From assembly GCA_026770705.1 (NCBI GenBank), contig JANJGN010000071.1:2356001-2420000 (forward strand): DNA of 64,000 nucleotides, written 5' to 3'. The stretch's first letter is position 1, and each line of letters begins with the position of its first letter. A model generated the notes under the pieces. It saw only the letters and a list, made by a program, of their open reading frames with translations. It had not been told where the DNA came from and ran no database searches. The DNA is from Isurus oxyrinchus. Its lineage: Eukaryota. The position numbers and the translations under genes are program-made. Below, one piece after another: positions 1 through 64,000 of this stretch.

Positions 1-1466
1 GATTTCCTTCCCTAAAGGCCATTAGTGAACCAGATGGGTGTGTATGACAATCGATGATAGTTTCATGTTCTCCATTACTGAGACTAACTCCCATTAGTGT
101 AAACAGAGTGAACAGTTTTCCATTGATCCCACCTTTCCCGTTCTCTCCGGTGTTTTACACACTATTGCTCGATAATTTGATTCTGCCAAGGACCCCTTGG
201 AAAATCATGGACCCCAATTAGACAACCAATGGAATAAGGAATCTCTTTGGATTCTCATTGTCTAAGGAATCTCTTTGGATCCTCATTGTCTAAGGGATTA
301 TTTCTGATCCAGCCCCATATTGTTGTATTGTTGATTCCGATGCAGCATTGTAGACTGACTTGTCCCCAAGCTCAGCACTGACCCTACTCCAGCAGACACT
401 GTGAAACACAATAACAAAGCGCCTCTAGCCTGAGCTCTGCATGTGTCGGAGATGCCGCTGTGGTGGGTTCATGAATTTCAAAGATGCTGTTGTCATTTGT
501 TTTGTTCAAACTGAACTGGGCCCCACATGAAATGCTGATACCAGAAACTTCTTGTTCCCTGTCCTTCTGAAACATCTGTGATTCAGCAGGATTCTGAAGA
601 TTTGCTGACAAGGGTCTTAAATTGTCTGATTGTTGAATGATACAACACAGGAGGAGCTTGTTTGACCCATCGTGCATGTGCTGACTCTCTCCCAATTCCT
701 CTCCAGCACCTTTCGCACATCCCTGCAAATTTCCCTTCAAGTATTTATCCAGTTCCCCTTCTGAAAGTTCCTGTTGAATCTGCTTCCACCGCCCTTTCAG
801 GCAGTGAGTCAATGGTCTCTCTCTGAGCTGCAAGGTGCTCAGATTCTATGAAATTTATACTCTGCAGCAGATCAGAGACAATCATGATAACTCAGAATAC
901 ACAGACAGCTTTGCCTCCCTTCTCTCTTTCAGTTATCTTGCTCCCTTATCAAAGTTTCTGGCATGGTGTGAATGGACAGGAAGTGTGACACTGAACAGCC
1001 TGTCTATTCTAGGAGCTGCTGTGTTGTCTTCATGGGAAGTTTTGAATAAAGGCAGCAAAGGACACAAATTTCAGGTTATTGCTATCGGATAACTCTCATT
1101 AGGATAGGCTTCACCCACCAGGTTTTATCCCTGCTTCTCTATTCAATCCATCAATCCCGATTGCTCACTGACCAACGTCTGACAGCACCTGAATTTTGAG
1201 ATTCTGCTCTCGCTGCTACAAACCTGCCTATCCCTGTACACTCCTCCAGCCCCTACAACCCTCCAAGGCCTCTGCTGTCCTCCAATTCTGCTGTCAGACA
1301 GGGTGTCAGTGTATATCAGTGAGCAGAGGAGTGATGGATGAATGGGACATAGTGTGAGTTTGTACACTGGCTCACTGCTAAATCAGTTCCCAATTAGAGG
1401 TCAATAAGAATGATCTTTAACAAAGACTATTAACCATAAGTCTGTCCGAGCTGATGATGATATTAC

Positions 1467-1506
1467 CTTGGAGAAGTGACAGGAGGAAGTAAGATTTCCC
1501 GATCAT
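1467..1506 (-). CDS. Siglec-like gene D, leader exon (MIGKSYFLLSLLQ); rest of gene beyond left edge
   Basis: Same 40-nt coding sequence as the leader exons of genes A, B and C; ends CAAG|GTAATA (phase 1); acceptor TTTCTCTTTCAG near 1549. Confidence 0.8.
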
Positions 1507-1938
1507 TGTCCACTCCCAGATATTCCTTTAGCTTCTAACTCTGAAGTTCTGAAAGAGAAAGGAGTTAATGAGACTTCACCTCTTGTCCGAATGCTCTCGA
1601 GAGATCAGAACTGCTTTTAGACAATATCTTCACAGACTAATTTGATTCTCTGTGGGATGATAGGTGCTCTGCAGAGAGTTACAAGGCTTTCAGAAAGAAA
1701 ATCAATGAAGGACTTGCATTTCTATAGCACCTTTCACCACCTCAGGATGCCCCAAGCTCATGTCCCTTGAGCTAGAAAGATGTTCTGTACAACAGACTTG
1801 AGTCTCACACCCAGATCTCAATAATCAGTAGAAATCTTTCAAAGGCATCGATCATTGGAATCTGTCTTTATAAAGTCACAACATCAACAAAGGACGGTGT
1901 TGGTGGTGGAAGTGAATTCCAATCGTTCCGTTACTTAC

Positions 1939-2080
1939 CCAGGACCTGTCCGACTGCTCGCCTGGGGAGGAACTGCCCACACGCTCTGCTTGGGCTGAAT
2001 GACCTCTTCCTGTGCTGCTCCCTCTGTGTATTTAATTAGAAAGGGTGGATGTGTCTCTGTGAGTCAAAATGAGGAAGTTG
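1939..2080 (-). promoter_or_regulatory. Gene D putative promoter and non-coding exon 1 (ETS/PU.1-type and AP-1 motifs)
   Basis: GAGGAAGT at 2071-2078, TGAGTCA at 2060-2066, donor CTGG|GTAAGT after 1939; the same module precedes every leader exon in the window. Confidence 0.55.
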
Positions 2081-2299
2081 GAACAAAGTGAGTGAACAGC
2101 ACTTTGCTGTGCACTGTCAGTAAACCCTGTGTCTGTATAAGAATATAAGAACAGAACAAGTAGGATCAGCTGGACACCCTGACATTTTCATTCTTTATAT
2201 TCCATCCACTCATTATTTTATCCACTCACGGAAACTATTTATCTCCCTCTACAGCCTCTTTGTGTCCTCCTCAGAACTAGCTTTCCTGCCCAGCTTATA

Positions 2300-2595
2300 T
2301 ATTTCCGACCTATCTTCACCACACAGTCAGAAAATCTGCCTACAGTACAGTCATTCCCTTCATCCAAGTCACTAATGTAGATTGTGAATAGTTGAGGCCT
2401 CAGCACTGATCCCTGTGGCTCTCCACTAGTTACAGTTTACCAAGCTGAAAATCACCCATTTATCCTGGCTCTCTGTTTCCTGTCAGTTAGCCAGTCCTCT
2501 ATCCGTATTAATATATCCCCCCCAACACCATCCAATTTCACCCTGTGCAGTATCCTTTGATGTGGCACCTTATCGAATGCCTTTTGGAAATCCAA
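2300..2595 (-). mobile_element. CR1-type LINE RT fragment (continuation of 3421-4140)
   Basis: GCCTTTTGGAAATCCAA joins ATACACCACATCTACAGG across the LTR-like insert; degenerate RT-like sequence. Confidence 0.6.
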
Positions 2596-3418
2596 TGTCA
2601 TGAAGAGATATTTGTGTGTAACGTGTGCTTGGAAATAATATTTTCAAATAGAATTCTAGTGGTGGTCCATGTATAGGTGTGTGTCTGGGTGTGTCTTAAT
2701 TGGATTAAAGCCAGCTGCTCTGTGTGCTTTGATGTTTAGTAGTTTTGAGAAGTTAATTAGGTGAATTGTGAGGAGAACAGTAAAGTGTTCATTTGCAATT
2801 GTTGAATAAACCATTCCAGACTGGGGGTAAAATCTTGCACCTAGTTAGAAGGAGCCAAAAGATGTGTTTTTTCTTGAACTTACTAATGAAATTGGTGCAA
2901 TGAAAGGGGGTTTTATTGTTCGAAGAGCTGGAGTTCAGAAGACCGAGTGATATAATGGAAAATTTACAATCAAAGGGAAAGCTAGCTATATAAAGGAAGG
3001 AGTTTGTGTGTGTGAGGCAGGAGCATTTCAGACCGAACTAGCCTCCAACCAACTTGCAAAGGAACCTCATTCAGAATTCGTAATGTCAAATGTGCTTTGC
3101 CTGGTGTCTATATTATGTCAATGGTTCATTGTTGCCTTAGTAGAGATTTACATGGGGGTGATTAATTGGGGGATTTGTTAAAAATTTATTATAGTAGTTA
3201 TTTGTGGCCAATGTGTATGTGTTAATTTTGTTGTTAAATTAATAAATGGTTTATTTAGTTTAATATTAAAAAAACCCACAAGCCTCCGTGGTCTTATTCC
3301 TACTGAATTCAAAGTCTTCATCTCGAAATTACAAACAGCAAAATTGGGTTATGACAGTTGTTTCAATTTTCCCTCTGGGATTTGAACAACTCAGCCTTTA
3401 CCCTTGACTGTGTCATAG
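2596..3418 (+). mobile_element. Solo LTR-like element inserted in a LINE
   Basis: Starts TGTCATG and ends TGTGTCATA; internal TATA-like and AATAAA motifs; related copies at 6515, 20910, 52312, 55275 and 57131. Confidence 0.6.
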
Positions 3419-3420
3419 TC

Positions 3421-4140
3421 CCTAATACACCACATCTACAGGTTCCCCTTTATCCAATCCACTTGTTACATCCTCGAGGAAATCTAATTATTTTTTCAAA
3501 CATGATATCCCTTTCACAAACCCTTGTTGACTCTGTCTGATTGAATTATGGATTTCTAAATGTCCTGCTGCTCCCTCCTTCATAATGAATTCTGGTATTT
3601 TCCCAATGACAGATATTAGACTAACTGACCTGTAGTTTATTGCTTTCTGCCTCCTCCCTTTATTGAACAGAGGTGTTTCATTTATGTTTTTCCAATGCGC
3701 TGGGACCTTCCCATAATCTAAGGAATTCCGGAAGATTACAACCAATGCATCCACCGTCTCTGCAGCCATTTCCTTTCAGACCCTCACATTCAGGCCGTCT
3801 GCTCCATGGGACTTGTCAGCATTTGTCTCATTAGTTTTCTTAATACTTTTTCTCTGGTGATAGTGATTGTTTTATGTTCCTCCCTCCTTGTTGCACCGTG
3901 ACTTTCTCCTGCTATTGGGATGGTTTTAGAGATTTTTACTGTGAAGACAGACACAAAATTCTTGTTGAAAGTCTCTGTCATTTCCTTGTTTCCCATTATT
4001 AATTCCCCAGTCTGATTTTCTATGTGTCCCATTATTACTGGAGCTTCTCTCTTATTTTAATGTACAACATCTCACTGTCATTGTTTATGGTTCTTGCTAG
4101 TTTACTCTCATATCATCATTTCTGCCTCTTTATTATTCTG
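3421..4140 (-). mobile_element. CR1-type LINE ORF2 (reverse transcriptase) fragment, degenerate
   Basis: Translation DALVVIFRNSLDYGKVPAHWK..PLFNKG...NYRSVSLISVIGK...SQQGFVKGISCL matches CR1 RT N-terminal motifs. Confidence 0.8.
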
Positions 4141-5909
4141 CTGGGATCCTTCAGGTCAGATTTTTGCCCTCGGCAGGGGTGCACAGGGCTGGGGGCGGTG
4201 AGGAATCCGACTATCGCCTGCGATCAGCTCCGCGCTGCGATTTTACGCAGCCGGGCTAATTAAGGCCTGCCAGCATAAGATGTGGCTGCAGAATGAGTGC
4301 AAAGGGGCGGGCAGAGGTGGGTGCTTAGTGACTGCTTGGACCAATGGTGACCCAGCGGCCGATTGAAATCTGGCCACGGCAACCTTCAAAAGGCTTCCAG
4401 TGAAGGACGTTGAAATCATGGTGGACAGCGTTCCGGGTGGAGGGGCATTCGGCCCTGCGTTTCCCTGATGAGTGATGCTGCCCTCCTGGAGGGTGTGGAT
4501 ATTGACCCCACTGATCCCCCTCCCCCACTCCGCCATTCTATCCTGGGAGACCTGCCAGGTTCCTTTTTCTAGCTGCGATGGGCAGCCCTTCCACACTTTC
4601 CTGTGGGCCCCGCCCTTCATGTCCAAAAGCGCTAAGTTAGAGCAGGGATGGAGAAATGAACAGGGGGTGTGGGATAAGTGTGGGGGTCTCACAGCCAGAA
4701 CAGATGCTGCCTCAGGAGGGGGGGGGGAGGTTTCACCAGCTCTCTGTCTTAACAACATCGTAACCACAGTGTGAAGATTGTCCCCATTCCCTGTATCTTA
4801 ATAATATTGTAAAGACAACTGGGAGATGTGCTGCAATCGCTGAGAAAGTATCTGGTGTGCTTACAGCACCACCACTGGCAAGAGAGTGTAAGTACAGTGT
4901 GAGATGTTTACATGGGAAATTTTCATGATAAATGCGGACACAGGAATTTACATAATTTGGTGGGGAAATGCAATGACATGAATTAACAGATTGGAGCAGG
5001 AAGGTTGTCCCAGAGTAAGATGTTTAATAAAAATATATCTGTACAGAGTTGTCTGGGCATTTCAATCCCTTGTGACAATAAATGTAATATTATAGAAAAT
5101 GCAAAAGCTTCTTGTAATCTATCACAGAATAAACAAGTTGCAGAATTCAGAAAGCACATTCTGAAATGTTAACAAAGTTCAGTGATGTCACATTTCTGCT
5201 AATTACTATTTGGCCATGTTGGCTGCACGCAGTCAGACAGTCCCTCGGTTGTGATGTGTCCACACAGCAGGACTGGGATGCATCAGCATCAAAGGACATG
5301 CTTAGTTGTTGCTGTGCAATGCATTTATTGCGAGCCTGTTGCACACATGCCCTGTCGAAGGTTTCTAGGTGTTTCCATTCTGAATCGAGGCAGATCAACG
5401 TTACTACAACAACTTGCATTTATATAGCAACTTAATGTAGCAAACTGTCCCAAAGCTCTTCAGGGGATTGTTAACCACATATAAATCCATCTCTGAGACA
5501 AATAATGAGATATAAGGGACAGGTGACAAAAAGCTGAGTTAACAAAGCCAGTTAATAAGGACCATGTTAAAGGAGGAGAGCGATAGACAGAGATGCAGAG
5601 GGAGAGAGACAGAGAGAGAGAGACAAAGAAGGAGAGAGAGACGGAGAGAGAGAGAGAGACAGACAGAGAATGAGAGAGAGATAGAGAGACAGACTGGGAG
5701 AGAGAGAGACACTGAATCTCTGTCCCCAATGACTCAGCATAAAGTCGTCTCTGGGGAAACATTTCATTCCAAACCACACCAACCACAGACCCATTCAGTC
5801 CCTTCCTCCCTCTCTCCCCCTCTCCCCCAGTGGGTTGTCTCATGTTCCAAGGAATCACAATGCCTGCCCCCATCCACAAACCTCCTCACCCCCTCTCCCC
5901 GTTTCACAC

Positions 5910-6158
5910 TCAGTTTTGCTTGAATCTGATCTGTGCGTATTCTGTCTCCTCTTCCCTGTGGACAGACCCATCACCACTGGGCACCCTGAAGACTTGGGGA
6001 TTGGCGTAGAGAAGGTCGCCGGGTTTGTTGTGATTCCAATGTCCAGCATCGCCTCCCACTGGACCTTCAGAGAGATCCCGGGGAGCTGGGGTCTCCCCCT
6101 CACTAGTTGTGTCTCTGGTTGTGTTCCGGGCCTCAGTAATCAGCACGTTCTGTTTACC
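5910..6158 (-). CDS. Gene A terminal cytoplasmic exon (LLYANP degenerate ITIM; TEYAQI ITSM-like)
   Basis: Acceptor CTGTAG|GGTAAA; 249 nt to TGA, the same length as both gene C tails. Confidence 0.85.
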   Translation of the reverse strand, partial: GKQNVLITEARNTTRDTTSEGETPAPRDLSEGPVGGDAGHWNHNKPGDLLYANPQVFRVPSGDGSVHREEETEYAQIRFKQN

Positions 6159-9100
6159 CTACAGGGAAATGGAAACAGAAGACATCCTCACATCATTTAC
6201 TGGCACTGATAGGGTTAAATTATTGTGCAGCCGCGTTAGGGTCAGTCGTGTCTCAGTTGGTTTAACTCTGTCTCTCATATCATATAAAAGAAACCACCTA
6301 TGACAGGGCAGCACTCCCTCAGTACTGACCCTCCAACAGTGCAGCACTCCCTCAGGACTGACCCTCTGTCAGTCTCGCACTCCCTCGGTAATGTCTCTGG
6401 CGAGTGCCGGCTTGGATTCTGCACTCAGGTGCCTGACGTGAGGCTCATTAACATGAACCTTGTAATCAGAGAGAGGATGAGAGGGAAGAGAAAGAGAGAA
6501 AGAGAGAGATAGGGTGTTATTAATCTATTAATGTATGTAATGTAAGTGGAAATTGTCATTTTAAACAGGGGTTTAGTCTGTGGGTGTGTCTGTGAGAGTT
6601 TTAATTGGATTAAAGCCAGCCAGTCTGGGTACTTTGATGTCAAGTAGTTTTGAGATGTAAACAAAGAGGTAAAGGGGTAATTTGCATTTTTAAACAGAGC
6701 ACTCAATGTCTGAAAGTGAAACCTTAAACGAATCAATGTTTATATTACTAATAATATTGATACGATGAAGGGTGGAGTTCAAAGGTCCTGATGATTCAAT
6801 GAGAATTTACATTCAAAGAGAAGAGCTGGGTATAACTTGAGCAGTTTTGTGTGTGCAGAGCAGAGGCTTGTAACATCAAAGCAGCTGTAAGCCTTCACCT
6901 GTCTGCAAAGGAACCAAAGTGAAAGGAACCTCATTTGGAATTTGTGAGGTGAAAATGCTTTGCTTGGAATCTGCTTAAAGTCTATGGGTTGTCTTAGAGG
7001 AGATTAGTTTGGGAATTTGTTAAAAAGTTATGATAATACTAGTGTTTAGCCATGTGCATATGGTTAACTTGTGTAAATTAATAAATGTCTCATGTAGATT
7101 GATATAAAACCATCTCGAGAACTGGTGGTCTTATTCCTGAATTGAGAGCTGCATCTCAAACATTCCACTGGGAAATATAGGTTATGACAGTTGTTTAAAG
7201 TTTCCCTCTGGGATTTTAAACAACAGCCTTTACCAGTTGCTGTGTCATAACAGAGAGACAGCATGATACTGAACCATTGCTGACTCCACAGGTACAAATC
7301 AGTGGGTAACTGGGCTGGGAATCTGGGACATGTGTTGTCTACACACTGAGATTGAAGCTTTGGAGTGAGTGTAAACAGCTCCTGTACCTGGTGCTTCACA
7401 GAGAGTGGACTGGGGGTCAATGCAATGTCACTGGTCCCTGAAACTCTCTCCTCCATCGCTGTCTTTCTCCTGCAATAACACAATATCACACTGTGGTTAT
7501 CATATAGCAGAGAGTCAGTGCAGCACAGACACAGAGCCCACTGTAACCTTACACCAACGACTGGACTGTCTGTTTAAATCACTTCTGCACAAAGCACAGA
7601 ATCTAGAAGCTTGACACCATCCAGAACAAACCAGCCCGATTGATCAACACCCCATCCACCCCATTAAACATTCACTCCCTCCACCACGAACACACAGTGG
7701 CAGCAGTGTGTGTACCATCTACAAGATGCACTGCAGCAACTCAGCAAGGCTCCTTCGACAGCACCTTCCAAACCCACGACCTCTACCATCTAGAAGGACA
7801 AGGGCAGCAGACACATGGGAACACCACCACCTGGAAGTTCCCCTCCAAGTCACTCACCATCCTGACTTGGAAATATATCACCGTTCCTTCACTGTCGCTG
7901 GGTCAAACTCCTGGAACTCCCTCTCTAACAGCACTGTGGGTGTACCTACACCACATGGACTGCAGCGGGTCAAGAAGGCAGCTCACCACCTCATTCTCAA
8001 GGGGCAATTAGAGATGGGCAATTTAATAACGGCCTCACCAGTGACAGTCACATTCGATGAAAGAATTTAAAATCTCACAGCTCAGGAGGAAGCCACTCAG
8101 CCCATCGTGCCTGTGCTGGCCCTTTGTAAAAACTGTCCAATTAGTCCTAAGCAAATGTTTATATTAAAATCAAGTTAAATCTTCAGACTTACTTTCTCAC
8201 ACAGATGAAGATGAAGATTCCAGCCAGGAAAACACTCAACATGATCCCAGCCGTGAACAATCCTACTGTCCATTTACTGGAGTCTCTACCTGTAAAAACA
8301 GCCATTAATTACTGCACTACAGGTTTACAATGATGCTCCGATGTATCTCAAGAAGCGATACACTCACTCAGTGTTTAAATACTCATTCTCGGGCAATGCT
8401 GACATTTATTGTCCATCCCTAGTTTCCCCTTGAGAAGGTGGTGGGGGGTCTTCCTCCTGAACCACTGGCTTGTCCCAAACTGGGAGACCAGTTCAGAGGG
8501 CAGGTCAGAGTTAACCATGTTGGTGTTTGAGACTGGAGTCACATATACACCCAGACGTGTTAAAATGGACAGGTTTCCCTCCCTTAAGATCATTAGTGAC
8601 CCATATTATATATGTAATTTCTATATATATGTATCAAATAACCTCACTAAAATAATAAATTATCACCTCAATTTCACGCTGTTGTTTGTGGGATCTTGCT
8701 GTGTACAAATCAACGGTTGCGTTTCCTACATGACAACAGTGAGCTCACTTCGAAACTGCTTCATTGGTTATCGAGCGTTTTGGCAATTTCTAAGCATTTT
8801 ATCAACACAAGTCTTGCATTTCGATGTAATCAATCTAACATTTATATATAATATTTATCAATGTGATCCCTATAACATTAATGTATAATATTTAGCAATG
8901 TAATCTATGTAACATTTATATATAATGTTTCTCGATGTAATCTATGTAATATTTATATATAATATTTAGTCGTTTGGGAGGAGAACCTGAGTATTGCTGA
9001 GAAAGGACATTTTGTCAAAGCTTTCTGTCTTGCACCCAATGAAGCAGCTTATCTGGGGGAGAGGGTTCCAGATTTCCACTCCCCTATGTGTGAAGCAGTG

Positions 9101-12100
9101 CTTCCTGACATCACCCCCTGAATGGCCTGGCTCCAATTTGACCAAGTGTTGCCATTGTCACATGAGGTCAGGTGATTCAAAGCTTGGTCAAAGGGGTAAG
9201 TTGTACACAGCATCTTAGAGGAGGTAGAGAGAGAGGTGGAGAGGTTGAGGGAGGGAATTCTCGAGTTTAGGGATCAATCCAGCTGAGTGGAGATCGATCC
9301 TGAGCGATTCTGTCACCTTTGACCCACAGATACACCTTGAACATGGCTTCCCCATGTGGGTTTTGAACTGAGCAGGATGCCATCACTCCCCCCTCATCCT
9401 GGGGTCTCATCAGGGTGAGGGAACCAGTCACCAGATGCCCATCTCTGACCTGCCACGACACAAAACCTCCGTGTGTTTGGTTACCACTGATGTTTGCACT
9501 GGGCAGGTGCCAGGTGAGGTCTCCCGGTGGGTTGGATTCAGCCACACAGACACAGGTGACCCCCTCTGACCTCTGAGTGCACTCCGATTGCTGGGAAATC
9601 TCCGGCTTATCTGAGGAGGGAAGGACAACAATGAGACAACGTCTTGGCAAAGTTAGAGCGTAAGATAGAATCTTCACACTGAAACATTCATTCCTGCCTT
9701 TGTTACCTCCGCACTCGACTATCCCAACACTCTCCTGCCCGACCTCCCATCTTCCACTCTCCATAAACATCAGCTCATCCCAAACTCTGCTGTCTCCATG
9801 TCCTAACTCACACCGAGTCCCGTTCACACATCACTCCCTGTTGGTCACTGAGCTACACTGGCTCCCGGTCCGACAATGACACAATTTTAAAATTAACATC
9901 GTTTCAAATCCCTCCTTACCCCCTCCCTATCTCTGTAACCTCCTCCAGCCCCTATAACCCTCCCTATCTCTGTAACCTCCTCCAGCCCCTACAACCCTCC
10001 GAGATCTCTGTGCTCCTCCAATTCCGGCCTCTTGACCATCCCCCGATTACTATCGCTCCACCATTGGCGGCCGTGCCTTCAGCTGCCTGGGCCCCGAGCT
10101 CTGGAATTCCCTCCGTAAACCTCTCCATTTCTATCTCTCTCCTCATTTCAGACACTCCTTAAAATCCGGCCTCTTTCTCTGAGCTTTCAGTCCCTGTTCT
10201 AACATCTCCTTCTGTATCTCGGAGAGGCGCAGGGTGAAAAAAGCAGGGAGGTGATGCTAGTTATGCTAAACCACAGCAAGGAAGCTGCCCTCAGACAGAA
10301 AGTGTTTGAGTTTTAAGCAGAGACAGGGGGAGTAAAATGCTTACATTGTACGTTCAGGTGGGTGATGTTGGAGGTGCTGTTACCCACTGGGTTCCTCGCT
10401 GTGCAGTAGAAACCTGCATCATTCTCCCGTGTTACAGGAGTGAAGGAGAGAGTGCGGCTACTTGTGTTTAACTGGGTGCTGGTGTTCCCCTTGATCCTGA
10501 ACCAGGTGTAATGAGATATCGGTGGGACACTTTCACTGGAGCAGGTTAATGTGATATTGCTTCCCTCTCTTATCCCACCTGAGGATCTGCTGATGGACAC
10601 CATCGTCTCCTGTGGGGGATCTGGAACAAAGACAGAGAACAATCAGCAGATAATCCCCACACCCCACAGCTCTCCGAAATCTCTGCGCTCCTCCAATTCT
10701 GAACTCTTGGACATTCTCCCATTCCCATCTCTCCACCATTGGCGGCCGTGGCTTCAGCTGAGAAACCCTCCAGTCCAGTCACTAGTGTGGAGTTCAGATC
10801 CCCTCCCACATTCTTTCTCTGGGACATCGATGACTGTTTCGATGCTGCTTCATGCTCAGTCTGGACCTGGGAAGATTTATCTATTTTGCTTCCAATTTTC
10901 CCCCCTCCATCATTCTCACAGGGTCCATCTCTGACACTTCCCTTCCCTTCCTTGATCTCCCTGTCTCAACTTCTGGTGATAGACTGTCCACCAATATCCA
11001 TTACAAGCCCACTGACCCCCACACAGACCTCGAATTCAGCTCCTCACACCCCGCTTCCTGTAAGGACTCCATCCCATTCTCTCAGTTCCTTCGCCTCTGT
11101 CGTATCAGATCCGATGATGCCACTTTCCAAAACAGCCCTTCTGACATGTCCTGCGTCTTCATTAACCAAGGTTTCACACCCATGGTGGGTGAGGGGGCCC
11201 TGAACCATGTCTGGCCCATCTCCCATGCATCCGCCCTCACACCTTCCTCTCCCTCCCTGAACCATGATGAGGTCCCCCTTGTCCTCACTTATCACCCCAC
11301 CAGCTTCTGCATTCAAAGGATCATGCTCCGCCATTTCCGTCAACTCCAGCATGATGCCACCACCAAACACATCTTCCTTTCACCGCCCACTGTTGGCAAT
11401 CCATAGGGATCGTTCTCTCCAGGACACCATGGTCCATTCCTCCATCACCCTCAACACCTCAACCTCCACCCATGGCATCTTCTCATGCAATTACAGAAGG
11501 TGCAACACCTGCCCCTTTACTTCCCCCCTTCTCACCGTCCAAGGGCCCAAACACTCCTTCCAGGTGAAACAGCATTTAACTTGCACTTCCCTCAATTTGT
11601 TCTACTGCATTCGCTGCTCCCAGTGCGGTTTCCTCTACATTGGAGACACCAAACGGAGATTGGGTGACAGCTTTGCAGAAGACCTTTGGTCTGTCCACAA
11701 GCATGACCCAGACCTCCCTGTCGCTTGCCATTTTAACACCCCACCCTGCTCTCATGCCCACATGTCCGTCCTTGGCCTGCTGCATTGTTCCAGTGAAGCC
11801 CAACACAAACTGGAGGAACAGCACCTCATCTTCCGACCTGGCACTTTACAGCCTTCCGGACTGAATATTGAGTTCAACAATTTCTGGTCATGAACTCTCT
11901 CCTCGATCTTCACTGCTTTTTGAACCCTTTTTTATGTATTCATTTTAATTGTTTTATTTGTTAACTGTTTTCCACTTATTTTTATTATTATTATTTGAAA
12001 TTCATTTCCATTTTTATTGATTGTTTTATCCACAGATTTTAGTCTATTTTCGATCTTTATTCCCTCCACTGTCCCCTCCCCCTGCCACACCCCCACGAGG

Positions 12101-15100
12101 GCCATCTGTCTCTTTCCAGAGTGCTTACCCTGGTCCGCCCATTATCACACTCTGCTTAATGTCACCATTAGCACCTCCTTTATCCAATACCACCACTGTT
12201 AACAACCATTTGACCTTTTGTTTATGACATCTTCCACAATCTCTCCATTGCCTCCACCTATCGCTGGTTTTCTATCCAGCTCCACCTGTCCCATCGCCCC
12301 CCCTTAGACAGGATATATTTCACCACATGTCTACTTCCCTTTAGCTCTGAAGAGGAGTCTTACGGACTCCAAACGCTAACCCTGTCTTTCTCTCCACAGA
12401 TGCTGCCAGATGCTCAGAATCAGCTGGATGGACAGAAAGACCAATGAGTGGCTTAGATCAAGAGGAGACGTTCAGCAATTAAAAGGGTTGTTCAGGACAG
12501 TTAGAGAGAGAAAGTTCATCAAGTACGGAGATTGGAAACGAAGACCTGACAGCCTTGTCCTGACAACCATTGAAGGAGAAACTGAGAGCAAAAACAGAAA
12601 GGGAGAGGAAAAATTGGATGTGTGGATAACGTGGACTGAGCGAGGATTGAAGAAAACTGGATTAAAAACAACACGATCCCAATGGCTCCACGGAGACCAC
12701 GGAGACAACAACCAAACAAATGTATCTCCACACTCACAGTCCACAGTGATGGTTATGAACCCCTCCACTGCTCCATGTTCATTCTCTGCCACACACTGAT
12801 AGTCACAACCTGGGCCCCCTCTGACCTATCAGGTTGGGATAAACAATCCCAAGGGTCAATACAAGGAAGAGCTCTCCCTGCTCAATATCACTCATTAGAA
12901 AAGGACCAGTTTTGTCTTCAAGTGATGTTTGTGGGATCTTGCTCTGCACATTATATCCTAATACCGCTAATATAGAATAAAGGATGTCCATACTTACATT
13001 GTACAGTCAGTACGAGGGTCCGCTCCGATGAAACAGATGGATATCTCACTCTGCAGCTGAGAGTGTGTCCGTGGTGTTTGAGTGATGGGATCAGGGTCAG
13101 AACAGAAGTATAGGTCAGAGTGACACCATGCTGAGTTACAGTGTTTGAGACTGATCCAGGTACGTCAGTGGGAGTGTCCCAGGTTAAGACAGGTGCTGCT
13201 GTTCCATTGCACGTTGTGTTGAAGGTGCAGCTTACATCCACACGCTTTCCTGCAATAATTTCAGCAGGGAATATCGTGGGTTTATCTGTGAAATCTAACA
13301 GACAGAGAATGGATCCTTTTAGAGAAATATAACATGAAGCGTCAGCTCAAATAGAAACCACAGTCCCACAAGAGAAAGCACTTTTACAAGGATGATATCA
13401 GAACTGAGATGTTTCAACGATACTGATAGACTGTTAGACACAATTAGAGTGATCAATGGGAGTGGAATACATTTAATCATTGATATTAAAGTGAGTATTA
13501 GAGTTTGCTTTAGGACTGAACTGGAAGTAATCACGAGGTTATTGAGAATTAGACAGTGTGTTATAATAAGCTGTGTTTTGTGTTAATATGTAAACGTCAC
13601 AGTTTGTGTTATTTCCCATTGACTGTTGAATGTGAATTGTTGAGTAATTATAACACAGCACTTACCAGAAATGTGAAGCTGGGTTTCAGGGTAATAGTTA
13701 TGGCTCGGATCATTGTCAAATTCTATTCTGAATAAATAAGGTCCTTCATCTTCCCGTCTGATGCTGTTTATAATCAGGGAACAGTCGCCATCTTTCAAGT
13801 CTCCAGACAGCCGGGTCCGATGGTGGAACCGTGGTAACTCGTGACTGTGATCCTTGGAGTGAAAGGCAATGGGAGCCCAGGGAATCTGATTCTCATTATT
13901 AAACCAGACTCCACCTCGCGGTTGGTTTTCCAGACACGATTGATAACTGTAATGACATGGAATCTGTACACACGAACCTTCCTGCGCTGTCACCTCTCGT
14001 GGAGTGTCACCTTTCCACTCTTGTGAGGGTTCAGCTGGGGAGAGAAATCTCAATATTGAACTCTGGATGGTTTGTGGATCCACTGAACCCGATATTTACA
14101 GATGTGGCTGAATTGGGGGGATGGTCAATACTGAGGAGGACTGCAACAAATTACAGGAAGATATGCATTCTGATGAAGAGTCATACAGACTCGAAACGTT
14201 AACTCTGTCTTCCTCTCCACAGATGCTGTCAGACCTGCTGAGATTTTCCAGCAATTTTTGTTTTTGTTACAGATTTCCAGCATCTGGAGAATTTTGCCTT
14301 TATATTACAGGAAGGTATTAATTAACTTTCAGAATGGGCAGGTCATTGACAAATGAATTTCTACGTTAAATGGGAGGCATTACATTTTGTTCAGGAAAAT
14401 GAGAAGCTTGTTTATTACCTCGAAAATAAGAATCTAATTGGGGTAGAGGAACAACGTGATCTGGGGCAGAAATACAGGAATCACTAACCGTGGGGACACA
14501 GGTTAACAAGGGGATTAAACATACAAACTAAACACTCGAGATTATTTCTCCAGGGATTGAATTGAAAAGTAGAGAAGTGATGTGAAACTTGTCCTGAACC
14601 TTGGTCTGACTGCACCCGGAGTCACGTGTGCAGTTCTGGTCCCCATATTATATAAAGAATATAGAGACACTGGAGAGGGTGGTAAAAAGCTTCACAAGGA
14701 TGATCTCAGCAATGTGAGGCTTTACCTATCAGGAGAGGATGTACAGGCTGGGACTCTGTTCTCTTGAACAGAGAAGGTTGAGGGGTGACCTCATTTGACC
14801 TTTGAAGTAATGAAAGGTTTTGATCGAGTAGACATGGAGAGAGTGTTTCCACTCCTCACAATGAAGAAAACCAGAGGCTGACAATATAACATCCTCACTA
14901 ATAAATCCAATGGGGAATTCAGGAGAAACTTCTTTACCCAGAGAGTGGGGAGAATGTGTGGTTCAAGAATCACTTCATTGGCTGTGAAATTGATTTAGGA
15001 TTGTCCTGAAGTGGTGAAAGGCGCTATGGAAATGTGAGACTTGCTTTTGTATTTTGAAAGCAGGTTTCCAAGGATGAGATGGGAACTGAGAGGTAACAAC

Positions 15101-18100
15101 AATCAGCAGCAACTTTCCTATTTTCAAACTTGGTGGGGAATGTGTCACTGAGCTGAATACACTTTCACTCCCAGACCCTTGAATTGCCAACACTGGGGTG
15201 TGGGTGATGGAGCAGTCCACAGCTCATGGAACCCTGGCTCATCATTCTCTCAGAGATCTGGGTCACTGATCCCATTGCTCTCTATGGGATCTTCCTGTGA
15301 ACAAACTCACTGCCACGTTAGACAGTGATATTGATGGACACTGTCAACACATTTAATCATTCATGTTAAAGTGAGTATTAGAGGTTGCTTTAGGACTGAA
15401 TGGGAGCTATCACCAGGTTATTGAGAATCAGACAGTGTGTTATAATAAGCTGTGCTTTGTGTTAATATGTAAACGTCACAGTTTGTGTTATTTCCCATTG
15501 AGTGTTGAATGTGAATTGTTGAGTAATTATAACACAGCACTTACCAGAAACCTGAAGCTGGGTTACAGGGTAATAGTTATAGCTCGGACCATTGTCAAAT
15601 TCTATTCTGAAAAAATAAGGTCCTGCATCTTCCCGTCTGATGTTGTTTATAATCAGGGAACAGTTGCCATCTTTCAGGTCTCCAGACAGCCGGGTCCGAT
15701 TGTGGAACCGTGGTAACTCGTGACTGTGATCCTTGGAGTGAAAGGCAATGGGAGCCCAGGGAATCTGTTTCTCATTATTAAACCAGACTCCACCTCGCGG
15801 TTGGTTTTCCAGACACGATTGATAACTGTAATGACATGGAATCTGTACACACGAACCTTCCTGCACTGTCACCTCTCGTGGAGTGTCACCTTTCCACTCT
15901 TGTGAGGGTTCAGCTGGGGAGAGAAATCTCAATATTTAACACTGGATGCTTTGTGGATGCATTATCTATCCAATATTTACAGATGTTGCTGAATTGGGGG
16001 ATGGTCAATACTGAGGAGGACGTCAACAAATTACAGGAAGATATACATTCTGATGAAGAGTCATACAGATTCGAAACGTTAACTCTGTCTTCCGCTCCAC
16101 AGATATTGTCAGACCTGCTGAGTTTTTGCAGAATTTTTTGTTTTTGTTACAGATTTCCAGCATCTGCAGTATTTTGCTTTTACATTACTGGAAGATATTA
16201 ATAAACTTGCAGAATGGGCAGGTCATTGACAAATGAATTTCTACGTTAATAAATTTGAGGCATTACATTTTGTTCAGGAGAATGAGCAGCTTGTATCTTA
16301 CCTCGAAAATAAGAATCTAATTGGGGTAGAGGAACAACATGATCTGGGGCAGACATACAGGAATCAGTAAACGTGGGGACACAGGTTAACAAGGGGATTA
16401 AACATACAAACTAAACACTCGAGATTATTTCTCCAGGGATTGAATTGAAAAGTAGAGAAGAGATGTGAAACTTGTCCTGAACCTTGGTCTGACTGCACCT
16501 GGAGTTACGTGTGCAGTTCCGGTCCCCATATTGTAAAAAGGATGTGGATACACTGGAGAGGGTGGTAAAAAGCTTCACAAGGATGATCTCTGCAATGTGA
16601 GGCTTTACCTATCAGGAGAGGATGTAGAGGATGGGTCTCTGTTCTCTTGAACAGAGAAGGTTGAAGGGGTGACCTCATTTGACCTTTGAACTAATTAAAG
16701 GTTTTGATCGAGTAGACATGGAGAGAGTGTTTCCACTCGTCACAATGAACAAAACCTGAGTCTGACAATATAACATCCTCACTAATAAATCCAATGGGGA
16801 ATTCAGGAGAAACTTCTTTACCCAGAGAGTGGGGAGAATGTGTACTTTAAGAATTACTTCATTGGTTGTGAATTGATTTAGGATCGTCCTGAGGTGGTGA
16901 AAGGCGCTATGGAAATGCGAGACTTGCTTTTGTGTTTTGAAAGCAGGTATCCAAGAATGAGATGGGAACTGAGATGTAACAACAATCAGCAGCAATTTTC
17001 CTATTTTCAAACTTGGTGGGGAATGTGTCACTGAGCTGAATACACTTTCACTCCCAGACCCTTGAATTGCCAACACTGGGGTGTGGGTGATGGAGCAGTC
17101 CACAGCTCATGGAACCCTGGCTCATCATTCTCTCAGAGATCTGGGTCACTGATCCCATTGCTCTCTATGGGATCTTCCTGTGCACAAACTCACTGCCACG
17201 TTAGACAGTGACTATACTTCAAGAATTTCTTCATTGTCTGTGAAGTGAATTGTCATGTGCTGAGGTGGTGAAAGTCGCTACAGAAATGCAAGTCATTACT
17301 GTGTCGATTTGCCAGACTTTTAAATGGGGATTAGAGAAATCGATGGGAGTGGATAACCTGATAACATTGATGGACACAGTCAATACATTTTATCATTCAT
17401 GTTAAAGTAAATATTAGAGGTTGCTTTCGGACTGAGCTGGAAGCTACCACCAGGTTATTGAGAATCAGACGGTGTGTTATAATAAGCTGTGTTTTGTGTT
17501 AATATGTAAACGTCACAGTTTGTGTTATTTCCCATTGAGTGTTGAATGTGAATTGTTGAGTAATTATAACACAGCACTTACCAGAAACCTGAAGCTGGGT
17601 TACAGGGTAATAGTTATAGCTCGGACCATTGTCAAATTCTATTCTGAAAAAATAAGGTCCTTCATCTTCCCGTCTGATGTTGTTTATAATCAGAGAACAG
17701 TCGCTATCTTTCAGGTCTCCAGACAGCCGGGTCCGATGGTGGAACCGTGGTAACTCGTGACTGTGATCCTTGGAGTGAAAGGCTATGGGAGCCCAGGGAA
17801 TCTGTTTCTCATTATTAAACCAGACTCCACCTCGCGGTTGGTTTTCCAGACACGATGGATAACTGTAATGACATGGAATCTGTACACACGAACCTTCCTG
17901 TGCTGTCACCTCTCGTGGAGTGTCACCTTTCCACTCTTGTGAGGGTTCAGCTGGGGAGAGAAATCTCAATATTTAACACTGGATGCTTTGTGGATGCATT
18001 ATCTATCCAATATTTACAGATGTTGCTGAATTGGGGGATGGTCAATACTGAGGAGGACGTCAACAAATTACAGGAAGATATACATTCTGATGAAGAGTCA

Positions 18101-21100
18101 TACAGATTCGAAACGTTAACTCTGTCTTCCGCTCCACAGATATTGTCAGACCTGCTGAGTTTTTGCAGAATTTTTTGTTTTTGTTACAGATTTCCAGCAT
18201 CTGCAGTATTTTGCTTTTACATTACTGGAAGATATTAATAAACTTGCAGAATGGGCAGGTCATTGACAAATGAATTTCTACGTTAATAAATTTGAGGCAT
18301 TACATTTTGTTCAGGAGAATGAGCAGCTTGTATCTTACCTCGAAAATAAGAATCTAATTGGGGTAGAGGAACAACATGATCTGGGGCAGACATACAGGAA
18401 TCAGTAAACGTGGGGACACAGGTTAACAAGGGGATTAAACATACAAACTAAACACTCGAGATTATTTCTCCAGGGATTGAATTGAAAAGTAGAGAAGAGA
18501 TGTGAAACTTGTCCTGAACCTTGGTCTGACTGCACCTGGAGTTACGTGTGCAGTTCCAGTCCCCATATTGTAAAAAGGATGTGGAGACACTGGAGAGGGT
18601 GGTAAAAAGCTTCACAAGGATGATCTCAGCAATGTGAGGCTTTACCTATCAGGAGAGGATGAACAGGCTGGGACTCTGTTCTCTTGAACAGAGAAGGTTG
18701 AGGGGGTGACCTCATTTGACCTTTGAAGTAATTAAAGGTTTTGATCGAGTAGACATGGAGAGAGTGTTTCCACTCCTCACAATGAACAAAACCAGAGGCT
18801 GACAATATAACATCCTCACAAATAAATCCAATGGGGAATTCAGGAGAAACTTCTTTACCCAGAGAGTGGGGAGAATGTGTGCTTCAAGAATCACTTCATT
18901 GGCTGTGAATCAGTTTAGGATCGTCCTGAGGTGGTGAAAGGCGCTATGGAAATGCGAGACTTGCTTTTGTATTTTGAAAGCAGGTTTCCAAGGATGAGAT
19001 GGGAACTGAGAGGTCACAACAATCAGCAGCAACTTTCCTATTTTCAAACTTGGTGGGGAATGTGTCACTGAGCTGAATACACTTTCACTCCCAGACCCTT
19101 GAATTGCCAACACTGGGGTGTGGGTGATGGAGCAGCCCACAGCTCATGGAACCCTGGCTCATCATTCTCTCAGAGATCTGGGTCACTGATCCCATTGCCC
19201 TCTGTGGGATCTTCCTGTGCACAAACTCACTGCCACGTTAGTGACTATACTTCAAGAATTTCTTCATTGTCTGTGAAGTGAATTGTCATGTGCTGAGGTG
19301 GTGAAAGTCGCTACAGAAATGCAAGTCTTTACTGTGTCGATTTGCCAGACTTTTAAATGGGGATTAGAGAAATCGATGGGAGTGGATAACCTGATAACAT
19401 TGATGGACACAGTCAACACATTTTATCATTCATGTTAAAGTGAATATTAGAGGTTGCTTTCGGACTGAGCTGGAAGCTACCACCAGGTTATTGAGAATCA
19501 GACAGTGTGTTATAATAAGCTGTGTTTTGTGTTAATATGTAAATGTCACAGTTTGTGTTATTTCCCATTGAGTGCTGAATGTGAATTGTTGAGTAATTAT
19601 AACACAGCACTTACCAGAAACGTGAAGTTATGGCTCGGACCATTGTCAAATTCTATTCTGAAAAAATAAGGTCCTTCATCGTCCCGTCTGATGTTGTTTA
19701 TAATCAGGGAACAGTCACCATCTTTCAGGTCTCCAGACAGCCGGGTCCGATGGTGGAACCGTGGTAACTCGTGACTGTGATCCTTGGAGTGAAAGGCAAT
19801 GGGAGCCCAAGGAATCTGTTCCTCATTATTAAACCAGACTCCACTTCGCGGTTGGTTTTCCAGACACGATGGATAACTGTAGTGACATGGAATCTGTACA
19901 CACGAACCTTCCTGCGCTGTCACCTCTCGTGGAGTGTCACCTTTCCACTCTTGTGAGGTTCAGCTGGGGAGAGAAATCTCAATATTTCCCTCTAGATGGT
20001 TTGTGGATCCACTGAACCCGATATTTACAGATGAGGCTGAATTGGGGGGATGGTCAATACTGAGGAGGACTGCAACAAATTGCAGGATGATATACATTCT
20101 GATGAAGAGTCATACGGACTCGAAACATTAACTCTGTCTTCCTCTCCACAGATGCTGTCAGACCTGCTGTGTTTTTCCTGCAATTTTTCTTTTTGTTACA
20201 GATTTCCAGCATCTGGAGAATTTTGCCTTTATATTACAGGAAGGTATTAATAAACTTGCAGAATGGGCAGGTCATTGACAAATGAATTTCTACGTTAAAT
20301 GGGAGGCATTACATTTTGTTCAGGAAAATGAGAAGCTTGTATCTTACCTCGAAAATAAGAATCTAATTGGGGTAGAGGAACAACGTGATCTGGGGCAGAA
20401 ACACAGGAATCACTAACCGTGGGGACACAGGTTAACAAGGGGATTAAACATACAAACTAAACACTCGAGATTATTTCTCCAGGGATTGAATTGAAAAGTA
20501 GAGAAGTGATGTGAAACTTGTCCTGATCCTCGGTCTGTCTGCACCTGGAGTCACGTGTGCAGTTCCGGTCCCCATATTATATAAAGAATATAGAGACACT
20601 GGAGAGGGTGGTAAAAAGCTTCACAAGGATGATCTCAGCAATGTGGTAGTGTACCCATTAGTAGGAAAACATAATAATTTTCATAGTGGTAATTTAATTT
20701 ATTGTAAGCTAGGAATAGAGGGGTCTTGATANNNNNNNNNNNNNNNNNNNNNNNNNNNNNNNNNNNNNNNNNNNNNNNNNNNNNNNNNNNNNNNNNNNNN
20801 NNNNNNNNNNNNNNNNNNNNNNNNNNNNNNNNNNNNNNNNNNNNNNNNNNNNNNNNNNNNNNNNNNNNNNNNNNNNNNNNNNNNNNNNNNNNNNNNNNNN
20901 NNNNNNNNNAAATATGGCTGGGCTGAATGTTTTGAAGTCTCAGAAAAGAAGCTAAATTTGAAATGTTTAATAGGTAAACATAGCCAGAGTTTTAGAATGG
21001 GAGGTGCGAAAGGAGAATTTGCAATTTCTACATAGTCCTGAATTTCAATGAGGTGCTTAAATGTTACACCTAGTGAAGAGAGGCTAAGGCAAACAGCGTT

Positions 21101-24100
21101 TTTATTATTCACAATTTTACTGAGAAACTTGGTACCATGAAAGATTTCTATTATTGGAAATGTAAAGTCCAATGACATATTGGAACAATGGGGTTTACAT
21201 TCAGAAAGGGAGAAACATCTCTAAATGAGATTAGGTTATGTGTAAGGGAAGGCATTGAAAGATCTACAAGTGTGAAATGCCTCTGTGCCCCTAATTGCTG
21301 TCTGCAAGAACTGAAGGAAAGAAAATTCACTTTGAATTTAACTGTTCAGGGTATTGTGTTACTTCCTCTGAGGCTTTTTAAATCTGCTTGTTTTACTGTT
21401 GCTTTACCAGAGGAGTAACTGGGAGTCAGATTAATTAGGGAAGCTAAGAATTAGCATAGCAGTAATTTGTAGAACTGTGTATGTGTTTAAAATTATTTCT
21501 TTTACTAATAAATGCTGAATTTAGTTTTGCCAAAACCCTCTCGACCTGGTGGACTCATTACTACTGAATTCAAGGGGAACAACTCAACATAAAAATACAA
21601 CTTGCAAAACAGTTGTGGCAGCTGTTCCAAGTTTACTTTGGGATTTGAGCAGCTCAGCTTTTACCGTCTGCTGTGCCATAACACTATCAGGAGAGGAAGG
21701 ACGGTCCGGGCCTGGTTTCTCGTGAACAGAATAGATTGAAGAGGTGACCTTGGGGAGGTGGCTACGATTCTGAAATATGCTGACAGAGTCGACGCACAGA
21801 GAGAAAGTTTCCCCAGGTGGAGAGGAGGAAAAGCAGAGGCAGAAATTACCCCCCTCGGGGTGGGGGAGGTGGGGGGGGGTGTTGCCTGTGCAGGGTTGGC
21901 AGGGGTGGGCGTGAACCCGATTGGTGCCCCCGATCGAGGCTGTGCCGCCATTTGACGTGGGCCGGACAGTTCGGGCCCGCCCAGCGTGACGGGTGCCCGG
22001 GAGCGTGGGCGGGGGAGGGGAGGGGAGGGGGATTCCCTGAGGTGCCTCGGGGAGATGAGCTTCAGGTTTAAGACACGTCCCCTCATGTGACAGTGCCTCA
22101 TGAGCTGGGACATGCTCATCAGTTTTGATGGAACAATTTTGTGTAATGAAGGAAAACTTCAGGAAAGCTCCTCCGGCCTGCGGATGAGGCTCCATGAAAA
22201 CTACAAAGGATGCCTGGAGGTGAGACGAGCAGCCCTGATCCTTGTTTAAATGACTATTTCAATGTCCTTCACGGGCCTTGGACAATTGGGCGTGCAGGCT
22301 GCGACCCCCGCTGAACTGACATTCGAAATGATGCGCAGGGACGTTGGGACATCCGCCCGACATCATTTCACTGTACGCGAGCAGACCCCACCCACACTCA
22401 CCGAGACAAGAATTCCACCCCCCCTCCCCCCCACCCCCCCCCCCCTCCCCCCCGCCACCCCAGCAGGGACCAGCAAGGTATGAAATCCCAGCGGGAATTC
22501 AGGAGGAATTCCTTTCCCCAGGGCTGGGGAAAATGTGCAATTCAGCAATTATCTCATTGTCTGTGAAGTGATTTGGTGCATGCTTGAGGTGGTGAAAGGC
22601 GCTATAGGAATGCAAGTCTTTCGTTTGTTGATTTGTCGGACTTTTAAAAAGCATTAGGTAGACTGATGTGAGTGGATAACCTGATAACATTGATGGACAC
22701 AGTCAATACATTTAATTATTGATATTAAAGTGAGTATTAGAGGTTGCTTTAGGACTGAACTGGAAGCTATCACCAGGTTATTGAGAATCAGACAGTGTGT
22801 TACAATAAGCTGTGTTTTGTGTTAATATGTAAACGTCACAGTTTGTGTTATTTCCCATTGAGTGTTGAATGTGAATTGTTGAGTAATTATAACACAGCAC
22901 TTACCAGAAACATGAAGCTGGGATACAGGGTAATAGTTATGGCTCGGACCATTGTCAAATTCTATTCTGAAAAAATAAGGTCCTGCATCTTCCCGTCTGA
23001 TGTTGTTTATAATCAGGGAACAGTCGCCATCTTTCAGGTCTCCAGACAGCCGGGTCCGATGGCGGAACCGTGGTAACTCGTGACTGTGATCCTTGGAGTG
23101 AAAGGCTATAGACGATGTTCTCCATTCCTCATTATTAAACCAGACTCCATCTCGTGGCTGAATTTTCAAATCTGTTGGGTAACTGTAATTAAATGGAATC
23201 TGTACACAGGAACCTTCCTGCGCTGTCACCTCTCGTGGAGTGTCGCCTTTCCACTCTTGTGACAGTCCAACTGGGGAGAGAAATATCAATATTTAACTCT
23301 GGATGGTTTGTAGATCCACTAGACTCGATATCCACCCTCTCCATCACTGGGGCACGGTGGCTGCAGTGAGGACCATCTACAGGACACACATGGAATTCCC
23401 CAAGGTTTCACAATGGATTGAAGAGAATCCTGGACACAGGAGTGGACAAGTTCATTCTACATTGGCTCATGGTCCTCAGGACCCTGTTTAGTGAAGCCAG
23501 TCTTCCACCCAACACAGTGTCTACAAGATACACAGGGAAACTGTGTAAACATCTCATCTCTCTACACCGACTGGTTTGAGCTTCAGTTTAACTTTCAGTA
23601 TTTTTAAATTTCCATATTGTGGTTGCTATGGTGAAACTGTGCAGGAAGTGTGAGGGCTGGACTCTCTGTCTATTCTGACTGCAGCTGTGATGTAGTCGTG
23701 GTGGTTTTCAGTAAAATGAAACCCTCTGAGCTCCTCCATCCTCGAGGTTTAGGGAGTGAATTCCAGAGCTCAGGCCCCAGGCAGCTGAAGGCCCAGCCGC
23801 CAATATTGGAGTGATGGGAATCGGGGGATGGTCAAGAGGCCGGAATTGGAGTAACACAGAGATCTGGGACGTTGGTTGGGAGAGTTGCAGGAGGTGACAG
23901 AGATAAAGAGTCAGTTTGTGGCAATGGAGGCATTTCAACACAGTGCTCTGAATTTTATGTTTGTGATGTTGTAGGACCAGGAGTCAGAAAACACAGGGGT
24001 GAACGGAGAATGGGGTTTGGTGTGAGTTTGCACATTGGGTCACTGCTGAATCTGAACCCAAACAGAGCTCAGTAAGAATCTTAAGATTCTGCTTGAGCTA

Positions 24101-24391
24101 CAACAAACTTGCCTATCTCTGTAACCTCCTCCAGCCCCTACAACCCTCTGAGATCTCTGCTCTCCCCCCGTTCTGCTGTCAGACAGGGAGTCAGTGTATA
24201 TCAGTGAGCACAGGGGTGATGGGTGAATGGGACTTGGTGTGAGTTTGTACACTGGCTCACTGCTGAATCAGTTCCCAGTCACAGCTCAATAAGAATGATC
24301 TTTTACAAAGACTATTAATCATAAATCTGTCCGAGATGACGATGATATTACCTTGGAGAAGTGACAGGAGGAAGTAAGATTTCCCGATCAT
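5910..24391 (-). CDS. Siglec-like gene A (multi-V, MAG/CD33-like, ITSM-type tail); about 935 aa if all intact exons are joined
   Basis: Exons 24391-24352, 23270-22905, 17950-17582, 15913-15545, 14034-13666, 13294-12998, 10620-10345, 9610-9317, 8289-8193, 7469-7388 and 6158-5910 are all GT-AG and phase-compatible (2808 nt total). V domains show the Siglec hallmarks EGSCVQIPC, CSL and YFFR. An assembly gap at 20732-20909 lies inside the model. Confidence 0.75.
6515..7252 (+). mobile_element. Solo LTR-like element in gene A last intron
   Basis: Terminal inverted hexamers TGTTAT...ATAACA; internal AATAAA; copies at the equivalent position in both gene C tails. Confidence 0.65.
7388..7469 (-). 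CDS. Gene A cytoplasmic exon 1 (RKTAMEERVSGTSDIALTPSPLSVKHQ)
   Basis: GCAG|GAGAAAG ... CAG|GTACAG; 82 nt, phase 2 to 0, fits the TM and terminal exons. Confidence 0.8.
7608..8070 (+). mobile_element. LINE 3' fragment (CR1/L2-group ORF2 C-terminus)
   Basis: CTIYKMHCSNS..LRQHLPNP..SFTVAGS.SWNSL..FKKAAHH-type end; other copies at 51495, 54460 and 58560-59130. Confidence 0.7.
8193..8289 (-). CDS. Gene A transmembrane exon (GRDSSKWTVGLFTAGIMLSVFLAGIFIFICVRK), uncharged TM
   Basis: TTTTTACAG|GTAGAG ... GAAA|GTAAGT; 97 nt; hydrophobic run followed by RK; absent from the ORF track. Confidence 0.85.
8815..8965. repeat. AT-rich ~37-bp tandem repeat
   Basis: Repeated CGATGTAATCTATGTAATATTTATATATAAT-like unit; inverted counterpart at 50665-50850. 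Confidence 0.7.
9317..9610 (-). CDS. Gene A membrane-proximal Ig exon (KPEISQQSECTQRSEGVTCVCVAESNPP...), MAG domain-5-like
   Basis: CAG|ATAAGC ... AAAG|GTGACA; 294 nt, phase 1-1; the C-x8-C-x-C-x4-NP pattern is typical of the last Ig domain of MAG/CD33-related Siglecs. Confidence 0.85.
10345..10620 (-). CDS. Gene A Ig C2 exon (PPQETMVSI...LTCSSESVPP...W...DAGFYCTARN)
   Basis: CCAG|ATCCCC ... CAAT|GTAAGC; 276 nt; canonical Ig Cys/Trp/DxGxYxC; five N-glycosylation sequons. Confidence 0.9.
10745..12410 (+). mobile_element. Penelope-like retroelement, 5'-truncated and frameshifted (RT thumb + GIY-YIG endonuclease + 3' end)
   Basis: FLDL..LSTNIHYKPTD..SSSHP..KDSIPFSQFLRL, then CTSLNLFYCIRCSQCGFLYIGDTKR..LPVACHFN..GTLQPSGLN; degenerate hammerhead-like motif at 12347. 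Confidence 0.85.
12738..12804 (-). pseudogene. Remnant 3' end of the domain-3 C2 exon in gene A (DYQCVAENEHGAVEGFITITVD)
   Basis: Matches the last 22 codons and GTGAGT donor of gene B exons 35312-35593 and 36265-36546; the 5' part and acceptor are deleted. Confidence 0.8.
12998..13294 (-). CDS. Gene A Siglec domain-2 C2 exon (DFTDKPTIFPAEIIAGKRVDVSCTFNTTCNG...)
   Basis: TTAG|ATTTCAC ... CAAT|GTAAGT; 297 nt; extra Cys six residues after the B-strand Cys, as in Siglec domain 2. Confidence 0.9.
13666..14034 (-). CDS. Gene A V-set exon V5 (AEPS type; YLFR with essential Arg)
   Basis: CCCCAG|CTGAACCC ... TCTG|GTAAGT; 369 nt, phase 1-1, open frame. Confidence 0.85.
14170..14204 (+). ncRNA. Minimal type-I hammerhead ribozyme-like motif (Penelope-derived)
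   Basis: CTGATGA-A-GAGTC-ATACA-GACTC-GAAAC-GTT-AACT: intact core boxes, 5-bp stem II, palindromic AACGTT; copies at 16050, 18087, 20099, 33623 and 43458. Confidence 0.6.
15545..15913 (-). CDS. Gene A V-set exon V4 (AEPS type; YFFR)
   Basis: Intact AG/GT sites, 369 nt, open frame. Confidence 0.85.
17582..17950 (-). CDS. Gene A V-set exon V3 (AEPS type; YFFR)
   Basis: Intact AG/GT sites, 369 nt, open frame. Confidence 0.85.
19615..19963 (-). pseudogene. Frameshifted V-set exon (psi-V2)
   Basis: 349 nt: 1-nt deletion near the start (plus strand GAGGTT versus GAGGGTT) gives an early TGA, plus a 19-nt deletion near the 3' end; splice dinucleotides intact. Confidence 0.85.
20732..20909. other. 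Assembly gap
   Basis: Run of N. Confidence 1.
20910..21683 (+). mobile_element. LTR-like element (5' end in or before the gap)
   Basis: Ends CTGCTGTGCCATAACA; homologous to the 6515-7252 family. Confidence 0.55.
21800..22510. repeat. GC/CpG-rich interspersed repeat, possibly a non-autonomous DNA transposon remnant
   Basis: Abrupt GC/CpG-rich block absent from paralogous V introns; a compositionally similar block lies at 4150-4740; family not identifiable by eye. Confidence 0.3.
22905..23270 (-). CDS. Gene A V-set exon V1 (VGLS type; B-strand Cys replaced by Phe; YFFR)
   Basis: CCCCAG|TTGGAC ... TCTG|GTAAGT; 366 nt open frame; CVQIPFNY instead of CVQIPCHY. Confidence 0.85.
24352..24391 (-). 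CDS. Gene A leader exon (MIGKSYFLLSLLQ)
   Basis: ATG at 24391, donor CAAG|GTAATA, acceptor CTTTCACAG before 24431. Confidence 0.85.
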
Positions 24392-24841
24392 TGTCCACTC
24401 CCAGATATTCCATCCACTTCTCACTCTCAAACTGTGAAAGAGAAAGGAGTTAATGAGACCTCACCTCTTGTCCGACAGCTCTCGAGAGATCAGAACTGCT
24501 TTTAAACAATGTCTTCACAGACTAATTTGATTCTCTGTGGGATGATAGGTGCTCTGCAGAGAGTTACAAGGCTTTAAGAAAGAAAAACAATGAAGGACTT
24601 GCATTTCTATAGCACCTTTCACCACCTCAAGACATCCCAAAGCTCATGTCTCTGCACTTCCCTCATCCCTTGAGCTAGAAAGATGTTCTGTACAACAGAC
24701 TTGAGCCTCACACCCAGATCTCAATAATCAGTAGAAATCTTTCAAAGGCATCAATCATTGGAATCTGTCTTTATAAAGTCACAACATCAACAAAGGACGG
24801 TGTTGGTGGTGGAAGTGAATTCCAATCGTTCCGTTACTTAC

Positions 24842-24985
24842 CCAGGACCTGTCCGACTGCTCGCCTGGGGAGGAACTGCCCACACGCTCTGCTTGGGCTG
24901 AATGACCTCTTCCCGTGCTGCTCCCTCTGTGTGTTTAATTAGAAAGGGTGGATGTGTCACTGTGAGACAAAATGAGGAAGTGGGT
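24842..24985 (-). promoter_or_regulatory. Gene A putative promoter and non-coding exon 1
   Basis: GAGGAAGTG (ETS/PU.1-type) at 24974-24982; donor CTGG|GTAAGT after 24842. Confidence 0.55.
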
Positions 24986-25204
24986 AACCAGTGAGAAGAT
25001 CGAGGATGTTTTGCGCTCTCAGCAAAACGTTTACCATGTGATGATCTGTCAGCTCATATTTGGGCAGCTGTAGTCATGAAGCTTCTCCATTGGCTCCGTG
25101 GGATTAGACTCCTGCCCCTCACTTCGGAGGCTGAAACTCAGGCGATAAGAGTTCCCAATACAGGTCTCTGGCCTTATGATACATTTCAACGATCCCTGAT
25201 CATT

Positions 25205-27530
25205 ACGGAGGGAGTGCTGCACTGTCAGCGGCACTGTACTGTGGGAGTGCTGCACTGTCAGAGAGTCAGTAATGTGGGAGGGCTGCACTGTCAGAGGGTC
25301 AGTAATGTGGGAGTGCTGCAACATCAGAGGGTCAGTAATGAGGGAGTGCTGCACTATCAGAGGGTAAATAATGTGGGAGTGCTGAACTGTCGGTGGGTCT
25401 GTACTGAGTGGGTTCCGCACAGTTGGAGGGTCAGTATTGAGGGGGTGCCGGACTGTGGGAGGGTTAGTACTGAGGTAGAGTGGAGTGTGAGGAGATATCC
25501 TTTTATGGCAGAGTTTAACTGGAATTTATTTAAACACAATTCTTGTACTGTGTGTTATTGCAAAAGAAAGGATTTGAGGAACTAAGTCTTGTTCCCGTAA
25601 GCCTAAAAATAATTTTCACGGATTTCAATGATTTAGCATTGAAACCTCGCTCTTTGGGCACCAGTCTTGATTGAAACAACTCGCACAGCACAGTGGGAGG
25701 GTGAGTACTGAGGGTGTGCTGCACTGTGGGAGGGTGAGTACTGAGCGCGGGCTCACTGTGGGAGTGTGAGTACTGAGGGAGTGCTGCACTGTGGGAGACT
25801 GAGTACTGAGAGAGTGCTGCACTGTCAGAGGATCAGTAATGAGGGAGTGCTGCACTGTCAGAGGGTCAGTAATGTGGGAGGGCTGCACTGTCAGAGGGTC
25901 AGTAGTGTGGGAGGTCTGCACTGTCAGAGGGTCATTAATGTGGGAGGGCTGCACTGTCAGAGGGTCAGTAATGTGGGAGGTCTGCACTGTCAGATGGTCA
26001 GTAATGAGGGAGTGCTGCACTGTCAGAGGGTCAGTAATGTGGGAGGGCTGCACTGTCAGAGGGTCAGTAATGTGGGAGGTCTGCACTGTCAGGTGGTCAG
26101 TAATGAGGGAGTGCTGCACTATCAGAGGGTCAGTAATGTGGGAGGGCTGCACTGTCAGAGGGTCAGTAATGTGGGAGGGCTGCACTGTCAGAGGGTCAGT
26201 AATGTGGGAGGTCTGCACTGTCAGGTGGTCAGTAATGTGGGAGGGCTGCACTGTCAGAGGGTCAGTAATGTGGGAGTGCTGCACTGTCGGAGGGTCTGTA
26301 CTGAGTGAGTTCCGCACAGTTGGAGGGTCAGTATTGAGGGGGTGCCGGACTGTGGGAGGGTTAGTCCGGGGTTTGATTATTGATTCTGAACGGCGTTTGA
26401 TTATTGATACTGAACGGGGTTTGATTATTGACATTGAACGGGGTTTGATTATTGATTCTAAACGGTGTTTGATTATTGATTCTAAACGTTGTTTGATTAT
26501 TGAACCTGAATGGAGTTTGATTATTGATTCTGAACGGGGTTTGATTATTGATCCTGAAAGGGGTTTGATTATGGATTCTGAACGGGGTTTGATTATGGAT
26601 TCTGAACGGGGTTTGATTATTGATTCTGAAAGGGGTTTGATTATTGATACTGAACGGGGTTTGATTATTTGTGTTATTGCAAAAGAAAGGATTTGAGGAA
26701 CTAAGTCTTGTTCCCGTAAGCCTAAAAATAATTTTCACGGATTTCAATGATTAAGCAATGAAACCTCCCTCTTTGGGCACCAGTCTTGATTGAAACAACT
26801 CGCACAGCACTTCGGGAGAGTGAGTACTGAGGGAGGGCTGAACTGTGGGAGGGTGAGTCCTGAGGGAGTGCTGCACTGTGGGAGGGTGAGAATTGAGGGA
26901 GTGCTGCACTGTGGGAGGGGGAGTACTGAGGGAGTGCTGCACAGTGGGAGGGGGAGTACTGAGGGAATGCTGCACTTCGGGAGAGTGAGTACTGAGGGAG
27001 TGCTGCACTGTGGGAGGGTGTGTACAGAGGGAGGGCTGCACTGTGGGAGGGTGAGTACTGAGGGAGTGCTGCACTGTGGGAGGGGGAGTACTGAGGGAGT
27101 GCTGAACTGTGGGAGGGTGTGTACAGAGGGAGGGCTGCACTGTGGGAGGGGGAGTACAGAGGGAGGGCTGCACTGTGGGAGGGTGTGTACAGAGGGAGTG
27201 CTGCACTGTGGGAGCGTCAGTACTGAGGGAGTGCTGAACTGTCGGAAGGTCAGTAGTGAGGGAGGGATACAGTATCAGAGGATCAGTACTGATGGAATGC
27301 TGCACTGTGGGTGAGTGAGTACTGAGGGAGTGCTGCACTGCCAGATTGTCATCCATGAGGGAGTGCTGCACTGTCAGAAGGTCAGTGCTGACGGGGTGCT
27401 GCACTTGAAAAGGGTCAATAATGAGGTAGTGCAGCACTGTCAGAGGGACAGTAATGAGGGAGCGCTGCACTGACGGAGGGTCAGCACTGAGGAAACGCTG
27501 CACTGTCAGTTCTGAGTGTGGTCTGCACTG
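25205..27530. repeat. 33-bp minisatellite arrays (GGGAGTGCTGCACTGTCAGAGGGTCAGTACTGA family) within a local tandem duplication
   Basis: 11-aa periodic spurious ORFs; the unique spacer at 25551-25690 is repeated at 26670-26810. Confidence 0.9.
26368..26669. repeat. 24-bp tandem repeat (GGGGTTTGATTATTGATTCTGAAC, ~12.5 copies)
   Basis: Directly visible; 8-aa periodicity LIIDSERG. Confidence 0.95.
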
Positions 27531-28334
27531 TCCTAAGTGCATTCTAGGCACTGCCCAAGGTTCCGCCTGATGTCCGTGTAACAACAACATCATGTACACG
27601 TCGAGAATATTTCTCAGTTTGGTGCAGCAAGACAGTTTTGGAATGGCACCACCACTGGCAGGAGTGTGAAACTACAATGTGACATGTTTACATGGGAAAT
27701 TTCTATTATAAAGATGGGCACAGGAATTTGTATGATAGAACAAATGTGACAACATGAAGTAATGTCTTTGAGCCAAAAATATTTTGTTAAACAGCGAAAC
27801 GAACAACAATCTGGGAAACAGGGAAACAATTTGTTTGGAGATTTGAGAAATTCTCTGCAGCTTAGAGGATAACAGATGTGCTACAGTGCCAGCAATGATG
27901 GGAGTTCATCAGTACAACGTGACATGTTTACATTGATATAGCCAATGAACATAGGAAATTATGATGTGAAAAATTGGTTGCAGGTTTATCTTCTTCAATA
28001 TGTCATGGATGGATGAGACAGCTTTGATAACAGAATGAGATACAGCTGCAATAAACCTCAATTTTAGTCTTTCACACTTGGAGAGTACAATTAGCATCCA
28101 TTCTGAAGGCTGAGTGGATGGGTGGACTGTGCGATGTGTTACAGATTACAGAGACCAACATCCTTGATCCTGGTTCCGCTCTGTGTTTGATGAGATGCTT
28201 GGATCAAAGATTGGGAAAATAAATAATCCTCCTGCATTGATCTGTATCTGGTCTCTCCCTCTATCAATGTCCTGAGGACAGAATTGGGTTCCATGTCCAA
28301 AATCAGACACATGCTTTGACTGCCCATTGAATCG

Positions 28335-30680
28335 GAACAGGAGGAGGCCATTCAGCCCCCTCGAGCCTGCTACACAGGAACAAGAGGGCACCTGAAACAA
28401 AAACAGAAATGCTGGAGAAACTGAGTAGTTCTGGCAGCATCTGTGCAGAGATAAACAGAATTAACATTTCGAGTCCGTATGACCCTTCTTCAGAGTCTCA
28501 AAGCAAAAACTCTGTTTCTCTCTCCACAGCTGCTGCCAGACCTGCTGAGTTAATGCAGCATTTTCTGATTTTATTTAGATTTACAGCATCTGCAGTATTT
28601 ATTTTTAATGAGAGGAGGACATTCAGCAGCTCAAGCCTGTTACACAGGAACAGGAGGAGGCCCCATTCAGCCCCCTCGAGCCTGTTACACAGGAACAGGA
28701 GGAGGCCCATTCAGCCCCTCAAGCCTGTTACACAGGAACAGGAGGAGGTCCATTCAGCCCCTCGAGCCTGTTACACAGGAACAGGAGGAGGCCCATTCAG
28801 GCCCTCGAGCTTGTTACACAGGAACAGGAGGAGGCCCATTCAGCCCCTCGAGCCTGTTGCACAGGAACAGGAGGAGGCCCATTCAGCCACTCAATCCTGT
28901 TACATGAGGACAGGAGAAGGCCCATCAGCCTCATGAGCCTATTACACAGGAACGGGAAGAGGACATTCAGTCCCTCAACACCCTTCCACAGGAACAGGAG
29001 AGACTCTCAGCCCCTCGAGCCTGTTACACAGGAAAAGGAGGAGTCCTATTCAGCCCCATAGAGCCTGTAACACAGGAACAGGAGGAGGCCATTCAGTCAC
29101 CTGAGCCTGTTACCCAGGATCAGGAAGAGCACATTCAGTCTCTCAACCCTCTTACACAGGAATAGGAAACCTATTCAGTCCCTCGTGCCTGTTTTACAGG
29201 ATCAAGAGGAGGCCCATTCTGTCCCCTCGAGCCTGTTACACAGGAACAGGAGGAGGCCCATTCAGCCCCCTCGAGCCTGTTACACAGGAACAGGAGGAGG
29301 CCCATTCTGTCCCCTTGAGCCTGTTACACAGGAAGAGGAGGCCCATTCAGCCTCCACAAGCTTGTTACACAGGAACATTAGGGGCTTCATTCAGCCACTC
29401 AAGCCTGTTCCACATGAACGGGAACAAAAACAAAAATAGCTGGAAAAACTCAGCAGGTCTGACAGGATCTGCGGAGAGGAACACACTTGACGTTTTGGGT
29501 CTGTATGACTCTTCATCAGAACTAAAGGAATCGAGAAATGAGGTGACGTTTTAGCTGGTAGAGGGGGGTGGGACAGGTAGAGCTGGATTGTGGGCCAGTG
29601 ATAGGTGGAGGTAAAGAAGAGGTTGCCAAAGATGTGATAGACAAAAGGACAAAGGGGTGTTGATGGTGGTGATATTATCTGAGGAATGTGCTAATGGGGA
29701 CATTAAGGGTAGAAAGCAGGACGAGCAAGAGACAGATAGTCCTAGTGGGGGTGGGGTGGGGGGAAAGGATTGAAATAGGCTAAAAGGTAGAGATACAACA
29801 ACAGATGTAAAACATTTAAAAATAATGGAAATAGGTGGGAAAAGAAAAATATATGAATAAGAAAAATATTAAAAATGATAAATTATTGGAAAAAGGGAGA
29901 TTGGAAAGGGGGTGGGGATGGAGGAGAGAGTTCATGATCTGAAAGTGTTGAACTCAATATTCAGTCCGGAAGGCTGTAAAGTGCCTAGTCGGAAGATGAG
30001 GTGTTGTTCCTCCAGTTTGCGTTGGGCTTCACTGGAACAATGCAGCAGGCCAAGGACGGACATGTGGGCATGAGAGCAGGGTGGGGTGTTAAAATGGCAA
30101 GCGACAGGGAGGTCTGGGTCATGCTTGTGGACAGACCGAAGGTGTTCATGAGAGCGATCACCCAGTCTGTGTTTGGTCTGTCCCATGTAGAGGAGACCAC
30201 ATTGGGAGCAGTGAAGGCAGTAGATTAAATTGAGGGAAGTGCAAGTGAAATGCTGCTTCCAATGATGCTCCTAATGTACTCGAGCCTGGTACACAGGAAC
30301 TGGGGAAGGCCAATTCAGCCCCTTTAGCCTTTTACACAGGAACAGGAGGAGGCCCACTCAGCCCCTCGAGCCTATAACACAGGAACAGGAGGAGGCCCAC
30401 TCAGCCCCTCGAGCCTATAACACAGGAACAGGAGGAGGCCCACTCAGCCCCATGAGCCTGGTACACACTGAGAGAAGGAGGCCATTCAGCCCACCTGAGC
30501 CTGTTGCACAGGAAAAGGAGACCCATTCAGTCCCTTGAGCCTATAACACAGGAACAGGAGGAGACCCATTCAGCCCTCTCAAGCCTGTTACACAGGAACA
30601 GGAGGAGGCCCGTTCAGCCCCTCGAGCCTGTTACTCAGGAACAGGAAGAGGCCCATTCAGTCCCTCGAGCTTGTTGCATG
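28335..30680. repeat. ~42-bp minisatellite (GAGCCTGTTACACAGGAACAGGAGGAGGCCCATTCAGCCCCTC), interrupted by Penelope fragments
   Basis: Main arrays at 28610-29420 and 30280-30680. Confidence 0.9.
29425..30260 (-). mobile_element. Penelope-like 3' fragment (GIY-YIG C-terminus and tail)
   Basis: GQTKHRLGDR.HEHLRSV..LPVACHFN..EEQHLIFRLGTLQPSGLN; degenerate hammerhead-like motif near 29485-29525. Confidence 0.8.
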
Positions 30681-30774
30681 TGAACAGTCGATGGCCCTTC
30701 AACCACATTCTTGGCACGCAAAGGGTTAACTGTTTTCTAACTGTGCGAGGCAAAGAGCTGCTTTCTCACTTGGT

Positions 30775-30920
30775 ACCAAGCACTTCCTCATTTTGACTCA
30801 CAGAGACACATCCACCTTTCTAATTAAATACACAGAGGGAGCAGCACAGGAAGAGGTCATTCAGGCCAAGCAGAGCGTGTAGGCAGTTCCTCCCCAGGCG
30901 AGCAGTCGGACAGGTCCTGG
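30775..30920 (+). promoter_or_regulatory. Gene B distal promoter and exon-1 copy (ETS/PU.1 + AP-1)
   Basis: CACTTCCTC at 30781-30789, TGACTCA at 30794-30800, donor CTGG|GTAAGT after 30920. Confidence 0.5.
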
Positions 30921-31434
30921 GTAAGTAACAGAACGATTGGAAATCACGGGGGGAGTTCTGAGGGCTCCTAATCCATTGTCCTGTCTTGTAAATCAGCACC
31001 TTAATACTGACCCTTCAACAGTGCGGCACTCCCTCAGTACTGATCCTCCAACATTGCAGCACTCCCTGATTAATGTCCCCCTGACAGTGCAGCACTCCCT
31101 CAGTACTGACCCTCAAACAGTGGAGATCTCCCTCAGTACTGACCTTACAATAGTGCAACACTCGCTCAGTAATGACCATCCGACAGTGCAGCACTTGCTC
31201 AGTACTGACACTGGGGAGTTTCAGTCTACTCTGTGGGGCAGATGTCCCCTGAATGGGGTCTTGAATCCCACAACATTCTGACCCCCTGAATTTGGCTGTG
31301 AAACCCACTGACCCACAGGAGAAACTCCTGGTCAATGACTGTCCACCTGTGAGCAGAAATATCACCACAGGGTCAGGACACAAAGGGTTAACAGTTCACC
31401 AACATCTCAAAACATGAGCTGCTCTGTCACTTTG

Positions 31435-31579
31435 ATCCAACTTCCTCATTTTGTCTCACAGAGACACATCAATCCTTTCTAATTAAACACACAGAGGGAG
31501 CAGCACAGGAAGAGGTCATTCAGCCCAAACAGAGCGTGTGGGCAGTTCCTCCCCAGGCGAGCAGTCGGACAGGTCCTGG
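31435..31579 (+). promoter_or_regulatory. Gene B proximal promoter and non-coding exon 1
   Basis: ACTTCCTC at 31440-31447; AP-1 position reads TGTCTCA; donor CTGG|GTAAGT after 31579. Confidence 0.55.
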
Positions 31580-32029
31580 GTAAGTAACGGAACGATTGGA
31601 ATTCACTTCCACCACCAACACCGTCCTTTGTTGATGTTGTGACTTTATAAAGACAGATTCCAATGATTGATGCCTTTGAAAGATTTCTACTGATTATTGA
31701 GATCTGGGTGTGAGGCTCAAGTCTGTTGTACAGAACATCTTTCTAGCTCAAGGGATGAGGGAACTGCAGAGACATGAGCTTTGGGACGTCCTGAGATAGT
31801 GAAAGATGCTATAGAAATGCAAATCAATCATTGTTTGTCTTACTTAAAGCCTTGTAACTCTCTGCAGAGCACCTATCATCCCACAGAGAATCAAATTAGT
31901 CTGTGAAGACATTGTCTAAAAGCAGTTCTGATCTCTCGAGAGCTGTCGGACAAGAGGTGAGGTCTCATTAACTCCTTTCTCTTTCACAGCTTGAGAGTGA
32001 GAAGTGGATGGAATATCTGGGAGTGGACA

Positions 32030-32069
32030 ATGATCGGGAAATCTTACTTCCTCCTGTCACTTCTCCAAG
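32030..32069 (+). CDS. Gene B leader exon
   Basis: ATG ATC GGG AAA ... CAA G|GTAATA. Confidence 0.85.
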
Positions 32070-34641
32070 GTAATATCATCATCAGCTCGGACAGATTTAT
32101 GTTTAACAGTCTTTGTAAAAGATCATTCTTATCTCTTTATCTCTGTAACCTCCTGCAACTCACCCAAACAACTTCCCAGATCTCTGTGTTACTCCAATTC
32201 CGGCCTCTTGACCATCCCTCGATTCCCATCACTCCAATACTGGCGGCCGGGCCTTCAGCTGCCTGGGGCCTGAGCTCTGGAATTCACTCCCTAAACCTCG
32301 GGGATGGAGGAGCTCAGAGGGTTTCATTTTACTGAGAATCACCACGACCACATCACAGCTGCAGTCAGAATAGACAGAGAGTCCAGCCCTCACACTTCCT
32401 GCACAGTTTCACCATAGCAACCACAATATGGAAATTTAAAAATACTGAAAGTTAAACTGAAGCTCAAACCAGTCAGTGTAGAGAGATGAGATGTTTACAC
32501 AGTTTCCCTGTGTGTCTTGTAGACACTGTGTTGGGTGGAAGACTGGCTTCACTAAACAGGGTCCTGAGGACCATGAGCCAATGTAGAATGAACTTGTCCA
32601 CTCCTGTGTCCAGGATTCTCTTCCCTCCATTGTGAAACCTTGGGGAATTCCATGTGTGTCCTGTAGATGGTCCACACTGCAGCCACTGTGCCCCAGTGAT
32701 GGAGGGGGTAGATATCGAGTCTAGTGGATCTACAAACCATCCAGAGTTAAATATTGATATTTCTCTCCCCAGTTGGACTGTCACAAGAGTGGAAAGGTGA
32801 CACTCCACGAGAGGTGACAGCGCAGGAAGGCTCGTGTGTACAGATTCCATGTCATTACAGTTACTCATCAAATTTAGTAGGGAGATCGCGTGTCAGAATC
32901 TGGTTGAAAGGAATAGATGTGAATCCACAGCCGAAATGGTCTATAGCCTTTCACTCCGAAGGTCACAGTCACAGGGATCAAAGATTCCACCATCGGACCC
33001 GGCTGTCTGGAGACCTGAAAGATGGCGACTGTTCCCTGATTATAAACAACATCAGACGGGAAGATGCAGGACCTTATTTTTTCAGAATAGAATTTGACAA
33101 TGGTCCGAGCCATAACTATTACCCTGTAACCCAGCTTCACGTTTCTGGTAAGTGCTGTGTTATAATTACTCAACAATTCACATCCAACACTCAATGGGAA
33201 ATAACACAAACTGTGACGTTTACATATTAACACAAAACACAGCTTATTATAACACACTGTCTGATTCTCAATAACCTGGTGATAGCTTCCAGTTCAGTCC
33301 TAAAGCAACCTCTAATACTCACTTTAATATCAATGATGAAAAGCATTAACTGTATTATCAGGTTATCCACTCCAATCAATCTCTCCTGTCCTGTTTAAAA
33401 GTCTGACGTAACGATAAAAGAAAGATGTGTTTTTCTGCAGCGCAATTTACCACCTCAGGAGGATCCAAATCCCTTCACAGCCAATGAAATTATTCCTAAA
33501 TTGTAGTCACAGATGTAAAACACAGCAGGCAGTTTGTGCACAGCAAGATCCAACAAACCACAAGGTGCTAAATCACCTAGATCACTGAGGAAATGAAAAG
33601 CCAGTGAACAGAAACCTCTGGTCTGATGAAGAGTCATACGGACTCGAAACGTTAACCCTGGCTTCCTCTCCACTGATACTGTCAGACCTGCTGAGTCTTT
33701 CCAGCAATTTTTCTTTTTGTTTCAGATTTCCAGCATCCACAGTATTCTGCTTTTAACTCCAATCTCTGGTCTGAGCCTCTTCTCTCATCCAGTGTTCTCA
33801 ATTCACATGTCTCGGAGTGAACGTGTATTAAGCTGAGAGACAGAAACACTACTGCCAAAGAGCAAGAAAATCTTTCCTGATCATTGTAACCTCTCAGTTC
33901 TGATATCATCCTTGTAAAAGTGCTTTCTCTTGTGGGACTGTGATTTCTATTTGAACTGATGCTTCACGTTATATTTCTCTAAAAGGATCCATTCTCTGTC
34001 TGTTAGATTTCACAGATAAACCCACGATATTCCCTGCTGAAATTATTGCAGGAAAGCGTGTGGATGTAAGCTGCACCTTCAACACAACGTGCAATGGAAC
34101 AGCAGCACCTGTCTTAACCTGGGACACTCCCACTGACGTACCTGGATCAGTCTCAAACACTGTAACTCAGCATGGTGTCACTCTGACCTATACTTCTGTT
34201 CTGACCCTGATCCCATCACTCAAACACCATGGACACACTCTCAGCTGCAGAGTGAGATATCCATCTGTTTCATCGGAGCGGACCCTCGTACTAACTGTGC
34301 AAGGTAAGAATGGACACCCTTCATTCTACATTAGCTAGAAAGCTCTACATAGTACATTGCAAGATCCCACAACTGCATTGTATTTAGCAACAAATCAATA
34401 GTCTTTAACTGATACAAATTCACCTCTGACACTGCAGCAGTCCCTGAATACTGATTCTCCAACACTGCAGCACTCCCTCAGTACTGAGTCTTGTTCACAA
34501 TGAAATCTTTAATTGTTCTTAGATGCACCACAGAATCTCTCATTTACTTCGCTTGATATGATTAATGCTTCATCGATCAATATAATTGAGGGGTTCATAA
34601 CCATCACTGTGGAATGTGACTTAATGCAAACTTCAACATCA

Positions 34642-34711
<70 letters not shown>

Positions 34712-35619
34712 CAGAAACATACACAATCTCAACTCACACAAGCACACACACACACATGCATAGACAGACACACGTGCGCACACACACACAAACACACATG
34801 AGTGCGTGCACACACACAGATCCTTATTTTACAGAAACATACACACACAAGCCAACACACACATACACACACAAAAACATGTGGGTTCCTTCTCCTCTCC
34901 CAGTGCTGCACTGGAGTCTCAGTATCAGCTCCGAATCTGTGTTGAAGGAAGGTAAACTCCAGATCATCAAGACACTGAACTGCATGGAGCAACCTCCTGA
35001 ACAGTGAATTGTAGATTTACCCCTCAGTGCTCCATTGATCAAATACAATTCATTGCCTTTGAAGCCCTTGCGGACATCCTGAGGATCTGAAAGGGAGTTT
35101 CCTGCATTCTAGATGGACACCTCCACTGGTGGGAGAATGTAACTGCAGTGTGACAGTTTACATAGGCAGTGCCCATTGTAAATGTGAAATAAGTTCTTAT
35201 CCTGAGGGAATGTACCTGGAAATGCATTCAGACATCAGATACAGAGACATGATGCATGGAGTCTTGCTGTGCACTATATTTGCTCATATTAAAATCTTTC
35301 TATGTTTATAGATGCACCACGGAATCTCTCAATTACTTCTCTTGGTGTGATTAACGCTTTATCGATTGATGTAATTGAGGGGAATTCTGCAGTGATAATC
35401 TGCTCTGTCGAGAGCTTCCCAGCTTCTAACCTGACGTGGCGACATCTTAATGTCCCAATGAACAGAACAAGTTCCAACAATGAGCTGTGGTTGGTGATTC
35501 CTCACGTTACATCCAGGGACACTGGAGACTATGAGTGTGTGGCAGAGAATGAACATGGAGCAGTGGAGGGGTTCATAACCATCACTGTGGAACGTGAGTT
35601 ACTGCAAACTTCAACATCA

Positions 35620-35664
<45 letters not shown>

Positions 35665-38357
35665 ACACACATACTCATAAACATACACACACATTCACTC
35701 ATGCACAGAAATATACACAAAGACACACTCACATATGAGCAAACACATACACACACGCACACACAGACGCATGCGTGCATACTCACACAAACACACTCAC
35801 TTGTGCAGAAACATAAACACAAACACATACACACACATGAGGTCCCTCTCCTCTCTCAGTGCCGCACTGGAGTCTTGGTATCAGCTCTGATTCTGTGTTG
35901 AAGGAAGGTAAACTCCAGATCAGCAAGACCCTGAATTGGATGAGCAACCTCCTGAACAGAGAATTGTAGATTTACTCCTCAGTACTCCATCGATCAAATA
36001 CAATTCATTCCCGTAAATCCCTTGGCAAAATCCAGAGGATGTGAAAGTTTCTTTCATTCTAGGTGGACAGCACCTCTACTGGTGGGAGAATGTAACTGCA
36101 GTTTGACTGTTTACATAGGCAGTGTCCATTATAAATTTGACAGTGGAAGTTATAAGGAGGGAAGGTACCCGGAATTGCATACAGACATCAGATACAGAGA
36201 GATGATGCATGGAGTCTTGCTGTAAATTGAGCTTGCTCACATTAAACACTTGATTTGTTTTTAGATGCACCACAGGATCTCTCATTTACTTCGCTTGAAA
36301 TGATTAATGCTTCATCGATCAATATAATTGAGGGGAATTCTGCAGTGATAATCTGCTCTGTCGAGAGCTTCCCAGCTTCTAACCTGACGTGGCGACATCT
36401 TAATGTCCCAATGAACAGAACAAGTTGCAACAATGAGCTGTGGTTGGTGATTCCTCACGTTACATCCAGGGACACTGGAGACTATCTGTGTGTGGCAGAG
36501 AATGAACATGGAGCAGTGGAGGGGTTCATAACCATCACTGTGGAACGTGAGTGTACACAGACTTCAACATCTCTCTCAGATTCAAACATTACACAAACAC
36601 CCTCAAATATACAGAACTAAATAGACACGTGCAGACACACATGTATGAGCAATTACAAAGACACACTCACGAACAAACACACTAGCACACACTCCCCTGT
36701 GGTTTACCTGAGTACTGCACTGGAGAGTTGGCCAGGATTCTGGGATTTGTGTTCCCATTCATATTTATGGAAGAATATGGAAATTGCAAAGTCTATTACA
36801 GACACTCAGATGCATAGAGGCACTCACAGATACTCTCTGCCTCTCCAACTCTCTCTCTCCCTTTAAGAAGCTTCCTGAAAGCTAACCCTTCGAACAATCA
36901 CCGGTCCCAACTCCTCCTTATCTGATTCTGTGTGATTTTGTTTGTGCATCTGAGAGTAAGAGAGAGGTGGAGAGGTTTAGTTAGAGAATTCCTGCTGGTG
37001 AAAAGCTTACATCATTTACTCACCTTTCCAGTGCACATATTTCCCAGTATGTCCAATGCCCCTGTTTATAATGATGACTGCCTATGTAAACGTCACGCTT
37101 TAGTTACATTCTCCCACCAGTGGTGGCATTGTAGCACTTAATTCTTGTGTTTCCCAGCTTTTCAAGCAACTCCACTTCCCAGTTTGCTACACAAGCTGTG
37201 AGTTCATCAGAATTAAATTATTTCTCAAATGATAGATTTGATAATTCATTTTATTGAAAACTTCCTCAGCGCCTCCTTGAAGGGTTTACACACTCTGGGA
37301 AGCAGGAATAGGCTGGATGTTGGGGAGGTCATCTTTTCCCAGAGAGTAGGGATCCTTGAGAATGTGCTGTCAGTGGGTGTGGTAGTTCCTGTTTCTCTGT
37401 CGCCTTCAAGAGGGATCTGGAGTGGTTACTGACTGGGGGAGAGATCATAGAAGTGGAGAATGATACAGCACAGGAGGAGGCCATTCAGCCCATTGTGCCT
37501 GTGCCAGGTCTTTCAATGTTCTATCCAATCAGATCCACTAACCACCACTCCACTTTGCCACCATCATCCTCCTTCAAGTGTTTATCCAATTTCCCTTTTG
37601 AAAGTTCCTATTGCATCTGCTTCCAGCGCCCTTTCAGGCAGAACCTTCCAGATCACAACAACTCGCTCTGTCAAAACAAATTCTCCTCATCTCCACCTCC
37701 GGTTCGTCAATCTTGTCCCTCTGGTTACCGACCCTCCTGCCCCTTAAATACATCGATACTGTTCACCTCAACCACTCCCAGTGGGAGTGAGTTCCACATT
37801 CTCCCCTCTCTCTGGGTAAAGATTGGAACTGTTTATTAAGCGGGGGGTGTAAGTGCGTGGGGGAGTCCATCTCGATCCTGCCCGATTCACACACACGTCC
37901 GAGATGGATTTCCACGCTGCACTAAACGTTTCCAGAATTTTCTACAGCACAATCCTGTACACAGCGATGGAGAGAAACATTGGACAGGGAGTCCAACAGC
38001 ACAATGATCCATTCTCACCAATGTTCCACGCTAAGGGGAAAGTTCCGATTGTCCACTCTTAGAGTGTTTACAATGAAAACATTCATTCCACATTGAATCC
38101 CAGTGGATGGGTCAATATTACAGCAAATGTTGCAGTGATATGAAGCTTGATTGTTCAGCCAGAGTGAGAGATTGAAAGCGGAGAGTCAGTGATGATTTCT
38201 TTCTGTGTGTTCTCTAGACAGTGGAGGAGAGATTCTGCACGTGATCCTGATCCTGGGAATACGAGCTGTGATATTCCTTGTGGCTGTGGTTATCACTATC
38301 GCTGGAGTCTGTGTCTGGGAGAGACAAACAGTGAAAGGAAGTCGACAGACTGTTTGA
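32030..38357 (+). CDS. Siglec-like gene B, predicted activating receptor (L-V-C2-C2-C2-TM with Arg, short tail); about 471 aa
   Basis: Exons 32030-32069, 32773-33147, 34007-34303, 35312-35593, 36265-36546 and 38218-38357 are GT-AG, all phase 1, 1416 nt, no internal stop. Confidence 0.8.
32773..33147 (+). CDS. Gene B V-set exon (VGLS type, divergent B-C and C-C' region, YFFR)
   Basis: CCCCAG|TTGGAC ... TCTG|GTAAGT; 375 nt open frame. Confidence 0.9.
33623..33657 (+). ncRNA. Minimal hammerhead-like motif, sense orientation in a gene B intron
   Basis: CTGATGA-A-GAGTC-ATACG-GACTC-GAAAC-GTT; stem I pairing weak. Confidence 0.5.
34007..34303 (+). CDS. Gene B Siglec domain-2 C2 exon
   Basis: TTAG|ATTTCAC ... 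CAAG|GTAAGA; 297 nt; protein essentially identical to the gene A and C copies. Confidence 0.9.
34523..34615 (+). pseudogene. Internally deleted domain-3 exon copy (93-nt in-frame mini-exon)
   Basis: 189 nt lost between two GAGGGG hexamers relative to 35312-35593; acceptor intact; donor weakened to GTGACT. Confidence 0.8.
34644..34709. repeat. (CA)n microsatellite
   Basis: Pure CA run; a second run lies at about 35623-35660. Confidence 0.95.
35312..35593 (+). CDS. Gene B Ig C2 exon, domain-3 copy 1
   Basis: ATAG|ATGCAC ... GAAC|GTGAGT; 282 nt; IICSVESFPASNLTW...DTGDYECVAENEHG. Confidence 0.9.
36265..36546 (+). CDS. Gene B Ig C2 exon, domain-3 copy 2
   Basis: TTAG|ATGCAC ... GAAC|GTGAGT; 282 nt; 953 bp after copy 1. 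Confidence 0.9.
38218..38357 (+). CDS. Gene B TM/cytoplasmic exon: HSGGEILHVILILGIRAVIFLVAVVITIAGVCVWERQTVKGSRQTV*
   Basis: Acceptor TTTCTGTGTGTTCTCTAG|AC; phase-1 frame gives a long hydrophobic segment with one Arg (CGA 38262-38264) and TGA at 38355-38357. Confidence 0.8.
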
Positions 38358-38479
38358 AGCTTTGTACAGCAACAATCTGGTCAGTCAGTGCGGACAAATA
38401 ACGTGTGATGTTGGGTTAAGTGTAATGAAACTGGTCAGTGTCCTGGTTAGAATCACCTTCGTATCAGAGAGGCATTCCA

Positions 38480-39080
38480 GCACAGTGGGAGCCCATTCAG
38501 CCCATTGAGTCCATGCTGTCTCTCTGTGGAGCAATCCACTCAGTCCCATTCCCCCACTCTATCCCCATATCCCTGTGAGTTTATTTCCCCTCAAGTGTCC
38601 ATCCAATTTCCTTTTGAAATCATTCATCGTCTCCACTTCCACCATCCTCGTAGGCAGCGAGTTCCAGCTCATTACCACTCGCTGTGTAAAAAAGTTCCTT
38701 CTCACATCCCCCCTCTGCCCAAAACCTTCAATCTGTGTCCCCCAGTCCTTGTACCATCAGCTAATGGCAACAGCTTCTCTTTGTCTGCCTTATCTAAACC
38801 CATCATCATCTTGTACACCTCGATCAGATCCCCCCTCAATCTCCTTTGCTCCAAGGAGAACAACCCCAGCTTCTCCAACCCAACCTTGTAGCTAAAATCC
38901 CTCATCCCTGGACCCATTCTGCTCAATCTCCTCCCCACCCTCTCAAGGACCCTCACTTCCTTCCCAAAGTGAGGAGACCAGAACTGGACACAATACTCTA
39001 GTTGTGACCTAACCAGAGCTTTATAAATGTTCAGCATAACCTCCCTGTGTTTGTACTCAATCCCTCGATTTATGAAAAGC
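38480..39080 (-). mobile_element. CR1-type LINE 3' fragment
   Basis: YKALVRSQLEYCVQFWSPH..LERVGRR..LEKLGLFSLEQRRLRGDLIEVYKMM, the classic CR1 ORF2 C-terminus. Confidence 0.85.
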
Positions 39081-39096
39081 TTATTCTTTCCATCAG

Positions 39097-39439
39097 CACA
39101 AACAGCAATTTCCAAGCGGACTCCCATCAGCAGACAGAGTGTAATGAAACATCGGCATGCCTGCTTCTTAATGTACGGAGAGAAACCTGCAACGAGAGAT
39201 TCTCCTTCTTCTCCTCAGCAAGCTGAAACTTTTCCTTATACCTGGTGCTCCCCAGTCCTGCTGTGTGGACACATCATAACCACGGCATTGTCTGGCTGTG
39301 TGCAGCCAACATGGTCGAATAGGAATGAACAGAAATGTGACGTTGCTAAACTCTGTTCTCTGATTGGAATGTGCTTTCTGAATGCTGCACCTTTTTCATG
39401 CTGCAATAGATTGTAAGAAGCGCTTGTGTTATGAATAAA
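39097..39439 (+). other. Putative gene B 3' terminal segment with poly(A) signal
   Basis: Acceptor-like TTATTCTTTCCATCAG; shares the GCAGCCAACATGG... block with the 3' flanks of gene A (5150-5230) and gene C tail 2 (56870-57000); AATAAA at 39434-39439. Confidence 0.45.
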
Positions 39440-39789
39440 ATTACATTGATTAACACAAGTGATTAAAATGCTCAGGCTGTTCTGTAGATATTTATTGATT
39501 AAAATTCTTATTTTGCTGCCAAATTCTTGCCTCAAAGAAAAGCTTCTTGTTGTCACATTTTCTCTATTATATAAATTCCTGTGCCCATCCTTATAATAGA
39601 AATTTCCAATGTAAACATGTCACATTGTAGTTTCACAGTCCTGCCAGTGGTGGTGCCATTCCAAAGCTGTCCTGCTGCACAGACACAGTGAGAAATATTC
39701 TCGATGTGTACATGATGTTGTTGTTAAACAGACATCAGGCGGAACCTTGGGCAGTGCCTAGAATGCACTTGGGACAGTGCAGACCATGC

Positions 39790-40920
39790 TCAGAACTGAC
39801 AGTGCAGCGTTTCCTCAGTGCTGACCCTCCGTCAGTGCAGCGCTCCCTCATTACTGTCTCTCTGACAGTGCTGCACTACCTCATTATTGACCCTTTTCAA
39901 GTGCTTCACCCCGTCATCATTGACCTTCTGACCGTGCAGGATTCCCTCATGGCTGACACTCTGACAGTGCAGCACTCCCTGAATACTGACCCCCTGATAC
40001 TGTACCCCTCCATCACTAATGACTTTCCAACAGTTCAGCACTCCCTAGGTACAGACAATCTGACAGGGCAGCATTCCCTCAGTATTCAAACTCCCACTAT
40101 GCAGCTGTCCCTCAGGATTCTCCCCCCCACAGTGCAGCACTCCCTCAGTACTCTCCCTCCCACAGTGCAGCACTCCCTCAGTTCTCTCACTCCCACAGTG
40201 CATTACTCCCTCAGTACTCACCCTCCCAAAGTGCAGCAGTCCCTCAGTACTCACCCTCCCACAGTGCAGCACACCCTCAGTACTCACCCTCCCACAGTGC
40301 AGCAGTCCCTCAGTACTCTCCCTCCCACAGTGCAGCACTCCCTCAGTACTCACCCTCCCACAGTGCAGCACACCCTCAGTACTCACCCTCCCCCAGTGCA
40401 GCACTCCCTCAGTACTCACCTCCCACAGTGCTGTGTGAGTTGTTTAAATCAAGACTGGTGCACAAAGAGGGAGGTTTCAATGCTAAATCATTGAAATCGG
40501 TGAAAATTATTTTTAGGCTTACGAGAACAAGACTTAGTTCCTCAAATCCTTTCTTTAGCAATAACACACAGTACTAGAATCTCTGTTTAAATAAATTCCA
40601 GTTAAACTTTGCCATGAAAGGATATCTTCTCACACTCCTCTCTACCTCAGTACTAACCCTCCCACAGTCCGGCACTCCCTCAATACTGACCCTCCGACTG
40701 TGCAAATCTCACTCAGTACAGACCCGCTGACAGTTCAGCACTCCCTCATTACTGATCCTCTGACAGTGCAGCACTCCCTCATTAAGGACCCTCTTCCAGT
40801 GCAGCACTCCCACATTACTGTCCCTCTGACAGTGCAGCACTCCCACATTACTGACCTTCTGATAGTGCAGCACTCATTCAGTACTGACCCTCACACAGTG
40901 CAGCACTCCCTCAGTACTAT
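39790..40920. repeat. 33-bp minisatellite arrays (inverted paralogue of 25205-27530)
   Basis: CAGTGCAGCACTCCCTCAGTACTCACCCTCCCA units. Confidence 0.9.
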
Positions 40921-41129
40921 ACCCCTGTCAACATGTATCATACGGCCAGAGACCTGTATTGGGAACTCTATCACCTGCACTTCAGCCTCTGAGGTGAGGG
41001 GGAGGGGTCTAATCCCACGGAGCCAATGGAGAAGCTTGATGACTACAGCTGCCCAAATATGAGCTGACAGATCACACATGGTAAACGTTTTGCTGAGAGC
41101 ACAAAACATCCTCGATCTTCTCACTGGTT

Positions 41130-41273
41130 ACCCACTTCCTCATTTTGTCTCACAGTGACACATCCACCCTTTCTAATTAAATACACAGAGGGAGCAGCAA
41201 AGGAAGAGGTCATTCAGCCCAAGCAGAGCGTGTGGGCAGTTCCTCCCCAGGCGAGCAGTCGGACATGTCCTGG
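41130..41273 (+). promoter_or_regulatory. Gene C putative promoter and exon 1
   Basis: CACTTCCTC at 41133-41141; donor CTGG|GTAAGT after 41273. Confidence 0.55.
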
Positions 41274-41723
41274 GTAAGTAACAGAACGATTGGAATTCAC
41301 TTCCACCACCAACACTGTCCTTTGTTGATGTTGTGACTTTATAAAGACAGATTCCAATGATTGATGCCTTTGAAAGATTTCTACTGATTATTGAGATCAG
41401 GGTGTGAGGCTCAAGTCTGTTGTACAGAACATCTTTCTAGCTCAAGGGATGAGGGAAGTGCAGAGACATGAGCTTTGGGACATCCTGAGGTGGTGAAAGG
41501 TGCTATAGAAATGCAAGTCCTTCATTGTGTTACTTTCTTAAAGCCTTGTAACTCTCTGCAGAGCACCTATCATCCCACAGAGAATCAAATTAATCTGTGA
41601 AGACATTGTCTAAGAGCAGTTCTGATCTCTCGAGAGCATTCAGACAAGAGGTGAGGTCTCATTAACTCCTTTCTCTTTCAGAACTTCAGAGTTAGAAGCT
41701 GAGGAAATATCTGGGAGTAGACA

Positions 41724-41763
41724 ATGATCGGGAAATCTTACTTCCTCCTGTCACTTCTCCAAG
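41724..41763 (+). CDS. Gene C leader exon
   Basis: MIGKSYFLLSLLQ; donor CAAG|GTAATA. Confidence 0.85.
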
Positions 41764-44700
41764 GTAATACCATCGTCAGCTCAGACAGATTTATGGTGAA
41801 TAGTCTTTGTAAAAGATCATTCTTATTGAGCTCTGATAGGGAACTGATTCAGCAGTGAGACAGTGTACAAACTCACACCAAGTCCCATTCACCCATCACC
41901 CCTAAACTATCTGACTCCTGGTCCTACAGCATCTCAAACTTAAAATACACATCTCTTTGTTCAAATGCATCCATTGCCTCACACTGCGTCCTTATCTCTG
42001 TAACCTCCTGCAACTCTCCCAACCAACGTCCCAGATCTCTGTGTTACTCCAATTCCGGCCTCTTGACCATCCCCCGATTCCCATCACTCCAATACTGGCG
42101 GCCGGGCCTTCAGCTGCCTGGGGCCTGAGCTCTGGAATTCACTCCCTAAACCTCGGGGATGGAGGAGATCAGAGGGTTTCATTTTACTGAAAACCTCCAC
42201 GACTACATCACAGCTGCAGTCAGAATAGACAGAGAGTCCAGCCCTCGCACTTCCTGCACAGTTTCACCATAGCAACCACAATAAGGAAGTAAAATAACTG
42301 AAAGTTAAACCGAAGCCAAACCAGTCAGTTTAGAGAGATGAGATATTTACACAGTTTCCCTGTGTGTCTTGTAGACACTGTGTTGGGTGGAAGACTGGCT
42401 TCACTAAACAGGGTCCTGAGGACCATGAGCCAATGTAGAATGAACTTGTCCACTCCTGTGTCCAGGATTCTCTTCTATCCATTGTGAAACCTTGGGGAGT
42501 TCCATGTGTGTCCTGTAGATGGTCCACACTGCAGCCACTGTGCCCCAGTGATGGAGGGGGTGGATATCAAGTCTAGTGGATCTACAAACCATCCAGAGTT
42601 AAATATTTGATATTTCTCTCCTCAGTTGGACTGTCACAAGAGTGGAAAGGTGACACTCCACGAGAGGTGACAGCGCAGGAAGGTACGTGTGTACAGATTC
42701 CATGTCATTACAGTTATCCAGCACATTTGGAAAGCCAACCGCGAGGTGGAGTCTGGTTTAATAATGAGAAACAGATTCCCTGGGCTCCCATTGCCTTTCA
42801 CTCCAAAGATCACAGTCACGAGTTACCACGGTTCCACAATCGGACCCGGCTTTCTGGAGACCTGAAAGATGGCGACTGTTCCCTGATTATAAACAACATC
42901 AGACGGGAAGATGCAGGACCTTATTTTTTCAGAATAGAATTTGACAATGGTCCGAGCCAGAACTATTACCCTGTAACCCAGCTTCACGTTTCTGGTAAGT
43001 GCTGTGTTATAATTACTCAACAATTCACATTCAACACTCAATGGGAAATAACACAAACTGTAACGTTTACATATTAACACAAAACACAGGCTATTATAAC
43101 ACACTGTCTGATTCTCAATAGCTTCCAGTTCAGTCCTAAAGCAACGTCTAATACTCACTTTAATATCAATGATGAAAAGCATTAACTGTATTATCAGGTT
43201 ACCACTCCCATCAATCTCTCCTGTCCTGTTTAAAAGTCTGACTTATCGATAAAAGAAAGATGTGCATTTCTGCTGCGCAATTTACCACCTCAGGAGGATC
43301 CAAATCCCTTCACAGCCAATGACATTATTCCTGAATTGTAGTCACAGATGTAAAACACAGCAGGCAGTTTGTGCACAGCAAGATCCAACAAACCACAAGG
43401 TGATAAATCACCCAGATCACTGAGGAAATGAGAAGCCAGTGAACTCAAACCTCTGGTCTGATGAAGAGTCATACGGACTCGAAATGTTAACCCTGTCTTC
43501 CTCTCCACTGATATTATTCTTATTCTTTCCATCAGCACAAACAGCAATTTCCAAGCGGACTCCCATCAGCAGACAGAGTGCAATGAAACATCGGCATGCC
43601 TGCTTCTTAATGTACGGAGAGAAACCTGGAACGAGAGATTCTCCTTCTTCTCCTCAGCAAGCTGAAACTTTTCCTTATACCTGGTGCTCCCCAGTCCTGC
43701 TGTGTGGACACATCATAACCACGGCATTGTCTGGCTGTGTGCAGCCAACATGGTCGAATAGGAATGAACAGAAATGGGACGTTGCTAAACTCTGTTCTCT
43801 GATTGGAATGTGCTTTCTGAATGCTGCACCTTTTTCATGCTGCGATAGATTGTAAGAAGCATTTGGGTTATGAATAAAATTACATTGATTAACTCAAGTG
43901 ATTAAAATGCTCAGCCTGTTCTGTAAATATTTATAGATTAAAATTCTGGTTTTGCTGCAAAATTCTTGGCTCAAAGACATAGCTGCCTGTTGTCACGTTT
44001 TCCAATCAGATGAATTCCTGTGACCATCTTTGTAATAGAAATTTCCAATGTAAACATGTCACATTGTAGCTGCACACACTTGCCAGTGGGTGGTGGAATA
44101 TGAAGGCTGCCTTGCTGCTCAGAAACAGTGAGAAATATTCCTGTTGAATGCGTGAACTTCATGTGTGCATGAGACACAGGCATCAGATGCAATTTTGTTC
44201 AATTGTACAATATTCTTTGGACAGCGCAGCACTGCCTCATTTCAGACCCTCCGACAGTGCCGCAATCCCTTAGTACTGACCCTCTGATAGTGCAGCACTC
44301 CCTCAGTTCAGACCCTCTGACTTTGCAGCACTCCCTCAGTTCAGACCCTCCAACAGTGCAGCACTCCCTCAGTACTGACCCTCTGACAGTGCAGCACTCC
44401 CTCAGTTCAGACCCTCCAACAGTGCAGCACTCCCTCAGTACTGACCCTCCGACAGTGCAGCACTCCCTTAGTACTGACCCTCCGACAGTGCAGCACTCCC
44501 TTAGTACTGACCCTCCGACAGTGCAGCACTCCCTCAGTGCTGACCCACCAACAGAGCAGCACTCCCTCAGTACTGACCGGCCGACAGTGCAGCACTCCCT
44601 CAGTATGACCCACCAACAGTGAAGCGCTCCATCAGTACTGACCCTGTGACACTGCAGCAGTCCCTCAGTGCTGACCCTCCAATAAAGCAGCACTCCCTCG

Positions 44701-47700
44701 CTCCTTATCTTCCAACAGTGTAGCACACCCTAAGTACTGACCCTCCGACATTGCAGCACTTGCTCAGTATTTATCCTCCGACAGCAGATTTAAATATCAA
44801 CCCTCGGAGCCAGGGTAGAAATTTGAAGTTACCAAACAGCAAACAACAAAAGAGAAACAACACATAGTCATGATGAAATGGCCAACAGTTTGATTCTGTT
44901 GTAACACATTGTGTAATTACGCACTCGTTCCTACTGCCTTTCATCATGCCTTTCAGCACCTCTGTACGTTGCAAATGGATTCACAACCAATGAAATAATT
45001 CTTGAAATGTAGCCCTTGTTGTAATATGGGACACACAGCTGAACCCTCACAAGAGTGGAAAGGTGACACTCCACGAGAGGTGACAGCGCAGGAAGGTTCC
45101 TGTGTACAGATTCCTTGTCATTACAGTTATCCATCGTGTCTGGAAAACCAACCGCGAGGTGGAGTCTGGTTTAATAATGAGGAACAGATTCCCTGGGCTC
45201 CCATTGCCTTTCACTCCAAGGATCACAGTCACGAGTTACCACGGTTCCACCATCGGACCCGGCTGTCTGGAGACCTGAAAGATGGTGACTGTTCCCTGAT
45301 TATAAACAACATCAGACAGGAAGATGCAGGACCTTATTTTTTCAGAATAGAATTTGACAATGGTCCGAGCCATAACTATTACCCTGTAACCCAGCTTCAC
45401 GTTTCTGGTAAGTGCTGTGTTATAATTACTCAACAATTTCCATTCAACACTCAATGGGAAATAACACAAACTGTGACGTTTACATATTAACACAAAACAC
45501 AGCATATTATAACACACTGTCTGATTCTCAATAACCTGCTAATAGCTTCCAGTTCAGTCCTAAAACAACCTCTAATACTCACTTTAATATCAATGATTAA
45601 ATGTATTGACTGTGTCCATCAATGTTTTCGGGATATCCACTCCCATCGATCTCCCTAACCCTGTTTGACAGTCTTACATATCGACAAAAGAAAGATTCGC
45701 ATTTCTATAGCGCCTTTCAGCACCTCTGTACGTTGCAAATGGATTCACAACCAATGAAATAATTCTTGAAATGTAGCCCTTGTTGTAATATGGGACACAC
45801 AGCAGCCAATTTATTCACAGGATACTCCCAGAAACAGCAATGTGATCAATAACCTGATCATCTGCTTTAGATGCCGGTTCAGTGATTGGTTCAAATGGAT
45901 TCTCTCCTGCTGGGGACAGGATAGAATTTAAATCTGGCAGATTTCAGAGAAAGTAACAAGCCAGTGTGTCAGGAACTGTGAGCTGCTCCCCCACCCTCAC
46001 CTGGGATTGTCAATTCAATTGTTTCAAAGTGGAAGTGAATTCATCTGAGTGACAGAAACTCCCCTAAGTCTGAAAATAGGAAATTCTCTCCTGATCGTTG
46101 TAATCTCTCAGTTCTGATATCATCCTTGTAAAAGTGCTTTCTCTTGTGGGACTGTGATTTCTATTTGAACTGATGCTTCACGTTATATTTCTCTAAAAGG
46201 ATCCATTCTCTGTCTGTTAGATTTCACAGATAAACCCACGATATTCCCTGCTGAAATTATTGCAGGAAAGCGTGTGGATGTAAGCTGCACCTTCAACACA
46301 ACGTGCAATGGAACAGCAGCACCTGTCTTAACCTGGGACACTCCCACTGACGTACCTGGATCAGTCTCAAACACTGTAACTCAGCATGGTGTCACTCTGA
46401 CCTATACTTCTGTTCTGACCCTGATCCCATCACTCAAACACCACGGACACACTCTCAGCTGCAGAGTGAGATATCCATCTGTTTCATCGGAGCGGACCCT
46501 CATACTAACTGTGCAATGTAAGTACAAACACCCTTCATTCTATATTAGCGGTAATAGGATATAATGTGCAGAGCAAGATCCCACAAACACCACTTGGTTG
46601 AAGACAAAACTGGTCCTTCTTTAATGAGTGATATTGAGCAGGGAGAGCTGTTCCTTGTATTGACCCTTGGGATTGTTTATCCCAACCTGATAGGGCAGAG
46701 GGGGCCCAGGTTGTAACTATCAGTGTGTGGCAGAGAATGAACATGGAGCAGTGGAGGGGTTCATAACCATCACTGTGGAATGTGAGTGTGGAGATACATT
46801 TGTTTGTTTGTTGTCTCCGTGGTCTCCGTGGAGCCATTGGGATCGTGTTGTTTTTAATCCAGTTTTCTTCAATCCTCGCTCAGTCCACGTTATCCACACA
46901 CCCAATTTTTCCTCTCCCTTTCTGTTTTTGCTCTCAGTTTCTCCTTCAATGGTTGTGAGGACAAGGCTGTCAGGTCTTCGTTTCCAATCTCCGTACTTGA
47001 CGACCTTTCTCTCTCTAACTGTCCTGAACAACCCTTTTAATTGCTGAACGTCTCCTCTTGATCTAAGCCACTCATTGGTCTTTCTGTCCATCCAGCTGAT
47101 TCTGAGCATCTGGCAGCATCTGTGGAGAGAAAGACAGGGTTAGCGTTTGGAGTGTGTATGACTCCTCTTCAGAGCTAAAGGGAAGTAGACATGTGGTGAA
47201 ATATATCCTGTCTAAGGGGGGGCGATGGGACAGGTGGAGCTGGATAGAAAACCAGCGATAGGTGGAGGCAATGGAGAGATTGTGGAAGATGTCATAAACA
47301 AAAGGTCAAAGGGTTGTTAACAGTGGTGGTATTGGATAAAGGAGGTGCTAATGGTGACATTAAGCAGAGTGTGATAATGGGCGGACCAGGGTAAGCACTC
47401 TGGAAAGAGACAGATGACCCTCGTGGGGGTGTGGCAGGGGGAGGGGACGGTGGAGGGAATAAAGATCGAAAATAGACTAAAATCTGCGGATAAAACAATC
47501 AATAAAAATGGAAATGAATTTCAAATAATAATAATGAAAATAAGTGGAAAAAAATTAACAAATAAAACAATTAAAATGAATATATAAAAAAAGGGGATCA
47601 AAAAGCAGTGAAGATTCGTGGAGCAAGTTCATGATCTGAAATTGTTGAATTCAATATTCAGTCCGGAAGGCTGTAAAGTGCCTGGTCGGAAGATGAGGTG

Positions 47701-50700
47701 CTGTTCCTCCAGTTTGCGTTGGGCTTCACTGGAACAATGCAGCAGGCCAAGGACGGACATGTGGGCATGAGAGCAGGGTGGGGTGTTAAAATGGCAAGCG
47801 ACAGGGAGGTCTGGGTCATGCTTGCGGACAGACCAAAGGTGTTCATCAGAGCGATCACCCAGTCTGTGTTTGGTGTCTCCAATGTAGAGGAGACCACATT
47901 GGGAGCAGTGAATGCAGTAGAACAAATTGAGGGAAGCGCAAGTGAAATGCTGCCTCAACTGGAAGGAGTGTTTGTGCCCTTGGACGGTGAGAAGGGGGGA
48001 AGTAAAGGGGCAGGTGTTGCACCTTCTGTAATTGCATGGGAAGATGCCATGGGTGGAGGTTGAGGTGTTGAGGGTGATGGAGGAATGGACCATGGTGTCC
48101 TGGAGAGAACGATCCCTATGGATTGCCAACAGTGGGCGGTGAAGGGAAGATGTGTTTGGTGGTGGCATCATGCTGGAGTTGATGGAAATTTCGGAGGATG
48201 ATCCTTTGAATGCGGAGGCTGGTGGGGTGATAAGTGAGGACAAGGGGGACCTCATCATGGTTCAGGGAGGGAGAGGAAGGTGTGAGGGCGGATGCGCGGG
48301 AGATGGGCCAGACATGGTTCAGGGCCCCATCACCCACCGTGGGTGTGAAACCTTGGTTAATGAAGACGCAGGACATGTCAGAAGGGCTGTTTTGGAAAGT
48401 GGCATCATCGGATCTGATACGACGGAGGCGAAGGAACTGAGAGAATGGGATGGAGTCCTTACAGGAAGCGGGGTGTGAGGAGCTGAATTTGAGGTCTGTG
48501 TGGGGGTCAGTGGGCTTGTAATGGATATTGGTGGACAGTCTATCACCAGAAGTTGAGACAGGGAGATCAAGGAAGGGAAGGGAAGTGTCAGAGATGGACC
48601 CTGTGAGAATGATGGAGGGGGGAAACTTGGAAGCAAAATAGATAAATCTTCCCAGGTCCAGACTGAGCATGAAGCAGCATCGAAACAGTCATCGATGTTC
48701 CAGAGAAAGAATGTGGGAGGGGATCTGAACTCCGCACTAGTGACTGGACTGGAGGGTTTCTCAGCTGAAGCCACGGCCGCCAATGGTGGAGAGATGGGAA
48801 TGGGAGAATGTGCAAGGGGTCGGAATTGGAGGAGCGCAGAGATTTCGGAGAGCTGTGGGGTGTGGGGATTACCTGCTGATTGTTCTCTGTCTTTGTTCCA
48901 GATCCCCCACAGGAGACGATGGTGTCCATCAGCAGATCCTCAGGTGGGATAAGAGAGGGAAACAATATCACATTAACCTGCTCCAGTGAAAGTGTCCCAC
49001 CGATATCTCATTACACCTGGTTCAGGATCGAGGGGAACACCAGCACCCAGTTAAACACAAGTAGCCGCACTCTCTCCTTCACTCCTGTAACACGGGAGAA
49101 TGATGCAGGTTTCTACTGCACAGCGAGGAACCCAGTGGGTAACAGCACCTCCAACATCACCCACCTGAACGTACAATGTAAGCATTTTACTCCCCCTGTC
49201 TCTGCTTAAAACTCAAACACTTTCTGTCTGAGGGCAGCTTCCTTGCTGTGGATTAGCATAACTAGCATCACCTCCCTGCTTTTTTCACCCTGCACCTCTC
49301 CGAGATACATAAGGAGATATTAGAACAGGGATTGAAAGCTCAGAGAAAGAGGCCGGATTTTAAGGAGTGTTTGAAATGAGGAGAGAGATAGAAATGGAGA
49401 GGTTTACGGAGGGAATTCCAGAGCTCGGGGCCCAGGCAGCTGAAGACACGGCCGCCAATGGTGGAGCGATAGGAATCGGGGGATGGTCAAGAGGCCGGAA
49501 TTGGAGGAGCGCAGAGACCTCGGAGCGATGTAGATGCTGGAGGAGGTTACAGAGATAGGGAGGGTTATAGGGGCTGGAGGAGGTTACAGAGATAGGGAGG
49601 GTTGAAGGGGCTGGAGGAGGTTACAGAGATAGGGAGGGTTGTAGGGGCTGGAGGAGGTTACAGAGATAGGGAGGGTTGAAGGGTCTGGAGGAGGTAACAG
49701 AGATTGGGAGAGGGTAAGGAGGAATTTGAAACGATGTTAATTTTAAAATTGTGGCATTGTCGGACCGGGAGCCAGTGTAGCTCAGTGACCAACAGGGAGT
49801 GATGTGTGAACGGGACTCGGTGTGAGTTAGGACATGGGGACAGCAGAGTTTGGGATGAGCTGATGTTTCCGGAGAGTGGAAGATGGGAGGTCGGGCAGGA
49901 GAGTGTTGGGATAGTTGAATGCGGAGGTAACAAAGGCAGGAATGAGTGTTTCAGTGTGAAGATTCTATCTTACGCTCTAACTTTGCTATGACGTTGTCTC
50001 ATTGTTGTCCTTCCCTCGTCAGATAAGCCGGAGATTTCCCAGCAGTCGGAGTGCACTCAGAGGTCAGAGGGGGTCACCTGCGTCTGTGTGGCCACCTCCA
50101 ACCCATCCGGAGACCTCACCTGGCACCTGCCCAGTGCCAACATCAGTGGTAACCAAACACATGGCGGTTTTGTGTCGTGGCAGGTCAGAGATGGGCATCT
50201 GGTGACTGGTTCCCTCACCCTGATGAGACCCCAGGATGAGGGGGGAGTGATAACATCCTGCTCGGTTCAAAACCCACACGGGGAAGACATGTTTAAGGTG
50301 TATCTGTGGGTCAAAGGTGAGAGACTCGCTCAGGATCGATCTCCACTCAGCTGGATTGATCCCTAAACTCGAGAATTCCCTCCCTCAACCTCTCCACCTC
50401 TCTCTCTACCTCCTCTAAGATGCTCTTTACAACTTACCCATTTGACCAAGCTTTGAATCACCTGACCTCATGTGACAATGGCAACACTTGGTCAAATTGG
50501 AGCCAGGCCGTTCAGGGGGTGATGTCAGGAAGCACTTCTTCACACAAAGGGGAGTGGAAATCTGGAACCCTCTCCCCCAGATAAGCTGCTTCATTGGGTG
50601 CAAGACAGAAAGCTTTGACAAAATGTCCTTTCTCAGCAATACTCAGGTTCTCCTCCCAAACGACTAAATATTATATATAAACATTACATAGATTACATTG

Positions 50701-53700
50701 ATAAATATTATATATAAATATTACATAGATTCCATCGAGAAAAATTATATATAAATATTACATAGATTACATCGAGAAAAATTATATATAAATATTACAT
50801 AGATTACATCGAGAAAAAATATATTTAAATGTTACATAGATTACATCGAGAATCACGATAGCTGATTTGTGCAGAGCAAGATCCCACAAACAACAGCGTG
50901 AAATTGAGGTGATAATTGATTATTTTAGTGAGGTTAGTTGATACATTTATATAGAAATTACACATATAATTACACATTTAGTGAGGAAAACCTGTCCATT
51001 TTAACAGGTCTGGGTGTATAAGTGACTCCAGTCTCAAACACCAACATGGTTAACTCTTACCTGCCCTCTGAACTGCTCTCCCAGTTTGGGACAAACCAGT
51101 GGTTCAGGAGGAAGACCCCCCACCACCTTCTCAAGGGGAAACTAGGGATGGACAATAAATGTCAGCATCGCCCGAGAATGAGTATTTAAATACTGAGTGA
51201 GTGTATCGCTTCTCGAGATACATCGGAGCATCATTGTAAACCTGTAGTGCAGTAATTAATGGCTGTTTTTACAGGTAGAGACTCCAGTAAATGGACAGTA
51301 GGATTGTTCACGGCTGGGATCATGTTGAGTGTTTTCCTGGCTGGAATCTTCATCTTCATCTGTGTGAGAAAGTAAGTCTGAAGATTTAACTTGATTTTAA
51401 TATAAACACTTGTTTAGGACTAATTAGACAGTTTTTACAAAGGGCCAGCACAGGCACGATGGGCTGAGTGGCTTCCTCCTGAGCTGTGAGATTTTAAATT
51501 CTTTCATCGCATGTGGCTGTCACTGGCGTGGCCAATACTAATTGCCAATCTCTAATTGGCCCTTGAAAAGGTGGTGGCGAGCTGCCTTCTTGACCCGCTG
51601 CAGTCCATGTGGTGTAGGTACACCCACAGTGCTGTTAGAGAGGGAGCTCCAGGATTTTGACCCAGCGACAGTGAAGGAACGGTGATATATTTCCAAGTCA
51701 GGATGGTGAGTGACTTGGAGGGGAACTTCCAGGTGGTGGTGTTCCCATGTGTCTGCTGCCCTTGTCCTTCTAGATGGTAGAGGTCGTGGGTTTGGAAGGC
51801 GCTGTCGAAGGAGCCTTGCTGAGTTGCTGCAGTGCATCTTGTAGATGGTACACACACTGCTGCCTCTGTGTGTTCGTGGTGGAGGGAGTGAATGTTTAAT
51901 GTGGTGGATGGGGTGTGGATCAATCGAGCTGCTTTGTTGTGGATGGTGTCAAGCTTCTTGATTCTGTGCTTTGTGCAGAAGTGATTTAAAGAGACAGTCC
52001 CAGTCATTGGTGTAAGGTTACAGTGGGCCCTGTGTCTGTGCTGCACTGACTCTCTGCTATGTGATAACCACAGTGTGATATTGTGTTATTGCAGGAGGAA
52101 GACAGTGACGGAGGAGAGAGTTTCAGGGACCAGAGACATTGCATTGACCCCTAGTCCACTCTCTGTGATGCGCAAGGTACAGGAGCTGTTTACACTCACT
52201 CCAAAGCTTCAATCTCAGTGTGTAGACAACAAATATCCCAGATTCCCAGCCCAGTTACCCACTGATTTGTACCTGTGGAGTCAGCAATGGTTCAGTATCA
52301 TTCTGTCTCTCTGTTATGACACAGCAACTGGTAAAGGCTGTTGTTTAAAATCCCAGAGGGAAACTTTAAACAACTGTCATAACCTATATTTCCCAGTGGA
52401 ATGTTTGAGATGCAGCTCTAAATTCAGGAATAAGACCATCAGTTCTCGAGATGGGTTTATATCAAACTAAATGAGACATTTATTAATTTGCACAAGTTAA
52501 ACATATGCACATGGCTACAAACTAGTATTATCATAACTTTTTAACAAATTATCAAACTAATCTCCTCTAATACAACCCATAGACTTTAAGCAGACACCAG
52601 GCAAAGCATTTTCACCTCACAAACTCCAAATGAGGTTCCTTTCACTTTGGTTCCTTTGCAGACAGGTGTAGGCTTACAGCTGCTTTGATGTTACAAGCCT
52701 CTGTTCTGCACACACAAAACTGCTCAAGTTATACCCAGCTCTTCTCTTTGAATGTAAATTCTCATTGTATCATCAGGACCTTTGAACTCCATCTCTTCTA
52801 ACTATAAATCCTCTGTCATAGTATCAATTTTATTAGTAATATAAACGTTGATTGGTTTAAAATTTCACGCTCAGGCCTTGAATGCTCTGTTTAAAAATGC
52901 AAATTGCATCTTTATCCCTCAGTTTACATCTGAAAACTACTATACATCAAAATACCCAGACTGGCTGGCTTTAATCCAATTAAAACACACACAGACTAAA
53001 CCCCTATGCGAATAAAAATAATTTCCAATAACATGATATCCATTGATCGCATCATGACAGTCTCTCTCTCTATCTCTAGCTCGCTTTCTTTCTCTCTCTT
53101 TCTCTCTCTCTCTTCCTCTCTCTGATTACAAGGTCCATGTTATCGAGCCTCTACCAGACACTTGAGTGAAGAATCCAAGCCGTCACTCACCAGAGCCATT
53201 ACCGAGGGAATGCAAGACTGACAGAGGGTCAGTACTGAGGGAGTGCTGCACTGTCGGAGGGTCAGTACTGAGGGAGTGCTGCACTGTCGGAGGGTCAGTA
53301 CTGAGGGAGCGCTGCACTGTCGGAGGGTCAGTACTGAGGGTGTGCAAGACTGACAGAGGGTCAGTAATGAGGGAGTGCGAGACTGACAGAGGGTCACTAT
53401 TGAGGATGTGCTGCACTGTCGGCGGGTCAGTACTGAGGGAGCACTGCACTGCCATAGGTGGTTTCTTTCATAAGACATGGGAGAGAGAGTTAAACCCACT
53501 GAGACACGACTGACATTAACGAAGCTGCACAATAATTTAACCCTATCAGTGCCAGTAAATGATGTGAGGATGTCTTCTGTTTCCATTTCTCTGTAGGGTA
53601 AACAGAACGTGCTGATTACTGAGCCCCGGAACACAACCAGAGCCACAACTAGTGAGGGGGAGACCCCAGCTCCCCGGGGTCTCTCTGAAGGTCCAGTGGG

Positions 53701-64000: not shown

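Follow-up and report, generated by a model that had tools for sequence, protein, structure and literature searches.

In mammals, in which to our knowledge Siglecs have almost exclusively been studied, the lectin head of these receptors consists of one V domain, which is stapled to domain 2. The 64-kb stretch of DNA from the shark Isurus oxyrinchus analyzed here (the window) contains Siglec-type genes with V-set exons repeated in tandem, and it raises the question of how further V domains might be fitted between the first one and domain 2. The initial annotation of this locus proposed that the internal V domains mimic domain 2, each carrying an additional cysteine that accepts a disulfide from the V domain ahead.

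Organization of the locus

Three Siglec-type genes (A, B and C) and the leader of a fourth were distinguished within the window, which, judging from sequence similarity, appears to contain a cluster of CD33-type Siglec genes of a shark and is most like lamniform sequences. An Rfam search of the window returned no match. The features on which the analysis is based are listed below.

1506-1467, minus strand: leader exon of the fourth gene, exact pattern match, with the window edge behind it
24352..24391, minus strand: gene A leader exon, 40 nt, phase 1, coding for MIGKSYFLLSLLQ, exact pattern match
22905..23270, minus strand: gene A V1, VGLS type, B-C loop PTDL without Cys, Phe in place of the B-strand Cys
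20732..20909, no strand: assembly gap in the intron between gene A V1 and V2, touching no exon
19615..19963, minus strand: gene A V2, broken AEPS-type copy, 349 nt, stops in the spliced phase
17582..17950, minus strand: gene A V3, internal type, AEPS start, additional Cys in PSC, intact, phase 1-1
15545..15913, minus strand: gene A V4, internal type, additional Cys in QSC, intact
13666..14034, minus strand: gene A V5, internal type, additional Cys in QSC, intact
12998..13294, minus strand: gene A first C2-set exon, 297 nt, with the acceptor Cys pair C-TFNTT-C
32030..32069, plus strand: gene B leader exon, exact pattern match
32773..33147, plus strand: gene B single V exon, VGLS type, B-C loop SSNL without Cys
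34007..34303, plus strand: gene B first C2-set exon, C-TFNTT-C, start exact and end approximate
41724..41763, plus strand: gene C leader exon, exact pattern match
42626..42994, plus strand: gene C V1, VGLS type, B-C loop PAHL without Cys
45039..45407, plus strand: gene C V2, internal type, AEPS start, additional Cys in PSC
46221..46517, plus strand: gene C first C2-set exon, joined to the V donor at 45407 in RNA contigs

The leader exon is present in four exact copies, as identified by a 42-nt pattern that includes the GT donor. This fourfold match, together with the RNA contigs, ruled out another leader candidate (MRCLHSF...) located ~240-290 bp upstream of each V1. All three exons of the VGLS type are situated 0.7-1.1 kb behind a leader copy, and none of the AEPS exons is so placed. 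The split codon at the start of the V exon specifies Ala in AEPS exons and Val in VGLS exons, and it is plausible that the VGLS sequence completes the signal peptide.

Each of the eight V-set exons is bounded by AG and GTAAGT. Five of them are 369 nt long, one has 366 nt and one 375 nt, while the broken exon is reduced to 349 nt. The seven intact exons are all of phase 1-1 (7/7), so that V-to-V joining remains in frame. The exon coordinates, splice sites and motifs given in the initial annotation were reproduced, and its eight V exons all carry the motifs described, but one of them, gene A V2 (19963-19615), is not intact, since as assembled it is disrupted by two deletions, one of 1 bp at the start and another of 19 bp close to the end. 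The essential Arg that had been attributed to every V exon was found in all eight, within FFRIEF or LFRIEF, although the broken exon encodes it only in its own genomic frame and not in the spliced phase. An ITSM-like motif, TEYAQI, is predicted in the tail exons of genes A (~5913-6158, minus strand) and C (~56593-56838, plus strand), and an ITIM-like motif, LFYANI, only in the second tail exon of gene C (~56593-56838, plus strand).

Splicing of the V-set exons

A V-to-C2 joint from 45407 to 46221 (GT..AG) was present in RNA contigs of all four runs, and the leader was found joined to a VGLS exon in a contig with a loose end before 42624. Transcripts joining the leader straight to AEPS exons, and never V to V, had been named as evidence against a chain; in the RNA contigs, a V donor is instead joined to an AEPS V exon. 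This V-to-V junction is represented by three short contigs of a single run (X2), for which paralogues at other loci may be the source. In all three, the V donor end TTCACGTTTCT immediately precedes the AEPS exon (3/3), and none contains the leader (0/3). A homologue search with a single V exon returned only three short proteins, and no transcript fragment spanning a V-V junction was among the results. In annotated proteins of ten species, two to four V domains occur in series.

Cysteine pattern of the V-set exons

The contrast between first and downstream V exons described in the initial annotation was confirmed. The three VGLS exons behind a leader have no Cys in the B-C loop (PTDL, SSNL and PAHL), whereas the five downstream V exons encode a Cys seven residues after the B-strand Cys (hereafter the +7 Cys), in the context PSC or QSC. 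The second Cys of domain 2 was likewise found in the C2 exons, within C-TFNTT-C. The division within the window (three first versus five downstream V exons) is one among recent copies.

The two V exons of gene C, which had been described as nearly identical and yet different at the B-C loop, are indeed so: they differ at 20 of 369 nt. Thirteen of these differences fall within the first 109 nt, five of them in a 7-nt segment where one exon encodes Ala-His and the other Ser-Cys. The two exons share 88.7% identity in their first 115 nt and 97.2% beyond this point, and the 3′ two-thirds of V1 are no more distant from the internal V exons than these are from one another. Gene C V1 is thus a mosaic, and the contrast at the B-C loop has survived homogenization.

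The proposal of domain mimicry relies on the premise that the first Cys of the Siglec V domain bonds to the additional Cys of domain 2. The premise agrees with our alignment to human CD33 and with the described V-to-C2 inter-domain disulfide of Siglecs (Siglec-6 Cys46-Cys172; PMC10122656). Human CD33 (domains 1-2, PDB 5IHB/7AW6), Siglec-5 (2ZG2) and Siglec-10 (9O6J) belong to the Siglecs with this disulfide. In the alignment to CD33 domains 1-2, the Cys of GSC corresponds to C36, the B-strand Cys to C41, that of GDC to C101, the Arg of FFR to R119 (in the homologue P0167) and the two Cys of SCTFNTTC to C163/C169. In internal V domains, the additional Cys is located exactly 10 residues before the C-strand Trp, and in domain 2 the acceptor Cys (CD33 C169) has this same spacing.

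A natural V-V-C2 homologue from Cetorhinus, P0167, was modelled with AlphaFold2. With an 83-row alignment the model reached a pLDDT of 84.4 and a pTM of 0.69, with block-mean pLDDT values of 80-85 for residues 131-150, within which the V1-V2 junction lies; an earlier model based on a 15-row alignment (pLDDT 68.8, pTM 0.47) had a low-confidence linker and was too weak for domain orientation. The V2-C2 pair of P0167 could be superposed on domains 1-2 of CD33 and Siglec-10 (Z 19.3, rmsd 2.8-3.1, 207-210 residues); the structural aligner matched this pair each time, and never V1-V2. Complex prediction for V1 against V2-C2 gave scores of 0.29 and 0.27, which are below the mark of 0.34 and speak neither for nor against the chain.

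Distribution of the additional cysteine in sharks and rays

The position of the Cys was surveyed in 184 V domains of the family (177 from annotated shark and ray proteins and seven from the window); homologues carry precomputed Pfam V-set and C2-set matches. The +7 Cys was absent from all first V domains (0/142) and present in 34 of the 42 internal ones. Internal V domains with this residue were identified in ten elasmobranch species or genera, i.e. Scyliorhinus canicula, S. torazame, Mustelus asterias, Cetorhinus, Carcharodon, Hemiscyllium, Rhincodon, Chiloscyllium, Mobula and Hypanus, so the anticipated correlation between V position and additional Cys holds in related species. The accompanying VGLS/AEPS distinction, in contrast, failed as a general class marker: internal V domains of Carcharodon (the great white shark) start with VGLS and keep PSC, which indicates that the Cys tracks position and not the AEPS motif.

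Total Cys counts fit a chain, with three Cys in 120 of 142 first V domains and at least four in 40 of 42 internal ones; stray additional Cys at other sites occur in 21 of the 142 first V domains. The +7 Cys is missing from eight of the 42 internal ones. In V2 and V4 domains of rays, a Cys is found in the C-C′ region instead, which in the Ig topology is the wrong end of the domain. P0001 V2 and P0158 V2 have no additional Cys whatsoever, so that the donor Cys of the V domain preceding them would be unpaired. Taken together, the sequences suggest that the internal V exons constitute an old, position-specific class of sharks and rays, distinguished by one additional Cys in the B-C loop.

A proposed chain of V domains and alternative explanations

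As far as can be judged from sequence, the additional Cys probably staples stacked V domains into a chain. In the explanation that we favor, tandem duplication has multiplied the V-set (lectin) exons downstream of the first one. The V domain of ordinary Siglecs uses the Cys preceding strand B (GSC here), at its bottom, to bond a B-C-loop Cys located at the top of domain 2. According to the mechanism that we propose, the last V domain of a V-V-...-C2 chain would take the Cys of domain 2, and each internal V domain would offer an equivalent B-C-loop Cys to the V domain ahead. All domain junctions would be stapled in this manner, with no Cys left free. The phase 1-1 exons would be plug-compatible, and any number of them would yield an in-frame, fully paired ectodomain with the Arg in every V domain.

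The original idea that internal V domains mimic domain 2 is retained in part. It agrees with the position-specific Cys, the alignment with C36/C169 of CD33 and the V-to-V junction, but the VGLS/AEPS distinction is not general, the +7 Cys is missing from 8/42 internal V domains, and gene A as assembled cannot make a rod of five V domains. The best explanation as a whole, namely a CD33-type Siglec cluster with tandem V duplication and a V-to-V staple formed by the B-C-loop Cys, has in our estimation a probability of roughly 60%. We infer from it a V-V disulfide, rigidity of the stack and multivalent binding of sialic acid, in which internal V domains would take part with their N-terminus tied to the domain ahead. 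The broader proposition of an elasmobranch modular lectin stack, in which an internal V exon type with its own acceptor Cys would allow any number of predicted sialic-acid-binding domains to be spliced between V1 and C2 with stapled junctions, seems to us an even bet; if it is true, receptor valency and reach would be set by exon copy number and splicing.

The additional Cys might instead be a lineage marker derived from one old exon, free or bonded elsewhere (e.g. in an inter-chain disulfide of covalent dimers), rather than a V-to-V staple. Common descent would account for the V-domain tree, in which most of the +7-Cys domains cluster together as nearest neighbors, and only four phylogenetically independent pairs are well supported (sign test not significant). 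Outside elasmobranchs, V-V Siglec-like proteins also do without such a Cys, as do the two shark internal V domains lacking any additional one. However, the +7 site is variable in first V domains, where 13 different residues and never Cys were recorded (n=142), yet it is occupied by Cys in 34/42 internal domains, in both sharks and rays. The Cys has been kept where the exon was homogenized with the first V exon and where the N-terminal motif is VGLS, its distance to the C-strand Trp equals that of the known acceptor Cys of domain 2, and if it were absent the V domain ahead would have a partnerless donor Cys, whereas in its presence Cys numbers are even. We consider a marker of this kind unlikely. 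Less probable again is the use of internal V exons singly, as alternative or mutually exclusive cassettes offering a choice of lectin heads. Any subset of phase 1-1 exons would be in frame, NCBI models of related sharks include isoforms differing in the number of V domains, and the broken V2 of gene A would have to be skipped; but the RNA contigs join a V donor to an AEPS V exon (3/3 in run X2, none with the leader), annotated proteins of the ten species have two to four V domains in series, and a lone AEPS V domain after the leader would hold an unpaired Cys.

The Cys rule does not depend on gene A, whose five-V array could be a very recent, decaying or mis-assembled amplification composed of pseudo-exons and not a working receptor. 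Its V2 is frameshifted by the two deletions, and in V1 a TGT to TTT change has replaced the B-strand Cys by Phe, so that this domain lacks the core B-E disulfide; because of these two defects, gene A as assembled cannot form a five-V rod. Its units are 1.9-2.0 kb repeats of 92-97% identity, and the V count is that assembled across the gap at 20732-20909, the non-matching flanks of which are unique sequence, out of register with the repeat unit. On the other hand, V3, V4 and V5 are open and have good splice sites, as do the C2 exon and the exons beyond it (C2-type, transmembrane and TEYAQI tail), and the frame is kept if V2 is skipped. We regard this reading of gene A as improbable. The Cys rule itself is seen in gene C and in ten other species. 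Gene C (V1-V2-C2...) is the clean example of the arrangement; gene A is damaged as assembled.

In the stapled-chain explanation, a simple sequence rule, a position-specific Cys mimicking the acceptor Cys of domain 2, would explain how receptors of cartilaginous fish could string together two to four lectin heads, or more, with no free cysteines. The +7 Cys is also a useful annotation marker for distinguishing first from internal V exons in repeat-rich loci, and the design idea of stapled plug-in Ig modules could be of interest for protein engineering.

Relationship to known Siglecs

The genes of the window have the strand-F Arg in the V-set domain and a V-set followed by a C2-set domain, in the order of Siglec domains 1-2. 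In common with CD33-related Siglecs, they encode a donor Cys that precedes the B-strand Cys by five residues, a B-E intrasheet Cys pair, the essential strand-F Arg and a second Cys in domain 2 six residues after its B-strand Cys. The Siglec Cys pattern (B-E pair, pre-B Cys and B-C-loop Cys of domain 2) is thus present by position, gene A V1 being the exception. The tails of genes A and C share the ITSM-like TEYAQI with CD33-related Siglecs, and the combination of ITIM and ITSM-like motifs typical of inhibitory Siglecs is predicted from sequence. Known CD33-related Siglecs have one V domain, whereas the shark genes insert extra V domains between V1 and C2, each with an acceptor-type Cys.

A known Siglec with two V-set domains is mammalian Siglec-12 (S2V; PMC6288428). 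The shark genes resemble it in having tandem V-set domains after one leader, with C2-set domains and an inhibitory tail farther downstream; the two-V-set organization is reflected in one leader per gene, phase 1-1 exons, the V-to-V RNA junction and V-V proteins in ten species. Unlike in Siglec-12, the internal V domains of sharks and rays form a separate class, which can reach three or four repeats and is provided with the +7 Cys. In V-V Siglec-like proteins outside elasmobranchs, V2 has no B-C-loop Cys, which shows that a V-V Siglec is possible without the additional Cys. Among these are P0083 and P0059, which we take to be mammal-like relatives of Siglec-12. The lack of the +7 Cys in such mammal-like proteins would argue for an origin of the shark arrangement independent of Siglec-12.

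The closest counterparts are multi-V proteins of other elasmobranchs (Cetorhinus P0167, Carcharodon P0165, Scyliorhinus P0151 and Hypanus P0002), with which the window shares the family, the leader, the V1/internal V/C2 layout and the +7 Cys. There is no difference in kind; the contribution of the window is a further species and a locus whose internal array has four copies. A literature search found no paper on the elasmobranch multi-V Siglec family or on the Cys rule. The multi-V layout is nevertheless already contained in automatic annotation, and the locus does not represent a novel type of system. The NCBI pipeline labels many of the shark proteins "Siglec-12", a name that results from their tandem V-set layout.

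Gene layout and V-set exons

Six-frame reading, DNA alignment and a splice-site scan of the window revealed a single family of eight V-set exons, five on the minus strand and three on the plus strand, distributed among three Siglec-type genes (A, B and C). AG and GTAAGT flank every one of them. The seven intact exons are 366-375 nt long and of phase 1-1, and the codon begun by the last base of the preceding exon reads Val before GLSQEW exons and Ala before EPSQEW exons, so V-to-V, V-to-C2 and leader-to-V joints are all in frame. The leader exon was identified from an RNA contig carrying sequence 5′ of a VGLS exon, and pattern matching found exactly four exact copies of it in the window. For the fourth copy, at the left edge, no V exon was found inside the window.

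V exons (six-frame reading, alignment and splice scan) and leader copies (exact match) in the window
24391-24352, minus strand: leader, gene A
23270-22905, minus strand: V exon, gene A V1
19963-19615, minus strand: V exon, gene A V2
17950-17582, minus strand: V exon, gene A V3
15913-15545, minus strand: V exon, gene A V4
14034-13666, minus strand: V exon, gene A V5
32030-32069, plus strand: leader, gene B
32773-33147, plus strand: V exon, gene B single V
41724-41763, plus strand: leader, gene C
42626-42994, plus strand: V exon, gene C V1
45039-45407, plus strand: V exon, gene C V2
1506-1467, minus strand: leader, fourth gene

Gene A (minus strand) is ordered leader, V1, four more V exons and C2; gene B (plus strand) leader, single V and C2; gene C (plus strand) leader, V1, V2 and C2. 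Mapping of a catshark homologue on the window indicated that genes A and C run on through more Ig exons, a TM exon and tail exons. TEYAQI (ITSM-like) or a close variant is encoded in every tail exon found, while LFYANI (ITIM-like) is confined to the second of the two gene C tail exons (53597-53842 and 56593-56838, plus strand), the only one of the pair to have both motifs together. Genes A (5900-24400, minus strand) and C (41700-56900, plus strand) are inverted copies of each other, with gene B between them. In both, only the 3′ part (...AENEHGAVEGFITITVE) of a second C2-type exon is present, at 12690-12800 (minus strand) and 46716-46830 (plus strand), and RNA contigs reaching 46716 extend upstream into sequence absent from the window. 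This exon thus looks truncated in genes A and C, unlike in gene B, which has full copies.

A rod of five V domains is not encoded by gene A as assembled. Two deletions disrupt exon 19963-19615, one of 1 bp in the C run that directly follows the acceptor and one of 19 bp close to the 3′ end, before the donor. Read in the spliced phase, the exon contains stops; the alternatives are a pseudo-exon and, for the 1-bp change only, possibly an assembly error. In V1 (22905-23270, minus strand) the B-strand Cys is replaced by Phe (TTT where every other copy has TGT), which leaves the domain without its core B-E disulfide and the E-strand Cys unpaired. Both the continuity across an N run (20732-20909) in the V1-V2 intron and the copy number of V units there are provisional; the flanks of the run are unique and do not align in register with the repeats (unit of 1.9-2.0 kb) bearing the internal V exons.

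First and internal V domains

Two classes of V exon had been described in the window, and re-examination bore out the contrast. The three exons directly behind a leader (first V) start with VGLSQEW, and in the loop following the B-strand Cys they read PTDL, SSNL or PAHL, while the other five have PSC or QSC, i.e. an extra Cys in the B-C loop, 7 residues after the B-strand Cys (+7 Cys). The first C2 exon (domain 2) of all three genes contains C-TFNTT-C, again as described. The two V exons of gene C, reported as nearly identical, differ at 20 of 369 nt and retain Ala-His versus Ser-Cys. Thirteen of these differences fall within the first 109 nt, five of them inside 7 nt at the Ala-His/Ser-Cys codons. 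Compared with the internal V exons, gene C V1 (42626-42994, plus strand) shows about 89% identity over the first 115 nt and 95-98% over the remaining 254 nt, the latter being the level seen between internal exons. It is a mosaic that retains a "first V" front end, a pattern that suggests gene conversion ending just past the B-C loop.

Four runs yielded RNA-like contigs that could be placed on 42150-47150. A GT..AG joint from the V donor at 45407 to 46221, present in all four runs, sets the start of the C2 exon. In run X2, three contigs at the start of the AEPS exon have TTCACGTTTCT, the final 11 bases ahead of the last G of a V exon, directly before it. This marks a V-to-V splice junction, as expected if V domains are joined in series, and a separate group of contigs carries the final 30 bases of the leader ahead of the VGLS exon. 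These short RNA contigs are possibly paralogue-derived; they demonstrate leader-V, V-V and V-C2 joints for the family as a whole and not for a particular gene.

Conservation of the +7 Cys in sharks and rays

Two protein searches, a full HMMER run with an AEPS exon and a word-indexed one with a two-V match, yielded 257 proteins, among which the close homologues come from sharks and rays only; NCBI pipeline names for these are Siglec-12, -13, -10, CD33-like or MAG-like. V domains were extracted with an HMM built from the V exons of the window (at least 60 bits and a C-x4-C motif). With the seven intact exons of the window included, Cys occupies the +7 position in 0 of 142 first V domains and in 34 of 42 internal ones, so the correlation with position extends to related species. 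The non-Cys residues at this site are of 13 types in first and 5 in internal V domains. Three Cys are present in 120/142 first V domains and at least four in 40/42 internal ones.

The internal +7 Cys was found in the sharks Scyliorhinus canicula, S. torazame, Mustelus asterias, Cetorhinus, Carcharodon, Hemiscyllium, Rhincodon and Chiloscyllium, and also in Mobula and Hypanus. An internal V domain of Carcharodon starts with VGLSQEW yet has PSC; the +7 Cys therefore tracks position and not the AEPS motif, and the VGLS/AEPS dichotomy holds locally in the window but not in general.

Several elasmobranch homologues depart from the rule. P0001 V2 and P0158 V2 are internal without any extra Cys, P0156 V2 has its extra Cys elsewhere, and P0166 V2, recently copied from V1, has a Cys in its F-G loop. 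In rays, V2 and V4 domains have a Cys of the C-C′ region in place of the +7 Cys. The ray four-V proteins P0002 and P0159 alternate between types: V3 has the +7 Cys, and in V2 and V4 a Cys follows the C strand (KDEC), the pairing of which is unaccounted for by a chain model.

In the V-domain tree most +7-Cys domains cluster, leaving only four well-supported independent contrasts, none against the rule (sign test not significant). Taken at face value, the raw counts would suggest too strong a statistical case. The case for the position rule rests on the long retention of Cys at a site that otherwise varies. The +7 Cys pattern is real, old and position-specific. In the V-V Siglec-like proteins examined from outside the elasmobranchs, two of which we take to be mammalian, no B-C-loop Cys of the +7 type was found. 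Siglec-12 (PMC6288428) is a known Siglec with two V domains, and automatic annotation already includes the multi-V layout of sharks. Neither shark Siglecs nor the +7 Cys were the subject of any paper found in a literature search.

Relation to the Siglec inter-domain disulfide

A disulfide linking the V and C2 domains has been described for Siglecs (PMC10122656). The presumed bond between the Cys of GSC, before strand B of the V domain (the donor), and a Cys of domain 2 agrees with this and with the alignment of P0167, a natural V-V-C2 protein of Cetorhinus, to human CD33.

Residues of P0167 aligned to human CD33 (domains 1-2)
GSC: C36
B-strand Cys: C41
GDC: C101
Arg: R119
SCTFNTTC: C163/C169

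P0167 was also folded. The model based on a 15-row alignment was weak (pLDDT 68.8, pTM 0.47), and 83 rows gave pLDDT 84.4 and pTM 0.69, with block-mean pLDDT of 80-85 at the V1-V2 junction (residues 131-150) and about 89-91 in the V2 B-C loop (residues 161-180). Structural alignment to domains 1-2 of CD33 and Siglec-10, which covered the V2-C2 pair each time, gave Z 19.3 and rmsd 2.8-3.1 over 207-210 residues.

By sequence counting, the acceptor Cys of domain 2 (the second of C-TFNTT-C) and the internal +7 Cys sit at the same offset from the C-strand Trp, exactly 10 residues N-terminal to it. In the standard Ig topology the donor Cys would be at the bottom of the domain (A′-B turn) and the B-C loop at its top, the junction of successive domains. 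Because of this arrangement, a bond of the +7 Cys within its own domain appears unlikely. The simplest reading of the sequences, to which we assign a probability of about 0.6, is that internal V domains mimic the domain 2 acceptor Cys, which would allow every V-V junction to be stapled by a disulfide from the GSC of one V domain to the +7 Cys of the next.

Repeats and low-complexity tracts

Long minisatellite arrays, with the translation ...HSLSTDPPTVQ... in several frames, are located as follows.

Long minisatellite arrays in the window
25000-27600
39700-41100
44200-44730
53150-53500

The summed depth of RNA-like contigs is very high over 44321-44654, a pile-up that probably reflects a genome-dispersed repeat. 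A low-complexity tract of ~3.6 kb (60400-63975) shows strong strand skew (GC skew up to 0.98) and can be read as an open frame of 1191 codons made up of Pro/Ser/Leu/His repeats; rather than a gene, a simple satellite is its most likely identity.

Follow-up and report, generated by a model that had tools for sequence, protein, structure and literature searches.

The 64,000-nucleotide window from Isurus oxyrinchus analysed here carries a cluster rich in duplications, repeats and Ig-exon remnants (34523-34614, 46716-46780 and 12804-12740), in which the middle Siglec-like gene, gene B, lies on the plus strand between gene A, on the minus strand, and gene C, which follows downstream on the same strand as gene B. 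Gene B begins with a predicted signal-peptide exon (32030..32069), which reads MIGKSYFLLSLLQ plus 1 base, in phase 1, with the donor CAAG/gtaata; the N-terminus so obtained, MIGKSYFLLSLLQ-V-GLSQEWKG, agrees with those of the annotated Scyliorhinus canicula proteins P0012 and P0013. A Siglec-type V-set exon (32773..33147, phase 1-1) and a C2-set exon (34007..34303, phase 1-1) come next, and the first of the degenerate remnants listed above (34523-34614) separates the C2 exon from Ig exon 3. The latter (35312..35593, phase 1-1) is an intact exon assigned to I-set/Ig_3 in Pfam, with canonical splice sites and without a stop; Ig exon 4 (36265..36546) is likewise intact, is 94.7% identical to exon 3 and ends at the donor GAAC/gtgagt. 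The terminal coding exon occupies 38218..38357. All of the intact exons of gene B are open, in phase 1 and bounded by canonical AG/GT sites. Homology searches were run exon by exon.

The ectodomain is of the Siglec type. The V exon matches V-set (E=1.2e-14) and Ig_CD22 (E=1.9e-9) in Pfam, and its best relatives in PDB, as found by phmmer, are sialoadhesin, Siglec-5, -10, -8 and -7, CD33 and MAG. Both the essential arginine and the N-terminal tryptophan line up with those of the PDB Siglecs, and the segment YFFRIE has as its counterparts YNFRFE in sialoadhesin and YFFRVE in Siglec-5; judged from this alignment, the arginine of YFFRIE is a candidate sialic-acid-binding residue. The CxxxxC...DCSL pattern of Siglec cysteines is represented in the V exon by GSCVQIPC and GDCSL, and the exon that follows is a C2-set exon (Pfam C2-set_2, E=2.2e-9), such that a V-set domain with the conserved arginine, the family's cysteine pattern and a C2-set domain after the V domain are all found together in gene B.

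The terminal exon is entered through a strong, pyrimidine-rich acceptor, ctgtgtgttctctag/AC, at 38218 and, when read in phase 1 from 38220, gives SGGEILHVILILGIRAVIFLVAVVITIAGVCVWERQTVKGSRQTV followed by TGA at 38355-38357. The product of 38218-38357 is SGGEILHVILILGIRAVIFLVAVVITIAGVCVW-ERQTVKGSRQTV-stop, comprising a short stalk (SGGE), a transmembrane (TM) helix, ILHVILILGIRAVIFLVAVVITIAGVCVW, and a cytoplasmic tail, ERQTVKGSRQTV. The apolar stretch, ILHV...CVW, extends over 29 residues and contains a single arginine, encoded by CGA at 38262..38264; it stands at residue 11, and 18 apolar residues and then Glu-Arg come after it. The tail, counted after the Trp, is 12 amino acids long and is without Tyr. 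In a six-frame scan of the window, the TM stretch of gene B has a mean hydropathy over 19 residues of 2.95, a value exceeded only by microsatellite or low-complexity repeats and by one pair of repeat copies (11939/47583). The initial annotation had written the translation of 38220-38357 exactly in this way, and what it said of the 12-residue tail and of the position of the arginine, in the N-terminal third of the hydrophobic stretch, is borne out. It had also described the exon as not recognizably similar to the TM exon of genes A and C, and neither blastn nor tblastn matched the gene B TM exon to the A/C-type TM exons (~8254(-) and ~51310(+)) or to any second copy within the window. Since the mechanical ORF list contains only another frame at this position (38189-38401), as had been remarked, the exon at 38218-38357 is truly 'hidden'.

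Evidence for use of this exon was provided by RNA-type contigs from four runs, representing four studies and two coded organisms, that were compared over 32700-38650 at a likeness of at least 90%; the RNA status of all four runs is a predicted one, and the evidence consists of assembled contigs, to which a near-identical paralogue elsewhere in the genome may have contributed. The joints from 33147 to 34007 and from 34303 to 38218, both with GT..AG ends, occur in all four runs, and the latter creates the junction codon GAC (Asp). In contig X5 record 12 (850 nt), 296 nt correspond to the C2 exon and differ from it at one position, and a further 164 nt are identical to positions 38216-38379, the stop codon included. 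The presence in spliced contigs of both the joint from 34303 to 38218 and the stop therefore confirms the acceptor and frame as well as the shortness of the tail, and the exon at 38218-38357 is truly the last coding exon of gene B. A chance ORF was also considered for this interval and was rejected on the basis of the RNA joints and of annotated shark proteins with identical C-termini. The start of the 3' UTR lies at 38358..38379 on the plus strand; the X5 and X6 contigs cease to match the window at 38379, which is 22 nt past the stop and immediately before a weak donor-like CTG/GTCAGT. X6 record 23 ends at this position and X5 record 12 has 390 further letters that were not placed within 32700-38650; the sequence following 38379 is downstream of the stop codon. 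Further splicing to an ITIM exon, raised in the initial annotation as an outcome contrary to its reading, is not seen: the stop lies inside the spliced contigs, and no C-type cytoplasmic exon was found downstream.

The initial annotation had joined the terminal exon to Ig exon 4, through a junction from 36546 to 38218. Of this junction, the acceptor is the one used in RNA; the joint from 36546 is absent among the best-supported joints listed for the four runs, and the listed joint onto 38218 starts in each of them at 34303. The two Ig exons placed before the TM exon are accordingly skipped by the documented RNA junction, while their layout is in frame and has counterparts in relatives; they are probably optional. 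It is possible, if on balance rather unlikely, that gene B nevertheless yields mainly V-C2-Ig-Ig-TM and that V-C2-TM is a minor isoform or derives from a near-identical paralogue, which could be the source of the contigs. Both Ig exon 3 and Ig exon 4 are intact, with consensus splice sites, the joint from 36546 to 38218 would be in frame (giving CAC, His), and contigs cover both exons, with X5 record 13 beginning exactly at 36265 and X7 record 26 covering Ig exon 4; among the joints listed, one from 34303 to 35312 is found in run X1 only. Moreover, P0002 of Scyliorhinus torazame and P0003 of Chiloscyllium join an Ig-type exon of this kind straight to the same TM segment. Set against this are the use of 34303 in the listed joint onto 38218 in all four runs and the structure of the annotated proteins most closely related, Carcharodon P0020, P0017 and P0018, all of which are V-C2-TM. 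A product made through the joint from 36546 to 38218 is plausible as an isoform, and the longer arrangement would alter only the length of the ectodomain, leaving the reading of the TM exon unchanged.

By blastn, the C2 exon of gene B is 99% identical to its counterparts at 46221-46516 in gene C and, on the minus strand, at 13294-12999 in gene A, and the V exons of genes B and C are 86% identical. The flanking genes, by comparison, have an uncharged TM exon, WTVGLFTAGIMLSVFLAGIFIFICVRK, at ~8254 (-) and ~51310 (+), and the cytoplasmic exon of gene C contains an ITIM, LFYANI, near 56737; this exon can be aligned with the tail of a homologue annotated in Carcharodon. Between the TM exon of gene B and gene C, a search for remnants of a C-type cytoplasmic or ITIM exon returned minisatellite and repeat matches only, and the ITIM-like strings downstream of the gene B TM exon are located in repeats. 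Gene B is thus linked to an inhibitory-type counterpart whose ectodomain is closely similar, and the near-identical C2 exon, together with the uncharged TM segment and ITIM of gene C, gives the two genes, as judged from their sequences, the anatomy of paired receptors.

The TM exon of gene B has related cassettes in other sharks. A HMMER search with the 45-residue peptide against 1.84 billion representative proteins returned 10 matches, all of them shark proteins, and in the nine hits whose sequences were retrieved the match is the C-terminal end of the protein, except in P0010, which is apparently a mis-joined model. These proteins have RefSeq names as diverse as CD33-like and Siglec-12 (S. 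torazame), Siglec-13 (Chiloscyllium punctatum), CD22-like (Chiloscyllium and Hemiscyllium), sialoadhesin-like (Rhincodon) and SLAM family member 9-like (Mustelus). In alignment, the motif ILGIRA..IF...G.CV is invariant across the Siglec-like, CD22-like, sialoadhesin-like and SLAM-like ectodomains to which it is attached, even though neither the CD22-like nor the SLAM-like ectodomains are significantly similar to that of the Siglec type (E 0.09-1.7). Identity of the carriers to the window over the 31-residue core ranges from 61 to 84%, and the tails of these relatives are 4-12 residues long and without Tyr, their lengths varying through shifted stops. A protein search restricted to the cassette (word index, length window) yielded 5 candidates, and the whole-library HMMER search was the more informative of the two.

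A family search begun from an S. canicula protein retrieved 94 elasmobranch Siglec-like proteins, and the cassette is present in 15 of the 103 proteins compared; most of the others have an uncharged TM segment, often with ITIMs after it. The TM arginine is invariant in all 15 homologous cassettes, and the leucine at -3 from it (L-G-I-R) is shared by the window and the same 15. The closest agreement is with a Carcharodon carcharias 'CD33-like' protein, P0020, which is V-C2-TM, has a cassette identical at 31/31 positions and shows the junction ...LVLTVQ-D-SGGEILH; its layout, V-C2-D/Y-SGGE...LGIR, recurs in the Carcharodon 'Siglec-12' proteins P0017 and P0018 and in the S. canicula 'Siglec-13/14' proteins P0012 and P0013, and the window exons share 91-96% identity with the Carcharodon proteins. 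A differently worded arginine-bearing TM segment, SLAVRGVLFLL, with an 11-residue tail, occurs in a ray protein, Hypanus P0093.

The combination in gene B of a basic TM residue and a short tail without tyrosine motifs is that of adaptor-coupled receptors, whose partners (DAP12, FcR-gamma, CD3-zeta or DAP10) offer an acidic residue for docking; it marks association of Siglec-14, -15 and -16 with DAP12 and, by the same rule, of LILRA2, NKp46, GPVI, OSCAR and FcalphaR with FcR-gamma (PMC13358205, PMC7226832, PMC2413239). Gene B encodes a type I membrane anchor whose TM arginine, about one-third in from the outer face and ahead of a 12-residue tail, would on this basis bind, inside the membrane, an acidic residue belonging to a small dimeric signalling adaptor, either DAP12-like or FcR-gamma/CD3-zeta-like; ligand binding by the V domain would then trigger ITAM and Syk-type signalling, and gene B would stand opposite the inhibitory gene C as its activating-type counterpart. 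The retention of ILGIRA across unrelated ectodomains argues that the arginine-bearing helix is under constraint, as expected of an adaptor-docking helix, and is what would be predicted if its carriers had a membrane partner in common. We consider it probable from these comparisons that gene B encodes an adaptor-coupled, formally 'activating' Siglec-like receptor. The proposal of an activating Siglec made in the initial annotation is to this extent supported by the arginine-bearing TM segment and the short tail, the word 'activating' itself being drawn from the class of motif.

Several observations count against adaptor coupling. The 45-residue peptide has no detectable similarity to entries in PDB or Pfam, the NxxR signature of FcR-gamma-coupled TM segments is missing, FcR-gamma was reported to have no homologue in sharks in a survey of 2014 (PMC4016189), and our literature search found no paper on shark DAP12. 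The identity of the adaptor cannot be named from sequence; we lean slightly towards a partner of the FcR-gamma/zeta type because the arginine lies in the outer third of the membrane, though with the reservation that NxxR is missing. With the exception of the PDB and Pfam result, the same observations are those that favour a receptor in which the exon is used but which is tail-less and non-signalling, acting as a decoy or regulatory molecule, with the arginine serving a role other than ITAM-adaptor docking, for example in ER retention or quality control, in association with a DAP10-type YxxM chain or in heteromerization with another receptor. A tail of only 12 residues (4-12 among relatives) that contains no recognized motif also suits such a molecule. 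We regard it as unlikely, since a plain anchor has no need of an invariant arginine, ILGIRA..IF...G.CV is strictly kept across receptor families with unrelated ectodomains, and the ITIM-bearing neighbour suits the activating/inhibitory paradigm.

A more specific form of the adaptor-coupled reading treats the ILGIRA cassette as one docking module common to at least four shark IgSF families (Siglec-like, CD22-like, sialoadhesin-like V-only and SLAM-like), through which all would be coupled to one undescribed elasmobranch adaptor that is not a straightforward orthologue of DAP12 or FcR-gamma. This is consistent with the negative survey for FcR-gamma in sharks and with the missing NxxR, but we would give it a low probability as it stands. 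Least probable is that gene B, although transcribed, is a duplicate without function, an incipient pseudogene of a fast-turnover cluster, for while duplications, Ig-exon remnants and repeats abound there, every exon of gene B is open with canonical splice sites, its spliced contigs have 0-1 mismatches and its cassette is identical at 31/31 positions to that of a Carcharodon protein.

Among known systems, the FcR-gamma-coupled NxxR TM segments (LILRA2, PIR-A, NKp46, GPVI, OSCAR, FcalphaRI and Xenopus XFL TM1) resemble the adaptor-coupled receptor proposed for gene B in having the arginine at the outer end of the helix. They are also characterized by a long apolar run after the arginine and a very short tail. 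They differ in that their defining Asn at -3 is Leu in gene B (L-G-I-R). The use of one TM type by many paired receptors of a family has been described (PMC2413239). The shark RefSeq models are automatic predictions; these include S. torazame XP_072325011.1 and have, like gene B, the layout signal-V-C2-(D/Y)-SGGE...ILGIRA..., although gene B has two extra intact Ig exons between C2 and TM.

Human Siglec-14, -15 and -16 share with gene B a Siglec V-set domain with the essential arginine, a basic TM residue and a short tail without ITIMs. The TM exon of gene B, on the other hand, has no detectable similarity outside sharks, and in sharks the cassette is also common to non-Siglec receptor families. 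We do not file gene B as a Siglec-14 orthologue, its TM exon matching shark proteins only, and the names 'Siglec-12/13/14' and 'CD33-like' given to shark proteins in RefSeq are automatic labels. A literature search found no paper describing shark Siglecs or the arginine-cassette design. Paired activating and inhibitory Siglecs have been described as a mammalian, and largely primate, feature. Bony fish, or teleosts, are reported to be without CD33-related Siglecs (PMC7226832).

The paired-receptor design is itself known, and proteins of this kind are already predicted by RefSeq in many sharks. The shared TM cassette gives an easy starting point in the search for the shark adaptor and helps in asking how old adaptor-coupled signalling is. 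As in the human Siglec-5/14 and 11/16 pairs, where an inhibitory gene with a near-identical ectodomain exon lies adjacent (PMC13358205, PMC7226832), gene B has gene C beside it, and an expressed shark Siglec-like gene with an arginine anchor next to an ITIM-bearing twin would represent the same on/off design in cartilaginous fish.

The 5' part of gene B, the plus-strand Siglec-like gene whose last coding exon (38218-38357) encodes the Arg-bearing TM helix, is present more than once in the window. Comprising the upstream region, the signal exon and the V exon (31437-33678), it is duplicated with 93-94% identity as the front (41131-43513) of gene C, the Siglec-like gene downstream, and there is an additional inverted copy at 24981-22538. 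Five V-set exons are also arranged in tandem on the minus strand within 13666-23270 (near 14026, 15905, 17942, 19956 and 23270), and the gene B V exon is 83-86% identical to these; a minus-strand V-set copy near 19668 seems to have lost its end, reading FTFLVSAVL and then a stop.

Between 34523 and 36600, gene B contains a tandem array of a unit of approximately 1 kb, composed of an Ig exon and a CA-microsatellite intron, of which two copies have an intact Ig exon (35312-35593 and 36265-36546, 94.7% identical) and one, at 34523-34614, is a remnant with an internal deletion. A 65-nt remnant is all that is retained of this unit in either flanking Siglec-like gene, at 12804-12740 in gene A and at 46716-46780 in gene C. 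The gene C cytoplasmic exon (56593-56838) encodes the ITIM LFYANI followed by a TEY motif, and shares 88% identity with the tail of a Carcharodon 'uncharacterized protein LOC121274084'.

Beyond the gene B stop codon, contigs from two runs cease to match at 38379, 22 nt past the stop and ahead of the sequence CTG|GTCAGT. An 850-nt contig continues for 390 further letters that have no placement anywhere in 32700-38650, and one other run has 27 different letters in place of 38379-38499; an intron in the 3' UTR or a structural variant may account for this. A short way downstream of the TM exon, the minus strand has an open 141-aa fragment (38702-39127) similar to the C-terminal portion of a retrotransposon reverse transcriptase, with another copy like it near 43440-43855. 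A 33-bp minisatellite, one frame of which includes STDPPTVQHSL, forms arrays dispersed across the cluster on both strands (25200-27500, 39800-40930, 44200-44730, 53200-53450 and 56330-56490), and a purine-rich low-complexity block at 60000-64000 (GC skew 0.8-0.98) reads on its minus strand as long PLLIPLLI/SSSP repeats.

Among batoids, the stingray Siglec-like protein P0093 (Hypanus sabinus 'Siglec-10') has at its end ILLISLAVRGVLFLLATVAVIWLV, a TM that also carries an Arg and is followed by 11 tail residues. It is different from the shark cassette, the C-terminal Arg-bearing TM peptide (ILGIRA) found in several shark receptor families, and may be its batoid counterpart.
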